IMG/VR virus record: IMGVR_UViG_3300026484_000007
Location: 124,001 to 188,000 of that record
Length of the DNA stretch: 64,000 bases
Strand: one strand, 5' to 3'
Shown here: piece by piece, positions 1-64,000 of the stretch
Layout of the letters: the number at the start of each line of letters is the position of its first letter
How positions within the stretch are numbered: the stretch's first letter is position 1
The notes under the pieces: generated by a model
Databases searched by the model: none
What the model was told of the DNA's origin: nothing
The model's input: only the letters and a program-made list of their open reading frames with translations
Program-made: the position numbers and the translations under genes

Positions 1-697
1 CAACAATGAAATCATCTAATTCAAATGTTGGACAAGCGTAATCTAATCTCGAACCGGCTTCTAATAAAAATTTATTAAATTTATGAATTCTATCCCAGAA
101 TTGTCCACCGATATTATTCTTTTTTAAGAATTCATTGTAATCGTATGTTAATTTATTTAATCCTTTTTTATTCAATAAACCATATTTTTCGAAAGTATAT
201 AAATGATAGATTTCTGAATCATTTGATTGAATCTTATAAACATCAAGAATTTGATTTATTATAACTTCAAAATATGATAAAATTTTACCTTGAATCATTA
301 CTGGTCTTCCACCATATTTCATAAGTTTATTCATCGTAATTAAAAATATAGGATCTAATTCCTTATAAATCCTTTCAACTGTTTGGATATTTTCTTGATT
401 TTTTTCTTCTTCATCCATTTGAGAAAAATCATCAATAAGTTCTTGAGGATTAAAATTTTCATACGCTTTCTTTGATAACATGAAAGCACCATAGATACTT
501 TCATGTTCATAATCAATTAAAAGTTTATCAGTATGTTCAAATTCAATATTGTTTTTAATGAACATTGCAGCGAAATCGCGTTTTGCTTGTTTTGAATGAA
601 GAGATAAAGATAACATACTATCCCCATCAAAATCCGCATTAAAGAACGCTGACACTAAATCGTTTAATTCAATAACTCTATTTTTTTTATATTCCAT
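1..697 (-). CDS. rpoC: RNA polymerase beta'-like subunit, C-terminal (catalytic) fragment; 3'-truncated by the window edge
   Basis: Not in the ORF track. Manual translation from ATG at 697 (SD AAGGAG) gives MEYKKNRVIELNDLVSAFFNADFDGDSMLSLSLHS..., which contains the NADFDGD catalytic motif. Confidence 0.92.
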   Translation of the reverse strand, partial: MEYKKNRVIELNDLVSAFFNADFDGDSMLSLSLHSKQAKRDFAAMFIKNNIEFEHTDKLLIDYEHESIYGAFMLSKKAYENFNPQELIDDFSQMDEEEKNQENIQTVERIYKELDPIFLITMNKLMKYGGRPVMIQGKILSYFEVIINQILDVYKIQSNDSEIYHLYTFEKYGLLNKKGLNKLTYDYNEFLKKNNIGGQFWDRIHKFNKFLLEAGSRLDYACPTFELDDFIV

Positions 698-724
698 ATT
701 AATTCTCCTTTATTTTTTTAATCT

Positions 725-1153
725 TTATTTTAACGCTTTATGTAAATCAGTCTTGAACTCTTCATCTTCAATCCAGCACGAAGGAATTACTTTATTGATA
801 TGCATTTTCTTTTTAATTTCTTCGATAATTAAAGATAAAATTATATCATAATCTTTCTTAGATTTTAATTTAATTAACTTAAGATATTTAAGAATTATGT
901 CAGCTCCGACGCAAGATACTTTTTCAATGTCTTTTAAAGAGAGATCTTTTTTAGATCTTTCTATAGAAACTCCATATAATTTTTTATATAATTTAGGATC
1001 GCCATAAATATCAGGAATTAAAATTCCTTTCTTTTTTTCCTTTTGGAATTCTTGAATATAATCAATGATCTTTCCAGGATCTTTTAAATCATTAATACTA
1101 AGAAATCTTACTATTTTATCTTTCAAATCATATTTCATTTTTGCTCTTGCCAT
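725..1153 (-). CDS. hypothetical protein
   Basis: 142-aa ORF with SD, between the two beta' fragments. Confidence 0.7.
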   Translation of the reverse strand: MARAKMKYDLKDKIVRFLSINDLKDPGKIIDYIQEFQKEKKKGILIPDIYGDPKLYKKLYGVSIERSKKDLSLKDIEKVSCVGADIILKYLKLIKLKSKKDYDIILSLIIEEIKKKMHINKVIPSCWIEDEEFKTDLHKALK

Positions 1154-1165
1154 TTTTTTTCTCCT

Positions 1166-1438
1166 TTATAAAGCTTGAAATTCTAACCAACTTACCCAAG
1201 TTCCTTCGTCTTCGACTGATCTTTCTAAGATCTTTTCTATAAAATCTTCAGTTACCTGAATGTCATTATAAATACTTTGATTTTTATTTGGCTGAAATGT
1301 TCCTGTTTGAAGATAGGCGATTTTATATTTATCGCCTTTATAATAGCAAAACATTTCATTTTTAAAAATTTTAATACTATCTACAAACACTGTTAATTTT
1401 TTATTCGATTTTTTCATTAAAGCTTGAATTCTAATCAT
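1166..1438 (-). CDS. hypothetical protein
   Basis: 90-aa ORF with SD. Confidence 0.7.
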   Translation of the reverse strand: MIRIQALMKKSNKKLTVFVDSIKIFKNEMFCYYKGDKYKIAYLQTGTFQPNKNQSIYNDIQVTEDFIEKILERSVEDEGTWVSWLEFQAL

Positions 1439-1470
1439 TCTTTATCCTTTTTTTCATTGATATTCTCCGT

Positions 1471-2715
1471 TCATTTCTCTACCGTTTCTTCTTTATCCTT
1501 TTTATTATAAAATAAATCATTGTCTCCAAAAACTCTACCAAGAGTTACTCCGCTGGTATTGAATTTATAAAGAACGGGCTGTCTTTCAAATAATATTCTA
1601 AATTCTTTAGACTTTGATTTTAAAAATTCTATAAATAACGGATCGCTAATTTCGATTCCATCATCATTTAATGTATTGTAAATATATTGTAAATACTCCA
1701 TAACTGTAAAATCAGTATCTTCAATATGATCGTTTTCAAATTTTTCATATAAGAATCTTAAGAATTCAGGAAGAAATAATTTTTCTACTGCTTCTCTATG
1801 CATACCAATTTGGTAAGGTTTTAAAGCAGGGTTTGGCACAATTACAGCTCTTTGACTAAACTCTACTGTTTTCCCAGTTAAAGATTCTCTAATATAACTT
1901 TCTTTTTTCTTAAAATTACTTTGAGAAATACTTTCAAAAATTTCAGATACCTTTTCTTGGTATTTATAAACTGTAAATCCAAACATCTGAGAATTTTCTT
2001 GAAATAAACTATCAGTGATATTCTTTTTACTTGTAAGTAATTTTATATATAAAGTACTTATTGCGTGCGGCATAGATTTTTCCGCAGAGATTTTAACAAT
2101 CGGTCTTGATGTTGGTGGAATAACAGGAATTTCATTTAAGAAAACATAATTCACTAAATCTTCTTCCACGAAATTTCCTTGTAAGAATTTTAATAAATCT
2201 TCATCCTCCATCATTTCAAAAAATAAATCTTTAAGAGTCGTAATATCGAAAACCTCAATATCTATGATTTTTTCATCTTCTTTTAACATAGATTCTTTAA
2301 TCAATTTAAATTTTTCTAATGAGAATAAATATGGATTTTCTCTATTTTCATTGTACTTGCTTTTATTTAATAAATTTTTAATTGCAAAAGTTCCAAAAAT
2401 CTGATTTAAATTTCCAATGAAATTTGGATTAATTACATAAATTCCAGTAGGTAATTTTATTTTCGCGAAAGTCTTGGTTCTTAATTCTTCCGTATCACAA
2501 AGAACTCCACATTCTTCACATCTTTTACCTGCATTAATTTTACCAAAAACTGCACCACATTGACATTTGTATCTATTTACTGGACCAAAAATTTGCTCAG
2601 AATATAATCCTTCTGGGTGGAATTTTTCTAATTTTCCAGTAACATATGGGCTAGGTGATTTAACTTCTTTAAAACTCGGAAGATTTCTATATACAGAAAA
2701 ATCAATATCTATCAT
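1471..2715 (-). CDS. rpoC: RNA polymerase beta'-like subunit, N-terminal fragment
   Basis: GLYSEQIFGP, Zn ribbon CQCG...CEECG, IPVIPPTSRP, LTGKTVEFSQRAVIVPNP and FERQPVL (cf. NRAPTL). Confidence 0.93.
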   Translation of the reverse strand: MIDIDFSVYRNLPSFKEVKSPSPYVTGKLEKFHPEGLYSEQIFGPVNRYKCQCGAVFGKINAGKRCEECGVLCDTEELRTKTFAKIKLPTGIYVINPNFIGNLNQIFGTFAIKNLLNKSKYNENRENPYLFSLEKFKLIKESMLKEDEKIIDIEVFDITTLKDLFFEMMEDEDLLKFLQGNFVEEDLVNYVFLNEIPVIPPTSRPIVKISAEKSMPHAISTLYIKLLTSKKNITDSLFQENSQMFGFTVYKYQEKVSEIFESISQSNFKKKESYIRESLTGKTVEFSQRAVIVPNPALKPYQIGMHREAVEKLFLPEFLRFLYEKFENDHIEDTDFTVMEYLQYIYNTLNDDGIEISDPLFIEFLKSKSKEFRILFERQPVLYKFNTSGVTLGRVFGDNDLFYNKKDKEETVEK

Positions 2716-2778
2716 TTTAAATCCTTTTTTTCAATTTTTTCTAACGACAAAAAAAAATGGAGAACAACTCTCCACTTT

Positions 2779-3198
2779 TTATTTCTTTTGAATCTCTTTT
2801 CTTATACTTTTAAATTTTTTAAGAGTTGTATGATACTCTTTTAAATCATCAAGATTATCAATATATTCTTTGAAAATTAATCCAAAGATGATTATTGAAA
2901 AGAAAGCAAGATAAGCACTTGCAGCACCAACAATCAAAGCATTCTTTAAAGTAATTATATCAAAAAATGATAAAATTACCAAAATTGGATTAAAGATAAC
3001 GCTTAAAAACGATACTCCGAAAATTACTAATAATGCAATTGCCGAAATATAAATAAGAAAACTAAAGATTTTTGAAAACGCCAAACAAGCAAAATCTTGA
3101 CTTTGCTTGTACTGATCGTATTCTTCATAACTCGATATTTTATCCATAAATAAAACATATCTTATAGTTTGAATGATACAGTTTTTATTTTTTAGCAC
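2779..3198 (-). CDS. hypothetical membrane protein
   Basis: Two long hydrophobic segments. Confidence 0.7.
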   Translation of the reverse strand: MLKNKNCIIQTIRYVLFMDKISSYEEYDQYKQSQDFACLAFSKIFSFLIYISAIALLVIFGVSFLSVIFNPILVILSFFDIITLKNALIVGAASAYLAFFSIIIFGLIFKEYIDNLDDLKEYHTTLKKFKSIRKEIQKK

Positions 3199-4024
3199 TT
3201 TTTCTCCTTTTGCTTTTTAGATATTTTTTAGTACGACTAAGATTTTCAATTAGTCCTTTAATTTTATTGTAAGTTGTATTACTTACTCTATAAAAATTTT
3301 TAAAACAATCTGGTCTGAATTTATCAAACCATTCCGTCGTTAAATGATAAAATTTAACTTCAAAATGATTTTCACGATCTCTACAAAAATCATTTACATC
3401 AAAATTTTCTATCTTTCTAATATATAAATTATAACATTTTTGATAAGAAAAACTATGCTTATGTTCTATAAATAAACTCCAAATAAATTCTTCGAAGTAT
3501 TTATTGTAATGTAATTTTTCTAAAACATAAAATTTTTTCCAAGTTAATTCCTTTTCAATCCATTGTATGTATTCGTCGAATAAATCCATTCTAAAAAACA
3601 TAGTCGAATATCTTCTATGCGTTTTTACTAATCTTTCATAAACAGGAATTAATGTTCCTGGTAATTGATTTTTATTAAAATAAGGAAAAGCTATTTCCCA
3701 ATTTATCCAATAAATATTCCCAACTATTGGACTGCTTGTAATATTATTAAAATTAATATGATCAGAATAAAGAATATCCAAATCAGTGTAAAAGATCTTT
3801 GAAAGATCTTTTTTGTCTCTTTTTAAAATTTTTAAAGCTTTTTGTAAAGTATAAAACTTTACCATATAATGTATTCCTTTCGATTTGAATCTTTTTTGGA
3901 TCTCTTTTGGAACACGTAAATTTAGAAAATCAAAATACTGATTACTAATCAATTGTTGAATATCTGCTTCGTATTGATAACATGGTTTGTCGTCGATAAT
4001 TCTTAAAAGTTTAAATCTTTCCAT
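3185..4024 (-). CDS. hypothetical protein, possible GT-A glycosyltransferase-like
   Basis: KFYTL...IFYTDLDILY resembles a DxD context; weak. Confidence 0.35.
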   Translation of the reverse strand: MERFKLLRIIDDKPCYQYEADIQQLISNQYFDFLNLRVPKEIQKRFKSKGIHYMVKFYTLQKALKILKRDKKDLSKIFYTDLDILYSDHINFNNITSSPIVGNIYWINWEIAFPYFNKNQLPGTLIPVYERLVKTHRRYSTMFFRMDLFDEYIQWIEKELTWKKFYVLEKLHYNKYFEEFIWSLFIEHKHSFSYQKCYNLYIRKIENFDVNDFCRDRENHFEVKFYHLTTEWFDKFRPDCFKNFYRVSNTTYNKIKGLIENLSRTKKYLKSKRRKSAKK

Positions 4025-4046
4025 TTAATCTCCTTTTTAATCTCTT

Positions 4047-4421
4047 TTAAAGATTTCTTGCAAGAATATAATGAACTCCTGTCGATAAATGTTTACATAA
4101 TTTCATCTTTTTGCAATCTGGGTTTGTTTTGTCTGGCGGTAATAATACAAAACTTGGCTCCATTAAAAGAGCATCTTTTAAATAAAAACAATATGCTTGT
4201 CTATATCTAAAATCGTGGCAATCACAATAAACCTTAATTTTAGAATTCGGTCTAAGTTTTTCCGTATTACATTCAATTTTTGCAGTGTACATTTGTGGCG
4301 CCGGTTTTGTCGTCGCCATAGTACTAATACAACTTAATTGATAACGATAAGGTTCAATATGTGTTTTAACGATTTTGATTGTTGGATCGCTTGGTTTGTT
4401 TACTCTTGATAAATCAATCAT
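4047..4421 (-). CDS. SWIM zinc-finger protein
   Basis: VYCDCHDFRYR...LCKHL (CxC...CxH). Confidence 0.8.
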   Translation of the reverse strand: MIDLSRVNKPSDPTIKIVKTHIEPYRYQLSCISTMATTKPAPQMYTAKIECNTEKLRPNSKIKVYCDCHDFRYRQAYCFYLKDALLMEPSFVLLPPDKTNPDCKKMKLCKHLSTGVHYILARNL

Positions 4422-4442
4422 TCAAGTCTCCTTTTTTAAAAT

Positions 4443-4686
4443 AAAAAAAGGACCCTTTAGTTCTCACCGCGGAGGCTTGCGGTATTCCGAGGAGCTTTCG
4501 GTCACGTTAACTTACTCACTCCCCGAAATCCGGGCCTCGTTGGATCCTACTAAAAGGTCCTGTTGACGGCCGAATTCGGTACTACTTAGTACCTACTGTT
4601 GGCCGCCTGCTAGGGATCTTTAGAAGATCCCCCTTGATAAGGTTTGGACCTACAACGTAAATCGTAGATCCTCTACCTTATCTACT
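4443..4686 (-). ncRNA. putative structured ncRNA 1 (~240 nt, four stem domains, two loop-E motifs)
   Basis: GC-rich intergenic island. Stems at 4636-4682, 4613-4631, 4565-4607 and 4450-4560, then a U-tract; directly downstream of the promoter at 4679-4722. Confidence 0.75.
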
Positions 4687-4722
4687 ATTTATATATCTAA
4701 TAAACGTTTACGAGTTCTAAAA
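4679..4722 (-). promoter_or_regulatory. phage promoter TTTTAGAAC...TATATAAATAG; 44 bp identical to 50901-50944
   Basis: Exact repeat upstream of both structured RNAs; same motif family as the cassette promoters. Confidence 0.75.
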
Positions 4723-4726
4723 CCCT

Positions 4727-5053
4727 CTAAAACTCTTTTAATGAAGAATCCACATCATCATAGTGTTTTTTTAGCACTATAGATTTGAATTTTCTTTTTA
4801 AATGAGTTTTTGCATAATCTTTTGCAGTCTCATCCACCCAGTTAAAAATTTTTTCAGGACTGATTCCATCTCGGTGCATTTTTATCATTTCTGCTAAAAT
4901 CTGATCTTGATAATCATATCCTGATTGAGCAAAATCTTTGAACTTAAAATGATCTTTAATAGATCGATCTGGTTGTTCATAATAAAGATTTTTTCTATTT
5001 TTTTTATTATGAACAGATTGAATACTCTTAAGAGTATCTCTGATTCTAGCCAT
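4727..5053 (-). CDS. hypothetical protein
   Basis: 108-aa ORF with SD. Confidence 0.7.
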   Translation of the reverse strand: MARIRDTLKSIQSVHNKKNRKNLYYEQPDRSIKDHFKFKDFAQSGYDYQDQILAEMIKMHRDGISPEKIFNWVDETAKDYAKTHLKRKFKSIVLKKHYDDVDSSLKEF

Positions 5054-5062
5054 TTTCTCTCC

Positions 5063-5905
5063 TTAAATTTCGACGGTTTTGCCAACGTTTTCATTATTAT
5101 GATACTTATACCAAGTAAGTTTACTATGGTAAGGTTTATCATTATCAAATAAATCTTTATATACTAAATTGAAGTCAGTTTCACAGCAATGAACGTTTCT
5201 TACAGGATCATCCCAATTACTATAATCATGAAAAATAATAATTTCTTCTGCTTCATTAGTATTTATTAATTTTTTTACAATTTTTAAAATTTCAAAATTT
5301 GCTTTTGTATCGCCAGATACTAAAATCAATTTTGGATTATCTAATATTTTAAATAAAAATCCACATGCTTTATAATGACCATGATTCGCAAGAATTAATC
5401 TTGTTTCTAAAGAAAGAGTATTAAAATTCCATTGATCCTGATCTTTATCAAAAATTGTAAAACGGATTTTATCGAAAGATCCTGTTATACTTAAATAATG
5501 AATATAAACCATAGGAACCCAAACAGACTTTCCATATTCATTCATTTTATTAAATTTTTCATCGAATATACTTTCAAATTCATATTTTAATATATCGGGA
5601 ACATAAATATTTGTGCTTTTTCCCAATACAAAATAATTATAATAAATTAACCCTTCAAGGTCAGCGATATGATCGAAATGAAGATGTGTTATAAATACTC
5701 CATCTATTGATTTCTGCGATGTCATATAACCTTTATCTTTTAATTTTTTAAGAACATTATGTCCACAATCCACAAGGAAATTATAATTTTTATCTCCTTG
5801 AGTATAATTTAATAAAAAACTTGCGCTTGTTTCTCCAAAGTCAAAAGCTCCAGCGCTACCAAGTACTTCGATTTTTAATTTTAATTCGTGATCTTTTTTA
5901 AACAC
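5063..5905 (-). CDS. MBL-fold metallo-hydrolase, Apyc1 (anti-Pycsar)-like
   Basis: LGSAGAF, LVDCG, THLHFDH, SGDT, IFHD, VH motifs. Confidence 0.75.
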   Translation of the reverse strand: MFKKDHELKLKIEVLGSAGAFDFGETSASFLLNYTQGDKNYNFLVDCGHNVLKKLKDKGYMTSQKSIDGVFITHLHFDHIADLEGLIYYNYFVLGKSTNIYVPDILKYEFESIFDEKFNKMNEYGKSVWVPMVYIHYLSITGSFDKIRFTIFDKDQDQWNFNTLSLETRLILANHGHYKACGFLFKILDNPKLILVSGDTKANFEILKIVKKLINTNEAEEIIIFHDYSNWDDPVRNVHCCETDFNLVYKDLFDNDKPYHSKLTWYKYHNNENVGKTVEI

Positions 5906-5927
5906 AATTTTCTCCTTGTATTATTTT

Positions 5928-7127
5928 TTATTTTAATTCATTTAGATAAATTTCTTTTCCTATTTTTATTTTATCTAATTTTTTGCGAGGATAATCTTCA
6001 TACATAGCTGAGCTAATTAAATTATCCCAACCATCTCCTTGACCTTGAATATTATATAGATAAAAATATTTACTTTTATCTATCAATTGTAAATTTTCTT
6101 TTACTTTCTTGATTATATCATTCATGTTTTTTATATAACGATCATCTAAATCAAACACAGTCTTTAATGATTTTAAGTATTTAGGTTTTTTTAATATTAA
6201 TTTTACGAAGTTAATTATTTCGATATCAGTAGCTTTATACATATAACTTAAATTTTTATATAAATATTTTTTAATAATAGAATATTCTTTATCAAAATAT
6301 TTATCCATTTTAGATTCATTAAAATATTTTTTAATTAATCTTGGGACATTTTCCATATCACGATCAACTTCGTCTGAAATCTTTTCTATTATTTTTATGT
6401 ATTTATATTTTCTTTTAATCATTTCATTTTCAAAGATTATAAAATTAAAATACATAGCAATTTTTAATTCTAGATGATCGTTGATGAATATTTTTGCTTC
6501 GTCAATGAAATCAAAATATGATTCGATTGTATCAACAATTTCTTTTAGATTTTCTTTTATGATTTTTTTTGATAAATTTTCATTTTTTTCATTTTTGAAT
6601 AAATCATTTAAATCATTAATATCATCATATATCATATAACATAGAGTCCCGATTTGAGAAAGATATTTATTATTAAATAAATAAAATTGCACCAATTCTG
6701 GCTTAGATTTGATTTTTGAAATAACTTCAAGCGTCGTGATTATATCTTCCATCATAGCTTCGTAATCGAAAACATCTAAAATTAATTTATTTTTAAATTT
6801 TTTTCTATTTTGAATCTTTTTTAAATTATTGATATCTTTACCCGCTACTTTAAAATATTTGGCAACTTCTTTTTTTGATATAAATACTCTACCATTCTTA
6901 ATTTTAAAATTATTTATATCTGGCTCGTAATTGAATTTTTCTTTTAATTCTATTAAACTATTATTTAAATTTTCTTCCGAAAATGGAATTTGATATTCAA
7001 AATCATCGAACATGTCTTCATATTTTTGAAGATATTCTTCCTCCGATAATTTTTTGATGTCTTCATTAAATCCTACTATAAAACTACTTGAACTACTATT
7101 GCTTACAAATCCTGTTCTAATTTTCAT
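5928..7127 (-). CDS. phage protein of the MKIRxGFVSNSSSSSF family
   Basis: Characteristic N-terminal motif; function unknown. Confidence 0.7.
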   Translation of the reverse strand: MKIRTGFVSNSSSSSFIVGFNEDIKKLSEEEYLQKYEDMFDDFEYQIPFSEENLNNSLIELKEKFNYEPDINNFKIKNGRVFISKKEVAKYFKVAGKDINNLKKIQNRKKFKNKLILDVFDYEAMMEDIITTLEVISKIKSKPELVQFYLFNNKYLSQIGTLCYMIYDDINDLNDLFKNEKNENLSKKIIKENLKEIVDTIESYFDFIDEAKIFINDHLELKIAMYFNFIIFENEMIKRKYKYIKIIEKISDEVDRDMENVPRLIKKYFNESKMDKYFDKEYSIIKKYLYKNLSYMYKATDIEIINFVKLILKKPKYLKSLKTVFDLDDRYIKNMNDIIKKVKENLQLIDKSKYFYLYNIQGQGDGWDNLISSAMYEDYPRKKLDKIKIGKEIYLNELK

Positions 7128-7149
7128 TTTTTTCTCCTTTCTGTGTTTT

Positions 7150-7536
7150 TTATAATTTTATTAATTTATCTATTACTAAATTATAAAATCTTTCAAAAAT
7201 ATGATCGATTTTATTTTTTGCATTTAATACTAACTCACTTTCAAGTGATTTCAATAAGCATATGAAAAAAGATAAAAATACAATAATTATATTTAAAATA
7301 GGTATAAAAATTGCTATCGATTGTACGTATAAAAAATTATCCGGAAAATAATATTTATGATTTCCTTTTAATTCTTTATACACTCTTTTCTTTAAATCTT
7401 CTTCGCTTTCATTCGGATATAGTTTTTTAAATTTTTTATACGCATCATTCATAAAAACGCGTAGACTACAATACAATGTTAATAAACCTAAAATTACGAA
7501 TACTATATATTGTGCAATAAAAGACATTAAACTCAT
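7150..7536 (-). CDS. membrane protein (IFxPxxN family)
   Basis: Two TM segments; resembles 8305-8709 and 23607-23912. Confidence 0.7.
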   Translation of the reverse strand: MSLMSFIAQYIVFVILGLLTLYCSLRVFMNDAYKKFKKLYPNESEEDLKKRVYKELKGNHKYYFPDNFLYVQSIAIFIPILNIIIVFLSFFICLLKSLESELVLNAKNKIDHIFERFYNLVIDKLIKL

Positions 7537-7551
7537 TTTTCCTCCTCTTTT

Positions 7552-7851
7552 TTATTTTTTAATTATTTTTCTTACTTCATTTAATGAAGATAATGTTTGG
7601 TCAACGATATGCTTATTATGATCTGGAATTGCTATCATTCCAGTTGCCGTAATAAAACCTTGCGCAGTTGCTAATAAATGTTCGATCTTTTCTAGATCTT
7701 TTTCAGAGATGATGTATTTATCTTTAAAAAAATCATCTACCGCATTTAAACATGTTTCTCTTTGAGCCACTTGAATATTTTCTCCAGTAACTCCTTCCAT
7801 TGAAAAACATTGATCTTCGATCAATGTTTTTAGCGATTCTTTATAATTCAT
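7552..7851 (-). CDS. hypothetical protein
   Basis: 99-aa ORF with SD. Confidence 0.65.
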   Translation of the reverse strand: MNYKESLKTLIEDQCFSMEGVTGENIQVAQRETCLNAVDDFFKDKYIISEKDLEKIEHLLATAQGFITATGMIAIPDHNKHIVDQTLSSLNEVRKIIKK

Positions 7852-7852
7852 T

Positions 7853-8023
7853 TTACTCTCCTTTTAATTCTTTTAATTCTTTCTGTAATTTCATTTTATT
7901 CAATCTCCTTAAAGCTCGTTTTGCTTTTTGGATACGAATTCTACGTTTTTTTCTTGCTTTATTATTTTTCCATTTATATAGTAAATCATCGTTTACTATT
8001 TCTAACTTTATTTCAGGTAACAT
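7853..8023 (-). CDS. small basic protein (56 aa)
   Basis: Manual translation MLPEIKLEIVNDDLLYKWKNNKARKKRRIRIQK...; has an SD and fills the gap. Confidence 0.6.
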   Translation of the reverse strand: MLPEIKLEIVNDDLLYKWKNNKARKKRRIRIQKAKRALRRLNKMKLQKELKELKGE

Positions 8024-8045
8024 AAACACTCCTTAATTAAATTAA

Positions 8046-8312
8046 TTAAATTCTTTTGATTTCTATGTCCTTACTTTTATTTAAAATTTGCATGATGTTA
8101 TTGTAATTGTCTCTATGTTGTTTTTCATTTAAACCCGCAATAAATATTTTATACGTAATATAACCTATTGTAATTTCTACGCTATCTGGAAGTATTGAGC
8201 GCGAATGCTTTTTCGATTCTTTAACAACAATTTCTTTCACTTGATTTTCATTGATAGTATCTACAATTTCTTCTAATCTATTTAATCTTTCTAAGCTAAA
8301 TTCTCTAGTCAT
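8046..8312 (-). CDS. hypothetical protein
   Basis: 88-aa ORF with SD. Confidence 0.65.
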   Translation of the reverse strand: MTREFSLERLNRLEEIVDTINENQVKEIVVKESKKHSRSILPDSVEITIGYITYKIFIAGLNEKQHRDNYNNIMQILNKSKDIEIKRI

Positions 8313-8709
8313 TTTTTTCTCCTTTTAAATTCAATTGTTTTTTAAGTAAAAAATCGATTATCTTAAGATAATATTTTACGATTTTATTTTTAATATAATC
8401 CCAAATATGTAATTTTTCAAACAGACCAATTATGCAATTTATAAATAAAATTATGAATAATAAAATATTTACGATAGGCATAAATATTGACAATACTCCT
8501 ATAAACGGATCTTCATTATCATTAGTAATTTTTATTTTAATTTTATTTTTCAATTCATTATAAATCTCTTTATTGGTCTTATTACTATAATTTCTTTTTA
8601 TCCAAGTAATTTCTTCTTTAATATATTTATACATTTCGCAGAGCATCATAATTCCGCTTAAAAAAACCGGAATTACATATACGATAATTAATGTATTAAT
8701 TAGCTCCAT
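8305..8709 (-). CDS. membrane protein (IFxPxxN family)
   Basis: Two TM segments. Confidence 0.7.
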   Translation of the reverse strand: MELINTLIIVYVIPVFLSGIMMLCEMYKYIKEEITWIKRNYSNKTNKEIYNELKNKIKIKITNDNEDPFIGVLSIFMPIVNILLFIILFINCIIGLFEKLHIWDYIKNKIVKYYLKIIDFLLKKQLNLKGEKND

Positions 8710-9743
8710 TACATTTCCTTTTCATTTAAAATTAAATGATAGCTATTCGGGGTTTCAATCCCTGCCTTTTTTTCTGCTAACTCTCTTTCTTTACAAGCCT
8801 CGCATTCCAAACATGGAACTGCAACTCCTTCTTTAATACTTGGATTATAACAAGTCCAAGTTTCATTTATAGGAACTTGTAATTCAAGAGCTCTTTTAAC
8901 TACTTCGTCTTTAGTATTATTTTTAAATGGAGCAAATAATCTAACTTTTTTAACATCATTCAATGATAATAATTCATTTAGTCTATACGCAAATTCTGGA
9001 GTAATATCCCAGTAATCTCTATGCTCTCCATAAGCTTCTTCTGAATGTTTATGGATTCCAAGACCAATTTTGACCTCATCGTATCCATTATTCAAAGCTA
9101 TAATTTCTCCAATCACTGTAGAAATAACTGAGAATAATAGATTTCTACTTGGAGTATAAAATTGGTGATTTGCTTGATCTTCGATAGATCCAGAATCTCT
9201 CATCTGAGCCCAGATATCTAAGAATTCATCAAATAAAGGTTTAAGATTCAATTTCTTAACCCCAATAATTTTACCATTAGAAATATATTTCTTCTGATAA
9301 ATATTTACTAAATTATCAAAAGCTTGCATTTCTACAAAATTCTTTTGATTGTAATTAAAATTAATTACAAAAACATCATAGCCTTGATAAAGAGCTTCGG
9401 CGCAAAGAGTTGCTGAATCTAATCCTCCACTCATTGAAATAATAGCTAATTTTCCCTTTCCCGGTAAATATTTACCAAGATATTTATCAAGCAAATCATT
9501 AAAATCTTTTGAAGCCATTTTATTTAATCTTTCTCTCCATTTATTATTCATTTTTTCATTAAGAAATTTTACCATTTCTCTTTTTGGATTTTTTCTATTT
9601 TTAACAGATGGTGCTCTTAATTTACTCCCAATATCTATCATAGTTTTCTTATGACAATTTGGGCATTCGATGATATAATCATCAAAAGGTGAGTGTTTTT
9701 TACTGAACCCACAATTAATACAAAGATACTTATTGTTTTTCAT
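8709..9743 (-). CDS. queC: 7-cyano-7-deazaguanine synthase with N-terminal Zn-ribbon extension
   Basis: SMSGGLDS, YTPSRNLLF, TWTCY, CLECEACKER; start moved to the SD-preceded ATG at 9743. Confidence 0.9.
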   Translation of the reverse strand: MKNNKYLCINCGFSKKHSPFDDYIIECPNCHKKTMIDIGSKLRAPSVKNRKNPKREMVKFLNEKMNNKWRERLNKMASKDFNDLLDKYLGKYLPGKGKLAIISMSGGLDSATLCAEALYQGYDVFVINFNYNQKNFVEMQAFDNLVNIYQKKYISNGKIIGVKKLNLKPLFDEFLDIWAQMRDSGSIEDQANHQFYTPSRNLLFSVISTVIGEIIALNNGYDEVKIGLGIHKHSEEAYGEHRDYWDITPEFAYRLNELLSLNDVKKVRLFAPFKNNTKDEVVKRALELQVPINETWTCYNPSIKEGVAVPCLECEACKERELAEKKAGIETPNSYHLILNEKEM

Positions 9744-9981
9744 TCTTTCCTCCTTTAATGTATTCAATAATATTTTTTTCGTATTTTTTAACTACATAAA
9801 CTACGCCAATTATTACAGCAAATAACCAAGAACCTACAATACTTAAAAAAAGCATTAATATAAATTCTTCTCTGATATCAGCTGCCGATTTATACTCAAT
9901 AATCTCACTTGATCTCATGAACTCAATACTTATATACAACGCTGCAATTGAACCAATAATCCATAATATAAAAAATAACAT
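9730..9981 (-). CDS. small membrane protein
   Basis: Two TM segments. Confidence 0.65.
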   Translation of the reverse strand: MLFFILWIIGSIAALYISIEFMRSSEIIEYKSAADIREEFILMLFLSIVGSWLFAVIIGVVYVVKKYEKNIIEYIKGGKNEKQ

Positions 9982-9983
9982 TT

Positions 9984-10325
9984 TTAATCCTTTAAATTTT
10001 CATATCTATCTATAATACCATAAATTACGCCTCTGTTGCAATTATATTTCTTAGCTAAAGCTGTAATTGTATAATAAGGAAGTTCTTTTAATATTTTTAA
10101 TTCTTCTTCTTTAGAAAATAATCTTTTTTTGCATTTCTGACAATATCTATTACCTTGATGTAAAAGATTATTTGATGAACAGTAAGTAATACTTTCACAT
10201 CTTTCACAAAAACATTTCCAAATAGAAGTTTTATTTTTTGGAGGTTTTTTTATTTCCTCCGGATTTGCTTTTTCAATTACGCGCAAGCTCCCGAATTTTT
10301 TACCTGTAAGATCTATTAATTTCAT
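9984..10325 (-). CDS. Zn-binding DNA-binding protein (HNH/AP2-associated N-domain plus HTH)
   Basis: DLTGKKFGSLRVI...WKCFCERC...CQKC and a C-terminal HTH; no nuclease motif seen. Confidence 0.6.
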   Translation of the reverse strand: MKLIDLTGKKFGSLRVIEKANPEEIKKPPKNKTSIWKCFCERCESITYCSSNNLLHQGNRYCQKCKKRLFSKEEELKILKELPYYTITALAKKYNCNRGVIYGIIDRYENLKD

Positions 10326-10345
10326 CCATTCTCCTTTTTTAATTT

Positions 10346-10846
10346 TTATAACAATTCAATTTCTTTTAATTTTTCAACCGTTTTATTTATGGCTTTTCCT
10401 AATAAATTTTGACCTTTCCAATTTTTTGGATTTTCGATCTTTTTGGATTTCCAATGAATGCCTACGCCCCATATTCTATCATATGGAGAACCTTCTACAA
10501 AAATACAATCTTGGTATTTTTTAAGTATTTCCAACAATTCTGGATTTTGCTTAAATTTATGAAAGTTTCCTGTCGTTACAATTTCAAATTTATTTTCATC
10601 CCAGATTTTTTGATCAAAATTTTTAACCTTTCTCCCAAGAGATTTTGCTTCTTTTGGATTATTTGAGTTTAGAATTTTTTCAGCCATTTCTTCATCTTCA
10701 AATAATTTTGCTTTCATAAACATCATATAATGCTCTGCTGAATAAAATTGTTTTCCGTATACTTCAAAACCATATAAACTCCACTGAGAAAATACTCCTC
10801 CCCAAAATGCTAAATATTTTTTTTCATTATTTATAAAAACTCTCAT
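10346..10846 (-). CDS. NADAR (YbiA-like) family protein
   Basis: FSQW, SAEHYMM, LGRKVKNFD, EGSPYDRIWGVG, GQNLLG. Confidence 0.92.
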   Translation of the reverse strand: MRVFINNEKKYLAFWGGVFSQWSLYGFEVYGKQFYSAEHYMMFMKAKLFEDEEMAEKILNSNNPKEAKSLGRKVKNFDQKIWDENKFEIVTTGNFHKFKQNPELLEILKKYQDCIFVEGSPYDRIWGVGIHWKSKKIENPKNWKGQNLLGKAINKTVEKLKEIELL

Positions 10847-10930
10847 TATATCTCCTTAATTTTTACAAAGATCTTTTTTAGATACGATCTAAAATAGAAC
10901 ACTAATAAAGTGTTCTTTTTTTAAATAACA

Positions 10931-12343
10931 TTAAATTTTTTTTCTAATATCTTCAAGAGAATATTCTTTTTGAATTTTACCATTTAAAAATACAGTTTCC
11001 ATCGCTGGAATTAAATTTTTATCATCAATACCTGGAATTGGATTTTGAAGACAAATTAATTTACCATTTTTATCTTTATAAACTTCAAGATAACCTTTTA
11101 ATGATTTTTTTCCAGAATCCGTAATTGGATCTTTAAAAACATCATGTCCTTTAATCTCGTTATTTTCTAAAGTTTCGATGTAACTGCATTTGCAAGCAAA
11201 ACTATAAGTATCTCTTGTTAATCCTGTTTGACCAATGTAAGTTCCTGATCCGAATACAAAAGTCTCAGCCGCTATTAATGGTAAATCTTTATATCCTTTT
11301 ACTGTAAAAGTTTCAAGAATATTTTTAATAGTATCTTTATTGATTCCATCTCCCCAAAGAATACCATATTTTGATGAAAAATATTTACTATTTGAAAATT
11401 GATCAAATACTCCATTAACAAGCATGATTTTTAGCATTTTCCCAAGAACTTCAATTGGATCCCCACTGTCTGGTCTAATTACTAATTTTTGATTAGGTCT
11501 TTCACTTAGAAGTTTTCTAATTTTACCAGATGGATTAGTAACCATATCTGTAAATTTAAACACATCATAACTATCGGCTACAAAGCTCATAATTGGTGCG
11601 TTTGGGTTTTCAAGAAGCATTCTATAAACAAATTCTTCTTCTCCATCGATCGAAGCGTTCGCTGTCGTGGTTGAATGTTCAGTAGCAAATACACTATATG
11701 AGCTAATTTTTTCATGGTAATAATCTCTACAAAATTTTAAACTGTGAAAATTATCAGTACCAAGAAAAATAGTATTATGCGCAAATCCAGAGATTGCTGC
11801 GCTTTCCACTGATGTCATACTTCTATCTCCGAAATTATGATAAGCAAATTTTGCCCATTCTGGGTCCCCGTATTTACAAAGCATATCATATACTTCTTTT
11901 GATTTCGTAGCTACTGTCGTTGGATACCACACTTTCATTAAAAGTGTTTCTACAAATCCTACTACCCACGGTACTTTTTTATCAGTACTTTCGATTAATA
12001 CCATTGGTATTTGAGCTGGAACCGCAGTTCCTTCTGGAAGAGCTTTAATTTTTATAGGTAATTTTCCATCAAGCTCTTCTGCTATATATTTCCATCCTTC
12101 ATAAGGAAATGATATCCCATGAAGATCTGCAAATTCTTTTGCTTCTTCAATCATTTCTATAGTAATTTTTTGACTTAAATATTCTTTAAGAATATATTGA
12201 AGCCCTACAAAAATCACTTCTCCATTATTATCCTGTACTCTTCTCGCTGTAAGATAATCTTGCATAAATACCATATTTTTTGGATATTGAAATGCGTGTC
12301 CATATTTATAACTATCTCCTAACATTACTACATTTACTTTCAT
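10931..12343 (-). CDS. nadV: nicotinamide phosphoribosyltransferase
   Basis: DSYK, HNFGDR, ATEHS, DSYD, IRPDSGDP, KDPITDSGKKS. Confidence 0.93.
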   Translation of the reverse strand: MKVNVVMLGDSYKYGHAFQYPKNMVFMQDYLTARRVQDNNGEVIFVGLQYILKEYLSQKITIEMIEEAKEFADLHGISFPYEGWKYIAEELDGKLPIKIKALPEGTAVPAQIPMVLIESTDKKVPWVVGFVETLLMKVWYPTTVATKSKEVYDMLCKYGDPEWAKFAYHNFGDRSMTSVESAAISGFAHNTIFLGTDNFHSLKFCRDYYHEKISSYSVFATEHSTTTANASIDGEEEFVYRMLLENPNAPIMSFVADSYDVFKFTDMVTNPSGKIRKLLSERPNQKLVIRPDSGDPIEVLGKMLKIMLVNGVFDQFSNSKYFSSKYGILWGDGINKDTIKNILETFTVKGYKDLPLIAAETFVFGSGTYIGQTGLTRDTYSFACKCSYIETLENNEIKGHDVFKDPITDSGKKSLKGYLEVYKDKNGKLICLQNPIPGIDDKNLIPAMETVFLNGKIQKEYSLEDIRKKI

Positions 12344-12382
12344 TTTTTCTCCTTTGATTGTATTTTGATTGTTTTTATAATA

Positions 12383-13477
12383 TTATAATATATTTGAAAA
12401 TTCTAAAATGATCTCTCTATGATCATCAAAAAATTTTATATAACTTCCGTCAAATGTTCTGTTTTCAATATCTTTAATTCTAATAAATTCAATTGATTCG
12501 GCATCATCAGATGCTTTAGCCACGTTCTTAATTTTTTTAATTATTTGAGAATTATTGATTTTAACTCCATGAACTATCGATAATCTTCTTCCATAAAGAC
12601 TTCTTTTTGGATGATCAAAAACCATTTTTTTATTTATTTTATCAATATATTCAGAGTATTCTGATAAATCAATTCCTGTTTCTTCTTTTAATTCTCTCAG
12701 CGCTCCAGTTAATGAATTCTCGTTATTATTTAAAAATCCTCCTGGTAATGCATGTGCATCTTTTCCTGGATTATATTTTCTTTTAATACAAAGAACTTCA
12801 TCTTGCAAAAATAATACAAAATCCACAGTTACGAAATTTAAAGTTTCCGGATAAGGATAACAAGAAAATTTTAATTTTTCCTGTTCAAGATATTCTTCTT
12901 CGGATTTTAAAAATCCTTGAAGTTCGTCGTATCTATCCATAATAACATTCATAGTGCTTTCTGGTATAAATTTAACCATATGCTCTTCGAAAACTTCTTT
13001 TCTTAAATAACTCAATTTTTCTCTGATATCTATACTCGAAAGATTATCATGTTTATTATCAACATGTGACATATTAAATGATGGAAATAAATTTAAATAA
13101 TATGAACTTTCATCTTTATTATGTCCATATAGATAAATATTTTCATCAGATATATCATTATTAAAAGAATACGAATAAATCTCGTCGCAAATCGTTTCGC
13201 GAACATTTTCAGCCCATTTATTATCATTGCACAAATAATCAGGAATTGATATTATCTTTATTTTCTCTTGAATTTTTTCATCAAAAGAATTAATGATCAT
13301 TTCTCTGATTTCAGTGAATTTAAATGGATTTTTATAACTTAAATGTCTATCACCACTTCCTACTAAAATTAATATGTAATCCATATTATCTTCTATCATT
13401 TCATTTATGATCTCTTTATGAGCATTATGGAATGGTTGAAATCTTCCAATCAATACTCCTAATTTTTCTTTTTTCAT
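12383..13477 (-). CDS. nadM: bifunctional NMN adenylyltransferase / Nudix hydrolase
   Basis: GRFQPFHNAH and Nudix box GG...ALRELKEETG. Confidence 0.92.
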   Translation of the reverse strand: MKKEKLGVLIGRFQPFHNAHKEIINEMIEDNMDYILILVGSGDRHLSYKNPFKFTEIREMIINSFDEKIQEKIKIISIPDYLCNDNKWAENVRETICDEIYSYSFNNDISDENIYLYGHNKDESSYYLNLFPSFNMSHVDNKHDNLSSIDIREKLSYLRKEVFEEHMVKFIPESTMNVIMDRYDELQGFLKSEEEYLEQEKLKFSCYPYPETLNFVTVDFVLFLQDEVLCIKRKYNPGKDAHALPGGFLNNNENSLTGALRELKEETGIDLSEYSEYIDKINKKMVFDHPKRSLYGRRLSIVHGVKINNSQIIKKIKNVAKASDDAESIEFIRIKDIENRTFDGSYIKFFDDHREIILEFSNIL

Positions 13478-13917
13478 TCATTCTCCTTTATATACTGAAG
13501 TAAAAAATTACAAAACTTTAAATAGTTTAATAAATCTGGAAAATATAAATTAATCTTATTAGTAACGTATTTCGACTCAGTTTTAAATTCTAATTCAATT
13601 GAAAATATTTCTTCATAAGCATAATAAGATTTTTGCTCTGTTATAAATTTAAAATATTTTTGAATTTTTTCATCCGTCTGATCATCTGCAGAACGCTCAA
13701 TTTTGTCTTTTAATTTATTAAAATTGATTATTTCTGTTATAAATTTCTTATCTTTTAGATCGTTTAAATTCAGATTAATTTCTAAATTTTTTTCTCGATC
13801 CGAATATGATTTCGTACTATTCGTATTAAAAATTAAAATTTTCAATAAATTTTGATTTAAATCAAATTCGTATTGGCATTTTTTTCTTAATGATTTCAAT
13901 CCATTGACTATATACAT
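13474..13917 (-). CDS. hypothetical protein
   Basis: SD-preceded ATG at 13917; the longer ORF-track start reads through a repeat element. Confidence 0.65.
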   Translation of the reverse strand: MYIVNGLKSLRKKCQYEFDLNQNLLKILIFNTNSTKSYSDREKNLEINLNLNDLKDKKFITEIINFNKLKDKIERSADDQTDEKIQKYFKFITEQKSYYAYEEIFSIELEFKTESKYVTNKINLYFPDLLNYLKFCNFLLQYIKENE

Positions 13918-13970
13918 TCTTTCTCCTTTTTTTAATTTTTTAAATTTTTTAAATTTTTTAAATTTTTTTT

Positions 13971-14104
13971 TGAAAACTCGTGATCCTAAAACGTTGCGCT
14001 TCATTGGATACACAAAGATATATACGAGTTCTAAAAATTTTAGAACTGCTTTTATATCGCTTGTATCTAAAAAAGATGCTACGTAGAAAATCAAGTTTTT
14101 CAAA
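13971..14104. repeat. ~130-bp imperfect palindrome, copy 1
   Basis: Centre GTTCTAAAA-A-TTTTAGAAC with complementary arms; other copies at 23947, 31661 and (half) 62256. Confidence 0.85.
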
Positions 14105-14168
14105 GTTTTTTCTATAGATTTTTAGATTTTTTCTAACGACAAAAAAAGTGATCCAAAGAGGATCATTT

Positions 14169-14378
14169 TTAAAAAGGAGATTGAGAAGATCCAACCGAAT
14201 CAATTTTATTATAATTCGATGAATCATTTGATTCAGTTGTATCTAAAGTAGACATAATTCCTACAAGCACCGTGATCGATATTAATAAAAATAAAAAGAT
14301 CACAATACCTTTTGTACTTTTTGTAGATTGCTCCCACATAGTTTTTAAATTTAAATTTTCAGTTTGATTCATTTTCAT
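14169..14378 (-). CDS. small membrane protein
   Basis: One TM segment. Confidence 0.6.
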   Translation of the reverse strand: MKMNQTENLNLKTMWEQSTKSTKGIVIFLFLLISITVLVGIMSTLDTTESNDSSNYNKIDSVGSSQSPF

Positions 14379-14607
14379 CTCCTTTTTTTTCTATATTTTT
14401 TCCTTTGATTTCATCATGAATTTTTTGTAATTTTTTAAATAAGATTAAACCGATTAAAAAGATAGATAAAATTATTATATCGTAAAAGCTTTCCATCTCA
14501 GTTCTTTCTGAAAATATTCCTCTGAATAAAAAGATTATAATTACTAAATTCAGGTATACTGATACAACTATATCTTCTGTGATTTTTATTTTTTTAAAAA
14601 AATTCAT
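14359..14607 (-). CDS. small membrane protein
   Basis: Two TM segments. Confidence 0.6.
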   Translation of the reverse strand: MNFFKKIKITEDIVVSVYLNLVIIIFLFRGIFSERTEMESFYDIIILSIFLIGLILFKKLQKIHDEIKGKNIEKKGDENESN

Positions 14608-14608
14608 T

Positions 14609-15400
14609 TTATTCTCCTTTATCTTCTATCTCTCCTGCAATATTTTCAAGAGAAGATGTAATTTCATTAAATTCTTTTTCAATTGCGTTCGTCGCTTCTT
14701 TGACTAATAATTCATTTAGGAATTTATCTTTATCGTTTTCTAAGAATGTTATAATATCCTTAGTATCCCTAATGAATTCATCTTTTTCCTTAAGAATAGT
14801 TACTTGAATATCGATTTCCTTTGATTGTTCTTTTGCTTTCGCTAATATTTTTTCAATATTACTTAAAGAATTTTCAAGTCTTGATTTTAAATTGTAATAC
14901 ATGTCTTTAAGCTTCGGTTCTTCCTCATTCGAAATTTTATCTTCATAACTTTTAATTTTACTTTGTGCTTTTTTTCTAAGTAACTTAATCTTTTCCATTT
15001 CATCTCTTAAAATTAATCTATAATTTTCAAGAGTCTCGATTTTTTTCTGTCTAGCTTCTTGAAGTAATTTCGTCATAGCGTGATTAGCAATTTTTCTTCT
15101 TATTACTGGATCATACGCTAAAATTGTTTTTATTCCATAAAAACTCAAAACTGAAAATACAGCGAGAACTGCTAAAGCAGTTACCCCTGAAATTATTTGA
15201 GCTGAATATGTTGCTGCTAGAAATAAACTACCTCCAGCTAAACCTAAAACGATTAACCATTTTTTTAAAGTTCCAGGTTTTGAAACTTCTTCGATCGCTT
15301 GTTGATACTTATTATCAATAGATGATAATGATGGAAGATTTGAAAGTGTGCTTTTGCTTTCCGCTAAAGTTGTTCCGTCGTCTGTTTCTATAATTGTCAT
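14609..15400 (-). CDS. membrane-anchored coiled-coil protein
   Basis: Two TM segments then a long coiled coil; SD-preceded ATG at 15400. Confidence 0.7.
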   Translation of the reverse strand: MTIIETDDGTTLAESKSTLSNLPSLSSIDNKYQQAIEEVSKPGTLKKWLIVLGLAGGSLFLAATYSAQIISGVTALAVLAVFSVLSFYGIKTILAYDPVIRRKIANHAMTKLLQEARQKKIETLENYRLILRDEMEKIKLLRKKAQSKIKSYEDKISNEEEPKLKDMYYNLKSRLENSLSNIEKILAKAKEQSKEIDIQVTILKEKDEFIRDTKDIITFLENDKDKFLNELLVKEATNAIEKEFNEITSSLENIAGEIEDKGE

Positions 15401-15493
15401 GATTTTCTCCTTTTTATTTATTTCTTTATTTATTTTTTTATCTATTAATTTTTCGCATTGAGCTTCAAATAAATCAGCCATGATTTATCTTTT

Positions 15494-15766
15494 TTATTTA
15501 ACTAACTTTTTATTTTTTTCAAAATCCTCTTTAGATTCTTTAATACACGACATAGTAGGACTTGTGCTTGTGTTTGATCTTAAAAACACAACGCAATGCA
15601 TCCTTGGATATCCTTGAGTATCAAATTCGTATACTCTTGGATTTCTACCACTTGTATCTACTGTATACCCAATACTTGGGATTTCTTTTTTAAATAAACT
15701 ACTTACCCAATTCCAATCAGCCATTACAGCAGTCGCTGCTAATCCAATTAATAGTAATTTTTTCAT
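15494..15766 (-). CDS. secreted hypothetical protein
   Basis: Signal peptide MKKLLLIGLAATAVMA. Confidence 0.7.
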   Translation of the reverse strand: MKKLLLIGLAATAVMADWNWVSSLFKKEIPSIGYTVDTSGRNPRVYEFDTQGYPRMHCVVFLRSNTSTSPTMSCIKESKEDFEKNKKLVK

Positions 15767-15789
15767 TTTTTCTCCTTTTATATTTTATT

Positions 15790-16233
15790 TTATATTTTAT
15801 CGATTTCTTTGATTACTGCTGAATACACGTTACTAGTTTTAAAAACAGAATCTTTATTCCAGTATTCGATAATACCAGAATCTTTATTTGCATAAATTGT
15901 GCAATCATTACCACAACTTTTTCTAATTTCTTCAACTTTTTTATCAAAGTAATCATTCCATAAATTATTTAATTTTTCTTCAGCTTCTTCTTTAGAATCA
16001 AATAAAATAATTTTATCTACTACTTCATTTAAACTACCACCTACTACCATCGCATCCCATAAAAAAACAACTGCATATTTCATATTTTCTCCTTTATTTT
16101 TTAATTTATTTTTTTCATCTCTTTCGAAATTATCGTATATTTTATCAACGATATCCATCACTGCGCCAACTTGCTCTTCTGATTTAAAATTAAATTTCGC
16201 ATAAAATAACATTTTTGCTTCTTCTCTTGTCAT
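15790..16233 (-). CDS. hypothetical protein (second SD-preceded ATG at 16083)
   Basis: ORF with two SD-preceded starts. Confidence 0.6.
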   Translation of the reverse strand: MTREEAKMLFYAKFNFKSEEQVGAVMDIVDKIYDNFERDEKNKLKNKGENMKYAVVFLWDAMVVGGSLNEVVDKIILFDSKEEAEEKLNNLWNDYFDKKVEEIRKSCGNDCTIYANKDSGIIEYWNKDSVFKTSNVYSAVIKEIDKI

Positions 16234-16243
16234 TTTAATCTCC

Positions 16244-16444
16244 TTAAAAATTATCTATATAAAAGCTTTTAAAAACTCCAATGAATTGATATCCGAGTCT
16301 TTCTTTTAATTCTTTTATAAAATTTAAAGCAGATTCTTTTGTTTCAAATTCCATTGTCATAAAATCTTTCATTGGGTCATCTGACCCATAAGCAAAACTT
16401 GTTTCAATATATAATACTGACCAGCACTCATCTAAATGTTTCAT
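16244..16444 (-). CDS. hypothetical protein
   Basis: 66-aa ORF with SD. Confidence 0.6.
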   Translation of the reverse strand: MKHLDECWSVLYIETSFAYGSDDPMKDFMTMEFETKESALNFIKELKERLGYQFIGVFKSFYIDNF

Positions 16445-16644
16445 TTTTTCTCCTTTACTTTTTAATTTAATAATTTTAAAAACGGCGCGAATACTGTTAT
16501 AATTATAAGAATTATAAATGTCTTTTTCGCTTGTCTTTTATTAATCTTTTCGATGCTCATTAAAACAATCGTCAGAAAAAATATAATTTCTAAAATTATA
16601 ATTAAGAATTGATAATAATCCATTATTTTCCCCTTCTTTCCTCT

Positions 16645-16872
16645 TTAGATTACATAAGCATCTACTATTTCTATAATTTCATCTTCATCAACGTCTTCAA
16701 TATCTTGATAAGGCATTTCCGTAAAATAATTAGAGTTTACTTTAGCCAATTTTGTCTTCTTTTGATATTCTTTTTCTAATTCATAATACCCGCAAAATTC
16801 ATCATGATGTTTTACAATTACAAGATCTTCTGGTAATTCTTGTAAAACTTTTATTAATTCTTTTATCGTCAT
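16645..16872 (-). CDS. hypothetical phage protein
   Basis: MTIKELIKVLQELPEDL N-terminus, common in phage small proteins. Confidence 0.7.
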   Translation of the reverse strand: MTIKELIKVLQELPEDLVIVKHHDEFCGYYELEKEYQKKTKLAKVNSNYFTEMPYQDIEDVDEDEIIEIVDAYVI

Positions 16873-16902
16873 TTTTTCTCCTTTTGCCTTTCTTACCTTT
16901 TT

Positions 16903-17235
16903 TTACTTTTCAAATTCGATATAACCTTCTTTCCTAATCCATACTTTATCATCTTCGCATCTGCATTGAGTTGGTGTTTGGGTATACACGAATGTGTCCA
17001 TTGGTGAAAAATATATCAATCCATGATAACATATATAAAGCATATCGCGGTATTCAAATTTTTCAGTTTTTTTAAAAAAATTGTTTTTATAATAATAAAT
17101 AATTTTGCTTTTAAAACGACATTCATTTTTACTATATTTTTTATAATCTCCATATACTTTTTCTATTTTATATGGTTTTTCGCCATATAAACTTAACGAC
17201 AAAAAAAGAAGGAGAAGAATTTTAATCTTCATCAT
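16903..17235 (-). CDS. secreted hypothetical protein
   Basis: Signal-peptide-like N-terminus. Confidence 0.6.
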   Translation of the reverse strand: MMKIKILLLLFLSLSLYGEKPYKIEKVYGDYKKYSKNECRFKSKIIYYYKNNFFKKTEKFEYRDMLYICYHGLIYFSPMDTFVYTQTPTQCRCEDDKVWIRKEGYIEFEK

Positions 17236-18160
17236 CTTCTCCTTGTGTTTTATCCCATCCGTTAGTTCTTTGGATTAATGACCATTTATTACTTTCACCA
17301 TCATCGATTAAATCATCAATGTTATTGATAAGGCATTGTTTTACTGCTTTAAGCGCTTCTTTTCTTTTTTTACTTCTATAATTTCTCATGAAAGCAATTG
17401 AAGTAATAGTTACAGTGTTAACGCTTACACTTTTACCTTTAACGATGTAAGTTAATTTTGCTGGTTTATAAAAACTAGCTCTATTTGACAATTCCATTGA
17501 GTTAAATGATAATAACCACCATTTTCCACTAGATAGCATTTTTTGAACTCTTTGATCTCCAGATCCAGTAACTACTATAAGCGGTCCATTTACTTTATGC
17601 GAACTTGCATCCACTATGTTTAAATTTAAACCTAAAAAATAACTTAATGCTTGAGCAGAAACTAATGCTCCACCTTTAGCATAAACAGTTTGATTTTTTA
17701 AACTTCGAATGCTTACTGGTTGTTTATCTCTACTAAATTTCGCAACAATTTTATCAAAAAATCCTCCAGTTGCTTTTGGTTGCCAACCAGTAGGAATTAG
17801 GATAGTTAAATACTCCGGATATAATTTAAACAATTTCTTTGTATTTATATCAATCGTTCCTAACTGATCTTTCTTTTTAAAATAAGCATAAACATCTTCT
17901 TGAATAAATCCAATGCTTGCTTTTTTATTTAAAAGAGCGTTTAAATTAGTTACACTTCCATCGGTGCTTTGATTGATTAATTTATAACCATATTTTTCTT
18001 CAATTTCTTGTCCACAGTAATCCACGATATCTTGAGCTACTGTGTAATAATTTCCTCCTTTTCCACCACTATAAATAACGATATCTTTTTTAGCACTTAA
18101 TGTACTGATACTTAAACTCACTGCCGCTACTAAACCTAATACTTTTTTTACTAAACTCAT
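17222..18160 (-). CDS. TAXI-family (TRAP) solute-binding-like protein
   Basis: Signal peptide, SGGKGGNYY, STDGSVTNL, GFIQED, LYPE. Confidence 0.75.
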   Translation of the reverse strand: MSLVKKVLGLVAAVSLSISTLSAKKDIVIYSGGKGGNYYTVAQDIVDYCGQEIEEKYGYKLINQSTDGSVTNLNALLNKKASIGFIQEDVYAYFKKKDQLGTIDINTKKLFKLYPEYLTILIPTGWQPKATGGFFDKIVAKFSRDKQPVSIRSLKNQTVYAKGGALVSAQALSYFLGLNLNIVDASSHKVNGPLIVVTGSGDQRVQKMLSSGKWWLLSFNSMELSNRASFYKPAKLTYIVKGKSVSVNTVTITSIAFMRNYRSKKRKEALKAVKQCLINNIDDLIDDGESNKWSLIQRTNGWDKTQGEDDED

Positions 18161-18190
18161 TTTTTTCTCCTTTTTAATTTTATTGATTTT

Positions 18191-18442
18191 TTAGCATATT
18201 TTATTAATATATTCTTTAGCAGAATTATACGTTTTGAAATAAATTGGTATTTCATATTTTATAACGATTTTAACATCGTCTCCGTCGATACTGTAGATTG
18301 TATATTGATCAAGATTTTCATCATAATCAATAATGAAATATTCTCTTCTTTTTTTACAAAAATAACGTTTGGTTTGAAAAATTAAATTTTTAAAATATTT
18401 AATTTTCCTTATTATGAATTCAATAATTTCTGATACCTTCAA
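18191..18442 (-). CDS. hypothetical protein
   Basis: 83-aa ORF. Confidence 0.6.
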   Translation of the reverse strand: MKVSEIIEFIIRKIKYFKNLIFQTKRYFCKKRREYFIIDYDENLDQYTIYSIDGDDVKIVIKYEIPIYFKTYNSAKEYINKIC

Positions 18443-19365
18443 TTTTTCTCCTTTAATGTTTTCAATATTTTTTTTCTTAATTCTATTATATTGATCTTTG
18501 AAAGATCAATCCACTCTGGATCATTTGGATCTTTTAAGATTTTATCAAACATGAAATTTACCACAACGTTTTCTTCGTAAGCATAAAGTCTTGCTTTGAT
18601 TTCTGGCGAATATCTTTTAAATAGTCCATTTATATCCTTATTATCTTTTAACGCTGGTTCTTGAATCTTTTTATAAACTGAATCTTTTATCGTTCTCATG
18701 TATTTCCAGAATTTATAGTATTTAGTCTTTAGCTTGAACATGAAAGGACTAACCTTATCTTTTTCTTTAATTACAGCTCCTTCGATATAATTAACCTTAT
18801 CAAAAGGTTTAACTGTATTCAAATTATTTAAAAATTGAGTCAATTCTTGATAATTATTTAAAACTGCTAATTTTTTGGGAGCTCTAATTACAATTTTATC
18901 GTTTTTATCATTCATGTATTTATTGATAAAATGTGATAAAAATAGTTTATATGCTTCATAATCCAATTCAAAATCTATAATATTTCTAACAGCGTCTAAG
19001 AAAACTAATTGAGCTTCATTGTATTCTTCGATATGTGGATCGAATTCTGGCTCAATTACTTCGAATAATAATGTAACATTTTTTTCTAAAAGCATCTCTT
19101 TTAGATCATCATCTAAATATGATTCAATCATATTATGAAATACTTCAGAATATTCACCATTAATGTTTGTCTTCGAACTGATATGAAAATGACTATCGCC
19201 ATTTTTATCAGTAAAAGCTGATAATAAACCTAAATATCCATTTGCTTTTTCAATTGCTTCCAAAGGAAAAATAAATGGATTATTTAAATTCTCTATTCTA
19301 GTATCTTCTCTTTCATTGAGATTAAAAAATTTATGATAACCTCTTGCTACAATTTTTTCAGCCAT
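18439..19365 (-). CDS. RNA ligase (Rnl1-like nucleotidyltransferase)
   Basis: ARGYHKFFN, EKANG (motif I), LFE, EGAVI, FKLK. Confidence 0.8.
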   Translation of the reverse strand: MAEKIVARGYHKFFNLNEREDTRIENLNNPFIFPLEAIEKANGYLGLLSAFTDKNGDSHFHISSKTNINGEYSEVFHNMIESYLDDDLKEMLLEKNVTLLFEVIEPEFDPHIEEYNEAQLVFLDAVRNIIDFELDYEAYKLFLSHFINKYMNDKNDKIVIRAPKKLAVLNNYQELTQFLNNLNTVKPFDKVNYIEGAVIKEKDKVSPFMFKLKTKYYKFWKYMRTIKDSVYKKIQEPALKDNKDINGLFKRYSPEIKARLYAYEENVVVNFMFDKILKDPNDPEWIDLSKINIIELRKKILKTLKEKN

Positions 19366-19420
19366 CTCTTCTCCTTATTTTTTTAATTTATGAATTTTTT
19401 CTAACGACAAAAAAAGTGAT

Positions 19421-19834
19421 CTAAAAAAGATCACATTTTTTAATTTTTACAAAAACTCTTTGAAGTAATTCTTTTTCTTCTTGAGTTCTCATATGACTAT
19501 CTAACCACGGATAAAAATAAATTTTATCATAGTTTTCCGCAGCTGTTGTATGATAAAGTTTTCCATCTTCATCTTGTTGCACTAATACAAAGAAATCAAT
19601 TTTTGGACCAAAAGCTCCAACAAGATCTGAACTATCGATCTTTAAATGATCAAGATCAAATAATGTATAGTAAAGATCTTTCAATTGAGGACTTATGAAT
19701 AAATATTCATTAGTCCCTTTTTTTGGAAATTTTAAATCTAACTCCTTAATGATCTTTTTAAGATCATTAATATCATGTTGTAGATTTAATAATTTTTTAT
19801 TTTCATTTTCTTTCGCTTGACTTGTTTGACTCAT
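19421..19834 (-). CDS. hypothetical protein
   Basis: 137-aa ORF. Confidence 0.65.
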   Translation of the reverse strand: MSQTSQAKENENKKLLNLQHDINDLKKIIKELDLKFPKKGTNEYLFISPQLKDLYYTLFDLDHLKIDSSDLVGAFGPKIDFFVLVQQDEDGKLYHTTAAENYDKIYFYPWLDSHMRTQEEKELLQRVFVKIKKCDLF

Positions 19835-20843
19835 ATAATCCTCCTTGTTTTAAAAGATCTTCCATAGCTACTGCTAAAGATCTGATCTCTTTTTGCGCAG
19901 AACTTTTCGTTCTTAAATTTAAATAATTATCAATTCCATCTGGATACCAAGCGTTCCAAATTGTAGTATAAATACTAACTGGAAGAACATCTCTTGCTTC
20001 CTGCGTTGGTACTTTATCAGCAGTCAATGTTTGATAAAGCTTTATGTCGTCTTGAATTTTTTCAATAACCTTTTCATTATTTAATTTTTCGGTTAATCTA
20101 AATTCAATTGAAACTTTTTCTCCAGAAGTATATCTTCTAGATAATTCTTGCCACATTGATCTTCTATGTCTTTCATCTTGTCTAGCGTCTCTTATAGTTA
20201 TTTTTTTTCTAAATACAAAAAAGTTTTTCTTAATAAGATCTAATTCAGATTCATTATTATACCAAAAATCACTTTCGATATTTAATTTATCTTTTTCTAA
20301 AGTCAAAAATGCTACTCGATGTTCTTGATTAAATTTTTCAATAAAATTCAAATCATACATCAATGCTCTAAGATTCGTGATACTATTATTAAAATCAATA
20401 TTGTATCCATAGCGGATAGTATTTGGTATTAAATCCGTTTTTTCTTTATTAAAGAATATTGAAGCTTTCTTTTGAAATTCTTCAATATTTCCATCCACAT
20501 CTTGAATCATTTTATTAAAAATAACGTTTTTGATTTCGCTAAAGCATAATTCAATAAATTCTTTTTTTTCTTGATTTAAAAGAACTGGTACGAATTCAAA
20601 ACTTGAACTTGGAAGACCAATACTTTCTCTTGATAATTTATCAAATAATTTAAAGTTAGGTTTAAGACCTTCGTTTCCATAGCAAACGCTCGCTACTTTA
20701 CTCACTGCTTGAACTCTTTCTTCTTGCGAAAGATTCCCTCTTGAGAAATCCCAAAGTTCAACGAACCCTGGAGTTTCACTATTGTAATAACCTTCTTCTT
20801 CTAAAAAAAGATCTTTTTTAGATACTAATTGTATACTTTCCAT
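19803..20843 (-). CDS. thyX: FAD-dependent thymidylate synthase
   Basis: RHR...QELSRRY, ARDVLP, LRTKSSAQKEIR. Confidence 0.88.
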   Translation of the reverse strand: MESIQLVSKKDLFLEEEGYYNSETPGFVELWDFSRGNLSQEERVQAVSKVASVCYGNEGLKPNFKLFDKLSRESIGLPSSSFEFVPVLLNQEKKEFIELCFSEIKNVIFNKMIQDVDGNIEEFQKKASIFFNKEKTDLIPNTIRYGYNIDFNNSITNLRALMYDLNFIEKFNQEHRVAFLTLEKDKLNIESDFWYNNESELDLIKKNFFVFRKKITIRDARQDERHRRSMWQELSRRYTSGEKVSIEFRLTEKLNNEKVIEKIQDDIKLYQTLTADKVPTQEARDVLPVSIYTTIWNAWYPDGIDNYLNLRTKSSAQKEIRSLAVAMEDLLKQGGLYESNKSSERK

Positions 20844-20862
20844 CGTTTCTCCTTTTTTAATT

Positions 20863-21879
20863 TTAATTTAATTTAATTTTTACTAAATCAATTGCTTGAT
20901 CTATATCTTCGTCGGTCGCTTCAAATTGATCTTTTAAAGATATTTTTAACTTCTCAAGAATTTCTTGATCAGTAAATTCTTCATCATTTATAAGATCTTT
21001 GCTAGAAAATCTTTTAAAGAAATCAAAAGTTTCTTTTTGAATTTCTTTGAATATTTCAATTTCTTTAGGATCAAAAGCCTCTAAATATTTTTTATGAGGA
21101 ACTTGAATATGTTCAAATTCCAAAGTCTCCGTATCCAAAATAACAACCTCTGGAGTATGATTATCCATTTGAGTTTCATAATCTCTTACAACCCTCCATA
21201 GATTCCAAGGGTTGATAAATAAAATATCATTGAAATAATCCGTAGGATATCCCAAGTGATAATGCCCGCAAATAATAACTTTTACATCATTTTCATGCGC
21301 CCATACTGATAATTCATCATAAGTAAATTCAGTTACTCTTGTTTTATCAGGAGTAATATTTTGATGAAAAACAGCGATCTTTAAAAGATCATTTGTAGTT
21401 CTATACCAAGAACCACAATCTTTTAAAAATAATTTCTTATCTTGAGGACTCTCGATATGTCTATAATCGAATCCTACTATTTCTGCGACAGGCTCTCCTA
21501 ATTCTTCATCGAATAAAGGATAGCCGCAATGATTTATATGAATAATTAAATCATCGTTTACTAATTCTTCAAAAATCGAATCTTTAATAGATTCTCTACC
21601 TTCCAACATATCATGATTACCAGCTGGACTAATTTCTTTTAATCCAGCCTGCTGATACATTAAACTAATTTTTTTATTAGCAATAAATTGCTTAAAAGAC
21701 CAATCTTTTTGCACATCAAAAAGATCTCCGGTAGATACTTTGTATTTAATACCTTTGTCTTTCATTAGATTAATAATAAATTGATGTTTATTAATCATAT
21801 CTTTTTCCCAACCTGGTTTTCTATATTTATCACGAAAACCAAGTCTTCTGTGTTCATCTTTAGTAATTAAAATTTTCAT
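20863..21879 (-). CDS. SbcD/Mre11-like metallophosphoesterase nuclease
   Basis: DEH, GDLFD, GNHD, GHYH. Confidence 0.85.
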   Translation of the reverse strand: MKILITKDEHRRLGFRDKYRKPGWEKDMINKHQFIINLMKDKGIKYKVSTGDLFDVQKDWSFKQFIANKKISLMYQQAGLKEISPAGNHDMLEGRESIKDSIFEELVNDDLIIHINHCGYPLFDEELGEPVAEIVGFDYRHIESPQDKKLFLKDCGSWYRTTNDLLKIAVFHQNITPDKTRVTEFTYDELSVWAHENDVKVIICGHYHLGYPTDYFNDILFINPWNLWRVVRDYETQMDNHTPEVVILDTETLEFEHIQVPHKKYLEAFDPKEIEIFKEIQKETFDFFKRFSSKDLINDEEFTDQEILEKLKISLKDQFEATDEDIDQAIDLVKIKLN

Positions 21880-22094
21880 TTTACCACCACCTTTAATCTA
21901 AGTTTAATTATTCCTTCTTTTTCTTGCGAAAAATCTTGCGCAAAATCAAGAATATCTATAATATTAAACATCTGAATATGCTTAATTAATTTTTCAAAAT
22001 TAATCCCTAAATTTTCTTCTGACGAAATTAAATAATTTTGGTATTCTTCTTTATTAAGTACTATAAATAAATCTTTAACTTCTCTAACTTCCAT
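21876..22094 (-). CDS. hypothetical protein
   Basis: 72-aa ORF with SD. Confidence 0.6.
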   Translation of the reverse strand: MEVREVKDLFIVLNKEEYQNYLISSEENLGINFEKLIKHIQMFNIIDILDFAQDFSQEKEGIIKLRLKVVVK

Positions 22095-22112
22095 TTTAAC
22101 CTCCTTAAATTT

Positions 22113-22673
22113 TTAGATTTTTAATTTTTTGAACTTTTTCGATTTTTTTAATTTTTTTAATTCGAAAAGTTCTGGATTATTAATTAAATGATATTCTGTT
22201 TTTATCAATTTCATGTTCTCATGTAACAATGTCCATCTTTCTTTCTCATGATATCTCCAAATTCTTTCATAATTCCCAAGATCTCTAGAAATAAACATGA
22301 GATCATCGAAAGTACCACCTTCGATTATTAAAGGAACATATTCTCCATTTTCTATAAATAAATTTGCTCTAAATAAAGATACATCTGAAAATGTTTCAAT
22401 TAATTTTTTAGAAAACTCATCGCAACTATCATAAGCAGATGTTAGAAAATAAAATCTTCTTTCAATTCCTCGGGCAAAATCCGACCAAAATTTTTCAAAT
22501 CGTTCTTTTGATATTAAAATCTTTGGATTTTCTCTAACAAGAAAATCCATAAAACCATCGTTATTATAAAAATCAGTTTTATAATGCTTTACATCAATTA
22601 ACATTAATTGTGAAATGAAATCTAAAGCTTTTCTATGTTCGTGAACCATTATTCCGCTCATTATTCTGCTCAT
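22113..22673 (-). CDS. hypothetical protein, C-terminus KKLKI
   Basis: 186-aa ORF with SD. Confidence 0.7.
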   Translation of the reverse strand: MSRIMSGIMVHEHRKALDFISQLMLIDVKHYKTDFYNNDGFMDFLVRENPKILISKERFEKFWSDFARGIERRFYFLTSAYDSCDEFSKKLIETFSDVSLFRANLFIENGEYVPLIIEGGTFDDLMFISRDLGNYERIWRYHEKERWTLLHENMKLIKTEYHLINNPELFELKKLKKSKKFKKLKI

Positions 22674-22690
22674 TATTCCTCCTTTAATTT

Positions 22691-23356
22691 TTAAATTTTA
22701 TATTTTTTGATTTTTTTAACGTTTTTTTTCTTTCGAGTGTTTTTCATTGAAGGATATTTATCTTCAAAACCTTTAAAAAAGTCTTCCATTTTTAAATAAA
22801 GTAAAACGTCAGGTGACTCAATAAAATAATATGGAAAAGAAAGTCCATCTTCGATTATTCTTATCACATCCCTATCTTCATCCGACCAATAAAATTTTAT
22901 ATCAAAATCACCATAACCACGTCGTCCAAGATCATTTCTTAAATAAATTACTACTCGACTTCTATCGTTATTTTTGATTTTATTGAAAGCTTCTTTTAAA
23001 ATAAAATACAAAAAAGGTTTTCTTTCTTCATCATCTAATCTATATGTATCAAAATGAGTATCATCCGAAACCGACCATCTAAGATCAGTTGAAAAAAAAT
23101 ATTTAATGAAATATCTTAAATCATTTTCATCTTTAATAATTAAAGAAATTTCTAAGTTCTTTGGTTCTATAGTTTCATGTCTAAAATTTAAATTATACTT
23201 CGCAGCATAAATATATTTTTCCTGATTATAAAAAGTTTTTAATGATTCATAAATTTTTCTTCTTTGAAAATTTCTTGAATTCATTGAATACAAAAAACTT
23301 TCTAATTCATCTGGATTTGCGAATAATCCAAAATTTAATTTTTCTATACTTTCCAT
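22691..23356 (-). CDS. hypothetical protein, C-terminus KKYKI
   Basis: 221-aa ORF with SD. Confidence 0.7.
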   Translation of the reverse strand: MESIEKLNFGLFANPDELESFLYSMNSRNFQRRKIYESLKTFYNQEKYIYAAKYNLNFRHETIEPKNLEISLIIKDENDLRYFIKYFFSTDLRWSVSDDTHFDTYRLDDEERKPFLYFILKEAFNKIKNNDRSRVVIYLRNDLGRRGYGDFDIKFYWSDEDRDVIRIIEDGLSFPYYFIESPDVLLYLKMEDFFKGFEDKYPSMKNTRKKKNVKKIKKYKI

Positions 23357-23604
23357 TATTTCTCCTTTTTTAAATTTTTATGAAATTCGTCAATATGCAT
23401 TCGGTAAAAGGCTATTAAATTTAAGACAATTCCAATTGTTATACTAAAGAATCCAAACCATGAATTGCTTAAAAAAGCCATAGCTACCCAACATAAATCT
23501 GCGAAAAAATATGCTAAAGTTGAATAATAAATTCTACCGGTGCTTATAAAAAAAGCACCAATGATTAAAAATATTCCTCCAAGAATGCTCGCAATTTCAA
23601 ACAC
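23356..23604 (-). CDS. small 3-TM membrane protein
   Basis: Three hydrophobic helices. Confidence 0.65.
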   Translation of the reverse strand: MFEIASILGGIFLIIGAFFISTGRIYYSTLAYFFADLCWVAMAFLSNSWFGFFSITIGIVLNLIAFYRMHIDEFHKNLKKEK

Positions 23605-23606
23605 TT

Positions 23607-23912
23607 TTATCTCCTTTTTGATCTTTTAAAGATCTTTTTACCATTTCTATCATACTCGTTCAAATCAACGATTATGATTTCGTCTGCCAATCTTAATAAG
23701 AATAATATTCCTATTAAAAAATTTAAAAACGGGATAAATATTAAAACAATTTCCCATAAATTAAATAACTGAGGAACTATGTCTACCAAAGTTAATTTGG
23801 TTTTTCCCATTTTTCTATAATGATTTATAATCTCTCTTTTGAATTTTCCCCATTGCATTAACCATAGCGCTCCAGAAAAAATTACTCCTACAATATAAAT
23901 TATCCAAAACAT
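23607..23912 (-). CDS. membrane protein (IFxPxxN family)
   Basis: Two TM segments, IFIPFLN. Confidence 0.65.
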   Translation of the reverse strand: MFWIIYIVGVIFSGALWLMQWGKFKREIINHYRKMGKTKLTLVDIVPQLFNLWEIVLIFIPFLNFLIGILFLLRLADEIIIVDLNEYDRNGKKIFKRSKRR

Positions 23913-23946
23913 TCTTTCTCCTTTTTACTTTTTAAATTTTTTTCTT

Positions 23947-24080
23947 TGAAAAACTGAGATCCTAAAACGTTGCGCTTCATTAGATACACAAAGATATATA
24001 GCAGTTCTAAAATTTTTAGAACTGCTTTTATATCGCTTGTATCTATTTTAGATGCTACATTGAAAATCAAAGTTTTCAAA
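23947..24080. repeat. ~130-bp imperfect palindrome, copy 2
   Basis: Near-identical to 13971-14104, with the same flanking motif and terminator. Confidence 0.85.
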
Positions 24081-24470
24081 AGTTTTTCTATGGATTTTTT
24101 CTAACGACAAAAAAAGTGATCCAAAGAGGATCAGTTTTTACATTTCCAGTTAATTTCGGAATTTAATTTTTTTAAAATTTTTTTAAATTTTTTAAATTTA
24201 ATTCCGTATTTTTTACAGATCTTTTTTAGATCTTTTTTAGATACATTTTTCATTTTTTCTCCTTTTTAAAATTTATTAAATTTATTAAAATTTATTATTT
24301 AGATTTACTTATATTGAATTCAAAATGCGGATTTGAAATGTAAAATATTTTATATTCCTTTTTTGGAAAAACATTTACCATTCGATAAATTCCAGAAATA
24401 TATCCTACGCCAAAACTTAAAATTATAATCAACGCAATTCTTATGACTAACTTTTGATTTTCATTTAGAT

Positions 24471-24779
24471 TCATGTATTTTTCTCCTTTACAATTTCGAC
24501 ATCTCTTACATAATCTGTACTTAAAAGGATCTTTTTAAGATCCTTAAAGTTTTCTTCGTTGATTTTTTGATTTTCGATATACATATAATCTTCCCCATAA
24601 AAATACGAAATATCTTCATCCTTTAATTTCGTATCTAAAAAAGATTCGACATGGACGATGATAGTTTTTTTTAAATCTTCATTATCCAATTCAAAAGAAA
24701 ATTCGTCAAAAATTCCTTCTTCTTCATCTTCAATATAGTCAAAATAACTTATACCATTTAAATGTAATTTTATTTTCAT
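24471..24779 (-). CDS. acidic hypothetical protein
   Basis: 102-aa ORF with SD. Confidence 0.65.
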   Translation of the reverse strand: MKIKLHLNGISYFDYIEDEEEGIFDEFSFELDNEDLKKTIIVHVESFLDTKLKDEDISYFYGEDYMYIENQKINEENFKDLKKILLSTDYVRDVEIVKEKNT

Positions 24780-24804
24780 TCTAACTCCTTTTTAAATTTT
24801 ATTT

Positions 24805-25941
24805 TTAAATTTTATAATAACTACACCCTTCGCCACATGCATGACACATCTTAGTTCTGGCCGCAAAATCAATTGATCTTGGAGAGAACCATACTTTTTT
24901 CAAGAAATCAATTTCATCATTGATATCTTCAAAAATATTCCACGGCCTCCCATCTTTTTCATCCCAAGCTTCTTTTTCCATAAAAGAACATGGATAGATT
25001 AAACCTCTTTCATTTATATAAATACTTTGCTGAAAACTTTCGCAAGGTTCAGACATATCTATATACAACTTAAGATCTTCATCTGATAATTTTTCTTGTT
25101 TATTTAAATTCTTTAAAGAATTAATAAATTTTATTGCGCTGCAACTATCGAATCCAAAAGGGATCTGTTGATTAAAACATTTTTCAATAACCTCTTGAAA
25201 TTCTTGCTGAGAACAACCATTGTAGTGCACGCCTCTTCCTTTTTGCTTTAAAGAAAGAAAAACGACTGCGTTTAACTTTTTCAATCTTGGATCATTCTTA
25301 ATATCATTTATTAAATCATCTATTAATGGATACGTTTCTTTCGAAAGCATAAAATGAATATTAACTTGATCTAATCCAGCTTCAGTTAAATATTTTACCG
25401 AATTTAAACATAAATCTTTTCCAGCATGTGGGTAATAACTTACAGCTACTGCTCCACAAATTTTAGCTAATTTTTTTGCAGTTTCTTTATTAATATCTGC
25501 AACTGTAATATTTGGAATGACGCCTTGTTCTCTTGTATATTCCATAATTTTAAAAATATCTGGATTCAAAGAAAGATCTGCATCAGCTCCAAATGCTATT
25601 TGAGTTAAAGTTTTTGGAAGTTTTTCAAATAACTCTTTGTATTCTTCAAATGACATATAATGACCTTTCGGTGTATTTGATTTATAGCAAAAATTGCATA
25701 ATTTTCCTCCTGGTCCTTTACACATGTTAAGTACTTCGATATCAGCTATTACTGGTCCAGGTGCTCTACCTGGATCCTGTTCTTGAGTTTCACCCCATTG
25801 AGCCATAAATCCAGTTTTTTTATTAAAATGATAATTATAGTTTTTGGATCTAAGAACTTTCTCTTTTCCATTTTCTATAATTTTAAACATTCCATAATCT
25901 AAAATTCCAAATGTTTCAAAAGCGTCCATTTTCGTTTTCAT
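24805..25941 (-). CDS. radical SAM protein with SPASM/twitch-like C-terminus
   Basis: CKGPGGKLCNFCY, CES...IYPCSF, CHAC..GC. Confidence 0.85.
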   Translation of the reverse strand: MKTKMDAFETFGILDYGMFKIIENGKEKVLRSKNYNYHFNKKTGFMAQWGETQEQDPGRAPGPVIADIEVLNMCKGPGGKLCNFCYKSNTPKGHYMSFEEYKELFEKLPKTLTQIAFGADADLSLNPDIFKIMEYTREQGVIPNITVADINKETAKKLAKICGAVAVSYYPHAGKDLCLNSVKYLTEAGLDQVNIHFMLSKETYPLIDDLINDIKNDPRLKKLNAVVFLSLKQKGRGVHYNGCSQQEFQEVIEKCFNQQIPFGFDSCSAIKFINSLKNLNKQEKLSDEDLKLYIDMSEPCESFQQSIYINERGLIYPCSFMEKEAWDEKDGRPWNIFEDINDEIDFLKKVWFSPRSIDFAARTKMCHACGEGCSYYKI

Positions 25942-25950
25942 TTTTCCTCC

Positions 25951-26484
25951 TTAAATTTTTAATCTTTTTTTATGAGTATATTGAGCATATTGAGTCCTCT
26001 GTTTATTTTCAAAACCATTATTAATATCAAAAATACTTTCGCAACTTTTAATATTAATCAATTTAAAATTATTTTTGCCTAATCGCCAACGGTATTCCAC
26101 CCCACAATAATCGGATACATCAAATTTTTTTATAGTCGAATTTGATTGTCCAGCTTCAGTTTGTAATAATTTACCAAGAACTGTTATAAAAGCTAAATTA
26201 TCCGACAAAATAATTTTTTCTTTAAATTCTGGATGAATAAATTTTAAAGTATAATGATGGATAAGATTATTTATCTCATCGTAGTTCGAAATTTTTTCAT
26301 TGAATAATAAATAGTATACTTCTTGATTTTTTAATAAAAATTTCATATTGGCGAATTCGCTAGTAAGATTAAATCGACTATCGTCTAAAAATATATACCG
26401 TGCTCGAAAAATTTTAGGATAATTTAATTTTAAATCTTTACAGGTTTTGATTATTAACATTCGAATTAATTTATTCTTTAACAT
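25951..26484 (-). CDS. tandem paralog 1 of 3, hypothetical
   Basis: Shares FLLKNQEVYY, HYTL, LGKLLQ and C-terminal KRLKI with its neighbours. Confidence 0.8.
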   Translation of the reverse strand: MLKNKLIRMLIIKTCKDLKLNYPKIFRARYIFLDDSRFNLTSEFANMKFLLKNQEVYYLLFNEKISNYDEINNLIHHYTLKFIHPEFKEKIILSDNLAFITVLGKLLQTEAGQSNSTIKKFDVSDYCGVEYRWRLGKNNFKLINIKSCESIFDINNGFENKQRTQYAQYTHKKRLKI

Positions 26485-26493
26485 TTTTCCTCC

Positions 26494-27033
26494 TTAGATT
26501 TTTAATCTTTTTCGGTAAACTTGCTTTAATTTACTTAAACGAGATTCATTTTTAAAAGCATCAATATTTTTTGCATCAAAAATATTTGGACCAAGTTTAA
26601 TATTATCTAAATAAAAATTATCTCTTCCTAACCACCAACGGTATTCGATGCTGCAATAATCATCCACGTCAAAATTTTTTATAATTGAATTTGATCGTCT
26701 AGCTTCCTTCTGTAGTAATCTACCAAGAGTAGTTATAAATAACGGACTATCCGATAAAATGATTCTTTCCTTAAAGTCTGGTTTAATGAATCTTAAAGTA
26801 TAATGATTAGCGAGATCATTGATCTTTTCAATATTAAAAATTTTTTTATTGAATAATATATAATATACTTCTTGATTTTTTAATAAAAAATCCATCGTGG
26901 AACGCTCGCCTATAAGATTAAATTGATAATCATCTACGAACTTATAATCTGCTTGAATAATTTTTGGATAGTTCGTTTTTAAATCTTCGCAAGCTTGAAT
27001 TACCAACCTTCGAATTGAGCTATTCTTTAGCAT
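26494..27033 (-). CDS. tandem paralog 2 of 3, hypothetical
   Basis: Same shared blocks as paralog 1. Confidence 0.8.
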   Translation of the reverse strand: MLKNSSIRRLVIQACEDLKTNYPKIIQADYKFVDDYQFNLIGERSTMDFLLKNQEVYYILFNKKIFNIEKINDLANHYTLRFIKPDFKERIILSDSPLFITTLGRLLQKEARRSNSIIKNFDVDDYCSIEYRWWLGRDNFYLDNIKLGPNIFDAKNIDAFKNESRLSKLKQVYRKRLKI

Positions 27034-27042
27034 ATCTCCTCC

Positions 27043-27591
27043 TTAAATTTTTAATCTTTTTTTATATACACGTCTCGAATTATTTGAGCCACTTAAATCA
27101 TACATATTTTTAAAAGTGTTGATATTATTATTAAGATTATCTGAACATGAAATAATATTATTTAATTTAAAATTTCCATTTCCTTTTAACCACCAAAAAT
27201 ATTCATTATACGAATTACAATGAACATCAAATTTTTTTATAATCGAATTTGATCGTCTGGCTTCAGTTTGCAATAATTTACCAAGAGCTGTTAGGAACTT
27301 AAAATTATTTGATAAAATAATTTTTTCATTGAAGTCTGGATAAATGAATCTTAAAGTATAATGATCTCTAAGATTATTTATCTCATTAAAATCTACGATA
27401 TTTTTATCGAATAATAAATAGTATACTTCTTGATTTTTTAATAAAAATTTCATATTAGCTCGAAGGTCGGTAAGATTAAATAAAGAATCATCTAAAAATA
27501 TATACTGTGCTCGAAAAATTTTAGGATAATTTAATTCTGAATCTTCGCAAGCTTCGGTTGCTAACATTTTAACTAAACTGTTATTTAACAT
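27043..27591 (-). CDS. tandem paralog 3 of 3, hypothetical
   Basis: Same shared blocks as paralog 1; SD-preceded ATG at 27591. Confidence 0.8.
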   Translation of the reverse strand: MLNNSLVKMLATEACEDSELNYPKIFRAQYIFLDDSLFNLTDLRANMKFLLKNQEVYYLLFDKNIVDFNEINNLRDHYTLRFIYPDFNEKIILSNNFKFLTALGKLLQTEARRSNSIIKKFDVHCNSYNEYFWWLKGNGNFKLNNIISCSDNLNNNINTFKNMYDLSGSNNSRRVYKKRLKI

Positions 27592-27631
27592 TTTTCCTCC
27601 TTTTATGATCATGATCTAAAAAAGATCACTT

Positions 27632-27898
27632 TTAATTTTTAGTAATTTCAATAATTACTTTATTATCGATAATATTAGCATCATAGATATCGTCCATATT
27701 AAATAAATCTTTTCTGTATTTAGATCTAAGATACAATACTTGTTTGTATTTGTCTTTAGATCTTTTTAAATTATACGATACGATTACGTAATGTTTTAAA
27801 AACATTTTTTCAGCATTATGCAATGACTCGCTGAAATCACAATAATCATCATATTCATTTTTAATAATTCCGTATTTATTATAAATTTTTACTCTCAT
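27632..27898 (-). CDS. hypothetical protein
   Basis: 88-aa ORF with SD. Confidence 0.6.
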   Translation of the reverse strand: MRVKIYNKYGIIKNEYDDYCDFSESLHNAEKMFLKHYVIVSYNLKRSKDKYKQVLYLRSKYRKDLFNMDDIYDANIIDNKVIIEITKN

Positions 27899-27909
27899 TT
27901 TTTCTCCTT

Positions 27910-28323
27910 TTATATTTTTAATTTTTTATTTTTTCGAATTTTGATTTTATCGTTAGGATTAAAAACGATAATTTTATCAGGTTTCTTAACTTCATCAATT
28001 ACTTCTAACCACTTGCTATTAATTTTAAACCACTTGGTTGTGTTAAAATTAAAAACTTTTCTATTAAAAGAAAATGCATCTATAATCCAATCTTTTGGAT
28101 TTTTAGCATCAAAATAATAAGACTTGTATAAACCAATATAGTCCCGAACAAAAGAGATCGGAGCTTTTCTTATCTTAATATTTTTTATACGCTTACGAAC
28201 AACATCGTCGTAAAAATTAATAAAAGCCCGTGTCTGGCTTTGGGTGGTATCGATATAAGATATAAATTCATATATATCAATACCGTATCCTTTTAAAAAA
28301 TTTTCAAAAGAAATCGTTTTCAT
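27910..28323 (-). CDS. hypothetical protein, C-terminus KKLKI
   Basis: 137-aa ORF with SD. Confidence 0.65.
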   Translation of the reverse strand: MKTISFENFLKGYGIDIYEFISYIDTTQSQTRAFINFYDDVVRKRIKNIKIRKAPISFVRDYIGLYKSYYFDAKNPKDWIIDAFSFNRKVFNFNTTKWFKINSKWLEVIDEVKKPDKIIVFNPNDKIKIRKNKKLKI

Positions 28324-29888
28324 TCTTCCTCCTTTAATTTTTTAACGCTTTCTTCGATTTCAATGATCGTTTGAAGATCATCAGCTTTGACTTTATCATC
28401 CCTAATTTTAATGAATCTCGGATGTAATAAAGAATAAGAATCATCTATTTTATTTTTACTAAGACCATTGCATTTAACAGTTATGATCTTATTAAGATAC
28501 TTATCTTTATTTTCCCAAATTTCAAATCTAAGATCTTCAGTGATCCCACTTGGATCTGCTTTTACTAAACCATCTTCTGATTCCGTAATAAATGCCCCGA
28601 GAGCATTTTCAAATTTAGTCCCTGGAGTTCCTTGTTTGAATCCGACAATTTTCATTTCGCATTCAAACTCCATTTTTAATTTTACTTGATAAACTGGCTT
28701 TCCATCTTTCCATTTTTCTTCACCAGCTTTCACAATAATACCTTCTCCATTCTGAGAAAGAATTTCTGAAAAATGATTAGAAATATTAGAAAGAATAGTA
28801 TCAGGATCGCAAAAGCATTTAATTAAAAACTTCAGATCATCAATTATTAAATTTATATAATCTTGATCGAAGTCGTATCTTTCTAAGATACTTTTTGATC
28901 TATTATTAAAATAGATCTTTGTAGGAACCATTTTAAATATTTTTGATGCAAGTCCAGTTGGACTCGTCTCTCCAAATAATAAATGAAATCTTTGGAAATA
29001 CATCATTCCTTGATTTTGAAAATCCCAAATCCAATATTGGAATTTTTCTAAAAGATCTTCATAAGATACTTCTGCAGTATCTTCAATGATTTCTAAAGCT
29101 TTTTTAGCTTTCTTTTCGTCTTCTTTTTCTAAGTATTCTTCGTACTTGAATATTCTAGTCAGAAGACCGTTTGAAGTATATCTATCGTATCCTTCTAAAA
29201 GAAGTTCCCCGTTAAAAATAATAGAATCTGGGAAATAAAATTCTTTTTTGAATTCTTCGATTTCTTCTTTTATTTTATCGATGATCTTTTTAGGAACCTT
29301 TTGCTCCTTATTTTTTCTTGAAAGAAAAGTAATATGATCATCTTCAATAATAAGATTACTATATTCCCCATCCATTTTTTCTTGTGAGAAAATAAAATAG
29401 TTTTGATTAATAATTTTTTGGATCTTTTTAGGATCATAAGGGACTGCCCCCATATATCCGACAGTAATAATTAAATCTGGAAAAACCTCTTGAATCATTT
29501 TTAGATTCACTCCACATTTAAGATCTTTTTGGATTACTAATTTCAATACCTCTTGATCTTTTTTTCTAAGATTACCTAATAAGGATGCAACGAAATTTGT
29601 TGCAGCATGACCTCTAACTTTTCTTTTTACTAGCATCTCTTCGAGATCATTTAAAGCTCTCGATAAAGATAAATACTCAAAACTCATCTTACCATATTCT
29701 TCTGGATAATTAGGCTCTGGAATTTTTTTAATTCCAAATACATAAGAAGAATCGTAAGTAAATTTTAATACTTTTTTAAATTCTTCTACGTCTTCGTATC
29801 TTTTTAAGATCTCTTTTTTCTTATTAAGAGATGTTGTTGATCTTAATTCTTCAATAATAGCATAAATGTCATAATTATAGATATTCAT
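28320..29888 (-). CDS. ATP-dependent DNA ligase
   Basis: EKMDG, FNGEL, EGIIVK, SLLHPRF...RDDK; start at the SD-preceded ATG 29888. Confidence 0.92.
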   Translation of the reverse strand: MNIYNYDIYAIIEELRSTTSLNKKKEILKRYEDVEEFKKVLKFTYDSSYVFGIKKIPEPNYPEEYGKMSFEYLSLSRALNDLEEMLVKRKVRGHAATNFVASLLGNLRKKDQEVLKLVIQKDLKCGVNLKMIQEVFPDLIITVGYMGAVPYDPKKIQKIINQNYFIFSQEKMDGEYSNLIIEDDHITFLSRKNKEQKVPKKIIDKIKEEIEEFKKEFYFPDSIIFNGELLLEGYDRYTSNGLLTRIFKYEEYLEKEDEKKAKKALEIIEDTAEVSYEDLLEKFQYWIWDFQNQGMMYFQRFHLLFGETSPTGLASKIFKMVPTKIYFNNRSKSILERYDFDQDYINLIIDDLKFLIKCFCDPDTILSNISNHFSEILSQNGEGIIVKAGEEKWKDGKPVYQVKLKMEFECEMKIVGFKQGTPGTKFENALGAFITESEDGLVKADPSGITEDLRFEIWENKDKYLNKIITVKCNGLSKNKIDDSYSLLHPRFIKIRDDKVKADDLQTIIEIEESVKKLKEEE

Positions 29889-29905
29889 AGTCTTTTTCCT
29901 CCTGT

Positions 29906-29950
29906 TTAAATTATTTAAATTATTTAAATTATTTAAATTATTTAAATTAT
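29906..29950. repeat. 9-bp tandem repeat (TTTAAATTA), about 5 copies
   Basis: Seen directly; produces the spurious NLN-repeat N-terminus of the ligase ORF. Confidence 0.8.
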
Positions 29951-30897
29951 GCAAAAGATTTGCAAATTAATTTTTTATGAGAATTTATATATTCTTTAAT
30001 AATGAAATCTTTAAACGAATTAGCTTGTTCTTTCGTAATTTTCATATCTCTTGGTAATCCACCAACCGTTTTTCTACCACCAGCTAATGGACCATAAAAT
30101 TTTTGAAGTGGAGTAATTACTCCATTTTCTCCAAAATATTTTTCAGCAACATCTTCGTCAAAGCATGCTATGCTTAAAATTCCTGAATCAGAATTATATA
30201 CTATATTAATTTCTGATTCTGAATTTTTTAATTTATACGCAGAAAGTAAATTGATATTACCTTCTGTGATAAAAAAATGGACTCCAGCTTGCGATGAAGC
30301 TAGATATTTTTCTGCGACTTGAATTTTATTTTCAAGCCAATCTTTTAAATGATTTTTCAGATCCTCATTTGGACCATCAATAATCAAGTCTTTTATTTTT
30401 AAGATAATTTTATGAATTACCCTCGAAACATCAACTATAGTTTCGCCATGATCTTCGATATTGATTGAAGATATTAAATAACCTATCGATAAAAATCTAT
30501 ATTTAATAAAATCCTCCAAGTTTGGAAGAACATTTTTTTCCATATAATGGAACCCTTTTAAATCCTGCTCAGCTACTAACTTCGCTATAGATTTAGCAAT
30601 TTTTGTAGGTCTTAAGATTTTGCTTGCCCACATGATTCCAAAAATAGTATCTAAATCGATATGCGAGACAATGAAATTATCTAAACCTTTATCTAATTTA
30701 TCAAATACATTCCATTGTAAACTTGGTGGTGGATTATCACTTTGAGATCCATGATGATTCATTGCTAATACAATTCCATCAATATTCTCATCAATATGAT
30801 TTTCTCCATACTCACATTCAATTGCTCCACAATTTTTCATTTCTTGAGCAACTTTTTTAGCATCTTCAAATGTTTTTACTAGTTTTACGTTAATCAT
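29947..30897 (-). CDS. DHH-like phosphoesterase (atypical motif order)
   Basis: MNHHG, then SHIDLD, and C-terminal AGGR..VGG. Confidence 0.5.
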   Translation of the reverse strand: MINVKLVKTFEDAKKVAQEMKNCGAIECEYGENHIDENIDGIVLAMNHHGSQSDNPPPSLQWNVFDKLDKGLDNFIVSHIDLDTIFGIMWASKILRPTKIAKSIAKLVAEQDLKGFHYMEKNVLPNLEDFIKYRFLSIGYLISSINIEDHGETIVDVSRVIHKIILKIKDLIIDGPNEDLKNHLKDWLENKIQVAEKYLASSQAGVHFFITEGNINLLSAYKLKNSESEINIVYNSDSGILSIACFDEDVAEKYFGENGVITPLQKFYGPLAGGRKTVGGLPRDMKITKEQANSFKDFIIKEYINSHKKLICKSFA

Positions 30898-30965
30898 AAT
30901 TTTCTCCTTTTATTTTTAATTTATTTTTAATTTTTCTTAATAATAAAAAAGCGATCTTTAAAAGA

Positions 30966-31625
30966 TCACTTTTGACTAATTTTAATTTCTTCGATTTTTA
31001 CTCCAAGTTCATTTAGATGAACGATAATTTCGCTTAACTCATAAGAACTTGCAAATTTGATTTCGAATACTTTTTCTACCTTTTCAACTTTTTCTACCTT
31101 TTCTACTTTTTCAGAACTTTTAGGTTTTTCGAAAACATAGTCTTCAATATATTTAGATGGATTTCTGCTTACTTCTGAAGCAATTTTTGAAGCATTTTTA
31201 AATCTTCCATCTTCATTAAGAATTTGACGAACAGTTTGATAATTATAAAAATCTGTCGCATGCGAAATTATATCATATATTGTATATTTAATATTTTTTT
31301 CTTTGCATTTATATACATAATTAAATATTTTAAATATATGAAATTTTTCTTGATTTGACAATGGTTTTCTATGTTTTCTATGTTTAACATTTTTAGAAAT
31401 GAAATTTGATTTTCTTTCGATAGAATTTTCAATTCTAGAAATTTCGTGTAATAGATCTGCTTTTGATAACGAACAGTATCTATAGACAGTCGATTTTCCT
31501 AAATCGTATTTATTGATTAAATCTTTAATTAAATCTTTATTAGATTCTTTTTTATTAAAAATTCTATCAACAACTTCTTTTAAAAACGCCACTTTCATTG
31601 CCGGATCAATAATTCTTTTTGCCAT
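30966..31625 (-). CDS. HTH-containing protein with EKV repeats
   Basis: KYDLGKSTVYRY HTH; (EKV)4. Confidence 0.6.
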   Translation of the reverse strand: MAKRIIDPAMKVAFLKEVVDRIFNKKESNKDLIKDLINKYDLGKSTVYRYCSLSKADLLHEISRIENSIERKSNFISKNVKHRKHRKPLSNQEKFHIFKIFNYVYKCKEKNIKYTIYDIISHATDFYNYQTVRQILNEDGRFKNASKIASEVSRNPSKYIEDYVFEKPKSSEKVEKVEKVEKVEKVFEIKFASSYELSEIIVHLNELGVKIEEIKISQK

Positions 31626-31660
31626 AAATTCCTCCTTAAATTTTTAAATCTTTTTTTCTT

Positions 31661-31795
31661 TGAAAACTCGTGATCCTAAAACGTTAAGCAACGATAGATA
31701 TCTAAAGATATATAGCAGTTCTAAAAATTTTAGAACTGCTTTTATATCGCTTGTATCTAAAAAAGATGCTACGTGGAAAATCAAAGTTTTCAAAA
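31661..31795. repeat. ~130-bp imperfect palindrome, copy 3
   Basis: Near-identical to copies 1 and 2. Confidence 0.85.
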
Positions 31796-31876
31796 GTTTT
31801 TTCTGACGACAAAAAAAGAAGAGTATTTATATAGCGCCCTCTTCAACGGCGCTGGATATTCAATAAAAATAAAAGA

Positions 31877-32509
31877 TCAAATCCTATTTTGATCTTTTAA
31901 AATTCTTAAAGCCTTAATTATATTTACAATGTTGTAATAGTATTCCCAGGCTTTCGGCTTATATTCTGCGAAAGTTCCTCCATTATAATGAAGAATACTA
32001 TATCTCCACTTATCCCAACGTTTACCTTTTACTATAGCAGTATTTTCCCAATATTTTAATTCTGCTAAAGACTGGGAAAAAGAAAAATCAAAATCATCAA
32101 TTAGTCTCTTAGCTAACGATAATTTTATTGATATTTCATTGTTTTTTCTCACAGGCTTGTATCTGACGTATCTGTCATAAACCGATGAGACTAAATTATG
32201 GAAAACTCCATAACTACCGAGTTCTCCATCACGTAAATTATACATAGTACGACCAAAACTGCTTTCTTTGAAAGCAATTGCCGTCATCGTATACTCGAGA
32301 TCAAATTCTCGAGCTTTCATGAAAACTTTATTAGCGATCTTTTTTTGATCAACGTTTAATGATTTAAGATTTCTTAAATAATAAGAAACCTTAAAAACTT
32401 TTATGTTATGGATTTTATTTTTTATTTTTATTTTCTGATAATAAAAATCCTTTGCCAACAATTGTGATCCTAAAAAGATCACTAATAAAAATAAAACTAA
32501 TTTTCTCAT
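31877..32509 (-). CDS. secreted lysozyme-fold (SLT-like) protein
   Basis: Signal peptide, AIAFKESSFG, GVFH, HYNGG. Confidence 0.7.
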   Translation of the reverse strand: MRKLVLFLLVIFLGSQLLAKDFYYQKIKIKNKIHNIKVFKVSYYLRNLKSLNVDQKKIANKVFMKAREFDLEYTMTAIAFKESSFGRTMYNLRDGELGSYGVFHNLVSSVYDRYVRYKPVRKNNEISIKLSLAKRLIDDFDFSFSQSLAELKYWENTAIVKGKRWDKWRYSILHYNGGTFAEYKPKAWEYYYNIVNIIKALRILKDQNRI

Positions 32510-32652
32510 TTTTCCTCCTTTAAATTTTTACAAGAAAAATTGTTTTTAAAATAAATTAAATAAGCACGTGAAATTGTTGCTCATCTATTAATAATATATC
32601 TATATTTTCTAACGATGTTCTAAAACCTTAAATTTTTTCTAACGACAAAAAA

Positions 32653-32673
32653 ACCCTCGCATAAGCGAGGGTT
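32653..32673 (-). terminator. intrinsic terminator
   Basis: ACCCTCGC-ATAA-GCGAGGGT stem followed by a T-tract on the minus strand. Confidence 0.8.
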
Positions 32674-32680
32674 TTAAACA

Positions 32681-33535
32681 TCATAAAGTGAATGCATCGA
32701 AATCATTGAATTCATCAACTTTTTCTAAATATTCGATTTTTACTAATCCAAGATCTGATATCATTTGGAACCAAATATCTTCTCCATTTTTATAAATATT
32801 TAAAGTAAATTCTTCTGGTTTTGATATTAGCATTAATTCAAATAATTTTAATTTTTTTGGATCTTCGACATCTTTTTTGAAGATATCTTTATATTTTCCA
32901 TTTTGAGTTTCTATTGATACTAAATCAAAATCATTATCTAAACTTACTACAAAATAACTACTATCTACAACCTTAGAAGCATTAATTGCATCTTCTATTC
33001 TATCTATTGGAATTGATATAGATTTTACAAGTTCACCTAATTCAGGTTTAGTAGCAATATCTTGTGGCTGAACTTCTGGAATAGGTAATACAATACTTCT
33101 AATCGGTTCATTATTATCTAACGTTGTCAAAATGTATTGTTCTTGATCTTTTAAAAATACTACTTTTTCTCCACCTCTCAGAAGAGTCATTAATTTTACT
33201 GCAGTATTTGGATCAATGATTTCAATTGAATTTTCATTGAAAAGATCAGTCATATCACTATAAATAAAACCAACAGTTTTCTTTGTATTTAATTTACCAT
33301 CTTTGATAAAAAAGATATCATTACTTGCCATTCCTTGACTTAAAAATTGAAGAATTTTTATAAATGCTCCATATATCTCACTTGGAATATCAGCAATTAC
33401 ATTTGATGCAGTTTGTGCATCTTCTGGAGATCCTGTCGTAGCTCCGATAGGTAAATCAATATTAATTTCTTCACTTCCCGCAGTTAACTCTGTTTCCATT
33501 TCATTTTCTACTTCTACATTTTCTAATTCATTCAT
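32681..33535 (-). CDS. hypothetical protein (possible sliding-clamp-like fold)
   Basis: Acidic two-domain alpha/beta pattern; clamp loader present in window; weak. Confidence 0.35.
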   Translation of the reverse strand: MNELENVEVENEMETELTAGSEEINIDLPIGATTGSPEDAQTASNVIADIPSEIYGAFIKILQFLSQGMASNDIFFIKDGKLNTKKTVGFIYSDMTDLFNENSIEIIDPNTAVKLMTLLRGGEKVVFLKDQEQYILTTLDNNEPIRSIVLPIPEVQPQDIATKPELGELVKSISIPIDRIEDAINASKVVDSSYFVVSLDNDFDLVSIETQNGKYKDIFKKDVEDPKKLKLFELMLISKPEEFTLNIYKNGEDIWFQMISDLGLVKIEYLEKVDEFNDFDAFTL

Positions 33536-33613
33536 TTTAATCCTTTATTTTAATTATTTTAATTTATTTTTAAATTTTTTTATTTTTTAAAAAAAGATCT
33601 TAAAAAGATCTTT

Positions 33614-33928
33614 TTATGAGATAATTCCTGATGGATTTTGTGCTACACCAGCTTCTGGTGTTCCTACAAGTCCAGTCACGAATTCTCTGTATTTATCAAC
33701 AATTTCTTTTGGGATTTCATTTCCAGTAAATTTATGCATAATTACTTCATCTTTAAAAGAAATCTCTTGAACTTCTGTCATAAGATACACAGCATCATAT
33801 GGCATAAATCCTAATCCACCTTGCATTGGATCGAAAACTATACTAACAGGTTTTTTGATTTTACCATCTATTTCTTGTCCAATAACGTATTCTCCAGTCA
33901 CTAATTTTAAATAAACTAAGTTTTCCAT
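33614..33928 (-). CDS. Sm-like domain phage protein
   Basis: LKLVTGEYVIG N-terminal motif. Confidence 0.6.
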   Translation of the reverse strand: MENLVYLKLVTGEYVIGQEIDGKIKKPVSIVFDPMQGGLGFMPYDAVYLMTEVQEISFKDEVIMHKFTGNEIPKEIVDKYREFVTGLVGTPEAGVAQNPSGIIS

Positions 33929-34062
33929 TTCATTTTCCTTTTAAATAAATTTTTGAATAAATATTCAAATAATGTGTTTAACGCATTTAATATTACAGTG
34001 TTTTTATGCCTTTTGAGCAAGTTATTTATATCTTAAGAATCTTTTATAGATTTATTTTAAAT

Positions 34063-34884
34063 TTAATCTAGATTTCTATCGATATGAATTCTCGGACTAT
34101 ATCTTACTCCAATTTCTAAAGCTTTTCTAGATGTATTATTTTTAGATGTTTCCCAGAATTCTTTGTCTTTCCCGAGAGGATCTTCTGGAGTAAAAGGCAT
34201 TAAGAATATATGAGCAGCTTTAATTCCATTTAATCTTAAATAATCAATAAAATTTATAACTAACTTATTCATAGTTTCATTTACGCCCCAAATGAATTTG
34301 TAATTTATATATTCATCATCTAAATAATTAATTGTATTATCTAAAACGCGAGAATACATATTTATTACTTCCTTTTGCGTTAATTGATTTTCATAGCAAG
34401 TTTCCGCATCCATTTTTGGCGAAATGGTAATAGTAGGTTTAACGCCTAAAACATTTTTAATTTTATTCATCTCTCTAATTAAATCAAGTGTTAAATTTTT
34501 ATCTTGTAAAAGATTTCCATTAGTCTCAAAACCTACATATTTTAAATTTAAATTCGGTATGCTTTTTACTTCTTGAACTATTTCATTAAAATAATCTACA
34601 TAATGTAAAGGTTCTCCACCAGTAATTGTCAATCTTTGAATTTCTCTATTTCCAATTTCTTCATTGATTGTTTTTAAAAATTTGGGATTGAAAAGATCTT
34701 CATTGTTCTTAGCTTCATACCAACTGAATTTTGTATCACAGAATTTACAAGCAGCGCTAAAACACCCAGATAATCTTAAATAAAGACTTGGTTCCCCAAT
34801 ATTTTCTCCTTCACCTTCTAACGATATAAACCATTGGCTTATTTTTGGAAATTCATTAATTTTATTGAAATTTAATTTTTTCAC
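34063..34884 (-). CDS. queE: 7-carboxy-7-deazaguanine synthase
   Basis: SLEGEG, RLSGC...CKFCDT, ITGGEP, FETNG, ISPK, SPRIH; GTG start with SD. Confidence 0.92.
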   Translation of the reverse strand: MKKLNFNKINEFPKISQWFISLEGEGENIGEPSLYLRLSGCFSAACKFCDTKFSWYEAKNNEDLFNPKFLKTINEEIGNREIQRLTITGGEPLHYVDYFNEIVQEVKSIPNLNLKYVGFETNGNLLQDKNLTLDLIREMNKIKNVLGVKPTITISPKMDAETCYENQLTQKEVINMYSRVLDNTINYLDDEYINYKFIWGVNETMNKLVINFIDYLRLNGIKAAHIFLMPFTPEDPLGKDKEFWETSKNNTSRKALEIGVRYSPRIHIDRNLD

Positions 34885-34937
34885 TTTTTCTCCTTTAAAT
34901 TTTTTAAGCAAATAAAAAAAATTGAAAAATCAGAGAG

Positions 34938-35312
34938 TTAAATCCCTGATTGTTTTGCAAGATTTAAAGTAGTGATTAATACAGCTACTAATTCATCTTG
35001 CGTTAAACAAATTCTATTTGCTTCAATTGCTTCAATTATTTCATTTACTTCATTTACTTCATTTACTTCATTTACTTCATTATTCACTTCTGTTGATTCA
35101 TTCATATCTCTAGAATCATTAGAATCAGCTTCAATCACTGTTTCATTTAATTCATCAATAATTTTACCATATCTTCCTTCTTTATTTTTAATTCTTCTCA
35201 CTGTACTTATACTTGTACCGTATTTTTCAGCTACCTCTTTTAAACTTCCTCCTGCAATTATATCTGAATAAATTGATTTGATTGTTTCATTTGTAATTGT
35301 TTTTCTTGCCAT
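34938..35312 (-). CDS. HTH DNA-binding protein with NEV repeats
   Basis: SLKEVAEKYGTSISTVRRI. Confidence 0.7.
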   Translation of the reverse strand: MARKTITNETIKSIYSDIIAGGSLKEVAEKYGTSISTVRRIKNKEGRYGKIIDELNETVIEADSNDSRDMNESTEVNNEVNEVNEVNEVNEIIEAIEANRICLTQDELVAVLITTLNLAKQSGI

Positions 35313-35454
35313 AATTTCTCCTTTGTGTTTCTGTTTTTATTTTCTTCGGTATTTATAATGCGCTCCAAAGATTAAGTTTAAGCGCAATTTTTTCTAACGA
35401 CAAAAAAAGCGATCTTTAAAAGATCGCTTTTAAACTATTCATATACTACCTATA

Positions 35455-36063
35455 CTATACCATTGCACCATTGATTTTATAAAGAATATTATTTAAGAAC
35501 TCTTCAATTTCTTTTGGAAGTTCCCTATCCTCTCTATTTTCTTCATTTTCTTTATCAAAAACAAGTTTTATATCTTTATTAAATCCTTGAGGAATTTTAA
35601 TAATTACACTTTCTTCGTCTTCAAAAATTTGAATATCTTCATAATTATCTTCATAATTATCTTCATTGATATTCTCTTGCATTTTTCTCTCGGCTTCTGC
35701 TTTTTCAGATCTATGTAATCTTTGTAATCTTTGTAATCTATTTTCAATCATTTCAATAAAATAATTGTCAATTTCGTCGGCTTTTTCTTCCGAAAAGAAT
35801 TTTGATACATCTTCGTGAAGAGTATCTAAAGCTCTATCCAATGCAAATAATTCATCACCTGATGCGAGAATTTTATTTAAATCAATTTTAATTAAATCCA
35901 TTAATAATTTTTCTTTTTCGCCAAGTTCTTCAAGACCTAATGCTTGAATTAAATTTTGTGGAATTAGTAAATTTGCCGCAGCATTTTTAGATGCTTCCAT
36001 AACTTCTCTAATTTTTTCTGGTGTCAATCCTGCGATATTAAATTTTAAATTTGCCTTTGTCAT
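35455..36063 (-). CDS. hypothetical protein
   Basis: 202-aa ORF with SD. Confidence 0.7.
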   Translation of the reverse strand: MTKANLKFNIAGLTPEKIREVMEASKNAAANLLIPQNLIQALGLEELGEKEKLLMDLIKIDLNKILASGDELFALDRALDTLHEDVSKFFSEEKADEIDNYFIEMIENRLQRLQRLHRSEKAEAERKMQENINEDNYEDNYEDIQIFEDEESVIIKIPQGFNKDIKLVFDKENEENREDRELPKEIEEFLNNILYKINGAMV

Positions 36064-36156
36064 ACTTTCTCCTTAATTTTTAATTAAAATAAATTTCTTT
36101 AGTATTTATATAGCGCCCTAAAAATAGGCGCGAAAGTGCATAGAAATATAGATAAA

Positions 36157-36420
36157 TTATTCTTTATCCATATATATTGCAATTTTTCCGGTACCTTGAT
36201 AATCTTCAAGAATATTTAGATTATCAAGTTTTTCAAGGGCTTCGTATTCATCAAACCCTTCTTCCATTAATTTTAAAAACACGAATATTGGTATTTTTAA
36301 AATATTTACGTCCGCTGGAAGAAGAATTGTTGTTTCTCCTTCTGGTAAAGTCACATCACGATTTAACGTCTCGCTCATAGCTTTTGCAAGATCGTTCATA
36401 AATTCATAATTGATTTCCAT
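36157..36420 (-). CDS. acidic hypothetical protein
   Basis: 87-aa ORF with SD. Confidence 0.65.
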   Translation of the reverse strand: MEINYEFMNDLAKAMSETLNRDVTLPEGETTILLPADVNILKIPIFVFLKLMEEGFDEYEALEKLDNLNILEDYQGTGKIAIYMDKE

Positions 36421-36483
36421 TACAATTTCTCCTTTATTTTTTTAATTTTTTCTAATGACAAAAAAAATGGAGCAAAGATGAGA

Positions 36484-36765
36484 TTAAATCTCAACTTTTA
36501 CTCCATTAACTATACCATCTTTTTCCATAGCATTCCAATTTAAAATTGGAATATTTACTATTTTTTTCGCGCTATATAACTTATATAGCACGACTATAAT
36601 TTTTTCGCTTAGTCTATTTATTACAATTTCCGCGTCTTTTTCAGCCATCGGATTTGTAAAAAAAACAATAATTTCATTGTTATTTACGATGATATTTTTA
36701 AAATTTTCATCGTTTAAATTTTTGAGATTTAATAAAATCTCTTGCAAAACTTCAGATTTTTTCAT
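36484..36765 (-). CDS. hypothetical protein
   Basis: 93-aa ORF. Confidence 0.6.
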   Translation of the reverse strand: MKKSEVLQEILLNLKNLNDENFKNIIVNNNEIIVFFTNPMAEKDAEIVINRLSEKIIVVLYKLYSAKKIVNIPILNWNAMEKDGIVNGVKVEI

Positions 36766-36813
36766 AATAAAAATCCTTTCCGATTAATAAAAAAAGATGC
36801 CGATCGTGGGAGA

Positions 36814-36984
36814 TTAAATTCTCCCACTCTCAGCATCTTTGCTATACGAAGAAGCTCTCACTTCTTCGATCTCATCAGCATCTACTGCTGCTTCTGCTTC
36901 TTCATTCACTTCCTCGTCTGCAGCTTTTACAGCTGCTAATGCAGCAGCTACAGCTGCTGCAATTGTTTCATTACTTTGTGCCAT
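36814..36984 (-). CDS. Ala/Glu-rich microprotein (56 aa)
   Basis: Manual translation MAQSNETIAAAVAAALAAVKAADEEVNEEAEAAVDADEIEEVRASSYSKDAESGRI; has its own promoter, leader hairpin, SD and terminator. Confidence 0.75.
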   Translation of the reverse strand: MAQSNETIAAAVAAALAAVKAADEEVNEEAEAAVDADEIEEVRASSYSKDAESGRI

Positions 36985-37137
36985 GTTTGCTCCTTTTTAA
37001 TTTTTTTAATTTAGAGGATGGTTTGGCTACCATCCTCTGCTATTAAAATATCAATGAATCCGTTAAGGAGTTCTAATATTTAGAGCGTTTTTCTTAATCG
37101 TGAAACATTGATATTATAGCGAGTTCTAAAACCATTT

Positions 37138-38853
37138 TTAAAAATCTATCCCGAGAATTCTTACGGATAATTTCTCAGATCCATTAAACGAATCTAATTC
37201 TGGTTGCCAATATATTTCACAGTAATCTTCTAAAGATCCTTTTATCGAATCTATTTTAGATTCTACCGAAGAATCGTGAAAAAACCACAATGCTTTAATA
37301 TCGATTATGTTTTTATTATCAGTAATATTCAATGTTAAATGGTTTTTATTTTTACCGATAATTCTATAATTTTTAATAAAACATCTTGTTTTGAATATAG
37401 GTTTTTTAAATTTATGACCGAATGGTTCCCATTTCATTAAATAATAATAAATATCAGTATCCCAAATATGAACTTGATTAATACCTATATAGAAATCGGC
37501 GACTATCTTAGTTTTGAATTGTTCTTTTGGTAATTTAGATGCTTCTTCTTGCAGTTTTAAAAATAAATCATTCAAAGATTCTGGTTTAAATCCAATTCCA
37601 CAAGCTTGTTTATGCCCACCAATATGGGTAAAAATATCTGGATTTTCTTCTCTGATATTTCTTAGAATATTTAATATATTTACATCTCCCACAGATCTTC
37701 CAGAACCTGAATAAAAACCATTGTCTTTAATATTGCAAACAATGCAAGGTTTATTATATTTTTCCGCAATTCTACCTGCAATAATCCCAAGAACACCATC
37801 ATATTCTTTTTTGAATTTTCCAGGAATTAAAATAAAATGTTCAGCTTTGATCCAATCTTTATAATACTTTTCAACGTAATCAATTAATTCTTGTTGAATA
37901 GCTTTTCTACTTTCATTTAATTGAAAAATATAATCCATCCATTTTTTAGCATTTTCGTAATCTTCCTGAATTAAATAATTAAAACCATAGACTGGCGACG
38001 CCATTCTTTGAGTAGCATTTAATGCAGGTACTAACGTAAAACTAAAATCACTAGCTACCGGAGCATTATTCATAATTTTAAATGAATTCAGATATTGATG
38101 TTTAGTGTTTTCGAAGTGATTATTTATAAAATCATTTACTAAAAATCTATTAATACTGATATTTAACGGCATTACATCGCTTAAAGTCGTGATTGCCATA
38201 AGATCAATACTATCTTGATACCATTGTTTTAATCTTTCATTTCTAGCATCCTCAGAGAGATCTTTTAAAGATCGCTTTAATAATTCTCTTAAAAAAATAA
38301 AATAAACAACAGTTCCAGAAATATCTTTAAATTCAAAATTGCAATCTGGTTTATATGGATCTATAATAGCATCTGCTTCTGGTATTTGATAATTACCGTC
38401 TATTTTTTCGGGTTGATGATGATCAGTAATAATTACCTTAGCATTTTTTCTATGCGCAAGAATGCATGCATCGAAACTAGTAATTCCATTATCAGCAGTG
38501 CAATATAATTTTACATCATCTTCAACATATTCTGGAATAAAACCATAACCTTTTTTTCTATCAGTAATTTCGATCTTTACTGGATACGGAATAAATTCTT
38601 TAAAAAAACGATATGAAAGAGTTGCAGTTCCTAATCCATCAGTATCACTATCATGAATTAATTTAATTTTTTCTTTTTTTAGAATGCTCTCATAAAATAA
38701 TTCTACTCCTTTTTTTATTTCGGAGTCTGGGTCGGAGGAATATTGATCGATGATATCAATGAAACTTTCGTAATCTTTTATCTTTTCATCTTTAATTCTT
38801 TTTCTTAATAATTCATCTAACTCTTCTAAAGAATTTAACGTTGGTGTAGCCAT
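37138..38853 (-). CDS. recJ: ssDNA-specific exonuclease RecJ
   Basis: HDSDTDG, TADNG, TDHH, SDVMPL, GSGRS, GGHKQACG, EPFG. Confidence 0.93.
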   Translation of the reverse strand: MATPTLNSLEELDELLRKRIKDEKIKDYESFIDIIDQYSSDPDSEIKKGVELFYESILKKEKIKLIHDSDTDGLGTATLSYRFFKEFIPYPVKIEITDRKKGYGFIPEYVEDDVKLYCTADNGITSFDACILAHRKNAKVIITDHHQPEKIDGNYQIPEADAIIDPYKPDCNFEFKDISGTVVYFIFLRELLKRSLKDLSEDARNERLKQWYQDSIDLMAITTLSDVMPLNISINRFLVNDFINNHFENTKHQYLNSFKIMNNAPVASDFSFTLVPALNATQRMASPVYGFNYLIQEDYENAKKWMDYIFQLNESRKAIQQELIDYVEKYYKDWIKAEHFILIPGKFKKEYDGVLGIIAGRIAEKYNKPCIVCNIKDNGFYSGSGRSVGDVNILNILRNIREENPDIFTHIGGHKQACGIGFKPESLNDLFLKLQEEASKLPKEQFKTKIVADFYIGINQVHIWDTDIYYYLMKWEPFGHKFKKPIFKTRCFIKNYRIIGKNKNHLTLNITDNKNIIDIKALWFFHDSSVESKIDSIKGSLEDYCEIYWQPELDSFNGSEKLSVRILGIDF

Positions 38854-38909
38854 AATAATCCTTTTTTAATTTTTTTAAGCAAATAAAAATCTCTGAGAGA
38901 GATAGACTC

Positions 38910-39509
38910 TCATTTGATAAAGTCTAAGGGCATAAGCCCTTTTTTAACTTCATCCCAAAGAGCCCAAATTGCAAACTTCCCAGTTTCACTAGAAAGTTCC
39001 TTGAACTCCTTAATAAAGTCATCTATCTCTTTTTTTAGAGATTCATTATCCCAAATTAATGGGATAATTTTTGCGAAATGGGCTCTTGACCCTAATTCGC
39101 AGATTAATTTTACCTCTTCCGAGGTGATAGACGGTTTTACTAAACCGTCCAATTTCGCGGCCACAGTTGCCGCAAAATCCATCGCAGCTTCAATTGCTGC
39201 AATAGATTTTTTGTTGTACGATAGATAGCCGCTGCTATCTATCGTTACTAAACTTCTATCAGAAAACTTAACCCTCGGGTTAAGTTTTCTGATTTTTTCA
39301 AATCGTGGATCGATCAGTCTCTGATCAATAATCCATGTCTCGCCTCCACACATGAACGCCATGTCGTTCGGGAGACTTAATAATGGGTACGATGTGTACC
39401 CAAACTCAATCCCTGAAACAATTCCAGGGAATTCAATACCAGGGATAGCACTTACCATCCCCGTCAATTTTTTTTCAATTTTTTCCTTAGCTACTCTTCT
39501 TCTAGCCAT
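38910..39509 (-). CDS. hypothetical early-type protein (GC-richer)
   Basis: SD-preceded ATG at 39509; cassette-type promoter upstream. Confidence 0.7.
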   Translation of the reverse strand: MARRRVAKEKIEKKLTGMVSAIPGIEFPGIVSGIEFGYTSYPLLSLPNDMAFMCGGETWIIDQRLIDPRFEKIRKLNPRVKFSDRSLVTIDSSGYLSYNKKSIAAIEAAMDFAATVAAKLDGLVKPSITSEEVKLICELGSRAHFAKIIPLIWDNESLKKEIDDFIKEFKELSSETGKFAIWALWDEVKKGLMPLDFIK

Positions 39510-39634
39510 TCTTTTTTCCTCCTTACCATTTTTTACATACGTTCGCCTTACACGGCGAACAAAAAAACTCGCGAGAAACAAGTGGTATGCCTTGTTCCTC
39601 ACTATAATAATATCAATGATTTACAATCGACTTC

Positions 39635-39675
39635 TTAATTATTAATTAATTATTAATTAATTATTAATTAATTAT
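39635..39675. repeat. 11-bp tandem repeat (TTAATTATTAA), about 3.6 copies
   Basis: Seen directly, just downstream of the RHH gene. Confidence 0.7.
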
Positions 39676-39682
39676 CCCAAAC

Positions 39683-40084
39683 TCACCAAGCTACCGAAAT
39701 TGGAGAAGCTGGAGATGATTGAGCTGGAGCCGTTTGTTGAGAAGCTGCTGGCGGATTTGAATGATTTGATGCAATTGTATTAGATTGCTGATCTTCAAAA
39801 GATACTTCTTCCTCAACCGAATCTACTAAAGATTCAATCTTTCCTTGATCTCTAAATTCTTTTTTTAGATAATATTTTTGATATTCTTTAGATTCAGAAA
39901 ATCTTTTTATAGCAATATTAATTAAACTCGGGATACTTTCTGGATATGTTTTTGATAAAATTTCATATGTTTCATCATCTAAAACGAAAGAATATTTTTT
40001 AGATGAATGAGGTTGTTGTGTTTGTTGAGGCTCTGGAGCCATTTGAGGTTGATTGAACATTTGATTTTGCATTTGATTTTGCAT
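39683..40084 (-). CDS. ribbon-helix-helix protein (ParR-like candidate) with disordered tails
   Basis: KKYSFVLDDETYEIL...IPSLINIAIKRF pattern. Confidence 0.55.
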   Translation of the reverse strand: MQNQMQNQMFNQPQMAPEPQQTQQPHSSKKYSFVLDDETYEILSKTYPESIPSLINIAIKRFSESKEYQKYYLKKEFRDQGKIESLVDSVEEEVSFEDQQSNTIASNHSNPPAASQQTAPAQSSPASPISVAW

Positions 40085-40096
40085 TTATTCTCCTTT

Positions 40097-40765
40097 TTAT
40101 TTTTTTATAAATTCTTTTATTTTATATATTAATTCTTCGAATGAATTTGAAAAATCTTTTGAATCTTTGCAATTATTGAAAAAATTAATATCAGTTTCAA
40201 TATCAATTAAATCTTTTTCATCTTGATTTCCACTTTCGCATGTTTCGCAATTCGATGCAATATTTATAATTAACATATTTTCTCTAGAAAATTTTTTTTG
40301 TAAAAAATCAACTTCCGCTAAAAATCTTACATCAGTAATTAATGGAATTAACATTTTATCATTTTCTTTAGAAATTTCTAAATCTTTTTCAATATCTTTA
40401 TATAATATTTTTATCCAGAACTCGGTTCCAAAGAAGTCTCTCATTGTATTCGCAGTATGTACTAAAAGACTTCTCATATTATATTTTTTATATCCAATTT
40501 CAAAACTTGCGGCTTTCGGTTCTCTTTTGTATTTCTCAATATGATTTAATGGAATACTATACATTTTCGAAATAAATTTTTTAAGTTTATCCGAAATAGT
40601 ATATCTAAGAATTTTAAAGTTTTCCGTGTTTTTAAATTCTTTAATAATTAAATCGCTTATATAATCTTTACCGCATCCTCTATAACCAGTAACTAAAATA
40701 ATTTTAGGCTGGTTATTTTTTGAGGATTGAAATTTTTCTCTAAATTTCATAAATATTTCAGTCAT
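40097..40765 (-). CDS. deoxynucleoside monophosphate kinase
   Basis: TGYRGCGKD P-loop, ITDVRF. Confidence 0.8.
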   Translation of the reverse strand: MTEIFMKFREKFQSSKNNQPKIILVTGYRGCGKDYISDLIIKEFKNTENFKILRYTISDKLKKFISKMYSIPLNHIEKYKREPKAASFEIGYKKYNMRSLLVHTANTMRDFFGTEFWIKILYKDIEKDLEISKENDKMLIPLITDVRFLAEVDFLQKKFSRENMLIINIASNCETCESGNQDEKDLIDIETDINFFNNCKDSKDFSNSFEELIYKIKEFIKK

Positions 40766-40808
40766 TTAAACTCCTTTGATTTATTTTATTTTATTTTATT
40801 ACGCCTGA

Positions 40809-41720
40809 TTATAATACATAACCCTTTACATTCTCGAATTCATATAATTTATCTTTCGGAAATACTACGTTTGGTGGAAATTCCACATCTTCTAAAAGAT
40901 AAGCTCCACCTCCAGCAATAATTACTTTTTCCGATGTCCCAAGAATTTTCTTTTCTGAAACAAGAATACTATTGAATAATTTTTGAATAAAATTATTTTT
41001 TAATTCAGTGATCATTTCTGGAATTCCTTCGACTTCTCTTCCACCGAAAACATATTTTTTCTTTAATAAAATTTTAATTGCTTCTTGTTCAGTAAATTTA
41101 TCTTTAAATTTTGCTTCTAGCCAATTAGTAAAAGGTCTTATGATACTTACGACTCCGTGAGTAGGAAACGATTTACATTTAGCTCTAATTGGCATATTAT
41201 CTTGGAAAGCTAAAAAGTTGATAGTATTGAATCCAATATCGATCACTGCCGCACTTTCAGGAGTTGTTCCAGTATCATGAATATAACTATAATATACTCC
41301 AGCGCCTTGAGGAATTATATTAATATTATTGATGTTTAACGTAATTCCATTTACAGTGATTGTTTTTAATTTTTCAACGAATCTTTCTTTTTCGCTCCAG
41401 TCGGCTAAAGCTAAACCAGTTCTTAAATCAATATCCTCGATCAATTTTCCATCTTTAATTAAATTTAATTTATTTAAAACATGAAATAAAATCAGTGGAC
41501 CGAATTCTTCTAAAAATTCATATTTAGTTGTTGTAAAACTTTCATCGATTGCTACGTCTCCAACTCTATATTTTTTACCGTTGTATTCGTAAATTTCGTC
41601 TTCGCCATAATTAATTCCAGTATCAATAGCGAAAGAGATCGCTGTGGGTAATTTGAATAATTTTCCATTCGCAGATAATTTTGTACTACTATACCCTATA
41701 TCTAAACCTAATCTATACAT
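40809..41720 (-). CDS. actin-like ATPase, ParM/StbA family
   Basis: GLDIGYSSTK, IPQGAG, VIDIGFNT, IIAGGGA, FENVKGY. Confidence 0.88.
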   Translation of the reverse strand: MYRLGLDIGYSSTKLSANGKLFKLPTAISFAIDTGINYGEDEIYEYNGKKYRVGDVAIDESFTTTKYEFLEEFGPLILFHVLNKLNLIKDGKLIEDIDLRTGLALADWSEKERFVEKLKTITVNGITLNINNINIIPQGAGVYYSYIHDTGTTPESAAVIDIGFNTINFLAFQDNMPIRAKCKSFPTHGVVSIIRPFTNWLEAKFKDKFTEQEAIKILLKKKYVFGGREVEGIPEMITELKNNFIQKLFNSILVSEKKILGTSEKVIIAGGGAYLLEDVEFPPNVVFPKDKLYEFENVKGYVL

Positions 41721-42400
41721 TAATTCTCCTTTTTAATAATTTTAGTTTTTTCTGTTGTCTGAGCATGTTCTTTGTATTGCTGAGCTGCTAGCTTAATTAT
41801 TTCTTTATTTCTCTTTTTTGGATCTTTCTTAATTTTTGCGTATGAATCTAAAAAAGATTCTTTTGCTTTTTTAATAATATTATTGTAATTTTTTTTATGT
41901 CTTTTTAATAATTTATAGAATTCATCTTTTTCGATTAAGTAATCGTTTGATAAATGTAAATTATACATTTTATTAATAAGATCCATAAAAGATTCTTCTA
42001 GTTCTTTTTTAAATAAATCTACGAAACCTTTTTTATGCAAATAATGATAAAAAGGACTATCTTTATCAATAATGATCTTAAAAAGATGCTTCTGAGTTTC
42101 AAAAATATATCTAACGGGAAATTCTTGATATTCTTTGTCTTTATTGAATTTAGCCGCTTCTAATCCTAAATTTACTATTTTACAATAATCATGATATAAT
42201 TTTTCTAAAATAAATTCATCTGATATTTTATAAGGATGCTTATTTTGAGGATCGTATTTTTCATCGATGCTTTTAAAAAAATATAATAAAGTATCTTCGA
42301 CGAATTCTTTAGCAAGGGTTTGGGAATTTCGATGATTATTATCAATGATTACCGCTGAATGTTTAGCGAGATCCTCAGCTTTTTCTTTTAATTTTTTCAT
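41720..42400 (-). CDS. hypothetical protein
   Basis: 226-aa ORF with SD. Confidence 0.7.
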   Translation of the reverse strand: MKKLKEKAEDLAKHSAVIIDNNHRNSQTLAKEFVEDTLLYFFKSIDEKYDPQNKHPYKISDEFILEKLYHDYCKIVNLGLEAAKFNKDKEYQEFPVRYIFETQKHLFKIIIDKDSPFYHYLHKKGFVDLFKKELEESFMDLINKMYNLHLSNDYLIEKDEFYKLLKRHKKNYNNIIKKAKESFLDSYAKIKKDPKKRNKEIIKLAAQQYKEHAQTTEKTKIIKKEN

Positions 42401-42445
42401 TTTTTCTCCTTTTTAATTTTTTTAAGCAAATAAAAAACGGGAAGC

Positions 42446-42829
42446 TTAAGTTAGATAAACTAACTCGCTTTCCCAAAATTCGGCGCTAAGCGTCGATTGC
42501 TGAAGCTCTTTTTTTAGAGCCTCAGCCAATCTCATGACCGCGGGTTTGTATAATTCGCGGTTGCAAAATTGAGGGTTGCATGTACCCTCAATTTTGATCA
42601 CACTCTCACCACCGACTGGGCATCCCCAGTCGGTATTATAAACTACGGCCGCGGGCGAAACCGCAGCAGAAATGTATTCGCCGAATTCTTCGAATTCGGC
42701 TTTAGCCAATTGCTGCCAAAGGGCAGCAATTTTATTTGCTAACTCAGGAGCCGCAACTCCTGAGATATTGTGGAAGTAGCCTTCCGCTACCCCCACAACC
42801 ATTCTAAAAGATATTGTTGTCTTCTTCAT
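42446..42829 (-). CDS. putative SAM / SAM-AMP lyase-like protein
   Basis: Y64, E75 and Q111 spacing plus LAEALKKELQQSTL resemble phage SAM lyases (from recall). Confidence 0.5.
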   Translation of the reverse strand: MKKTTISFRMVVGVAEGYFHNISGVAAPELANKIAALWQQLAKAEFEEFGEYISAAVSPAAVVYNTDWGCPVGGESVIKIEGTCNPQFCNRELYKPAVMRLAEALKKELQQSTLSAEFWESELVYLT

Positions 42830-42955
42830 TCTTTCTCCTTTTGATTTTTTTTGCTATTTATATATCAATGTTAAAAAAGGAGTTTTTGAAAATTATTTAA
42901 TAATTATTTAATAATTATTAAATAAAAAATAAAAATAAAAAAACAGAGAGTGGGC

Positions 42956-43114
42956 TTAATACAGTCCACTCTCAACCCCTTCTCTCCAATGAGAGAAAAG
43001 AGTATTGCGCGCCTTAACCGGCGCATTTGGGTGAGTTGTTCTCACCCATTTTGTAAATTTTCTGTATTCGGCGCGAGTGATACTCACACCATTAATTATT
43101 TTCTTTCTCATCAT
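42956..43114 (-). CDS. small early-type protein (52 aa)
   Basis: Manual translation MMRKKIINGVSITRAEYRKFTKWVRTTHPNAPVKARNTLFSHWREGVESGLY; promoter, SD and terminator present. Confidence 0.7.
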   Translation of the reverse strand: MMRKKIINGVSITRAEYRKFTKWVRTTHPNAPVKARNTLFSHWREGVESGLY

Positions 43115-43198
43115 TTCTCCTTTTTATTTTTTTTGCTATTTATATATCAATGATAAAAAAAGAGTTTTTAAAATTAAAAAATAACACCGCGGAGAAGA

Positions 43199-43396
43199 CT
43201 ACTTTTGTAATCTTTCCGCGATGTTATTTAGTAACATCGATTCTGTTATTTTTGATTCGGCCTCGAGAATGAGGTCGTACGCCTCACTCCCGAATTCGAA
43301 TTTTTCTTCTAATTTTTCAAGAAGGTTATACACCTCCTCGAGTTTTTTTTTAGATTCCTTTTCAAGGAATCTAATTTCTTTTTTTGCTAAATTCAT
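43199..43396 (-). CDS. small early-type protein
   Basis: Cassette promoter and SD. Confidence 0.7.
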   Translation of the reverse strand: MNLAKKEIRFLEKESKKKLEEVYNLLEKLEEKFEFGSEAYDLILEAESKITESMLLNNIAERLQK

Positions 43397-43458
43397 TCTT
43401 TCTCCTTTGATTTTTTTTGCTATTTATATATCAATGATAAAAAAGGAGTTTTTTAAAT

Positions 43459-45015
43459 TTATTTTAACACGAAAACATTGTTCTTTGTTCGTGTAATTCC
43501 TACATAAAGTAATCTTAAAAATAAATTATAATCGGTTTCATAAAGATTAATGAAGTCTCTTAAATCTATAAAAACTTCATCCAAAGTTTGTCCTTGAAGT
43601 TTATGGATTGTGCTCGCGTAAGCATAAGTAACATCAGCACATAAATCATTGAAATTGTATGCAAATTTCCAAAAGTTCTTTTTAGAATTTTTAGAGATCT
43701 TTCTTTGATTATTCATTGTTTTCGCAATATCAAAAACTGCTTCTTTATATAATGGAAAAAGATCTTCTTTAGATCCATCTCCCAAAGGAACTAAAAATTT
43801 ACTTTTATTTTCTGCTGTTAATAAAAAAGCATTGAATTTTATAGGTTTAAGTAAATACGAAGCTTTATTATCTTCAAATAAAAATGGATAGAGATCTTTT
43901 AAAGATGCTAAATAGTCTGGTAAGATTTTTCTAAGTCTATCGATGACTTCTTGAAATTCTTTAATCTTATTCAAAGTAAAAGTTACCAATTCTGGTTCTT
44001 TGATAACTTTAGTCTCTTCTCCATTTGTGAAAATATTGCAAGTGCTTAGTAAATTTCTATCAGTTAATTCATTAGAATTATTAGAAAAAACTATATAATT
44101 ATACGGAGCATTAAATATTAATTTATCTCCTTTTGAATATAATTCATCAGGATTTTTTACTTCTGGATCAAATCTTCTAAAATGGATATTATAATAATTT
44201 ACAAAATTATTTGTAAAAGATCCAATTTTGATTCTTTTTTCATTTGAGAATGATTCTGTTGAATCCGTTAAATCAACAGAATCCATCGGTAAAATTGTCT
44301 CTCCGAATCTATGCTCTAAAAACTTATTAAAAAAATCATTAAATTCAAATTCTCCATATACATGAAAATGATCTATTAAAGATACAATCTCTGAAAGCGG
44401 AGCTTTTTTCTTATTTTCTTCGTATTCTTTAATTAAAAATCTTACTTTTTCAAAGATCTCAAAAAGATCGTTTTTTGTTCTAAGTATCTTTTTTAGAACT
44501 ATTCTATCATAAGGTTCGTCAAAAATTGGAGATCTTGTTTCTTTTACTGGAGGTAATTGATATGGATCTCCAATAAATAAAATATCAAAATTTTTTAAAT
44601 ACTTATTAATGATCCAAAAAAGATCCTTATCGATCATTGAAATTTCGTCGATAATAAAAAAGTCTGCAGAGATCATCATATCTCTTAATTTCGGGACAAA
44701 AATTCTTTCACCGAATTCATTAATATCTGGACGAATTTCAAAATAAGAATGAATTGTCGTAATATTTACTCCTTTTATATTTTGCTCAGATAGCATATTA
44801 TGAATTACTATTGAACTTTGATGAGTAGGAGTTAATATTTGAACGGATCTTTTTTGCTCTTTTAACATTTTTAATAATTCAACGAGAGTCGTCGTTTTTC
44901 CTGTTCCTGCTGATCCAGTAAGGATCAGTTTTCTACCATAACCAAGTTTTTTTGGATCTTCTTTAAAATACTCTAAGACTTTTTGCTGTTCTTCATTTAA
45001 TTTTATTTCTCCCAT
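43459..45015 (-). CDS. Dda/RecD-like SF1B helicase
   Basis: GSAGTGKTT, IIDEISM, GDPYQLPPV, TIHKLQGQT, YVGITR. Confidence 0.9.
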   Translation of the reverse strand: MGEIKLNEEQQKVLEYFKEDPKKLGYGRKLILTGSAGTGKTTTLVELLKMLKEQKRSVQILTPTHQSSIVIHNMLSEQNIKGVNITTIHSYFEIRPDINEFGERIFVPKLRDMMISADFFIIDEISMIDKDLFWIINKYLKNFDILFIGDPYQLPPVKETRSPIFDEPYDRIVLKKILRTKNDLFEIFEKVRFLIKEYEENKKKAPLSEIVSLIDHFHVYGEFEFNDFFNKFLEHRFGETILPMDSVDLTDSTESFSNEKRIKIGSFTNNFVNYYNIHFRRFDPEVKNPDELYSKGDKLIFNAPYNYIVFSNNSNELTDRNLLSTCNIFTNGEETKVIKEPELVTFTLNKIKEFQEVIDRLRKILPDYLASLKDLYPFLFEDNKASYLLKPIKFNAFLLTAENKSKFLVPLGDGSKEDLFPLYKEAVFDIAKTMNNQRKISKNSKKNFWKFAYNFNDLCADVTYAYASTIHKLQGQTLDEVFIDLRDFINLYETDYNLFLRLLYVGITRTKNNVFVLK

Positions 45016-45026
45016 ATTTGCTCTCC

Positions 45027-46778
45027 TTACATAAAATTAATTTTAGCATTCGGATATGTTCCTAATACGTTATTTCTGATAATAGTAGTTACTGATTTAT
45101 TCAAAGTTTCAAACATTTCCGTAACTGGAAATAATGCAATAGGAGTTGGTTTTCCTTCATGTAATCTTGTAATTCTCCCAAGAGATTGAACGATAGTAAT
45201 TCTTCCAATTATCGGTGATCCAAAAATGATACCACTTAAAGAACTTTTATCGAATCCTTCTCTAAGAAGATTAAAGTTGCTTATTAATATCTTTGATTCT
45301 TTAATTCTTTGGTAATAAAGATCTAAAGCTTTTTGGATATTAATCTCTTGAAGTTCTAGCGATTTTACACGTTCTTCTTTGTATAATAAATCAGCTTCTT
45401 TTCTCTTTAATTCTTTATTTTTTACTTTAAGATTTAATTCTTCTTTGAATTCTTTCAGTTTATTTTTTAAAATTTTATTTTCATCTTTAGCAATCTGAAT
45501 TGAATCTTGTTTAGAATCTCCTTTTAAAACTAAAGTTTCGTCTTGAAATTCTGGGTATAATCCTAATAATATATCAGCCAATTTTTTAGCTAATTTATTA
45601 GTGCTAAAAAGTATTACTACTTCCCTATTAGTATCTCTAAACCATTTAACCCACTGAGTAAGAAATTGCAAATAACTATCTTTATTATATAAATACATAT
45701 TATATAATGAAAGCATCATAGGATAATCATTCATACGTTGTTTTAAAGCAAAAGCTTCTTTTTCATTAAAATGAATAAAATCATTATTTAATCTTTGAAT
45801 GTAAATTTCAGGCGTTAGAACCTCCGCATCCGCTTCGATTAAAACATCACCAATACTAGTATTTAATAAAAATTTATTAAGATCTTTACGGAATGGAGTA
45901 GCGCTTAATCCCATAACGTTACATGTTTTAAATAAAGATAAAGTTTTACTATAACCATATGCACCAAAACCGTGGCATTCATCAGCTAAAACAAAGTCAA
46001 CTTCAGAATATAATTCTTGTAAAAGATTAATTTTAATTCTTTTAATTTGGCTTAATAAAGATTGTGGTTTAGTAATAATTACTTTAGCTTTCATTGCTTC
46101 TTCGATATCTTTTATTTCGGATCCTTGAAGGATACATATATCTTCTTCTTTTAAATCAGTAAACGTTAAAAATGCTTGTTTCCATTGATCTTCTAAGATT
46201 ACTTTTGGAACGATTACTAAAGTTTTTTTAAAGATCTGTCCGAGAAAAATTCCCATAAACGTTTTGCCAACTCCTGGAGCTGCTTGGAGAATTCCTCTGA
46301 TCTTTTTTTGATCATTAATGATCTTTAAAAGATGCTTTATTATAGGAACTTGATTTTCTCTTGGATCATTATTTACTATATAATTCTTATAATTCTTATT
46401 AGAAATATTTTTTATCATTGATATATCCAGTTCATTTCCACCGGCTTCCCCAAGATCAACTTCGTATCTTTTTTCGATCTCTTGTATATTTCTTATGAAA
46501 TCTACGAATTCGTATTTGTTCCCTTGATTATCCATCGCAATGAATTCTTCTAATTTTAACATATTTTCTTCCCAAAAGAATCTTGGAAGAAGAACCCACC
46601 CGATAGTTATGTCTTCTATTTCTAATCTTTTTGGATCGATGTATACTTGATTTTCATCGAAATACATTACTCCTTCGTCAAGATCTTCGATTTTAAATTT
46701 CCATCCTTGATTTAATTTATATTTTGGATTTTTTAATTCTTGATAAATTTCATATTTTATAAAAACTCCGTTTTCCAT
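45027..46778 (-). CDS. SF2 helicase (UvsW-like)
   Basis: APGVGKT, DECH, LSATP, EGFD, QSLGRITR. Confidence 0.88.
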   Translation of the reverse strand: MENGVFIKYEIYQELKNPKYKLNQGWKFKIEDLDEGVMYFDENQVYIDPKRLEIEDITIGWVLLPRFFWEENMLKLEEFIAMDNQGNKYEFVDFIRNIQEIEKRYEVDLGEAGGNELDISMIKNISNKNYKNYIVNNDPRENQVPIIKHLLKIINDQKKIRGILQAAPGVGKTFMGIFLGQIFKKTLVIVPKVILEDQWKQAFLTFTDLKEEDICILQGSEIKDIEEAMKAKVIITKPQSLLSQIKRIKINLLQELYSEVDFVLADECHGFGAYGYSKTLSLFKTCNVMGLSATPFRKDLNKFLLNTSIGDVLIEADAEVLTPEIYIQRLNNDFIHFNEKEAFALKQRMNDYPMMLSLYNMYLYNKDSYLQFLTQWVKWFRDTNREVVILFSTNKLAKKLADILLGLYPEFQDETLVLKGDSKQDSIQIAKDENKILKNKLKEFKEELNLKVKNKELKRKEADLLYKEERVKSLELQEINIQKALDLYYQRIKESKILISNFNLLREGFDKSSLSGIIFGSPIIGRITIVQSLGRITRLHEGKPTPIALFPVTEMFETLNKSVTTIIRNNVLGTYPNAKINFM

Positions 46779-46905
46779 TTCTTTATCCTTTTTTTAATTT
46801 TTTTAAGCAAATAAAATAATTTTGCGAATTCGACGATTTTCCGAACTCGCAATCAAAACACTAATTATATCTTTAAAATCTAAAGAAAAAGAAGACCTGC
46901 GAGAG

Positions 46906-47193
46906 TTATAATTTAACTCTCACCGGGTCTTCAAACCACTCCATTGTTGCGTTAGATGGAAGAATGATCTTCCATCTTTTTCTGGCAGTCGCCACTACCT
47001 CTTTTGGGTTGGTAGTGGCAAACACTGCCATGTCGCCGCTACGACCTGCAAGGCCGTAGACAGCGACTTTTATGTATTTGTCGCTGTCGTATGGTTTTAC
47101 CCATACGACAGCGACTTTAATTCCCTGAATATTTTGACTTGGCGCCTTTTGCGCCAAGTCGATTAATTCAAAAATATTTAAATTCAATTTCAT
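46906..47193 (-). CDS. small early-type protein
   Basis: Cassette promoter, SD, GC-richer. Confidence 0.7.
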   Translation of the reverse strand: MKLNLNIFELIDLAQKAPSQNIQGIKVAVVWVKPYDSDKYIKVAVYGLAGRSGDMAVFATTNPKEVVATARKRWKIILPSNATMEWFEDPVRVKL

Positions 47194-47272
47194 TCTTCCT
47201 CCTTAATTTTTTTTGCTATTAGATTATCAATGATTTAATTAATCATTATAAAATAAAAAGAAAAAGAAGAGG

Positions 47273-47539
47273 TTAGAGGTATTCGATCTTAACGATCTCC
47301 TCCTCTAAAAACACTCTTCTTTTTCTCTCTCCTCTCGGAGAGATTAAGTAGGCTTCTTTCAGCCCACCTTTCCCCGAAAGGAGATATCCCGTGCTTTTGC
47401 TGAATGCCCATTCAGCAAAAGCATTATAAATCCCGTATCCTCCCGCACTATAGTACGGGAACGGGATCACTTCCGAATTCCTTTTTTCCCAAATCAGTTC
47501 GAGCTTCCACTCGAACTGATATTTGAAATCTCTTTTCAT
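47273..47539 (-). CDS. small early-type protein
   Basis: Cassette promoter and SD. Confidence 0.7.
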   Translation of the reverse strand: MKRDFKYQFEWKLELIWEKRNSEVIPFPYYSAGGYGIYNAFAEWAFSKSTGYLLSGKGGLKEAYLISPRGERKRRVFLEEEIVKIEYL

Positions 47540-47645
47540 TCTTCCTCCTTAATTTTTTTTTGCTTAATTGATATCAATGAGGTTGTGGAAGAGTTCTAAA
47601 AATTTTAATGAAATAAAAAAAATTTTGATAAAAAGAAAGCTTGAG

Positions 47646-47930
47646 TCAAATGGCTCTTTCGAGCCATTTGACTGCCTTCTTCAAGGCTTTCACCTTGAAG
47701 TGAAGGTCGTCGACCTTCACTTTGAGCTCAAACTCTTCTGAGCTCAAAATATCCATATGCATGAGGAAGTCAACTTCCCCATGCATTTTAATATACTCGG
47801 CTTCAGCCGCTTCAAGAGCGGCTTCAGCAGCCTCAGTTTCCCTAAGAGCGGCTTTCGCCGCTCTTAGATTTTTTTTCTCTTCTTTAAGAGCGGCTTTCGC
47901 CGCTCTTAATAATTTTTCAATTTTTTCCAT
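47646..47930 (-). CDS. small helical early-type protein with an LRAAKAAL duplication
   Basis: Cassette promoter and SD. Confidence 0.7.
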   Translation of the reverse strand: MEKIEKLLRAAKAALKEEKKNLRAAKAALRETEAAEAALEAAEAEYIKMHGEVDFLMHMDILSSEEFELKVKVDDLHFKVKALKKAVKWLERAI

Positions 47931-48052
47931 TCTTCCTCCTTGAAATTTTTTTTTGCTATTAGATTATCAATGATACATAGATGTAATTCTAAAAAAAATT
48001 TTAAAAAAATTAAGAAAATTTAATAAATAAAAAATTAAGAAAAAAGCAACGG

Positions 48053-48247
48053 TTATTCCGGAGCGGGTAGCTCAACTACCTCAACTCCGTAACTAGGGTT
48101 GCTTTCTTCTTGGAGGGCGCGGACATATGCCTCCGCGTCCTCCTTTTCCCAGAATACTTTGGATACGGAACTGATTCCGTATCCAAAGTAACCATCTACG
48201 AAGTAGTACGCTACTCCGTAGATTTTTTTATTTTCTAAATTTTCCAT
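48053..48247 (-). CDS. small early-type protein
   Basis: Cassette promoter and SD. Confidence 0.7.
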   Translation of the reverse strand: MENLENKKIYGVAYYFVDGYFGYGISSVSKVFWEKEDAEAYVRALQEESNPSYGVEVVELPAPE

Positions 48248-48357
48248 ATCTCCTCCTTAATTTTTTTTGCTATTAGATTATCAATGATACATAGATGTAA
48301 TTCTAAAAAAAATTTTAAAAAAATTAAGAAATAAAAAGAGATTGGATGATCTGGAGT

Positions 48358-48561
48358 TTAAAACTCCAAGTCATCCAAATCATCTAATTCTAGCAGCTTC
48401 TCTAAAGCTGCTGCTTTTTCAGCAGCAGCTTTTGCTACTTTAGCCTCATACGAGGCCAAAATTGCGGCTTCTTTAGCCGCTTTTTTTGCTGCTGCAGCTT
48501 TTGCTGCAGCTGTTTCTGAGGCTCTTTGAGCCTCAGAAACTCTTTCAATTAGAAATTTCAT
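48358..48561 (-). CDS. Ala/Lys-rich microprotein with acidic tail
   Basis: SD-preceded ATG at 48561. Confidence 0.7.
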   Translation of the reverse strand: MKFLIERVSEAQRASETAAAKAAAAKKAAKEAAILASYEAKVAKAAAEKAAALEKLLELDDLDDLEF

Positions 48562-48681
48562 TCTTTCCTCCTTAAATTTTTTTTGCTTAATTGATATCAA
48601 TGATATAAAACGAAGTTTTAAAATAATTTACATGTACTTAAATATACTTAAATACTTAAAATTGCTCACAAAGGATATAAT

Positions 48682-49317
48682 ATGTTTTTTATAAATGAAA
48701 TGACGGAGAAAAAAATAAATAATATCGCTAATATTATTATCGAATTAAATACTCTTTTAGAAGAAGCGGCAGGGAAATACTCAATGCCTTTAACTGGAGT
48801 TCCAAAAGCAGGAAAAAGTTTAATATCAGGTGGTTTAGATCATGTTTATAAAAAAAGCAAAGATAAATATTTTATAGAGAAATTATCGCCGGATATGGAA
48901 GGAAAATGGACTTTTGATACCGGAAAGTTAGAATTAGCTAGAGAAATGAAAAATAAATTAAAAGACAAAAATGAGTTTTTTGATGATAGATTCGTAAAAA
49001 TAAAAAATACTCATATTCCTAATTTAATTAAAAATTTTGATAAAACTGTGTTTGATTTGGGAGGTATTCCTTCGAAAGAAAACGAGAGTTTTATCGATAA
49101 TATACAAAAAAGTTCAATTTTAAATGATAAAAAATTCGTACCAGTCGTTCTTTCTCCTGATAGACAGAAATCGTACGAATGGCAAAAGTTTTTCAATGAA
49201 AAATTCGAAACCGATCCTATAATTTATACTCCAAATTGGAATTTTAAAAAAGATATAAAACAACAATCGATATATCATGCTAATGAACTTCTTAACCGAA
49301 TCCAAAAAAGATTATAA
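48682..49317 (+). CDS. P-loop ATPase of the Csx3-associated (AAA-type) family
   Basis: GVPKAGKS Walker A, SPDMEGKW (cf. CPDGEGxW, from recall), VFDLGG Walker B; convergent with csx3. Confidence 0.7.
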   Translation: MFFINEMTEKKINNIANIIIELNTLLEEAAGKYSMPLTGVPKAGKSLISGGLDHVYKKSKDKYFIEKLSPDMEGKWTFDTGKLELAREMKNKLKDKNEFFDDRFVKIKNTHIPNLIKNFDKTVFDLGGIPSKENESFIDNIQKSSILNDKKFVPVVLSPDRQKSYEWQKFFNEKFETDPIIYTPNWNFKKDIKQQSIYHANELLNRIQKRL

Positions 49318-49338
49318 ATAAAAAAACATAATCCCTGC

Positions 49339-49635
49339 TTACACAGGGATTATATCTCCGACTTTTACGTCGGGTGTGTGGCTTTCAGCCACAATTCCCC
49401 CGCTTAGGCGAGGGTCGTAGCACGCCACGAATGGCGTGCAATGGTACTCATGTACCATCGCGGCAAAGAGCCATATCGGCCCTCTACCGCTTAAAATTAT
49501 ACCTACCCCAGGTTCAACCTGAGGCAATCTTTTAATTGCCTCAGGTAACTCCGCAGGGGTAATAACCCCACTTGTGAGCTCAAAGCTCACAAGTGCAATT
49601 TTATCGCTTACTTCTTTTACATCATATTTTATCAT
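49339..49635 (-). CDS. csx3: CRISPR ring nuclease Csx3/Crn3
   Basis: GVITPAEL, GIILSGRGPIWLFA..H.YH, YDPRL.GGIV..SH. Confidence 0.9.
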   Translation of the reverse strand: MIKYDVKEVSDKIALVSFELTSGVITPAELPEAIKRLPQVEPGVGIILSGRGPIWLFAAMVHEYHCTPFVACYDPRLSGGIVAESHTPDVKVGDIIPV

Positions 49636-49701
49636 CGTCTTTCTCCTTTTGATTTTTTTGCTATTAGATTATCAATGATATACAAATCAGTTCTAAAAAA
49701 A

Positions 49702-49842
49702 TCACCAGAAGTTTTTATTCTTGTACTTCTGGCGATTGTATTTCTTAGAGTTCTTTTGAACTCTAGTATGGGGCTTTAATCCGCCCCATGTCTGACGAGT
49801 TTTGATCTCGTCTTTTTTGATTTTAATTGAAAATTTTTTCAT
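49702..49842 (-). CDS. small basic peptide (46 aa)
   Basis: Manual translation MKKFSIKIKKDEIKTRQTWGGLKPHTRVQKNSKKYNRQKYKNKNFW; promoter and SD present. Confidence 0.7.
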   Translation of the reverse strand: MKKFSIKIKKDEIKTRQTWGGLKPHTRVQKNSKKYNRQKYKNKNFW

Positions 49843-49998
49843 AATTTCTCCTTTTGATTTTTTTTAATTTTTCTGATAAATATATATCAATGTCTAAAAA
49901 AATTATTATAAAAATAAAAACTTAACAACTCTAAGATGTGTTTTTTCCGCTTTTGCGTCTGAGTTTAGCACCTCTCAGTCCGTCAGCCTCTTGGCTTC

Positions 49999-50151
49999 TT
50001 ATTCAGAAGTCGCAAGAACAGCTGCTTCGAAAGCAGCCTCAAGAGGCATTTCAGCCTCTTGAACTGCCTGAAGCATCGCTGCTACAAGCGCTTCAGAAGG
50101 GGCATTAAGCCCCTTCGAAGCCAAGAAAGCTAAAATCGCTTTCTTGTCCAT
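49999..50151 (-). CDS. Ala-rich microprotein (50 aa)
   Basis: Manual translation MDKKAILAFLASKGLNAPSEALVAAMLQAVQEAEMPLEAAFEAAVLATSE; promoter and SD present. Confidence 0.7.
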   Translation of the reverse strand: MDKKAILAFLASKGLNAPSEALVAAMLQAVQEAEMPLEAAFEAAVLATSE

Positions 50152-50379
50152 TTTCCTCCTTTATAATTTTTTTGCTAATTAAATATCTAATAAAACTAAA
50201 GCAGTTCTAAAAATTCTTTAAAAATAAAAATGAAGGAGGGAGAGAGGAAAGAGAAAGAAAAGAGAGGGAAAATGTCGCTATATTTCTAATAAAACTTTTT
50301 AGTTCTAAAATCGATTTTAAAATAATTTAAAAATAATTTAAAAAATAAATTTTTTTGATAAATAAAAGTCTGGCGAGAG

Positions 50380-50697
50380 TTATAATAACTCCTTCCAAAC
50401 TTCGTGCAAATCGTTTGCTGCTTTATATAATTTTTTTTTCAATTTCTTTAATTTTTTGATTTTGCCTCTATTTACACGAAGCTCGTCCTCGAGCTTCGTT
50501 TTATGGCGGGAATACTCCGCCATTTCTTCCCCAGAGGCTCCTACCTCTGGGAAGTTTAATCTTTCATTCTGCAACCAGCAGAACTTGAGGTGCTCTCGCA
50601 CCTCTTTTAATTCTTTTAATTCGCATTTTACTTTCTCAGCCTCATATCTGAGGCTATTTTCATAATCGAATACTTCATTTTTTAAATCTTTTCTCAT
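50380..50697 (-). CDS. small coiled-coil early-type protein
   Basis: Cassette promoter and SD. Confidence 0.7.
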   Translation of the reverse strand: MRKDLKNEVFDYENSLRYEAEKVKCELKELKEVREHLKFCWLQNERLNFPEVGASGEEMAEYSRHKTKLEDELRVNRGKIKKLKKLKKKLYKAANDLHEVWKELL

Positions 50698-50772
50698 TTC
50701 TTTCTCCTTTGATTTTTTTTGCTAATTAAATATCTAATAAACCAAAAGCAGTTCTAAAAATTCTTTAAAAAT

Positions 50773-50908
50773 AAAAAAGATAGGAGGAGTCCGCATAAGC
50801 GAACTCCCGGACCTCAAAGGGTCACGTAGCTTTATGACACAGATATGGTTACTCGTTCCGAAGAACTTTCACCATATCGAAAGGTGCCATAAAGCTACCC
50901 TATCTACT
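50773..50908 (-). ncRNA. putative structured ncRNA 2 (~135 nt, multi-way junction, loop E, UUCG tetraloop)
   Basis: Closing stem AGAUAGG/CCUAUCU, 15-bp and 8-bp stems, GAAA/GAGUA internal loop, GUUC-UUCG-GAAC, two more hairpins, U-tract; own promoter. Confidence 0.8.
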
Positions 50909-50944
50909 ATTTATATATCTAATAAACGTTTACGAGTTCTAAAA
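50901..50944 (-). promoter_or_regulatory. phage promoter identical to 4679-4722
   Basis: 44-bp exact repeat. Confidence 0.75.
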
Positions 50945-51000
50945 TAATTTAAACCATTTTTTCTAACGACAAAAAAACGCGTGAGATCTTAAATAGATCA

Positions 51001-51546
51001 TCACGCGCGAATATCGATTAAGAACTTTTTTTCTTTGAGAGTATTTACTCTCATTTGAAGTTCCTTAATCGTTTTTGGATCTTCAAAAGATCCTTCTGTA
51101 ACTTCGCAAGAACTTGTCTCTAGACTTTCGATAATTTCTTCATCTAGGACCTTTCTTGTTTTTTTAGAAGAATCTTTTTTCGATTCTTTTTTTACTTTTT
51201 CAATTTTGAGAGATTCTTCTATATACAATCTCTCATAACCCTCAGCTAATCTGAGGGTTTCAATAGCAAGATCTTTGAAGTAAGCTGCTTTGCTTTTAGC
51301 AGCTCTCACTTCATTAATCTTTTCATGGCGCTCTTTTTTAAGCGCTTTTTTCAAAGATTTGATCTCCTCGTTACGTTTTTCAATAACGCTTTTTAGGAGA
51401 TCAATCTCCTTTTTTTGGTCCTCAATTTTTTTATCGCGGCTGAGGATCATTTCCGCTAACTCTTTTGGCGAATACTTTGTCGCCAGTTCAATAACGCGTT
51501 TGAACTTATCAAATACGTTATTGATTTTTTCCTCTAATTTTTTCAT
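51001..51546 (-). CDS. coiled-coil protein
   Basis: 181-aa ORF with promoter motif upstream. Confidence 0.7.
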   Translation of the reverse strand: MKKLEEKINNVFDKFKRVIELATKYSPKELAEMILSRDKKIEDQKKEIDLLKSVIEKRNEEIKSLKKALKKERHEKINEVRAAKSKAAYFKDLAIETLRLAEGYERLYIEESLKIEKVKKESKKDSSKKTRKVLDEEIIESLETSSCEVTEGSFEDPKTIKELQMRVNTLKEKKFLIDIRA

Positions 51547-51603
51547 TTTAAATCCTTTTTTAACTATTTTTGATATATAAATATCAATGTTAAAAAGGAT
51601 CTT

Positions 51604-52329
51604 CTAAAGTCTTTTGAAAATTAAATTAAATCTTTCTACCGGAACATCTCCAATTTTTTCGCCTTGAATTTTATTCCAATTAATAATGTACTTTGGATCT
51701 CGAGCATCTTGCGTACTAAATAAACTTATATTTTTATAAGAATCTAATAATTCTTTTTTGAATTCTAATTGTTTATTTTCAATTGTTTTATAAATACAAA
51801 AATGATCCCCAGGAGATCCATAAAGATTACTCGACGGAATTTCATACTCTATCAATGAATTAACTTTAAAACAATTAAGATTACTAAAAGGTCTAATAAT
51901 TTCTTTTATTAATTCATTAGTAATTCTATGATCTTCATGATTATCAGATGAATTAAAATACACATTAAGATTAAAAAGCTCGCAATTGTCTGGATTTTTT
52001 TCTTCGTATCTTTTTTGGATCTTTTTTAAAATACTAAGGAGATATTGTTTTATATTTATTTTATGATCAAAAAACTCAGTATCAATTCTAGAATTATTTA
52101 CGAAATATCTAGATTCTGGGATATTTAACTTTTCCATATTAATTTCAAAAGCTTTTAAACGCTTTTCTGAGATAGAAATATCGTTCAATTCTCTTCCGCT
52201 GCTAAGAATTACAAAATAACTATTTTTTAGAACTTCAGATTTTTTAAAGAAATAATCTGCCAAAATTCCCCCACATCCTATCTCAATATCATCTAAATGA
52301 GCTCCGATAAATAAATTTATTTCTTGCAT
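51604..52329 (-). CDS. PIG-L family deacetylase
   Basis: AHLDDIEIGCGG, HEDH. Confidence 0.85.
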   Translation of the reverse strand: MQEINLFIGAHLDDIEIGCGGILADYFFKKSEVLKNSYFVILSSGRELNDISISEKRLKAFEINMEKLNIPESRYFVNNSRIDTEFFDHKINIKQYLLSILKKIQKRYEEKNPDNCELFNLNVYFNSSDNHEDHRITNELIKEIIRPFSNLNCFKVNSLIEYEIPSSNLYGSPGDHFCIYKTIENKQLEFKKELLDSYKNISLFSTQDARDPKYIINWNKIQGEKIGDVPVERFNLIFKRL

Positions 52330-52437
52330 AAAAATTCCTTTTTGATTTTTTATAATTATTTTCTTTTTTTCTAGTTTTTTTCTGACGACAAAAAAAGTGA
52401 TCTAAAAAAGATCACTTTTTATAATTTCTATAATTTT

Positions 52438-52935
52438 TTACATCCCAGGAGGTGTAGGTATACTTGGCGCTTGAGGAATTTGTGGTCCTCCAGCCATTTG
52501 AGGCTGAGCCTGAGCTGGTTGAGCTGCTTGTGCAGCTTGAGTTGGTTGAGGTTGAGGAGTCTGAGGCGCATTGAATGCTGGATTAGATGGTTGCATTGCT
52601 TGAGCTTGACCTGCTTGTGCTGGTTGACCTGCAGCTGCAGCTCCTTGTCCTTTTTCTACAACTTCAACTGCTGTCACTACAATTCTTGGAAAACTTCTTC
52701 CGTTCCAGAAATTAAATGCTAACCACCCAGTAATATTAACTTTATCTCCATCAATTGCTCCATTTTTTAATTCAGGTTTAATATAAATTTCCATCTCTGC
52801 TTGTTTCCATTGATTATCTTTAGTGTCTTTTGCATTAATATAAATAACTTGTTTACTGAATGTTGGTGTAATTTGTTGTGTTCCAAGTGTTCCTGTTAAT
52901 TTTACTTCGTTTAAATTTTGTGTGTTTTGTGCCAT
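52438..52935 (-). CDS. ssb: single-stranded DNA-binding protein (OB fold plus Q/A/P tail)
   Basis: NEVKLTGTL...GDKVNITGWL; low-complexity tail. Confidence 0.7.
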   Translation of the reverse strand: MAQNTQNLNEVKLTGTLGTQQITPTFSKQVIYINAKDTKDNQWKQAEMEIYIKPELKNGAIDGDKVNITGWLAFNFWNGRSFPRIVVTAVEVVEKGQGAAAAGQPAQAGQAQAMQPSNPAFNAPQTPQPQPTQAAQAAQPAQAQPQMAGGPQIPQAPSIPTPPGM

Positions 52936-52993
52936 TATTTATCCTTTTCTGTTTTATTTTTATATAATTTTATAACTGCAACTATTTATATCT

Positions 52994-53332
52994 TTATGAT
53001 TCATTTTCAGATTCAATCTTGGAATCTTTAAGTTTTTTAAGATATTCATCTAATTCATAATCCAATATACTTTTGGTATCTACTGGAACATCTGGCAATT
53101 CCAATGATTCTATTTCTATCCAAAAAGGATTTTTAGGAATTTCGATATATACCGGCAAATCTTGCTTTGGATAATATAATTTTTGAATACTGATATAATC
53201 CTCCAAAAATACAGTTATCCCATCATCTAATATCTTAGGCAACCAAGCAAATTTAGTTACCGCTCGATAAGGATGATTATTATATTTTTTGATTACTTCT
53301 GTTTTCCAAAACATTAATGTTCCTTCGATCAA
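52994..53332 (-). CDS. hypothetical protein
   Basis: 112-aa ORF with FAWLP motif. Confidence 0.6.
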   Translation of the reverse strand: MIEGTLMFWKTEVIKKYNNHPYRAVTKFAWLPKILDDGITVFLEDYISIQKLYYPKQDLPVYIEIPKNPFWIEIESLELPDVPVDTKSILDYELDEYLKKLKDSKIESENES

Positions 53333-53357
53333 TCTTTAATTAATCTTTAATCGATCT

Positions 53358-53546
53358 TTAATGGATCAAATTATTTACTACGTACATCACAAGACTCCCT
53401 GATGCTAATCCGGTTGAAAAGGAAGTAATATGCGATATCCATTCAGGTTTATTTTTTATGGATACATAACCTGCGACAAAAGACGCTAGATATCCAAAAG
53501 AATAAACAAGAATTCCAATGATTATTACTTGGATTTCTGGACTCAT
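53358..53546 (-). CDS. small membrane protein
   Basis: Two TM segments. Confidence 0.6.
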   Translation of the reverse strand: MSPEIQVIIIGILVYSFGYLASFVAGYVSIKNKPEWISHITSFSTGLASGSLVMYVVNNLIH

Positions 53547-53547
53547 T

Positions 53548-54147
53548 TTATTTTACCAAAACCCAATCTTCAGCTAAAATATCTGCTTGACTTGCTAACC
53601 ATCCTGGTTGTATTGTTCCAAGAGCTGTTCTCATAGCAATTACTTCATCAACTTTAACATGTCCGGAATCTCTATAATCATTCTCATCCCTTTTTATAAT
53701 ATCTGGAAAATATCTTTTTAATTCAAATTGACATTGGCAAGAATGTAACATCTTTTTTGTAATTAAGCGTAGATACATACCTTTACCGTTCCATCCAATT
53801 CTTGCAACTTTATATCCCGCTTTTAATAAAGTAATTGCGTCTCCAAATGAAAATCTAGTTTCTGGATCTTCTAAATTTACATAATTCTTATCAAAGAATT
53901 CTTTATTAATAAACCAACAATCTGGATTTTGCAATTGCTCATTAACTCCGTCCCAAACTTCATCAATACTATTAATATCTCCAGCGATAACTCCAACAAC
54001 TTCATCTGATTTAAAATCGACTGTATTCATATCATGTTCACTGATACTGATAAAACTATAATTACCATTTAATGCTTCTAAATCTTTTCCAGTGACTTCT
54101 AGTACTTCGCTAATTTTATTTCCTCTTAATGTTAAAATTCTTTTCAT
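53548..54147 (-). CDS. DUF2829/Tad2-domain protein with an extra N-terminal domain
   Basis: FGDAI.LLKAG.KVAR.GWNGKGM...WLASQADILAEDW. Confidence 0.85.
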   Translation of the reverse strand: MKRILTLRGNKISEVLEVTGKDLEALNGNYSFISISEHDMNTVDFKSDEVVGVIAGDINSIDEVWDGVNEQLQNPDCWFINKEFFDKNYVNLEDPETRFSFGDAITLLKAGYKVARIGWNGKGMYLRLITKKMLHSCQCQFELKRYFPDIIKRDENDYRDSGHVKVDEVIAMRTALGTIQPGWLASQADILAEDWVLVK

Positions 54148-54424
54148 GTTTTTTCCTTTTTAATTTAATTTAATTTTTATTTTATTTTTGCAATATCATG
54201 ATTATAATTGGTAAAAATATAATCAAAATCAAAGGTCCCCATTTTTGAAGTATTTTTGGTATTCTTGATGATTTATCCATTTTTTCTCCTTATAATTTAA
54301 TGGAATTTAAAGACCTTTTGATTTATAAGTTCATTGATTTTGCGGAATCTATCGTGTTAAAGAAATATTCTAATTTCTTTTTACGATAGATTCCTTTTTT
54401 GACTTCACCGATTTCGTTGCTTTC

Positions 54425-54760
54425 TTAGATAAAATAATATACATTTAAATAAGAACTACTTTCCGAGTTTTCAACAACTGTATCAATTTTAAATCCACGA
54501 CGAGTTAAATCTTTATAGATATTTGCTATATCATTAGAAAGATTATTACTGATTTTTATTTTATATTTTTTATAATTTTTACCTCTTAGGAATTCATTTA
54601 TATCCCCTAACCAGATTGTATAATTATCCATTTGACGATTAGGACAATACTCAACCCCGATTAGATTTTTACTAGGGTATTGTTTTTCGGCAAGCTCCCA
54701 AATTCCAGGAATATGTTCCACGCTATACACTGTATACAATTTTTTATTTCTCATTTTCAA
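54425..54760 (-). CDS. hypothetical protein
   Basis: 111-aa ORF flanked by ~47-bp direct repeats. Confidence 0.6.
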   Translation of the reverse strand: MKMRNKKLYTVYSVEHIPGIWELAEKQYPSKNLIGVEYCPNRQMDNYTIWLGDINEFLRGKNYKKYKIKISNNLSNDIANIYKDLTRRGFKIDTVVENSESSSYLNVYYFI

Positions 54761-54776
54761 TCCTTTTTTATTTTAT

Positions 54777-55077
54777 TTATGAATTAAAAAAATATTCTAA
54801 CTTCTTTTTATGATAGATTCCCTTTTTAACTTCATTGACTTCGAACGAATATCTATTAATAAATATTCTACTAAAATCATGAAATAATTCTTCTGGGACA
54901 GTACATAATGGTTTATCAGTGTTTAGTAAAAATATCTGGCACTAATTTTACTAATTTATCCCAGTACCAGATATTAAAATTAGGATAATAATTGCTCAAA
55001 CCCTCAATCTGTTTAAACACATAACCGATCGTTGGAAGATCAGTTATGATTTTAATTGATTTATTTTGAATCAACAT
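54777..55077 (-). pseudogene. frameshifted and internally deleted gene, probably a phage GNAT acetyltransferase
   Basis: Frame 1 ...LSNYYPNFNIWYWDKLV...*; frame 2 LNTDKPLCTVPEELFHDFSRIFINRY...KGIYHKKKLEYFFNS*. Confidence 0.5.
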
Positions 55078-55188
55078 CTTACTTTCTTTTTTTCTATCTT
55101 ACATAATTTTACATATCGGCGATTTGAAGCTGAATCCAAACGGTAACCACTAAAGCTAAAATTATAAATAAAGTTATACCCCCAGTAA

Positions 55189-55980
55189 TCATTTTAACAC
55201 CTGCTTTCTAATTTCTGGATCTTCAAAAGCTCCACCATAGTATTCAGTGGTAAAACCATCGCCTTGACTCATACTTCCTCTTAAGAAAGTACATGAATGT
55301 TTAATATTAATTAATTTTACGTAAACTGAATCAGTTTCAGCAACTTTACTTAATTCTTCATATAAAGCTTTAGTAAGATCTTCTTGCAACCATCCTCTTT
55401 GAGCAACATATCTAACTACTCTTTGTAATTTGCTAATTCCTAATACAAATTTCTCTGGAATATAAGAAATTATTACTTTACTATCATCTTTGAATAATGT
55501 AGAAAATGGTGCTGCATGATGACTACAAACTGCAGTTAAATCAACTTCACTTGTAATAGGTAAATTCTTTTCAGATTCATTCGGGAATCTCGCTAATCTT
55601 ACAGGAACATGAAATCTTCCACCCATTAATTCTCTATCATCATGAGTATTATCTGCGCACCACATTTTTACAATTCTCGCAGGAGTTCCTATATTTCCAA
55701 CTTCACATTCTTCCCAAACATTTGGATCATTCATATCAATTTTCATCGCATCAAATGTCTTTGTAAGATAATAAGAACTTACTAATCTTAAAATATAATG
55801 AAGTTGATCATTGTAATCTTCTTTAACATTAAATACATTTCCATTAATTTTGAATTCCGGAATCTCTTTATATTCATTCCATAATTCATTGAATTTTTTA
55901 TTAGAAGTCTCAGGGTATCTTTTTAAAAATCTTTCTTTAGTGTATTCTTTGACTTCTTTTTCTGTAACTTGAAAATTCAT
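55189..55980 (-). CDS. folE: GTP cyclohydrolase I
   Basis: TPARIVKMW, CSHHAAPF, GISKLQR, LQEDLT, HSCTFLRG. Confidence 0.92.
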   Translation of the reverse strand: MNFQVTEKEVKEYTKERFLKRYPETSNKKFNELWNEYKEIPEFKINGNVFNVKEDYNDQLHYILRLVSSYYLTKTFDAMKIDMNDPNVWEECEVGNIGTPARIVKMWCADNTHDDRELMGGRFHVPVRLARFPNESEKNLPITSEVDLTAVCSHHAAPFSTLFKDDSKVIISYIPEKFVLGISKLQRVVRYVAQRGWLQEDLTKALYEELSKVAETDSVYVKLINIKHSCTFLRGSMSQGDGFTTEYYGGAFEDPEIRKQVLK

Positions 55981-56229
55981 TTATTCTCCTTCTCTTGTAT
56001 ATAATTTTTCAATGCATTTTGGGCATACACTCAATCCACTATTAGCCAATAAAGCTAAATCAGTTCTTGCTAAAGCAAATTGTTCTAATTGATTGCGAAA
56101 ATCCCTTTCAGGATTTTCTTCCATTTGACAAACGCGCTTTTCATTTAACCAAAAATGTATTATATCATCTGGATCTTTGATTAATGATGCGCTTTTATTG
56201 TATTCTCTTAAAACCATAATCATAATCAC
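55981..56229 (-). CDS. hypothetical protein
   Basis: 82-aa ORF ending in CxxC. Confidence 0.6.
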   Translation of the reverse strand: MIMIMVLREYNKSASLIKDPDDIIHFWLNEKRVCQMEENPERDFRNQLEQFALARTDLALLANSGLSVCPKCIEKLYTREGE

Positions 56230-56232
56230 TCC

Positions 56233-56330
56233 TTTATTTTATTTTATTTTATTTTATTTTACTTTACTTTATTTTATTTTATTTTATTTTATTTTATTTT
56301 ATTTTATTTTATTTTATTTTATTTTATTTT
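56233..56330. repeat. (TTTTA)n pentanucleotide microsatellite, about 19 units
   Basis: Seen directly; two CTTTA variant units. Confidence 0.9.
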
Positions 56331-56756
56331 GCATTTTTCAAAATCAGCTTTATACAATTCCGATTTATCTTGCGATTTATCTTTTAACCATTTTTCTCCA
56401 TCTTCTTTTTCCCCTTTAGCCCATCTTTCAGCTTGAGCTGGATCTTGTTTTCTTGAAGATATTTCTTTTACAGTCTCTTGTAATGTACATTTAGGATTAT
56501 ATCCAGCTTTTCTAATTTCTCCAATTGCAATAACTCTTAAATCAGTCAGCGCATCGATCATCTCATGAATATCATTGTTTTTTACTGCATCTTTGAATTC
56601 TTGCAATTCTTCTTCTAATTTTTCAATTGCTTTTTCAGGATTGAAAGTTAATCCATATCTTTCCTCATTTAATTTCACGATTTTATCAATTGGATCATTT
56701 GTAATAATATCTTCTAATATATTTAAACCTGCTTTAATTTCTTTTACTAATTTCAT
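56319..56756 (-). CDS. MazG-like / all-alpha NTP pyrophosphohydrolase
   Basis: LEEELQEF...EMIDALTDL. Confidence 0.75.
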   Translation of the reverse strand: MKLVKEIKAGLNILEDIITNDPIDKIVKLNEERYGLTFNPEKAIEKLEEELQEFKDAVKNNDIHEMIDALTDLRVIAIGEIRKAGYNPKCTLQETVKEISSRKQDPAQAERWAKGEKEDGEKWLKDKSQDKSELYKADFEKCKIK

Positions 56757-56833
56757 TTTATCTCCTTTTTCTAATGACAAAAAAATTAAATAGTAAAGCT
56801 TTAACTTAAGCTCTACTATTTATATCTGTTGAA

Positions 56834-57397
56834 TTATTTTTCGATTTGTGCGGTTTCTTTAGTTACTTCTGTTTCTTCTGTATCTTCAGAATTATCTGTA
56901 TCTTCAGAATTATTTTCATTATCTGTATCTTCAGATACATCTTTTTTAGTATAATAAACTTTTATATAAATGGTTAAAGGATTATCTTCATTAATTGCCT
57001 TACTTCCATCTGGAATTTTAAATATAAATTTCCCATTAAAAATCGAAACTCCCAGTTCTGAACTATCCTTTAGATAATAAGATAATCCTTCTCCAGCTAT
57101 AAAACCATACTTAGTATCCTTAGCGGTAAGCATATTAAAACGAACTATTTCAGAATACTCTGTTCCGTCCGTGAAAATATTCGCATCCAGGTCATCCTCC
57201 GTCAATTCAAATTTCAAAATTTGCTCATAAACTGGTTTTCCGTCGAACCAAATCTCATTTGCTTCTTTTTCTTTATTTAATTCATATCGATACAAATATT
57301 CATCTTTAGTGACAAAAAAATCTAAACATTTAGATTTAAAATAATTAAAAATTTCAATTAGATCGCTGGTTAATTTTGAACTGATCAATTCTTTCAT
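56834..57397 (-). CDS. acidic hypothetical protein
   Basis: 187-aa ORF with SEDTDN repeats. Confidence 0.65.
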   Translation of the reverse strand: MKELISSKLTSDLIEIFNYFKSKCLDFFVTKDEYLYRYELNKEKEANEIWFDGKPVYEQILKFELTEDDLDANIFTDGTEYSEIVRFNMLTAKDTKYGFIAGEGLSYYLKDSSELGVSIFNGKFIFKIPDGSKAINEDNPLTIYIKVYYTKKDVSEDTDNENNSEDTDNSEDTEETEVTKETAQIEK

Positions 57398-57819
57398 TTT
57401 TCATCCTTTTTATAATGGGATTCCCCAAAAATTCTTACTAAAATATAAAATAAAATTTTTTGAAATTTACCTGCTCCTAAGACAGTCATCGCTTCTAAAA
57501 AAATTTTATCGCAAAGTTCCCGCGGTAGGTTTATTGAACAATCTTTACTATAAAGATAATCATGTATAACTGCGGCTTTACCATATTTTGGATCCATAGG
57601 TGGATATATATTCCAAAATATTCTCGGTATGCTCGCAAAATTGGTTTCAAATCCTTCCGGAACTATTATATATGTTCGTTCCGGTAATACATCAGTGTAA
57701 TAGCAAAATTCTTCGATTAATTTCCATTTTCCATTATCTTGATATTCTAACTGTAACGGGCTAGTGAACTTTGCCGGTTTCTTTGGTTTCATTGTTTTCA
57801 TTGTTTTCTTTATTTCCAT
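57394..57819 (-). CDS. DUF1353-family protein
   Basis: VPEGFETNFASIPR...AAVIHDYLY. Confidence 0.85.
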   Translation of the reverse strand: MEIKKTMKTMKPKKPAKFTSPLQLEYQDNGKWKLIEEFCYYTDVLPERTYIIVPEGFETNFASIPRIFWNIYPPMDPKYGKAAVIHDYLYSKDCSINLPRELCDKIFLEAMTVLGAGKFQKILFYILVRIFGESHYKKDEK

Positions 57820-58249
57820 TAGACATCTCCAAATCATAAATTTTTTTAAATTTGTTGATATTCGGAGGTCTTTTTAATTTTTCAAGAGATCTTCTAATTA
57901 AAGCAGTTACTTCAATTTCAGGAATTTTTAAAAGCTGAGAAATTTCTTTAACCGAATAAAAATACATAGAATAAGCTCGAAGATTTTTTTTCGCTTTAGC
58001 TATTCTATCTCTACGGATTTTATTAAAACTATTATTTAAAATTAAAATATCATCTTCTAGTCTTTCGATTATCCTTCTCAGCTCTCGAATTTCTCTATTC
58101 AAAACAGATCCCTCATTATAATCCAAGAAAAAATTCAAAAGTTTTTGACAGCGATCTTTTTCGGTTTTTAATAATTTTATAAGAAAGACTGGATTTTTTT
58201 CCAGTTTTTCTGATTGTTTTTCTAGTTTGATTTTTTCTAAAGAATCCAT
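57761..58249 (-). CDS. sigma70 region-4-like HTH protein
   Basis: YSVKEISQLLKIPEIEV..LIRRSLEKLK. Confidence 0.55.
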   Translation of the reverse strand: MDSLEKIKLEKQSEKLEKNPVFLIKLLKTEKDRCQKLLNFFLDYNEGSVLNREIRELRRIIERLEDDILILNNSFNKIRRDRIAKAKKNLRAYSMYFYSVKEISQLLKIPEIEVTALIRRSLEKLKRPPNINKFKKIYDLEMSNGNKENNENNETKETGKVH

Positions 58250-58262
58250 AGTGATCCTTTAT

Positions 58263-58859
58263 TTATTTTATCTGTAAATCTATTTTTGGATTTTTAAATA
58301 TCTTCTCCCCAGTTTCTATAGCTTTTAATAACTTATCCCACATTTCAGGATCTTTCCATTCTGATTTAATTTGATCGCTAAATATAATGTCTTTTAAATC
58401 AAAATCTATCAAGTTCAGATCTTTCTTTTTGGCTTCTGCCCAACCAGTTGCTGTTTCGTGAACTCTAACTTTATGAACTTTAACTTTTCCTTCTCCATTA
58501 TTCATTTTTGTATGTTTAAGAATTTCTTGAATAATTTTAAATAAAAGAATAGATTGTGCTTCGGCGCTTGAACTCATTGGTAAAATAATATGTCTATCCG
58601 AATAGTTCTTAGCTACATTCACTAACTCTTCATCTTTATCCCATACAGTAATGGCGTGATCAAAACTATCAATGATGTCTTTAATAGTCCCTTTCATTAA
58701 TCCAAAATCATAAATCATCATTCCATTGTCTAATTTATTTCCTTTTAATACCACTTCAACAATATAACTATGACCGTGAATACTATGTGAACAGCGTTCG
58801 CTTGTGCAATTTCTCACAATATGTGCATTTTCGTATTTAAATAATTTTCTAATTTTCAT
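58263..58859 (-). CDS. queD: 6-carboxytetrahydropterin synthase
   Basis: AHIVRNC..RC..SIHGHSY, DFG, FDH, SAE, HETATG. Confidence 0.92.
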   Translation of the reverse strand: MKIRKLFKYENAHIVRNCTSERCSHSIHGHSYIVEVVLKGNKLDNGMMIYDFGLMKGTIKDIIDSFDHAITVWDKDEELVNVAKNYSDRHIILPMSSSAEAQSILLFKIIQEILKHTKMNNGEGKVKVHKVRVHETATGWAEAKKKDLNLIDFDLKDIIFSDQIKSEWKDPEMWDKLLKAIETGEKIFKNPKIDLQIK

Positions 58860-58898
58860 TTTTCGCTCCTTGTTTATTCTTGTTTATTTAGATTTTTT

Positions 58899-59534
58899 TT
58901 ATTTTTTTTTATTTCTTTTATTTTCTTTTTTTAATTTTTTCAGATATTTTTTTAATTTTTTAAGACCTTTAACCGAATCGTATTCTATTCCATCGATTAT
59001 GATATGAGTAGCAATTCCTCTTTTTAACATATCTTCCGCAGTAAACCAATATTCTTTACCTTCGATTAATTTTTTCCATTCTTTTTTAGAAAAGAATCTT
59101 TTAGCGATACTTAAAAAACCTATAATATGCTTCGAATCAAAATCAATTCCATCTTTCATAGATTGATAAGAACCAGCATATCCTCCACTATAATTATGAA
59201 ACATAATTCTCGAATTCCAATAAATTACTCTTTTATCAGCTGCTACGAATGTAAAAGCTCCAGCGCTTGAAGCATGACTTTCAATGTAAGCAATAGTTCT
59301 TTTTGGAAATTTATTTTGCATAACATTAATTATTTGCTGACATTCAGTTACCAATCCACCTGAGCTCATAATTTTTAATTCTAATTCATCTTCTGGTCCA
59401 GCATTATATAAATCATTTAATATATCGTGAAAATCTGGAATTTGATTATCAAAACCATTAATGAATAATATATAATTCTTAATAATTTTTTTATTTTCTT
59501 TTACGATTAATGAATGATTCTTTGCTTTTTTCAT
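58899..59534 (-). CDS. ClpP-like serine protease
   Basis: MSSGG, ASSAG, IMFH, EYWFTAED. Confidence 0.85.
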   Translation of the reverse strand: MKKAKNHSLIVKENKKIIKNYILFINGFDNQIPDFHDILNDLYNAGPEDELELKIMSSGGLVTECQQIINVMQNKFPKRTIAYIESHASSAGAFTFVAADKRVIYWNSRIMFHNYSGGYAGSYQSMKDGIDFDSKHIIGFLSIAKRFFSKKEWKKLIEGKEYWFTAEDMLKRGIATHIIIDGIEYDSVKGLKKLKKYLKKLKKENKRNKKK

Positions 59535-59580
59535 ATTAATCCTTTTTTTAATTTTTTCGAGCAAATAAAAATTTTCTATT

Positions 59581-59726
59581 TATCCGGGCGAGATGTTATT
59601 GGTGCCTCGCCGGGATGCCAGTACTTTTTTTAGGTGGCGCTTGGTCAAACCACCTTTTAAAGATCTCGTTGGAGTTAACTCCAACGCGGTGCCAGATATA
59701 TTTTTAGTGCCTCTGGTCAGGCACTT
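59581..59726 (-). ncRNA. structured leader or ncRNA with two tandem H-type pseudoknot units
   Basis: Two copies of stem-UGACCA loop-stem-A tract-CUGGCA, each followed by a hairpin; promoter motif at about 59749-59767. Confidence 0.6.
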
Positions 59727-59780
59727 ATTCTCCTTTAATCTTTTCTCAATAATATAATTTCAATGATTAAAAAGGATCTT

Positions 59781-60812
59781 CTAAAGATCCTTTCTTTGAG
59801 CAATAAGATCAATAATTTTTGATATCGTAGCAATAAAATGAAAATTCTTCATCTTTACGATATCTATTTGATTATACATTTCTATTAAAATCGATTTCGT
59901 TCCGAAATCTATATATTCAGAATCTATTAATTTTTTATAAATAAAATCATAATTCAATAAAAGATCTTCTTTTAAAATTTTAAGAATGTATTCATAATAT
60001 TGACTAAAATGTGAATCACTTTTTGAATTTTTATTTATTTCATTAATTTTTGCTTTATCTAAATTATTTAAATAATTGAATAAATATTCCAAAGTTTGGA
60101 TTATGTATTCTTCATTTCCTGTAAGATTTAAAGCTTTATTTGGATCAAATATAAATTCCCCAGTTACGCTATTAACTTCAAGGTTACTGATTAATTCTCT
60201 TAGACCTCTAACTAAATTTAATTTTACGAATGATTTTAATAATTCTTCATCGTATTTTACATTTTCAGTTTCTAGAATTTTTTTAACTCTATTTAAAGTT
60301 TGGATCTCATCAAGATCCTTAAAATGTAATCTATAATTAAATCTAGTAATCAGTGCATTATCAAGCTTTTCTGGATTATTAGTCGTCGCAAGAAAAGCAG
60401 TGTTATGCTGATATTTTTCAAGTGGCCCATCTTTTAAAACTACTTGAGCTTGTTGACTTAATCTATCAATTTCTTCAATTATTACTAATTTTTGCTTTGA
60501 TTGTAAAGCTCTTGCTTGCAACCAACTTTGTAATTTATCAATATCTTCTACTTTTCTTCCAAGAATAAAAATATCATTTGGATGTTTGATAATTTTGGCT
60601 TGCATAATTTTATTTAAAGAAGTCTTTCCGAATCCTGCTGGACCGTAACTTAAAACATTTCCTTGTATGAATTCATTATTATAAAATTTTACAAAAATAT
60701 CCTTGATATACTCTGGATCTTTTCCCTCGCCATTTAACGTACTTGGAAAAATTAAATCGTCCGGAGTTCTTGGACGATGTTTTTCAAACCACGATTTATA
60801 AACTTCTGCCAT
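59781..60812 (-). CDS. clamp loader (RFC small subunit / gp44-like AAA+)
   Basis: WFEKHRP, GPAGFGKTS, IIEEIDRL, ALITRF. Confidence 0.9.
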   Translation of the reverse strand: MAEVYKSWFEKHRPRTPDDLIFPSTLNGEGKDPEYIKDIFVKFYNNEFIQGNVLSYGPAGFGKTSLNKIMQAKIIKHPNDIFILGRKVEDIDKLQSWLQARALQSKQKLVIIEEIDRLSQQAQVVLKDGPLEKYQHNTAFLATTNNPEKLDNALITRFNYRLHFKDLDEIQTLNRVKKILETENVKYDEELLKSFVKLNLVRGLRELISNLEVNSVTGEFIFDPNKALNLTGNEEYIIQTLEYLFNYLNNLDKAKINEINKNSKSDSHFSQYYEYILKILKEDLLLNYDFIYKKLIDSEYIDFGTKSILIEMYNQIDIVKMKNFHFIATISKIIDLIAQRKDL

Positions 60813-60907
60813 TTTTTAATCCTTTATTTTTTTATCTGCTAGCAATTATATCTTTTGATTCTTATTTATAACACTTATATTTATGCTGCTTATGCAGCTT
60901 GCAACGT

Positions 60908-62227
60908 TTACAGCACACTTAAATCTATGCCATTTAATTCTGCTGCGCAAGTAAAAGTATACTCGGTCGAATTTTTTTTAGATAACATTTGATTCACAAA
61001 GATTATATCACATGCGAATATGTATAATTTTGGATGAATTTGAACTTTAGCTTTTTTATCTTTCGCTAGTTGCTCAGTACTTTCTTGAAAATCTAAGATT
61101 TTATTTATATCTATATCCGAATAAATATTAAAGTTATCCAAATATAATCTTTTATAAAAATAATTAAGATTCGATAATCTTGCATAACTATTTCTAAGTA
61201 TCTTAATTTTATCATTATCAATAGGTACATTTACGAATATAGATGTTCCGCTTTTTCCTTCGAAAAATTTATCAGTATGAACGCCTGGATCGTTATCTCC
61301 ATATTTTAAAAATTTATAAGTACCTGGACTAAGTTTTCTTTCTTCCGCAGCATTTATCGTTGTTTTGATATACGTGCTTCCAGCTTTTTGCTGATATTCA
61401 GCAATGTTAAAATACGATTTACCTGGAATCAATGGCATTACTTTTGAATTAATACCTAACCCAAAACCAGTCAATAATATATTAAAATATTTTGATGTAA
61501 GAGTAGGATTTCCCTGGAACTTATCTCCACCAGAATCAAAAATTGAATTTAATGATTCGAAAATTACTTTAAACCCTGGAGGAGAATCACTAAAAACTAA
61601 CTCTCCAGAAAAATCGTCGAAATAAAGAATTGTTTCATCTAACACAGGAATATATGTATCTAAATAATAATTTAATAATTCTTTATCGGTAAATGTCTCT
61701 GGAAGACTAACATTGTTTACATTAATATTATGCTGAAGACTTTTATTTATATGAGAATCTAGTTTATAATTTCCATAATAAACTTTTATATTATTTAATA
61801 AAACTTCAGTAAAAAATTGATAACTGGTAAAATTTTGATTATATATTGCTTTCTTATGTAAAATATTTTCATACGTTAGACGTCGTAAAACTGCGCTAAC
61901 GCCTATAATTGATACATTAAAAATACCTGTTTCTTCGTCTCTTGATATAAATTGTATCTTTTCTGGATACAAATAAAAACTAAGACTGTCGGTGTTATTA
62001 TTTATTTTTATATTTAAATAAGCTTTTTTTGCTTGTAATAAATATAAATCAAATTCGGTAATTCCTATTTCGATCTGATAAAGATTCATTCTGTCTTTAC
62101 TAAAAAGATTTTTAGAAATTCTAAAAGAATGCACGAAATAAGAATTATTTGCATTAACCACGACATCCGGAGCTGGAACCATTTGCGCGGTAATGTTATA
62201 ATTTTTATTTACTATTTTTTTTGACAT
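60908..62227 (-). CDS. hypothetical protein (possibly structural)
   Basis: SD-preceded ATG at 62227; beta-rich. Confidence 0.6.
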   Translation of the reverse strand: MSKKIVNKNYNITAQMVPAPDVVVNANNSYFVHSFRISKNLFSKDRMNLYQIEIGITEFDLYLLQAKKAYLNIKINNNTDSLSFYLYPEKIQFISRDEETGIFNVSIIGVSAVLRRLTYENILHKKAIYNQNFTSYQFFTEVLLNNIKVYYGNYKLDSHINKSLQHNINVNNVSLPETFTDKELLNYYLDTYIPVLDETILYFDDFSGELVFSDSPPGFKVIFESLNSIFDSGGDKFQGNPTLTSKYFNILLTGFGLGINSKVMPLIPGKSYFNIAEYQQKAGSTYIKTTINAAEERKLSPGTYKFLKYGDNDPGVHTDKFFEGKSGTSIFVNVPIDNDKIKILRNSYARLSNLNYFYKRLYLDNFNIYSDIDINKILDFQESTEQLAKDKKAKVQIHPKLYIFACDIIFVNQMLSKKNSTEYTFTCAAELNGIDLSVL

Positions 62228-62255
62228 TTTATCTCCTTTTATTTTTTTAACCGCA

Positions 62256-62319
62256 AAAAAACTTGATTTTCTATGTAGCATCTTTTTTAGATACTAAGGA
62301 TATATACGAGTTCTAAAAT
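62256..62319. repeat. half copy (one arm, inverted) of the ~130-bp palindrome
   Basis: ACTTGATTTTCTATGTAGCATCTTTTTTAGATAC is the reverse complement (one mismatch) of the right arm of copy 1. Confidence 0.75.
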
Positions 62320-62386
62320 TTTCTATAGATTTTTTCTGACGACAAAAAAATTGCTCGGTTAACGAGCAATTTTTATTTTATCTTTT

Positions 62387-63145
62387 TTATCTTAATAAAT
62401 TTATAAAATCTTTTTCGATATATAATTTTACTAAATTATTTAATTTTTCCGCTGATGTTCTATTAATTATATTCTTAAATATTTCTGTATAGTATTGTTG
62501 CTTTCTTGTTTGATCTTCAAGAATATCTACAGAATATCCCAATTCACCTTTTTTCGTAATTTTTGAAAATGATTTTAATGATTTGATTAAATTATTTAAT
62601 TTTTCTATTGAATAATCTAAAGATTCTATAATGCTTGTTCTTAAAAACGAATCGTGTGTTTCATAAAATTGAAATTCGTCTCTTGCTTGCGAAAGCGTTT
62701 CTATTCCTGCTTTTTCAAGGACTTTGCTAATTGCAATATACGGTAAAAATAACATTACAAAATGTATTAATTTTTTTATAAGAAAACGTTTTTCTGAAGA
62801 ATTAGATAATTGAAATTGAAAATCTTCAACTCCGATGCTTAAATAATTTTCATCAATTTTATGTAACCACGGTAAAAAGAATCTTTTCCAGAAAAATTCG
62901 AATTCATTGTCATTTAACTTATCCAGATCATCTTCAAAAATATTAAAATTGAAATTTTGAATATCTAAATCTCTAAGATATTCTAAATCTTTATCTAAGA
63001 AATACATTATATCTTCTGATGGTTTTCGAGCCTCAAATGGAGTGATATCAAAATCTTCTCCATCGAAATTTATTTGATAAGAGATGAAAGGAGCCCCTAA
63101 ACTATCTTTAACTCCATTATTTTCTAATATTAAATCTTGAGTCAT
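62387..63145 (-). CDS. hypothetical protein
   Basis: 252-aa ORF. Confidence 0.7.
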   Translation of the reverse strand: MTQDLILENNGVKDSLGAPFISYQINFDGEDFDITPFEARKPSEDIMYFLDKDLEYLRDLDIQNFNFNIFEDDLDKLNDNEFEFFWKRFFLPWLHKIDENYLSIGVEDFQFQLSNSSEKRFLIKKLIHFVMLFLPYIAISKVLEKAGIETLSQARDEFQFYETHDSFLRTSIIESLDYSIEKLNNLIKSLKSFSKITKKGELGYSVDILEDQTRKQQYYTEIFKNIINRTSAEKLNNLVKLYIEKDFINLLR

Positions 63146-64000
63146 ACTTCGATCCTTTTTTAATTTTTATTATTTTTTTGATTTTTCTTGATTTTAAATC
63201 TTTTTTATGAAGTCTTGCCGCTAAATCTATATGAGCTAAATCAGAAGAGGATAAAACTAAACCATTCTCTTTACCGATTTTTACTGATTTAGCGGAAAGT
63301 AATTTATTCTGAATCTCTTTAGTGATCTTTTTTAGATCACTAAAATCAACTCCAGTTTTTTCTTTAATTATTTTCCATTCAGCAAATTTACGATAGTTTC
63401 GTAATCGTTTTAAAGCTTTAAGATGATCGTATTTATTTAATATAACCGCTTCATAAGCTAAAACCATAATACTATTATGATTTCCTATCATTGTATAATT
63501 TCCATCATTTTCTATATAAAAAACTCCATTTCTAAATTCTTTTTTAGCGTATTCATGAAATTCCATGATTTCATGATATTTAGAAATACTTCTATCTAAC
63601 TCAATCCATAAACGATGTTCGAACGGACCACCCATATGTTTATCTTGATATAAAAAGAAACGATCGAAAAAAGATACTTCAGGAATAACGATGAATAATA
63701 AATGGATTCGGTATTCTTTTTCTTTCGATGTTTTTGAATTTTCTCCGATATTTTCTTCAATAAGCGAAAATTCATAAAAATAAAAAGCTGGTGCTTTTAT
63801 AATTTCAGAAGCTAATTTTTTATAATCCGATGGTAAAACGCCTGGAAATTGTTTATTTATTTTTTCAAAATAATTTAATATATCTTTTTTAGATTCAAGA
63901 ATCGGTACGATCGGAATATTGTATTCTTTGAGCTTATCGAAAGAATCTTTATAATTTTTTTTATAAATTTCGATTCCTTCATTTAAAAGTTTTTTACTTT
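63117..64000 (-). CDS. hypothetical protein, probably 5'-truncated by the window edge
   Basis: Frame stays open upstream of the ATG at 63635 (checked to about 63840). Confidence 0.6.
   Translation of the reverse strand, partial: SKKLLNEGIEIYKKNYKDSFDKLKEYNIPIVPILESKKDILNYFEKINKQFPGVLPSDYKKLASEIIKAPAFYFYEFSLIEENIGENSKTSKEKEYRIHLLFIVIPEVSFFDRFFLYQDKHMGGPFEHRLWIELDRSISKYHEIMEFHEYAKKEFRNGVFYIENDGNYTMIGNHNSIMVLAYEAVILNKYDHLKALKRLRNYRKFAEWKIIKEKTGVDFSDLKKITKEIQNKLLSAKSVKIGKENGLVLSSSDLAHIDLAARLHKKDLKSRKIKKIIKIKKGSKYDSRFNIRK

What the first reader, a model, noticed from the sequence alone, without database searches (positions are those of the whole stretch)
2735..62350. T7-GTCGTTAG-A5/6 motif at operon junctions (about 12 copies)
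Seen on the plus strand as TTTTTCT(A/G)A(C/T)GACAAAAAAA near 2738, 14130, 19398, 24098, 31799, 32636, 35390, 36448, 50960, 52378, 56768 and 62333. On the coding strand it usually forms the U-tract of a terminator hairpin, followed by a near-invariant GTC(G/A)T(T/C)AG, upstream of the next gene. Intrinsic terminators do not need a conserved 8-mer after the U-tract. Inference: a terminator-coupled promoter for the phage RNAP, or an antitermination or processing site.
Basis: partly seen in the sequence, partly recalled or inferred. Interest (0 to 1): 0.6.

Follow-up and report, generated by a model that had tools for sequence, protein, structure and literature searches.

The report
Jumbo-phage terminators with conserved tail box
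An uncultured 272-kb hydrothermal-vent phage that encodes its own RNA polymerases ends most of its transcription units with a variable hairpin, exactly seven T's and an almost invariant GTCGTTAG-AAAAAA box; this is a new version of the conserved-sequence terminators already mapped in phage phiKZ, not a promoter.

Summary
All 12 listed copies exist in the window (chance expectation 0.36). The whole 272.6-kb phage genome has 35 exact and about 42 recognisable copies. Every copy is intergenic, points the same way as the gene upstream, and directly abuts a stable hairpin whose stem sequence varies. The conserved block is T7-GTC(G/a)T(T/c)AG-A6.

Its distribution is that of a terminator. It is present at convergent gene ends and absent from all four divergent junctions. 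There, and after 25 of the 42 copies, a different conserved bipartite element (TTTAGAAC...) sits where a promoter should.

Related vent-phage contigs keep the box while the hairpin stems are replaced. More distant relatives keep only T-run plus GTC.

The phage encodes two sets of split beta/beta' RNA polymerase subunits. The experimentally mapped phiKZ terminators (hairpin-TTAT-KYYGT) have the same layout, and GTCGT fits KYYGT.

My reading is a lineage-specific, sequence-extended intrinsic terminator whose tail is read by the phage transcription machinery. A second role as a start site for about 9 genes that follow a copy directly cannot be excluded. No RNA data exist for this phage, so no RNA ends were tested.

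The parts
2735..2780 (-). Terminator module: hairpin 2752-2780, T7, GTCGTTAG, A6 (21-mer 2735-2755). It lies 25 nt upstream of the start of the RNAP beta'-N gene (1471-2715).
   Evidence: fold -12.7 kcal/mol
14127..14170 (-). Terminator module (21-mer 14127-14147, hairpin 14143-14170), followed by a composite of divergent TTTAGAAC arms.
19395..19441 (-). Terminator module (21-mer 19395-19415, hairpin 19409-19441). The SD and start of ORF 18439-19365 follow directly.
24095..24139 (-). Terminator module (21-mer 24095-24115, hairpin 24111-24139), followed by a composite of divergent arms.
31797..31853 (-). Terminator module, variant GTCGTCAG (21-mer 31797-31817). Two mutually exclusive hairpins lie upstream: GAAGAG/CTCTTC abutting the T7, or GCGCC/GGCGC at 31833-31853. 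A composite of arms follows.
   Evidence: The same hairpin is seen at genome 122625 and in relative L065.
32633..32675 (-). Terminator module (21-mer 32633-32653, hairpin 32650-32675). A forward TTTAGAAC element starts 8 nt after the box.
35388..35431 (-). Terminator module (21-mer 35388-35408, hairpin 35405-35431).
   Evidence: Unchanged in a 96.9%-identical strain.
36446..36506 (-). Terminator module, variant GTCATTAG (21-mer 36446-36466, hairpin 36467-36506). The SD and start of ORF 36157-36420 follow directly.
50957..51008 (-). Terminator module (21-mer 50957-50977, hairpin 50977-51008). A forward TTTAGAAC element starts 13 nt after the box.
52376..52420 (-). Terminator module, variant GTCGTCAG (21-mer 52376-52396, hairpin 52392-52420). 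The orthologous site in relative L011 keeps the box with an unrelated stem.
56765..56822 (-). Terminator module, variant GTCATTAG-A5 (21-mer 56765-56785, hairpin 56787-56822). The A-run runs straight into GGAG and a start codon; this is the tightest case.
62330..62374 (-). Terminator module, variant GTCGTCAG (21-mer 62330-62350, hairpin 62346-62374). A forward TTTAGAAC arm starts 12 nt after the box and precedes ORF 60908-62281.

Best explanation
The motif is the invariant 3' tail of a genome-wide family of intrinsic transcription terminators. The phage is an uncultured jumbo phage that encodes two phiKZ-type split multisubunit RNA polymerases.

Each unit has three parts:
1. An RNA hairpin in which only the structure is conserved.
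2. A U-tract of exactly seven.
3. A 14-nt box in the DNA just downstream (GTCGTTAG-A6).

Shown here: the position, orientation, hairpin and conservation of the units.

Inferred: the hairpin and U7 release the transcript, and the box is read sequence-specifically by the phage transcription machinery. That could be the polymerase itself holding the downstream duplex, or a phage factor bound there. The invariant G after U7 and the locally GC-rich GTCG, in a 27% GC genome, would fix the pause and release point. The T-run plus GTC part is old, because it is shared with more distant relatives and resembles T-rich-G-Y-Y in phiKZ. The TTAG-A6 part is specific to this lineage. It may also serve as an A-tract or insulator in front of the promoters that usually follow.
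For: - Copy number far exceeds chance: 12 copies in the window against 0.36 expected, and 35 exact or 42 degenerate copies in the genome against 0 for the reversed-pattern control.
- All copies are intergenic and co-oriented with the upstream gene. The strand flips wherever the genes flip.
- All 42 copies abut a hairpin. Mean folding energy is -16.0 kcal/mol against -4.6 for shuffles, and each stem position shows four to six different pair types.
- The T-run is exactly 7 in 29 of 35 copies.
- The motif is present at convergent ends (genome 53.3/53.7k, 71.0k, 77.5k, 216.4k) and absent from the four divergent junctions.
- It occurs in the structural module (tail sheath at 27.3-29.3k) as well as in the replication module.
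- Separate promoter-like elements follow 25 of 42 copies.
- Relatives at about 70-76% nucleotide identity keep the box at orthologous sites with unrelated stems. A strain at 96.9% identity keeps two copies unchanged.
- More distant relatives (ligase 47-50% identical) keep hairpin, T6-9 and GTC.
- There are two beta and two beta' gene sets.
- Precedent: 61 phiKZ terminators mapped by 3'-end sequencing share hairpin-TTAT-KYYGT (PMC10914365). I checked this on the phiKZ sequence. Phage 201phi2-1 has the same motif (PMC11512511).
Against: - No RNA 3' ends could be examined.
- About 9 copies sit 16-35 nt before a start codon with no other promoter in between. Those genes need either read-through or initiation at the motif.
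- A few sense-oriented hairpin and T-run sites lack the box, so the box is not obligatory for a terminator-like structure.
- AR9 and phiR1-37, which also encode multisubunit polymerases, show no such box.
- The match of GTCGT to KYYGT has a chance probability of roughly 1 in 128 per register.
- Nothing identifies the molecule that reads the box.
Confidence: 0.6

Rival explanations
1. Dual terminator and promoter. The G after T7 would be a transcription start for the non-virion phage polymerase, so that polymerase ends one unit and starts the next at the same place. GTCGTTAG-A6 would then be a conserved initial transcribed sequence.
For: - About 9 copies abut an SD and start codon with no room for another promoter. 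In the tightest case the A-run runs into GGAG-N-ATG, which would leave the SD intact if the start lies at or before the A-run.
- The phiKZ late promoter is only TATG with G as +1, and it depends on downstream sequence (PMC4666361).
- The conserved phiKZ terminator tail contains TTATG.
Against: - The motif is absent from all four divergent junctions and never occurs without a hairpin and an upstream gene.
- It is present at convergent ends.
- Independent promoter-like elements follow 25 of 42 copies.
- The tested phiKZ late promoter P119L lies at a divergent junction with no hairpin, so the phiKZ analogy does not require coupling.
Confidence: 0.17
2. RNA-level tag acting after read-through. The 21-nt U7-GUCGUUAG-A6 in read-through transcripts would be a processing or binding site. 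One possible partner is the short RNAs expected from the backward-pointing promoter arms, which would contain the exact complement. Pairing would give a 21-bp duplex for an RNase III-type cut.
For: - 20 of 42 copies have a promoter-like arm 49-142 nt downstream pointing back into the motif.
- The conserved length of 21 nt is about two helical turns.
- A fixed sequence is what a trans-acting partner would need.
Against: - 22 copies have no such arm.
- More distant relatives keep only T-run plus GTC, not the 21-mer.
- The U7/A6 stem itself is too weak to fold. This rests on nearest-neighbour reasoning and was not computed separately.
- There is no evidence that the backward arms fire.
- There are no Rfam matches.
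Confidence: 0.08
3. Upstream or insulator element of the following promoters. T7, A6 and a second A-run about 11 bp further on would form phased A/T tracts, and TTAGAA would be a copy of the promoter's upstream hexamer. The element would bend DNA or bind a regulator for the downstream TTTAGAAC promoters.
For: - A forward arm starts 8-26 nt after the box in 6 copies, and a composite follows in 19.
- There is a second A-rich block at +19 to +23.
- The TTAGAAAAAA-like unit is repeated in tandem after some copies (genome 53332, 215571, 216421).
- The box shares TTAGAA with the promoter-like TTTAGAAC.
Against: - 16 copies have no arm downstream.
- Promoter arms at divergent junctions work without the box.
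- The deeply conserved part is T-run plus GTC, not the A-run.
Confidence: 0.1
4. Hitch-hiking sequence of a terminator cassette that spread by duplication or gene conversion, with no function of its own.
For: Several hairpin families recur almost identically: GTGATC...GATCAC about 15 times, CCCTCGC...GCGAGGG about 7 times, and GGAGTTGTGATC... about 6 times.
Against: - Many stems are unique, yet all carry the same box.
- Orthologous sites in relatives have replaced stems but retain the box.
- The box is an island of identity in otherwise diverged spacers.
Confidence: 0.05

Closest known systems
Conserved intrinsic terminator motif of phiKZ (61 sites) and 201phi2-1 (motif A, 59 sites), mapped by ONT-cappable-seq (PMC10914365, PMC11512511)
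   Same: - The phage is a jumbo phage with two split multisubunit RNA polymerases.
- Dozens of terminators share a fixed sequence that extends past the hairpin.
- The layout is hairpin, then a T-rich tract, then G-Y-Y-G-T. GTCGT fits KYYGT in the same register.
- Bidirectional use occurs at convergent genes.
   Different: - In phiKZ the hairpin sequence itself is conserved (CCYCCCC...GGGRRGG) and the T-rich tract is TTAT.
- Here the stems vary freely, the tract is exactly T7, and the conserved tail is longer (8-mer plus A6).
- Sequence relatedness of the phages is very low: beta' is about 24-27% identical to any cultured phage.
Terminator-then-promoter cassettes annotated in Yersinia phage phiR1-37 (NC_016163)
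   Same: - Intergenic units consist of a hairpin terminator followed 16-30 nt later by a conserved early promoter.
- Some terminators sit directly before a ribosome-binding site with no promoter.
   Different: - phiR1-37 has a conserved stem family (CCCTATATCC...).
- It has no GTC box after the T-rich tail.
- Its promoter is ATATATTAT-like, not TTTAGAAC-like.
Sequence-specific termination signals: T7 RNA polymerase class II signal (ATCTGTT plus U-run); Pol I T-rich element with a downstream Reb1/TTF-I roadblock (both from general knowledge)
   Same: Termination depends on a fixed DNA or RNA sequence next to a T-rich release element. The Pol I analogy would explain a box placed just downstream of the release site.
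   Different: Those systems have no obligatory hairpin. No recognising protein is known here. This is a resemblance recalled from memory, not a test.
PeSL (promoter-early stem-loop) cassettes of T4-type phages (from general knowledge)
   Same: Repeated intergenic modules combine stem-loops and promoters, and they probably spread by recombination.
   Different: PeSLs are defined by a sigma-70 early promoter between stem-loops. They have no conserved box after the U-tract.

Membership tests
Canonical intrinsic (Rho-independent) terminator | Stable stem-loop immediately followed by a U-tract | tested here: met
   42 of 42 copies. Mean folding energy is -16.0 kcal/mol against -4.6 for shuffles. 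T7 abuts the stem.
Canonical intrinsic (Rho-independent) terminator | Lies downstream of a stop codon, co-oriented with the gene | tested here: met
   All copies are intergenic, mostly 12-90 nt after the upstream stop, and the strand follows the gene strand.
Canonical intrinsic (Rho-independent) terminator | RNA 3' ends map within the U-tract | not testable with these tools
phiKZ-type conserved terminator motif | Host phage encodes split multisubunit virion and non-virion RNA polymerases | tested here: met
   Two Rpb2_6 and two or three Rpb1 matches in separate ORFs.
phiKZ-type conserved terminator motif | Conserved stem sequence CCYCCCC...GGGRRGG | tested here: not met
   Stems are diverse: GTGATC, CCCTCGC, GCTCG, GCGCGTGA and others.
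phiKZ-type conserved terminator motif | T-rich tract followed by KYYGT | tested here: met
   T7 is followed by GTCGT in 32 of 35 copies. The phiKZ sites were checked. The chance of such a fit is about 1 in 128 per register.
phiKZ-family early (virion polymerase) promoter | Extended AT-rich conserved motif upstream of operons, including divergent junctions, and independent of a hairpin | tested here: not met
   Absent from the four divergent junctions. Always attached to a hairpin and an upstream gene.
Sigma-70-type promoter (TTGTCG as a -35 element) | A -10 hexamer 16-18 bp downstream | tested here: not met
   Positions +21 to +26 are A-rich with no T-A...T pattern. Individual copies were checked by eye.
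Lambda-type nut / boxA-boxB antitermination site | Lies between a promoter and the terminators it overrides; boxB hairpin follows boxA | tested here: not met
   The box lies after the terminator hairpin, not before it, and no conserved hairpin follows it.
REP/RAYT-type or MITE repeat | Conserved palindrome sequence recognised by a transposase | tested here: not met
   The palindrome sequence is not conserved, only the flank is. No bacterial genome shows multiple copies. Transposase genes were not searched for.

The most novel reading that the evidence does not exclude
The T-run plus GTC(GTTAG) tail is a dedicated termination or recycling signal read in the downstream duplex DNA. It would be the same signal that appears in degenerate form as TTAT-G-Y-Y-G-T in phiKZ and 201phi2-1. 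That would make it a polymerase-family-specific terminator code. It might also let the phage polymerases and the host polymerase respond differently to the same site.
Probability: 0.22. Interest if true: 0.7.

Novelty: new variant of a known kind. Interest (0 to 1): 0.45.

Why it matters
How the non-canonical, sigma-less RNA polymerases of jumbo phages stop transcription is essentially unstudied. For phiKZ only a conserved terminator motif has been reported.

A second, very distant lineage has the same layout, but with free stems, a fixed U7 and a longer invariant tail. This suggests the sequence after the U-tract carries information in its own right, and it gives a clean substrate for testing that: mutate the box and keep the hairpin.

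Practically, the motif, together with the TTTAGAAC elements, lets one lay out the transcription units of an uncultured 272-kb vent phage from sequence alone.

Tried and rejected
- **RNA evidence.** The Rfam scans were split around it. Comparison of loci L288-L291 was cut before the homologous place. That intergenic stretch was left unstudied.
- **Public collections.** The exact 20-mer and a degenerate 19-mer in IMG/VR gave nothing or single chance hits. The metagenome scan gave mostly single chance hits plus three true relatives. The bacterial and archaeal genome scan gave only single scattered hits, so this is not a host-genome motif.
- **Other searches that found nothing.** The search for related loci with beta'-N found nothing. 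Megablast against cultured phages found nothing. The genome search could not reach the relatives' records.
- **Sigma-70 promoter reading** (TTGTCG as a -35 element): rejected, because there is no -10 at the right spacing.
- **AR9-type late promoter** (AACA-N6-TA/G): absent on either strand of the motif, by eye and using the consensus.
- **U7/A6 hairpin:** rejected as too weak, by reasoning only.
- **Other jumbo phages.** AR9 and phiR1-37 terminators have no GTC box. The supplementary tables of the phiKZ and 201phi2-1 papers, which would show whether late starts coincide with terminator TTATG, are not held.
- **Gene annotation.** Pfam and PHROGs on 20 large ORFs of the presumed structural region gave almost nothing beyond a tail sheath.


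Full report
**What the window is.** The window is bases 124001-188000 of a 272,602-bp IMG/VR virus record. The record is 97% complete and 27% GC. The DNA is held by hydrothermal-vent metagenome runs. Nearly all genes in the window lie on the minus strand.

The window encodes replication and nucleotide-metabolism functions: a RecJ-like nuclease, two helicases, an ATP-dependent ligase, NAMPT, NUDIX and a radical-SAM protein. It also encodes an N-terminal fragment of RNA polymerase beta'. Genome-wide there are two beta-like and two or three beta'-like ORFs. This is the split virion and non-virion polymerase arrangement of phiKZ-type jumbo phages.

No cultured phage is close. The best beta' hits are 24-27% identical, phiR1-37 among them, and there is no nucleotide match.

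**The observation.** On the coding strand each is a hairpin followed by T7, GTC(G/A)T(T/C)AG and A5-6.

The genome holds 35 exact copies on both strands. The backwards control pattern has none. About 42 copies appear when degenerate ones are included.

The logo:
- The T-run is exactly seven in 29 of 35 copies.
- G, T and C are invariant, followed by G (32) or A (3), T, T (29) or C (6), then A and G.
- A6 follows in 33 of 35 copies, then usually T.
- A second A-rich block lies about 11 bp further on.

The core 8-mer hardly occurs outside this context.

**Anatomy and distribution.**
- Every copy is intergenic and points the same way as the upstream gene. This includes short runs of genes on the opposite strand.
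- All copies abut a hairpin. Mean folding energy is -16.0 kcal/mol against -4.6 for shuffled controls.
- The stems are diverse, with four to six pair types at each stem position. Some stem families recur.
- Many hairpins have an A-run upstream and so look bidirectional.
- Copies lie both in the presumed structural region (tail sheath at 27.3-29.3k) and in the replication region.
- The motif is present at convergent gene ends and absent from all four divergent junctions.

**What the promoters look like instead.** A second repeat family is far more promoter-like. Its conserved upstream element is TTTAGAAC(T). About 17-19 bp further on lies a TATCTA, TATTTAAT or TATATAAAT-like element. It occurs about 66 times in intergenic DNA.
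- It often occurs as two back-to-back, outward-facing arms forming a palindromic composite of about 130 nt.
- At the true divergent junction near genome 188.2k, the two arms face the two diverging genes.
- Single forward arms directly precede a ribosome-binding site and a start codon.

Of the 42 terminator copies:
- 19 are followed by such a composite.
- 6 are followed by a forward arm 8-26 nt after the box.
- 1 (genome 77538) is followed only by an arm pointing back into it.
- 16 are followed by none. About 9 of these 16 run straight into a ribosome-binding site.

So the usual intergenic unit is terminator, then box, then promoter or promoters. The box is not needed to explain initiation except in those roughly 9 cases. 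No -10-like element lies at sigma-70 spacing from the TTGTCG that the motif contains.

**Relatives.** A metagenome scan with the motif retrieved three contigs from the same vent project that are true relatives: L011, L065 and L111.
- They are 70-76% identical to this genome in genes and syntenic with it.
- They carry the same T7-GTC(G/A)TTAG-A5/6 after hairpins with unrelated stems.
- At orthologous intergenic sites the box is an island of identity.
- A strain at 96.9% identity keeps two copies unchanged.

More distant relatives were found through the ligase, which is 47-50% identical. They have the same gene order, including RecJ, ligase and the beta'/beta genes. They keep hairpin, T6-9 and GTC(G/A/C), but not the A-run (L159 and L285).

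Four other relatives show nothing similar (L141, L145, L286, L287). No bacterial genome shows multiple copies.

The deep, conserved part is therefore the T-run plus GTC. TTAG-A6 is an extension specific to this lineage.

**Comparison with what is known.** In phiKZ, ONT-cappable-seq mapped 133 termination regions. Sixty-one of them are intrinsic terminators that share hairpin-TTAT-KYYGT (PMC10914365). Phage 201phi2-1 has the same motif at 59 sites (PMC11512511).

I verified the phiKZ layout on its sequence. After the stem comes (C)TTAT, then G in 12 of 18 sites, then mostly pyrimidines. GTCGT fits KYYGT in the same register. That fit is suggestive but weak, with a chance of about 1 in 128.

The phiKZ tail also contains TATG, which is the late-promoter consensus with G as +1 (PMC4666361 and PMC7618050). 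However, the tested late promoter P119L lies at a divergent junction with no hairpin.

phiR1-37 has annotated terminator-then-promoter cassettes but no GTC box. AR9 terminators have long T-runs and no box. AR9 promoter consensuses do not match the motif. Rfam has no match in the window.

**Mechanism.**
- Shown: the position, orientation, hairpin, fixed U7 and selective conservation of the box.
- Inferred: the hairpin and U7 release the RNA. The box lies where the polymerase holds downstream duplex DNA at the moment of release. It is too sequence-specific, and too conserved across lineages, to act through duplex stability alone.
- I therefore take it to be read by the phage transcription machinery, either a polymerase subunit or a bound factor, to fix or strengthen termination. 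The invariant G after a pyrimidine 3' end fits the general pause rule for multisubunit polymerases; this is from general knowledge.
- The A-tracts may in addition shape the DNA in front of the following promoters.
- Confidence that this is a terminator-linked signal rather than a promoter is about 0.6.
- The rivals are a dual terminator and start site, an RNA-level tag possibly paired with RNAs from the backward arms, an upstream element of the following promoters, and a hitch-hiking cassette sequence. They are listed with their tests in the Rival explanations section.

**Limits.**
- Gene calls outside the tool's ORF lists are my own simple longest-ORF calls. Single distances to stops and starts can therefore be off.

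**Verdict.** The conserved tail is a new variant of the conserved-sequence terminators already known from phiKZ-type jumbo phages. It is of moderate interest, and higher if the box proves to be a polymerase-specific termination signal.

Noticed in passing
window about 13960-14100, 23930-24080, 31650-31790 (composites); single forward arm ending near 62317; genome-wide about 66 intergenic copies: A second, larger repeat family of promoter-like elements. TTTAGAAC(T) is followed 17-19 bp later by a TATCTA- or TATCCA-like element. They often occur as two outward-facing arms forming an imperfect palindrome of about 130 nt. At a true divergent junction (genome 188.2k) the arms face the two genes. 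In co-directional regions one arm points back into the upstream terminator, which would give short RNAs antisense to the box.
   Followed up: partly
window 4721, 32624, 37130, 47600, 49697, 50211, 50309, 50758, 50943 (minus strand); genome 53580, 215746, 215964, 216596, 217325: A variant promoter class: TTTAGAACT, about 14 nt, then TTAGATAT(A/T)TAA(A/T)TAGCA. Some copies are followed by SD and ATG of small genes. Others are followed by tight hairpins with UUCG or GAAA loops and no ORF, which may be phage non-coding RNAs. The elements are conserved in relatives L065, L011 and L159.
   Followed up: partly
window 46800-50800: A region of higher GC (about 32%) with many GC-rich hairpins on the plus strand, duplicated stems (47842 and 47884), several small ORFs and five closely spaced promoter-like elements. 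It has not been interpreted.
   Followed up: no
window 31818-31853; genome 122625 region; L065 2560-2610: The same 3' UTR element occurs three times and is conserved in a relative. It can form two mutually exclusive hairpins, GCGCC/GGCGC or GAAGAG/CTCTTC, and the second of these abuts the T7. This could be a switchable terminator.
   Followed up: no
whole genome; window examples 943, 4951, 19418, 24218, 35411, 52399: GATC is 2.4 times over-represented, and AGATCT and GGATCC about 3.2 times. GATC-(A/T)4-8-GATC palindromes occur 119 times, many of them inside genes. There is a tandem array of them at genome 89064-89166.
   Followed up: partly
window 24805-25941 (radical SAM/SPASM), 10931-13477 (NAMPT, NMNAT-NUDIX); genome 83419-84807 (QueC); relatives L141, L143, L145: Genes suggesting 7-deazaguanine DNA modification (QueC, radical SAM; PTPS and GTP cyclohydrolase I in relatives), NAD salvage, and ThyX in relatives.
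   Followed up: no
genome 53332, 215571, 216421, 235310 (outside the window): After some copies the 3' half of the box (TTAGAAAAAA or TTAGATAAAA) is repeated two or three times in tandem at about 10-bp phasing. The box shares TTAGAA with the promoter-like TTTAGAAC.
   Followed up: no
It was left unstudied and no letters of it were sent to any search tool.
   Followed up: no
L289 (ENA assembly, 272,083-bp contig): An independent assembly of essentially the same phage. It is 99.84% identical over 5.7 kb, with one 9-base gap that shortens an ORF from 124 to 121 aa. This supports the genome length and completeness.
   Followed up: partly

Follow-up and report, generated by a model that had tools for sequence, protein, structure and literature searches.

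What fills a 305-nt intergenic gap that is rich in GC and holds no open reading frame, in phage DNA with a GC content of only 27.5%? The gap lies between two minus-strand ORFs (4727–5053 and 4047–4421) in a 64,000-nt stretch, called the window here, which spans positions 124,001 to 188,000 of IMG/VR record IMGVR_UViG_3300026484_000007, a 272.6-kb viral contig. Window DNA was recovered in hydrothermal-vent metagenomes (DNA runs), and its genes lie almost all on the minus strand. One window gene (1471–2715) encodes the N-terminal fragment of a split RNA polymerase β′ subunit, and the source is therefore considered a jumbo phage that encodes a multisubunit polymerase of its own. Isolated phages include no close relative: RNA polymerase matches are ~24% identical, and a blastn search of the gap's RNA region against 50,697 phage records gave no match. 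The phage also encodes Csx3 (PF09620, E = 1.5e-26), an Apyc1-like metallo-hydrolase and NAMPT, all of which resemble counter-defence genes.

Downstream of the gap lies a gene for a 124-residue SWIM zinc-finger protein (4047–4421, minus strand), which served as the syntenic anchor in our comparisons. Its assignment is based on an invariant C-x-C...C-x-H pattern and on the closest ESM Atlas clusters, which are phage SWIM proteins. To our knowledge, phage structured RNAs besides tRNAs are rare and mostly uncharacterised; the original prediction placed one here, an RNA of no recognised family with two loop-E motifs and possibly a decoy. We asked whether such an RNA exists, whether it has relatives, and what it might do.

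The RNA, its fold and its transcription signals

The RNA spans approximately positions 4443–4690 of the minus strand (~245 nt) and coincides with a GC island of ~50% (0.49–0.56, against 0.275 for the window). Folding of the minus strand (4440–4688) gave an MFE of -110.1 kcal/mol, compared with -68.5 for shuffled sequences (z = -9.55), a value reached by 0 of 200 shuffles; the plus strand folds more weakly (z = -4.07). MFE and centroid folds are identical. All the stems listed in the original prediction are present in the MFE fold, and the strand asymmetry of the fold, together with G-U pairs that are invariant in all four homologues described below, supports an RNA read from the minus strand. 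No frame of the region holds an ORF, as had been stated, and the homologues have none either.

Reading 5′ to 3′ on the minus strand, hairpin H1 (4636–4682) pairs GAUAAGGU with ACCUUAUC around an inner stem of GGAUCUACG and CGUUGUAGGUCC, and hairpin H2 (4612–4633) pairs GGGGAUCUU with AAGAUCCCU under a CUA loop; both are found in the MFE and centroid folds. Hairpin H3 (4565–4607; GGCGGCC/GGCCGUC, MFE fold) carries an inner hairpin at 4575–4597, composed of AGUA, a 6-bp stem, an AAGU loop and GAA. The remainder is a 3′ domain of 111 nt (4450–4560), closed by GGACCUUUUAG and CUAAAGGGUCC and followed by U7. The hairpin loops of the whole RNA read AUUUA, CUA, AAGU and ACG, and almost no single-stranded sequence is left free for base-pairing. 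H1, H2 and H3 are specific to this lineage. We found no homologue of them, since relatives carry one or two other AU-rich hairpins in their place, and with no counterpart to compare, their support is thermodynamic. The closest SWIM relative (P0002, 70% identity) has no RNA within the 99 nt upstream of its SWIM gene, and the three 5′ hairpins therefore stay without homologues.

Promoter-like and terminator-like signals flank this structure. An upstream promoter motif, TTTTAGAACT, is located at 4713–4722 (minus strand) and belongs to a phage-specific class with 23 copies in the window against 4.35 expected. An AT-rich -10-like box, TTATTAGATATATAAAT, follows at 4687–4703 and aligns with the ATTAGATAT and CATTGATAAT boxes of neighbouring cassettes. 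Transcription probably starts at ~4683–4695; both boundaries of the transcript are placed from such signals. The original claim that the RNA has its own promoter thus stands as regards the enriched, phage-specific motif, but not as regards a conventional one, as a sigma-70 scan found no promoter upstream of the RNA. The 3′ end was correctly called as U7 (4443–4449) and has the make-up of an intrinsic terminator: the 11-bp stem P1 ends at 4450 and the U7 tract comes next, a layout shared by all homologues. A simple terminator scan misses this site because its loop limit is 8 nt and the folded domain enclosed by P1 is ~90 nt. The RBS of the SWIM gene is ~12 nt past this terminator. Overall, the RNA gene is constructed like the small-gene cassettes of this phage, with a promoter, a product (here an RNA instead of an ORF) and a stem with a U-run; the TTTTAGAACT class heads many such promoter-RBS-small ORF-terminator cassettes, and also stands upstream of homologous RNAs in other phages.

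The same class heads a second RNA gene in the window, a paralogue of ~135 nt at ~50.9 kb (50773–50907, minus strand; MFE -67.1 kcal/mol, z = -10.4). The two genes share a 50-nt block, comprising the promoter and the first ~12 transcribed nt, in which the 4443–4690 gene is 98% identical to window positions 50895–50944; its -10-like box falls within this block. The paralogue adopts a three-way fold that ends in a U-run and includes an S-turn-type hairpin, GAAA-GUUC[UUCG]GAAC-GAGUA, in the opposite orientation. It sits among promoter-product-terminator cassettes, and the next cassette's own promoter directly follows. Its place in this array, with a promoter of its own and the next one adjoining, points to independent transcription, and RNAs of this kind accordingly behave as separate genes. 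More generally, perfect GC-rich hairpins are hugely enriched in this phage (199, against 5.9 in shuffled sequence), and they cluster in small-ORF cassettes of the common promoter class, even inside the genuine Csx3 coding sequence.

A vent metatranscriptome contains a 163-nt contig that lies wholly inside the RNA (4505–4667) and differs from it at 12 positions, thus representing a ~92–93% identical variant. Over positions 3000–6500, the same run also yielded contigs on the downstream gene (4188–4422) and none on the other 2.9 kb. These observations are weakly consistent with transcription of the variant, since they concern contigs and not reads, DNA carry-over is possible, and conservation may bias the alignment. 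The prediction of a discrete, non-coding and highly structured phage RNA that carries a promoter-like motif and a terminator has held up, and we are confident that positions ~4443–4690 encode a genuine structured non-coding RNA.

That RNA belongs to no family on record, as originally supposed. Rfam 15 (4227 models) gave 0 matches in the whole window at gathering thresholds; relaxing the limit to E ≤ 10 for region 4300–4900 produced only chance snoRNA and miRNA matches outside the RNA, and in six homologous loci no match at E ≤ 1 fell on the RNAs. ARAGORN found 0 tRNA or tmRNA genes in the 64 kb. Two well-known classes were considered and rejected on structural grounds. The RNA has four separate domains and no central bubble, as well as no Rfam 6S match, which sets it apart from 6S RNA; and it lacks the several GGA hairpin loops of CsrB/RsmZ-type CsrA sponges. 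As for a riboswitch or attenuator, the MFE and centroid folds agree on one structure, and linkage to the downstream gene is frequent but not obligatory.

Homologues of the 3′ domain and a second RNA type

Because sequence searches of IMG/VR and of the metagenome collection yielded no further copy of the RNA, its relatives were sought through the SWIM protein. In IMG/VR, exact peptide searches with both neighbouring genes returned the source contig only, as did DNA-pattern scans with the promoter and 5′ end, an exact sarcin-ricin loop (SRL) and a broad core pattern. When the metagenomes were scanned for the broad core pattern, the source contig came up together with 7 chance matches in coding regions of unrelated, GC-richer contigs; a known JGI homologue was not recovered, showing that this collection is incomplete for these phages. 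In vent metagenomes, about 21–22 SWIM relatives were found (45–73% identity); in relatives, the gene for the RNA polymerase β′ N-terminal fragment comes after the SWIM gene. Three lineages (L005/6/7, L013 and L017/18) carry an RNA of ~110 nt immediately before the SWIM gene, headed by the same class of promoter and ending in a U-run, and a fourth locus (L020) contains a 3′ fragment of it. We refer to these RNAs as type A.

The type A RNAs correspond to the 3′ domain of the window RNA (4450–4560, minus strand). Covariance model R1, built from four sequences with the window sequence among them, scored 83.8 bits (E = 4.6e-19) at 4443–4561, and nhmmer gave E = 4.7e-22. The window RNA displays the complete type A architecture: P1 (4550–4560 paired with 4450–4460), a purine-rich internal loop (UAGGAU, 4544–4549, opposite UGAGAA, 4461–4466), P2, P3 (4484–4529) and the apical S-turn module, with the U-run after P1. 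Each core also folds well by itself (z = -4.8 to -7.8). In 138 kb of related loci, R1 recognised only its own four sequences and the L020 fragment.

Proposed as a check on the original prediction, covariation gave a positive result for the 3′ half of the RNA and left out the 5′ hairpins, which have no homologues. The RNAalifold consensus consists of three 12-bp helices (36 pairs); compensatory changes occur in 18 of these 36 pairs, and 91% of cells are paired. None of 500 shuffles reached the observed covariation on any of five measures, and when partners were slid by 1–3 columns, pairing dropped to 35–62%; as these statistics come from four distinct sequences, the query included, they are indicative and not final. 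Invariant blocks in the alignment are GGA, UU-N-GGGG, AGUA, CGAAA, CCU, UGAGA and GGGU. The 3′ half of the RNA belongs to a new RNA family with comparative support. Strain variants in the DNA runs contain one substitution in the RNA, at position 4635, and because this is a single-stranded linker it is uninformative on covariation. Many related phages (L008, L014–16, L021–23, L032, L034, L036 and L037) lack the RNA in front of their SWIM gene, and it is thus dispensable.

More distant phages, whose SWIM proteins are 45–53% identical to that of the window, carry a different RNA with the same promoter class, type B (~210–250 nt; L010/L011, L012, L033 and the 281-kb contig of L035). It too is located upstream of the SWIM gene, or one gene further up in L033. 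Folding z-scores range from -7 to -10 (L010, L035), with -3.2 for L012, and 24 of 50 consensus pairs show compensatory changes among five sequences. The 5′ hairpin of type B RNAs has a covarying stem and a loop containing GGAG or GGAA. These RNAs also have an internal loop of UAGUAR/GUGAGG that fits AGUA/GAG, and a terminator hairpin of their own, with 15 consensus pairs in the alignment and a perfect 19-bp stem in the L035 fold. An nhmmer search found no copy of type B in the window. Types A and B may be homologous, as their similar UAG.../UGAG... loops suggest.

Conserved loops and the sarcin-ricin resemblance

Two non-Watson-Crick modules are fixed in type A RNAs while the helices that flank them covary. 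The first is the symmetric purine-rich internal loop beside P1, 5′-UGGAY/5′-UGAGA in relatives and UAGGAU/UGAGAA in the window, which by inspection is compatible with tandem sheared G.A pairs. A K-turn was considered for this loop and rejected by inspection, as the G.A positions lack an adjoining 3-nt bulge. The second is the apical S-turn module (4496–4516), with AGUA at 4513–4516 and CGAAA at 4496–4500, both invariant in the four type A sequences.

The original prediction identified two AGUA/GAA motifs, and both are present, in H3 (4575–4597) and at the apex of the 3′ domain (4496–4516); as far as the primary sequence goes, each matches the bulged-G S-turn consensus (5′-AGUA-3′/5′-GAN-3′ with flanking helices). 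The H3 hairpin is the sole strict AGUA-stem-GAA match in the RNA region. Across the window, the bare pattern occurs about as often as chance predicts (28 seen, 26.8 expected), and enrichment was therefore dropped as an argument; because the pattern is common by chance, its significance here derives from conservation in homologues. S-turns recur beyond the apical module: H3 and the paralogue each have one, and type B RNAs have one in the form AGUA/GAG.

The likeness to the SRL that had been proposed holds for relatives of the window RNA more fully than for the RNA itself. In the three short RNAs (L005, L013 and L017), the apical loop reads U-AGUA-G-GAGA-C-GAA-A (AGUAGGAGACGAA), where helix 95 of E. 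coli 23S rRNA reads CU-AGUA-C-GAGA-G-GAC-C (AGUACGAGAGGAC). The two match at 10 of 13 positions, as does the preceding U, and the closing Watson-Crick pair under GAGA is flipped in a compensatory manner, G-C in the phage loop versus C-G in E. coli. When 245 kb were scanned on both strands with an SRL descriptor (AGUA-N-GNRA-N′-GAN with N-N′ pairing), the matches were the E. coli control, the L005, L013 and L017 RNAs, and one chance site without a flanking helix (window 41160–41172). The descriptor did not match the window RNA, as neither of its S-turns has a GNRA tetraloop. At the apex, the G-GAGA-C of relatives gives way to an A.C pair with a 4-bp stem and an ACG loop above it, and the S-turn of H3 is capped by a 6-bp stem. 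The window RNA has kept the S-turn but not the tetraloop, and is thus not a full SRL mimic in itself. Any conserved function is therefore independent of the SRL portion that toxins cut and GTPases touch.

Compared with SRL helix 95 and synthetic SRL minihelices, then, the phage RNAs share an AGUA/GAA bulged-G S-turn atop a G-rich stem, and the full 13-nt element (S-turn, Watson-Crick pair and GAGA) is alike only in the short type A relatives. They differ in the G-C closing pair, in the replacement of the tetraloop by a 4-bp stem and triloop in the window, and in being encoded as a cassette with its own promoter and terminator and not as part of a ribosomal RNA. This comparison was made at the sequence level, and the three-dimensional geometry of the phage loops is a predicted one. 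Loop-E and S-turn modules also occur in bacterial 5S rRNA loop E, the T-box specifier loop and the lysine riboswitch. Purine-rich symmetric internal loops with possible tandem G.A pairs (UGGAY/UGAGA) and AGUA/GAA S-turns that may serve as recognition modules are common to these RNAs and ours; their architectures are unrelated, and the corresponding Rfam models gave no match even at E ≤ 10.

Possible functions and their meaning

We tentatively favour an RNA that acts in trans, by binding or decoying a protein, and that is made early as a stand-alone transcript. The cassette design, the unrelated context of the paralogue, the strong terminator, the scarcity of single-stranded sequence and the invariant loop nucleotides on covarying stems together suggest a stand-alone, abundant and stable product whose S-turn and G.A modules are recognised by protein. 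The gene would yield a stable RNA of ~245 nt, in which three GC-rich hairpins precede the ~110-nt type A core; the core would form a long irregular hairpin displaying the UGGAY/UGAGA loop and the apical AGUA/GAA S-turn, and both modules may be protein-binding surfaces. Because relatives contain a full SRL look-alike, the partner may be one that normally reads the ribosomal SRL, and the RNA could sequester, as a decoy or sponge, a factor specific for the bulged-G S-turn of that loop. Its terminator would also limit read-through into the SWIM and RNA polymerase genes. Counting against this reading are the absence of the RNA from many relatives, the frequency of the AGUA-stem-GAA pattern by chance, and the small number of distinct sequences (four) behind the core.

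The main competitor, which we judge plausible but somewhat unlikely, is a cis-acting leader of the SWIM/RNA polymerase β′ operon, either an attenuator or a put/EAR-like element for processive antitermination. Such a leader would control what share of the transcription begun at the early promoter continues into the RNA polymerase genes, possibly under feedback from a phage protein bound to the conserved loops. Known examples are HK022 put, the Bacillus EAR element and the rplJL-rpoBC attenuator, and the layout is alike: a structured RNA after a promoter and before RNA polymerase-related genes, with a terminator between. Types A and B share one position although the SWIM proteins involved are just 45–73% identical, the U-run lies ~12–45 nt from the next RBS with no TTTTAGAAYT motif or recognisable promoter in between, and the metatranscriptome contigs fall on the RNA and the downstream gene and on no other flank. 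However, many relatives have the same operon without the RNA, the L033 RNA is followed by a different gene, and the paralogue, with its identical promoter, runs directly into the promoter of another cassette. In type B, termination falls to a separate hairpin and no competing antiterminator is evident; nor does any Rfam leader or antiterminator family match. The phage RNA differs from known leaders in being optional among relatives and in having a paralogue in an unrelated context, as well as in its lack of an Rfam leader match.

Three lesser explanations each conflict with particular results. Given the abundance of GC-rich hairpins (199 against 5.9) and their clustering in small-ORF cassettes with the same promoter, the RNA could be one more hairpin cassette, generic or degenerate, from which the ORF has disappeared and which serves no specific function, the hairpins perhaps providing heat stability or protection from RNases. 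This seems improbable, as the core is kept without an ORF in four lineages, its covarying stems and invariant loops indicate selection on the RNA, and no homologue retains an RBS or start codon. A sponge for a factor that recognises GGA or Shine-Dalgarno sequences (CsrA, or the anti-SD of the 30S subunit) through exposed GGA or GGAG has slightly poorer prospects still. In its favour, the type A internal loop has an invariant GGA, the apical loop of short members exposes AGGAG, and all type B RNAs present GGAG or GGAA on a covarying 5′ hairpin; but the hairpin loops of the window RNA are free of GGA, most of its GGA triplets are in stems, and a CsrA site would not require invariant AGUA and CGAAA. 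A CU-rich, anti-SD-like short transcript is present elsewhere in the same phage, and would fit such a sponge. Finally, an intergenic region rich in inverted repeats might function as DNA, for example as a replication origin, a packaging site or a recombination hotspot. We consider this very improbable, because folding is strand-asymmetric (z = -9.6 versus -4.1), the invariant G-U pairs would turn into A-C mismatches if the opposite strand were read, promoter and U-run both point the right way, and a contig is present in an RNA library.

Returning to the trans-acting protein-binding or decoy RNA, its most plausible target would be a host ribonuclease or toxin directed at the SRL, with a translational GTPase as an alternative. 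VapC20, in work cited in PMC13294483, and SRLase1, common across conflict loci (bioRxiv 10.64898/2026.09.18.752725), are bacterial toxins that cleave the SRL. We prefer an SRL-directed decoy or inhibitor because of the SRL look-alike and the counter-defence-type genes of this phage. The specific proposal, a ribosomal RNA decoy that soaks up or inhibits VapC20-like or SRLase-like abortive-infection effectors of the host, is nonetheless doubtful, and the missing tetraloop of the window copy weakens the decoy mechanism. Under such a mechanism, the short relatives, with their complete SRL look-alike, could be cleavable mimics, and the window RNA, with S-turns but no scissile tetraloop, a non-cleavable inhibitor.

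Phages are known to counter RNA-targeting defences with decoy or substitute RNAs, including pseudo-ToxI antitoxin RNAs, RNA anti-CRISPRs and phage tRNAs that replace cleaved host tRNAs. By analogy, the window RNA may be a further small non-coding RNA with which a phage mimics an RNA of its host or of a defence system; it would be expressed from an early-type promoter, and its genome has many counter-defence-like genes. It differs from these examples in that it contains neither repeats or CRISPR-like units nor a tRNA fold. We know of no phage RNA decoy that imitates ribosomal RNA, and our literature search found no precedent for SRL mimics or decoys in phages.

In conclusion, type A is a covariation-supported new RNA family with no counterpart in Rfam or the literature, carried by uncultivated vent jumbo phages that encode an RNA polymerase, and in its short members the conserved tip echoes a functional element that is among the most highly conserved in the ribosome. 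The phage genome is also unusual in assembling its early transcripts, even those that encode proteins, from GC hairpins. If the RNA were a cis-acting leader, it would be a new regulatory RNA in control of an operon for a multisubunit phage polymerase. As a decoy, it would extend phage RNA mimicry from tRNAs, CRISPR repeats and antitoxin RNAs to ribosomal RNA, and SRL-cleaving toxins would be implicated as anti-phage effectors; a decoy of such toxins would be the first anti-defence RNA to imitate rRNA. On either reading, the type A core is a small, thermostable S-turn scaffold well suited to structural work.

Further non-coding RNA genes in the window and in related phages

A second non-coding RNA gene of ~135 nt was found on the minus strand at window positions 50773–50907, and over the promoter and the first 12 nt it shares 98% identity with the gene for the target RNA, the structured non-coding RNA near the start of the window. 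The transcript adopts a three-way fold (z = -10.4 for folding energy against shuffled sequences) that includes a hairpin with a reversed S-turn, the AGUA/GAA bulged-G module, in the form GAAA-GUUC[UUCG]GAAC-GAGUA. No homologue of this RNA was found in the related vent-metagenome loci that were compared.

In more distant vent jumbo phages, the syntenic position of the target RNA is occupied by a different structured RNA family of 210–250 nt, type B (L035, 2686–2926; L010, 428–676; L011, 311–559; L012, 3350–3566; L033, 852–1062). Its members comprise a 5' hairpin with a GGA loop, a UAGUAR/GUGAGG internal loop and their own terminator hairpin, and 24 of the 50 consensus pairs show compensatory changes; type B RNA had no match in Rfam.

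A pyrimidine-only transcript unit of ~55 nt lies on the minus strand at 50226–50279, its promoter motif (50301–50310) being followed by a CU-rich RNA and a U-run. The CCUCC/CCCUCCUU runs of this RNA resemble the anti-Shine-Dalgarno sequence of 16S rRNA; possible pairing partners are the very strong AAGGAGG ribosome-binding sites of the phage itself, or GGAG loops. A further intergenic stretch on the minus strand (59565–59765, z = -4.0), in which four GC hairpins come after a Shine-Dalgarno sequence and a 5-codon ORF, is possibly another small RNA or a structured leader.

Genes linked to the RNA and to transcription

A SWIM zinc-finger protein of 124 aa is encoded at 4047–4421 on the minus strand. 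Throughout the phage clade its gene is closely linked to that for the RNA polymerase beta' N-terminal part, the two being immediate neighbours in L005, L010 and L019, and the protein, with relatives P0002–P0022, may be a polymerase-associated factor. Divergent promoter pairs, consisting of back-to-back TTTTAGAACT motifs, are repeated three to four times in the window (14027–14047, 24003–24023, 31717–31737 and 62309–62318), each flanked on both sides by a near-identical transcribed leader of ~60 nt (e.g. GUAUCUAAAAAAGAUGCUAC...).

Three genes of counter-defence type lie close to the target RNA, all on the minus strand: a metallo-beta-lactamase-fold hydrolase (5063–5905), whose weak match to the anti-Pycsar protein Apyc1 scored 29 bits, under the cut-off of 50; a product we take to be QueC-like from reading its translation by eye (8709–9767); and a nicotinamide phosphoribosyltransferase (10931–12343; 34–38% identity to phage NAMPTs).

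Csx3 and the hairpin-built early cassettes

Within the early cassette array, two units away from the second RNA gene, a 98-aa ORF on the minus strand (49339–49635) matches PF09620 at E = 1.5e-26 and encodes a ring nuclease, Csx3/Crn3, which is probably a phage enzyme directed against type-III CRISPR. GC islands of consecutive perfect hairpins (39000–40000, 42400–43500 and 46800–51000) correspond to small-ORF cassettes, and 199 hairpins had a stem of 7 bp or longer, against 5.9 in shuffled sequences. Even the coding sequence of Csx3, a genuine gene, is composed of 7–11-bp hairpins. This pattern suggests that early mRNAs are under selection for heavy structure, perhaps for thermostability or RNase resistance.

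What the first reader, a model, noticed from the sequence alone, without database searches (positions are those of the whole stretch)
5063..54147. Window-wide set of genes against nucleotide-messenger immunity
Within 50 kb lie an Apyc1-like gene (cCMP/cUMP), a Tad2 domain (gcADPR), Csx3 (cA4), a putative SAM(-AMP) lyase, NadV/NadM (NAD depletion), NADAR (DNA ADP-ribosylation), an RNA ligase (RNA repair) and the deazaguanine pathway (restriction). Inference: unusually broad coverage, which raises the prior that neighbouring unknown ORFs and ncRNAs are also counter-defence.
Basis: inference. Interest (0 to 1): 0.6.

Follow-up and report, generated by a model that had tools for sequence, protein, structure and literature searches.

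The report
Vent jumbo phage's anti-signal gene arsenal
A 272-kb phage from a hydrothermal vent really does carry many genes that destroy, soak up or rebuild the small molecules bacteria use as immune alarms, and two of them (a Csx3 ring nuclease and a SAM-AMP lyase, both copies of CRISPR "off-switch" enzymes) sit in a distinctive array of small, separately promoted gene cassettes whose other members are unknown.

Summary
The listed genes exist, and seven of eight assignments hold at family level. The SAM-AMP lyase, Csx3/Crn3, Tad2-like domain, NadV+NadM (NARP2), NADAR and Rnl1-type ligase are solid. The Apyc1-like gene is nearest to Apyc1 but falls below Pfam's threshold. The four preQ0-synthesis genes are present, but no DNA transglycosylase (DpdA) was found, so anti-restriction DNA modification is unproven.

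The genes are not one island. Most have backbone composition (GC3 about 0.17) and are scattered through the replication and nucleotide-metabolism arm of an IMG/VR jumbo phage (272,602 bp, 27% GC).

The new structure lies at 42.4-51.6 kb. Twelve small GC-rich ORFs (GC3 about 0.41), including the SAM-AMP lyase and Csx3, each carry the same roughly 60-nt promoter/leader module, which is found with this leader nowhere else in the genome. A structured RNA in the array uses the same promoter core.

Next to Csx3 lies a P-loop NTPase of the family that cells fuse to Csx3. A published survey of 28,114 phage genomes listed no Crn3, and 50,697 GenBank phage records gave no Csx3 hit here; eight IMG/VR contigs do carry one.

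The "raised prior" for neighbours is justified for this cassette array, not for the whole window.

The parts
5063..5905 (-). Apyc1-like class II metallo-beta-lactamase-fold phosphodiesterase (280 aa; HxHxDH at H74-H79)
   Evidence: Pfam Lactamase_B_2 39 bits; Apyc1 model 29 bits, below its cut-off of 50. phrog_392. A profile of 9 homologues hits 7T28 (phage Bsp38 Apyc1) at E 1e-18, against YhfI at 2e-9. AF2 pLDDT 85; the top four Foldseek hits are the Apyc1 structures, TM 0.58-0.70, with YhfI close behind.
8709..9767 (-). QueC (7-cyano-7-deazaguanine synthase) with an N-terminal Zn-ribbon extension
   Evidence: Pfam QueC 111 bits. TIGR00364 101 bits, below the equivalog cut-off.
10346..10846 (-). 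NADAR domain protein, YbiA/ribofla_fusion type, directly upstream of NadV-NadM in coordinates
   Evidence: Pfam NADAR 156 bits. TIGR02464 149 bits against a cut-off of 73.7.
10931..12343 (-). NadV / Nampt (nicotinamide phosphoribosyltransferase), first NARP2 enzyme
   Evidence: NAMPT_N plus NAPRTase. NF006629 412.9 bits against a cut-off of 405.
12383..13477 (-). NadM-type bifunctional NMN adenylyltransferase / Nudix, second NARP2 enzyme
   Evidence: CTP_transf_like plus NUDIX. Full-length match to NF003786, 207 bits, below the equivalog cut-off.
18439..19365 (-). Rnl1-family RNA ligase (308 aa; motif I lysine in KANG)
   Evidence: Pfam RNA_lig_T4_1 106 bits. A Pnkp-like kinase plus metallophosphoesterase protein lies elsewhere in the genome (G000 84881-86809).
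34063..34911 (-). QueE-like radical SAM enzyme
   Evidence: The top five NCBIfam hits are all QueE families, but below their cut-offs. The nearest phage relatives are Cellulophaga phage QueE.
38910..39509 (-). GC-rich orphan ORF (199 aa) behind a variant of the cassette promoter and a leader hairpin
   Evidence: GC 0.39, GC3 0.38. Promoter core at 39602-39618. No relative in 5.8e9 proteins by word search, and none in Pfam, NCBIfam, Atlas or GenBank phages.
42446..42829 (-). SAM-AMP lyase (127 aa, PII-like), cassette 1
   Evidence: E 5e-28, full length, about 42% identity to C. botulinum SAM-AMP lyase 9GAD/9GAB/9LQD. Ten of the 11 residues that PMC12255297 lists as lining the ligand site are identical, including catalytic E71 (here E75), W64 and F84, which stack the AMP adenine, and T110 and Y122, which contact the bridging phosphate. 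GC 0.46. Cassette promoter at 42854-42870.
42956..43396 (-). Cassettes 2 and 3: orphan ORFs of 52 aa (42956-43114) and 65 aa (43199-43396)
   Evidence: Same promoter/leader module. GC 0.42 and 0.34.
46906..48561 (-). Cassettes 4-8: orphan ORFs of 95, 88, 94, 64 and 67 aa (46906-47193, 47273-47539, 47646-47930, 48053-48247, 48358-48561)
   Evidence: Each has its own copy of the module. GC 0.42-0.45. No usable Pfam, PHROG or NCBIfam hits; the only matches were far below cut-off. The Atlas gave nothing usable for the 95-aa ORF.
48784..49317 (+). P-loop NTPase (177 aa from M35 of ORF 48682-49317), convergent with Csx3; a stand-alone homologue of the NTPase module fused to Csx3 in cells
   Evidence: 271 relatives in 1.84e9 representatives. 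Nine of 10 sampled relatives carry a fused Cas_csx3 domain. A homologue lies directly downstream of csx3 in viral contigs L002 and L007. AF2 pLDDT 94, generic SIMIBI/kinase-like fold. Backbone-like GC of 0.27.
49339..49635 (-). Csx3 / Crn3 ring nuclease (98 aa), cassette 9
   Evidence: Cas_csx3 92 bits. TIGR02579 above its cut-off. AfCsx3 hit at E 5e-18. The equivalents of H57, H60, D69, R71 and H80 (H62, H65, D74, R76, H86) are invariant (PMC7371418). GC 0.47. Promoter at 49661-49697. A 17-bp-stem terminator is shared with the NTPase gene.
49999..51546 (-). Cassettes 10-12: orphan ORFs of 50, 105 and 181 aa (49999-50151, 50380-50697, 51001-51546)
   Evidence: Same module. GC 0.34-0.48. No usable family hits.
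50775..50943 (-). Structured small RNA candidate (nc2, about 115-130 nt) with its promoter, inside the cassette array
   Evidence: The promoter is identical over 44 nt to that of nc1. MFE -67.5 kcal/mol, z = -8.9, ending in a terminator hairpin plus T-run. No Rfam match.
53548..54147 (-). Tad2-like (DUF2829) domain at residues 98-198, fused to an unknown 95-aa N-terminal region
   Evidence: Pfam Tad2-like 77 bits. PDB hits: 8KBI E 9e-17, SptTad2 8WJD 6e-13, SPO1 Tad2 8SME 3e-10. Single copy in the genome.
55189..55980 (-).
   Evidence: Pfam 96 bits. The NCBIfam FolE families are the best hits, below their cut-offs.
58263..58859 (-).
   Evidence: Pfam PTPS 80 bits. TIGR03367 62 bits, below its cut-off.
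4440..4721 (-). Structured RNA candidate nc1 (about 245 nt) with the same promoter core as the cassettes
   Evidence: GC 0.44 in a 305-bp gap. MFE -116.9 kcal/mol, z = -7.7, with a terminal hairpin plus T-run. Promoter at 4682-4721.

Best explanation
The window is the leftward-transcribed replication, nucleotide-metabolism and host-takeover arm of an uncultivated jumbo phage from a hydrothermal vent. It carries two layers of counter-defence.

Layer 1 consists of long-resident genes with backbone composition, scattered among replication genes:
- An Apyc1-like MBL phosphodiesterase, inferred to hydrolyse cyclic mononucleotide alarm signals.
- A Tad2-like domain protein, inferred to act as a sponge for gcADPR and possibly cyclic dinucleotides.
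- NadV plus NadM, the NARP2 route, which rebuilds NAD+ from nicotinamide and PRPP after NAD-depleting effectors fire. An adjacent YbiA-type NADAR is inferred to remove ADP-ribose from guanine or to act in ADP-ribose metabolism.
- An Rnl1 ligase which, with a Pnkp-like healing enzyme 37 kb away, could reseal RNAs cut by host ribonucleases.
- Four preQ0-synthesis genes whose product has no identified DNA-insertion enzyme.

Layer 2 is a compositionally foreign array at 42.4-51.6 kb, with an outlier at 38.9-39.5 kb. It holds 12 single-gene cassettes. Each cassette has its own sigma70-like promoter (TTTAGAAC, then about 17 nt, then GATAAT/GATATA), an identical A-rich leader with a strong Shine-Dalgarno site, and a small GC-rich ORF. 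Two cassettes encode enzymes that cells use to switch off type III CRISPR signalling. Csx3/Crn3 cleaves cA4 with Mn2+ in head-to-tail dimer stacks. The SAM-AMP lyase splits SAM-AMP into MTA-AMP and homoserine lactone. Expressed from the phage, both would remove the second messenger before Csx1/Csm6-type or CorA effectors are activated.

Csx3 is accompanied by the P-loop NTPase that cells fuse to it. The role of that NTPase is unknown.

Shown here: gene identities, conserved catalytic residues, the shared regulatory module, the composition contrast, and the Csx3-NTPase linkage. Inferred: that these genes are expressed early, that they act against the host's immunity, and that the ten orphan cassettes and the embedded RNA do likewise.
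For: - Family assignments.
- Apyc1 proximity.
- SAM-AMP lyase: residue mapping from the alignment against PMC12255297.
- Csx3: catalytic residues invariant (PMC7371418). Cellular homologues sit in Cmr loci beside Csx1.
- Cassette composition: GC3 0.41 against 0.18 in backbone genes, Mann-Whitney p = 2e-8.
- Shared module: aligned in 12 cassettes. With its A-rich leader it is confined genome-wide to window 42.8-51.6 kb.
- NTPase partner.
- Viral Csx3 elsewhere: 8 IMG/VR contigs, one next to a portal gene and others next to primase/RecA or a cell-wall hydrolase, with no Cas domain among the 10 neighbouring proteins scanned.
- Literature: phage SAM-AMP lyase as candidate AcrIIIB4 (PMC12255297); NARP2 overcomes NAD depletion (10.1101/2024.02.11.579819); Tad2 homologues sequester gcADPR (10.1101/2023.11.15.567273); NADARs reverse guanine ADP-ribosylation (PMC11543638, PMC11125620).
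- Pnkp-like protein.
Against: - No activity, expression or host data exist.
- The Apyc1 Pfam score is under its cut-off. Foldseek barely separates Apyc1 (1e-13) from the cAMP/cGMP-preferring YhfI (4e-12) and RNase Z (5e-10).
- NCBIfam names the NADAR a riboflavin-intermediate N-glycosidase. NADAR antitoxin activity in vivo is system-specific (PMC11125620).
- NARP2-type genes were first described as ordinary NAD salvage.
- No DpdA was found.
- In cells Csx3 and SAM-AMP lyase are housekeeping off-switches, and in the tested system SAM-AMP degradation was required for immunity rather than opposing it (PMC12255297).
- The NTPase gene has backbone GC while Csx3 is GC-rich, which argues against a recent joint acquisition.
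- The ten other cassette ORFs have no usable family or profile match, and the two searched further have no relatives, so their role is pure inference.
Confidence: 0.7

Rival explanations
1. Ordinary auxiliary metabolism of a large phage. NadV/NadM/NADAR, the preQ0 genes, ThyX, the dNMP kinase, the MazG-like protein and the RNA ligase simply boost nucleotide and cofactor supply and RNA/tRNA maintenance. The MBL enzyme is an RNase Z/BN-type processor for the phage's five tRNAs. Only the Tad2 domain, Csx3 and the lyase are true counter-defence.
For: - These genes have backbone composition and are interleaved with replication genes.
- NCBIfam names the NADAR a riboflavin-intermediate N-glycosidase.
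- A homologue of the MBL protein is annotated ribonuclease BN, and RNase Z structures match at E 5e-10.
- The genome has five tRNA genes.
- No DpdA was found.
Against: - The MBL protein's nearest solved relatives, by sequence and by fold, are the Apyc1 proteins.
- NARP2 has been shown experimentally to defeat NAD-depleting defences (10.1101/2024.02.11.579819).
- Phage NADARs remove guanine ADP-ribose (PMC11125620).
- A Pnkp-like healing enzyme accompanies the ligase, the classic anti-anticodon-nuclease pair.
Confidence: 0.2
2. The GC-rich cassettes are not counter-defence as a class. They are a generic moron or early-gene array (host-takeover, superinfection exclusion, regulators) that happens to include two captured CRISPR accessory genes. 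Their GC richness reflects exchange by recombination among related phages, or codon adaptation, not function.
For: - Ten of the 12 cassette ORFs have no usable family or profile match, and the two searched further have no relatives.
- The same promoter core also drives RNAs and other units elsewhere in the genome.
- The narrow GC range of 0.34-0.48, contrasted with Csx3 homologues that range from 0.24 to 0.66, suggests one common source pool rather than independent captures.
Against: - The only two cassettes with an assignable function both degrade type III CRISPR second messengers.
- Known anti-defence genes tend to be small, orphan, individually promoted and clustered (PMC11724313 describes anti-defence islands).
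Confidence: 0.3
3. Csx3, the NTPase and the lyase serve the phage's own regulation. For example, they could tune host type III signalling to keep the host alive long enough, or act on phage RNA (Csx3 was first described as a deadenylase). On this view they do not abolish immunity.
For: - In the B. fragilis system SAM-AMP degradation is needed for immunity rather than opposing it (PMC12255297).
- Csx3 binds RNA tetranucleotides and was first called an RNA deadenylase (PMC7371418).
Against: - Csx3 is cA4-specific with a shared active site across dimers (PMC7371418), and those residues are kept here.
- The AMP-stacking and phosphate-contacting residues specific to SAM-AMP are kept in the lyase.
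Confidence: 0.1

Closest known systems
AcrIII-1 (DUF1874) viral ring nuclease and other phage-borne ring nucleases (Csx16, Csx20, viral SAVED)
   Same: A virus-encoded enzyme that would degrade cA4 to disarm type III CRISPR ancillary effectors. It is a small, stand-alone gene.
   Different: - The fold and chemistry differ. Csx3/Crn3 is Mn2+-dependent and builds its active site between stacked dimers.
- The survey of 28,114 phage genomes, which used a Crn3 HMM, listed AcrIII-1 (36), Csx20 (4) and Csx16 (2) but no Crn3 (PMC12409355).
- tblastn against 50,697 phage records found none.
- Here it comes with a separate NTPase partner.
Cellular Crn3/Csx3 and Csx3-NTPase ('Csx3-AAA') fusions in type III CRISPR loci
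   Same: - The same Pfam and TIGRFAM family, with all catalytic residues kept.
- The same NTPase family as in the fusions.
   Different: - It is encoded in a phage with no cas genes nearby.
- The two modules are separate, convergent genes with different base composition.
- Identity to any cellular Csx3 is at most about 52% over the full length.
[quoted passage not shown]
   Same: A PII-like lyase whose catalytic Glu and SAM-AMP-specific contacts are conserved. A role as an anti-type III-B (CorA) enzyme is proposed (PMC12255297).
   Different: It is a stand-alone 127-aa protein without the N-terminal domain of AcrIIIB4. It resembles the cellular CRISPR enzyme over its full length (about 42% identity). 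It comes from a vent phage rather than a human-microbiome phage.
NARP2 of Vibrio phage KVP40 (Nampt + Nmnat/Nudix)
   Same: The same two enzyme families in adjacent genes.
   Different: A YbiA-type NADAR gene lies immediately beside the pair. Activity has not been tested.
Anti-defence islands / anti-CRISPR loci of phages and MGEs; early-gene moron arrays of large phages
   Same: Runs of small, mostly orphan genes with their own strong promoters, containing known anti-defence genes (PMC11724313).
   Different: - Every cassette carries its own copy of one conserved promoter/leader module.
- The cassettes have a uniform foreign GC content in a 27% GC genome.
- Helicase genes interrupt the array.
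- A structured RNA uses the same promoter.
- No Aca-type regulator was identified.

Membership tests
Csx3 / Crn3 ring nuclease | Match to the curated family models above threshold | tested here: met
   PF09620 92.5 bits (cut-off 21). TIGR02579 91.8 bits (cut-off 55.4).
Csx3 / Crn3 ring nuclease | Conserved catalytic and cA4-binding residues (AfCsx3 H57, H60, D69, R71, H80; GRGPIW loop) | tested here: met
   H62, H65, D74, R76, H86 and SGRGPIWL are invariant in alignment A1. Residue roles are from PMC7371418.
Csx3 / Crn3 ring nuclease | Mn2+-dependent cleavage of cA4; association with a type III CRISPR locus | not testable with these tools
In this genome the gene is not near cas genes. Cellular homologues are.
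SAM-AMP lyase (PII-like SAM lyase superfamily) | Full-length homology to the solved SAM-AMP lyase | tested here: met
   E 5e-28 over residues 5-126 to 9GAD/9GAB/9LQD. No Pfam or PHROG model matched.
SAM-AMP lyase (PII-like SAM lyase superfamily) | Catalytic Glu (E71), Q108, and the SAM-AMP-specific contacts W64, F84, T110, Y122 | tested here: met
   E75, Q111, W68, F88, T113 and Y125 are identical in the alignment. Only T112 changes, to Ser. Residue list from PMC12255297.
SAM-AMP lyase (PII-like SAM lyase superfamily) | Specific cleavage of SAM-AMP rather than SAM | not testable with these tools
   Needs an enzyme assay.
Apyc1 (anti-Pycsar MBL phosphodiesterase) | Score above the Pfam PF23023 gathering threshold | tested here: not met
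   29.1 bits against a cut-off of 50; only the N-terminal 97 residues align.
Apyc1 (anti-Pycsar MBL phosphodiesterase) | MBL fold with an HxHxDH di-zinc site; closest solved relatives are Apyc1 | tested here: met
   H74, H76, D78 and H79 are invariant. 7T28 is the best sequence hit. 7U2S, 7U2R and 7T28 are the top Foldseek hits.
Apyc1 (anti-Pycsar MBL phosphodiesterase) | Relaxed specificity including cCMP/cUMP, conferred by an Apyc1-specific loop in the pocket | tested here: inconclusive
   Foldseek separates Apyc1 from YhfI only marginally (1e-13 against 4e-12). The loop was not analysed and activity is untested.
Tad2 (DUF2829 sponge) | DUF2829 / Tad2-like domain above threshold and homologous to solved Tad2 proteins | tested here: met
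   PF11195 77 bits (cut-off 25). 8KBI 9e-17, 8WJD 6e-13, 8SME 3e-10.
Tad2 (DUF2829 sponge) | Tetramer that binds gcADPR (and cyclic dinucleotides in some members) | not tested
   Binding residues were not mapped. The family also includes AcrIIA7, which acts on tracrRNA (PMC13133391). Here the domain is fused to an unknown 95-aa N-terminal region.
NARP2 (Nampt + Nmnat) | Both enzymes present and adjacent | tested here: met
   NadV at 10931-12343 is above the NCBIfam cut-off. NMNAT-Nudix at 12383-13477 has a full-length match below the equivalog cut-off.
NADAR guanine de-ADP-ribosylase | NADAR domain present; subfamily residue in the last strand | tested here: inconclusive
   The domain is strong (156 bits). 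The best NCBIfam model is the YbiA/ribofla_fusion type. The sequence shows a Glu in the FVEGSP strand by inspection, which is not aligned to a reference. In vivo specificity cannot be predicted (PMC11125620).
RNA repair (Rnl1 + Pnkp) | Rnl1 nucleotidyltransferase domain with the motif I lysine, plus an end-healing kinase/phosphatase in the genome | tested here: met
   RNA_lig_T4_1 106 bits. AAA_33 kinase plus Metallophos in a 642-aa protein. The T4-type PNK3P phosphatase is absent.
7-deazaguanine DNA modification (Dpd-type) | preQ0 synthesis genes FolE, QueD, QueE, QueC | tested here: met
   All four were found. All are divergent and below the NCBIfam equivalog cut-offs.
7-deazaguanine DNA modification (Dpd-type) | DpdA DNA transglycosylase, the signature protein of such phages (10.1101/2023.04.13.536721) | tested here: not met
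   - PF01702 gave no hit.
- PF20314 (DpdA4) gave no hit.
- No CxCxxC Zn motif occurs in any ORF of 200 aa or more.
- A 7-phage DpdA HMM gave a best E of 0.03.
- DpdA3 was not tested, and the record is estimated 97% complete.

The most novel reading that the evidence does not exclude
The 42.4-51.6 kb array is a dedicated, promoter-defined anti-defence cassette array. The phage swaps in genes captured from a pool of roughly 45% GC. The ten orphan cassettes, the 199-aa outlier and the embedded structured RNA would encode new inhibitors of nucleotide-messenger immunity, with type III CRISPR first among the targets. Phage-borne Crn3 with its detached NTPase partner would be a new class of viral ring-nuclease anti-CRISPR.
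Probability: 0.35. Interest if true: 0.8.

Novelty: new variant of a known kind. Interest (0 to 1): 0.62.

Why it matters
Three things would follow if this holds.

1. Crn3/Csx3 would join AcrIII-1, Csx16/20 and viral SAVED as a ring nuclease recruited by viruses. It would be the first to arrive with the enigmatic NTPase partner, giving a handle on what that NTPase does.
2. One phage would target both known classes of type III CRISPR messenger (cA4 and SAM-AMP), in addition to Thoeris, Pycsar and NAD-depletion signals. That implies hosts at vents stack these systems.
3. The shared promoter/leader module is a simple sequence tag that picks out about ten orphan genes and an RNA as candidates for new anti-defence functions. 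Such a short list is what discovery screens need.

Tried and rejected
- **orf199 as the missing DpdA.** Phage phiSM DpdA gave its best, weak genome hit on orf199 (tblastn E 0.07; pairwise E 8e-5 across a DSxG-like motif). A 7-member phage DpdA profile did not recover it, and tblastn of orf199 against all GenBank phages found nothing. Rejected.
- **29947-30897 as DpdA3.** Its only hit was one unannotated faecal phage contig. No support.
- **Complex prediction, Csx3 with the NTPase.** No verdict (score 0.00). This is evidence neither for nor against binding.
- **Read laying on 46800-51700.** As a result, no read-level test of cassette presence or absence in other samples, or of transcript ends, was possible.
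- **Single-protein IMG/VR scans.** Scans for Csx3, the lyase, the helicase and phiSM DpdA found no close relatives. Megablast of 20 kb against GenBank phages gave no match.
- **Rfam.** Nothing at gathering thresholds, and only sub-threshold matches by E-value.
- **Generic sigma70 scan.** Uninformative in this AT-rich DNA (59 sites against 58.8 expected). The promoter claim rests on the conserved module instead.
- **ESM Atlas searches.** Searches for orf199 and the 95-aa ORF gave nothing usable.
- **Other anti-defence families in the genome.** No AcrIII-1 above threshold, no macrodomain, and no N6/N4 or Dam methyltransferases.
- **Genetic code.** No alternative genetic code was needed or used.

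Full report
**Setting.** The window is bases 124,001-188,000 of a single 272,602-bp IMG/VR virus record. The record is linear and CheckV estimates it 97% complete. Its GC content is 27%, and it has five tRNA genes outside the window. The DNA occurs in a hydrothermal-vent metagenome. Nearly all window genes are on the - strand. No GenBank phage is similar at the DNA level. A weak RNA polymerase beta-prime fragment and the genome size mark it as a jumbo phage.

**Checking the list.**
- The 127-aa ORF 42446-42829 has no Pfam or PHROG hit. It matches the solved C. botulinum SAM-AMP lyase over its full length at E 5e-28.
- I mapped the residues that PMC12255297 lists as lining the ligand site onto that alignment. 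Ten of 11 are identical. They include the catalytic Glu, the Trp and Phe that stack the AMP adenine, and the Thr and Tyr that contact the bridging phosphate. Several of these contacts have no structural equivalent in plain SAM lyase. This supports a SAM-AMP lyase rather than a T3-type SAM lyase.
- ORF 49339-49635 is a Csx3/Crn3 above both curated thresholds. It aligns to A. fulgidus Csx3 at E 5e-18. The equivalents of H57, H60, D69, R71 and H80 are kept (PMC7371418).
- The C-terminal half of 53548-54147 is a Tad2-like domain. Its closest solved relatives are the AcrIIA7/Tad2-type protein 8KBI, SptTad2 and SPO1 Tad2.
- NadV passes the NCBIfam equivalog cut-off. The neighbouring gene is a full-length NMNAT-Nudix. 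Together they form the NARP2 pair (10.1101/2024.02.11.579819).
- The adjacent NADAR is strong, but of the YbiA/ribofla_fusion type.
- The RNA ligase is Rnl1-type. The genome also holds a 642-aa kinase plus metallophosphoesterase protein of Pnkp-like architecture, so a heal-and-seal pair exists.
- The Apyc1-like gene is the weakest assignment. The Pfam Apyc1 model scores 29 bits against a cut-off of 50. However, the best PDB hit by sequence and by profile is phage Bsp38 Apyc1, 7T28. An AF2 model (pLDDT 85) finds the three Apyc1 structures first, only narrowly ahead of YhfI and RNase Z.
- FolE, QueD, QueE-like and QueC are all present but divergent.
- No DpdA was detected. PF01702, PF20314/DpdA4, a Zn-motif scan and a profile of seven phage DpdAs all failed. 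DpdA is regarded as the signature of deazaguanine DNA modification (10.1101/2023.04.13.536721), so the anti-restriction reading is unproven. DpdA3 was not tested.

**Is it a set?** It is not a physical unit. Between the listed genes lie ThyX, a metallophosphoesterase, an ATP-dependent DNA ligase, RecJ, a P-loop kinase, an actin-like protein, two helicases and a ClpP-like protease by Pfam. By reading of the translations, an SSB and a clamp loader are also there. This is the replication and nucleotide-metabolism arm of the phage. By published base rates the arsenal is still unusually broad. Only 20% of 13,487 phages carry any known anti-defence gene, and phiKZ carries one (PMC11724313). NARP2 occurs in about 1.1% of phages.

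**What the sequence adds: a compositionally foreign class of ORFs.** Base composition splits the genes into two classes.
- Eighty-two backbone ORFs average GC 0.27 and GC3 0.18. This group includes the Apyc1-like gene, NADAR, NadV, NadM, Rnl1 and the Tad2 protein.
- Twelve small ORFs between 42.4 and 51.6 kb average GC 0.42 and GC3 0.41 (Mann-Whitney p = 2e-8). One ORF at 38.9-39.5 kb is similar.
- Genome-wide, coding ORFs of this composition are almost confined to this stretch.
- The SAM-AMP lyase and Csx3 belong to this class.

**What the sequence adds: one shared regulatory module.** Each of the 12 ORFs is preceded by the same module: TTTAGAAC, 14-17 nt, CATTGATA (or TATTAGATA), 7-8 nt, TAG, then CAAAAAAAA, AAGGAGG and the ATG (alignment A3).
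- It reads as a sigma70-like promoter (-35 TTAGAA, 17 nt, -10 GATAAT) with a leader of about 25 nt.
- The promoter core occurs at roughly 15 other places in the genome. With the A-rich leader it occurs only here.
- Several units end in hairpin plus T-run terminators.
- The two helicase genes split the array. The backbone genes that follow cassettes share a different upstream box.
- Ten of the 12 cassette ORFs, and the 199-aa outlier, have no usable match in Pfam or NCBIfam; the two also run through PHROGs matched nothing there. The word search and GenBank-phage tblastn for orf199, and the two Atlas searches (orf199 and the 95-aa ORF), also found nothing.

**RNAs on the same promoter.** Two structured RNAs use an identical 44-nt version of the promoter. 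One lies at about 4440-4685 (z = -7.7) and one inside the array at about 50775-50903 (z = -8.9). Rfam has no match for either.

**The Csx3 partner.** The only + strand gene in the region, 48682-49317, is convergent with Csx3 and shares a terminator with it. Its likely start is at 48784.
- It is a P-loop NTPase with conserved GxPxxGK, PDxEGxW and DLGGxPSxEN motifs.
- Homologues lie directly downstream of csx3 in two IMG/VR contigs, overlapping it by 4 nt in one.
- An exhaustive profile search found 271 relatives. Nine of 10 sampled relatives carry a fused Cas_csx3 domain, at either end.
- It is therefore the NTPase that the literature notes as fused to Crn3 with unknown function (PMC12409355).
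- Its model is confident (pLDDT 94), but the fold is a generic SIMIBI/kinase-like P-loop.
- None of 52 cellular stand-alone csx3 loci had it nearby at this sensitivity.
- The gene has backbone GC (0.27), unlike Csx3. This is unexplained.

**Viral Csx3 elsewhere.**
- tblastn against 50,697 phage records found none.
- A published HMM survey of 28,114 phage genomes listed AcrIII-1, Csx20 and Csx16 but no Crn3.
- A profile scan of IMG/VR found eight contigs with GC from 0.29 to 0.56.
- One of them is a distant relative of this phage (L009).
- One has csx3 1.7 kb from a portal gene. Others have it beside primase/RecA or a cell-wall hydrolase. No Cas domain was found among the 10 neighbouring proteins scanned.
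- Cellular relatives at 37-52% identity are scattered over archaea and bacteria of thermal habitats, including Campylobacterota. Where the context was examined, the gene sits in a Cmr locus beside Csx1.

**Interpretation.** The phage has a resident layer of messenger-directed and damage-repair functions, and a second, foreign-looking cassette layer. In that second layer the only two identifiable genes both destroy type III CRISPR messengers. The mechanism for those two follows from the conserved chemistry of their families. Their counter-defence role, the early timing of expression and the role of the other cassettes are inferences. The uniform GC of the cassettes suggests a common donor pool, or exchange among related phages at the conserved module, but this was not tested.

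**Limits.**
- No host, expression or activity data are available.
I sent none of those letters to search tools afterwards.
- Complex prediction gave no verdict.

Noticed in passing
window 4440-4721 (-): A GC-rich (0.44) 305-bp gap holds a promoter of the cassette type followed by a structured RNA of about 245 nt. MFE is -116.9 kcal/mol, z = -7.7, with a terminal hairpin plus T-run. There is no Rfam match.
   Followed up: partly
G000:C1 21862, 69498, 188299, 221806, 226179, 235379: Six copies of a second conserved unit. It has the same -35 box (TTTAGAAC) and a TTTAGATATCTA -10 region, followed by a conserved CGCAACGTT...GAGTTTTCAA element. It is probably another promoter/operator class of this phage.
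   Followed up: no
G000:C1 215710-215746 and 216560-216596 (-); GC-rich patch 215780-215960: Two further cassette-type promoters outside the window are followed by near-identical structured leaders. A noncoding patch of GC 0.58 lies nearby, next to the only other GC-rich coding ORF in the genome (216645-217265, a 206-aa membrane protein).
   Followed up: no
window 25951-27612 (-): Three tandem paralogous ORFs (177, 179 and 189 aa) with the same N-terminal and C-terminal motifs. They were recognised by reading the translations. Function unknown.
   Followed up: no
window 24805-25941 (-): Radical SAM/SPASM-like protein with weak Pfam hits but a 341-bit match to phrog_7293 (unknown function). The contig's last bases also appear to encode a radical SAM-like protein.
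   Followed up: no
window 17222-18160 (-): A secreted or lipoprotein-like protein with an NMT1/TAXI-type solute-binding domain (Pfam NMT1_3, N-terminal part only). This is an unusual cargo for a phage.
   Followed up: no
G000:C1 83428-84144 and 84881-86809 (-): A second QueC-like gene lies next to the 642-aa Pnkp-like protein (AAA_33 kinase plus calcineurin-like phosphoesterase plus about 280 uncharacterised C-terminal residues).
   Followed up: partly
window 51604-52329 (-) and 40809-41720 (-): A PIG-L/LmbE-family deacetylase directly follows the cassette array. An actin-like (ALP_N / MreB-like_C) protein lies between the dNMP-kinase-like gene and the lyase cassette.
   Followed up: no
window 38854-38909, 42401-42445, 46779-46905: The backbone genes that follow cassettes (RecJ, the 226-aa ORF and the helicase) share another upstream box, TTTATTTGCTTAAAAAAATTAAAAAGGA. 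This suggests a second promoter class that resumes backbone transcription after each insertion.
   Followed up: no
L009 6100-6170 and 7170-7340: In the distantly related 167-kb IMG/VR phage, csx3 is flanked by short, very GC-rich noncoding elements that look like structured RNA.
   Followed up: no
They lie in the gap 3' of the 105-aa cassette ORF. They were left out of all later searches.
   Followed up: no
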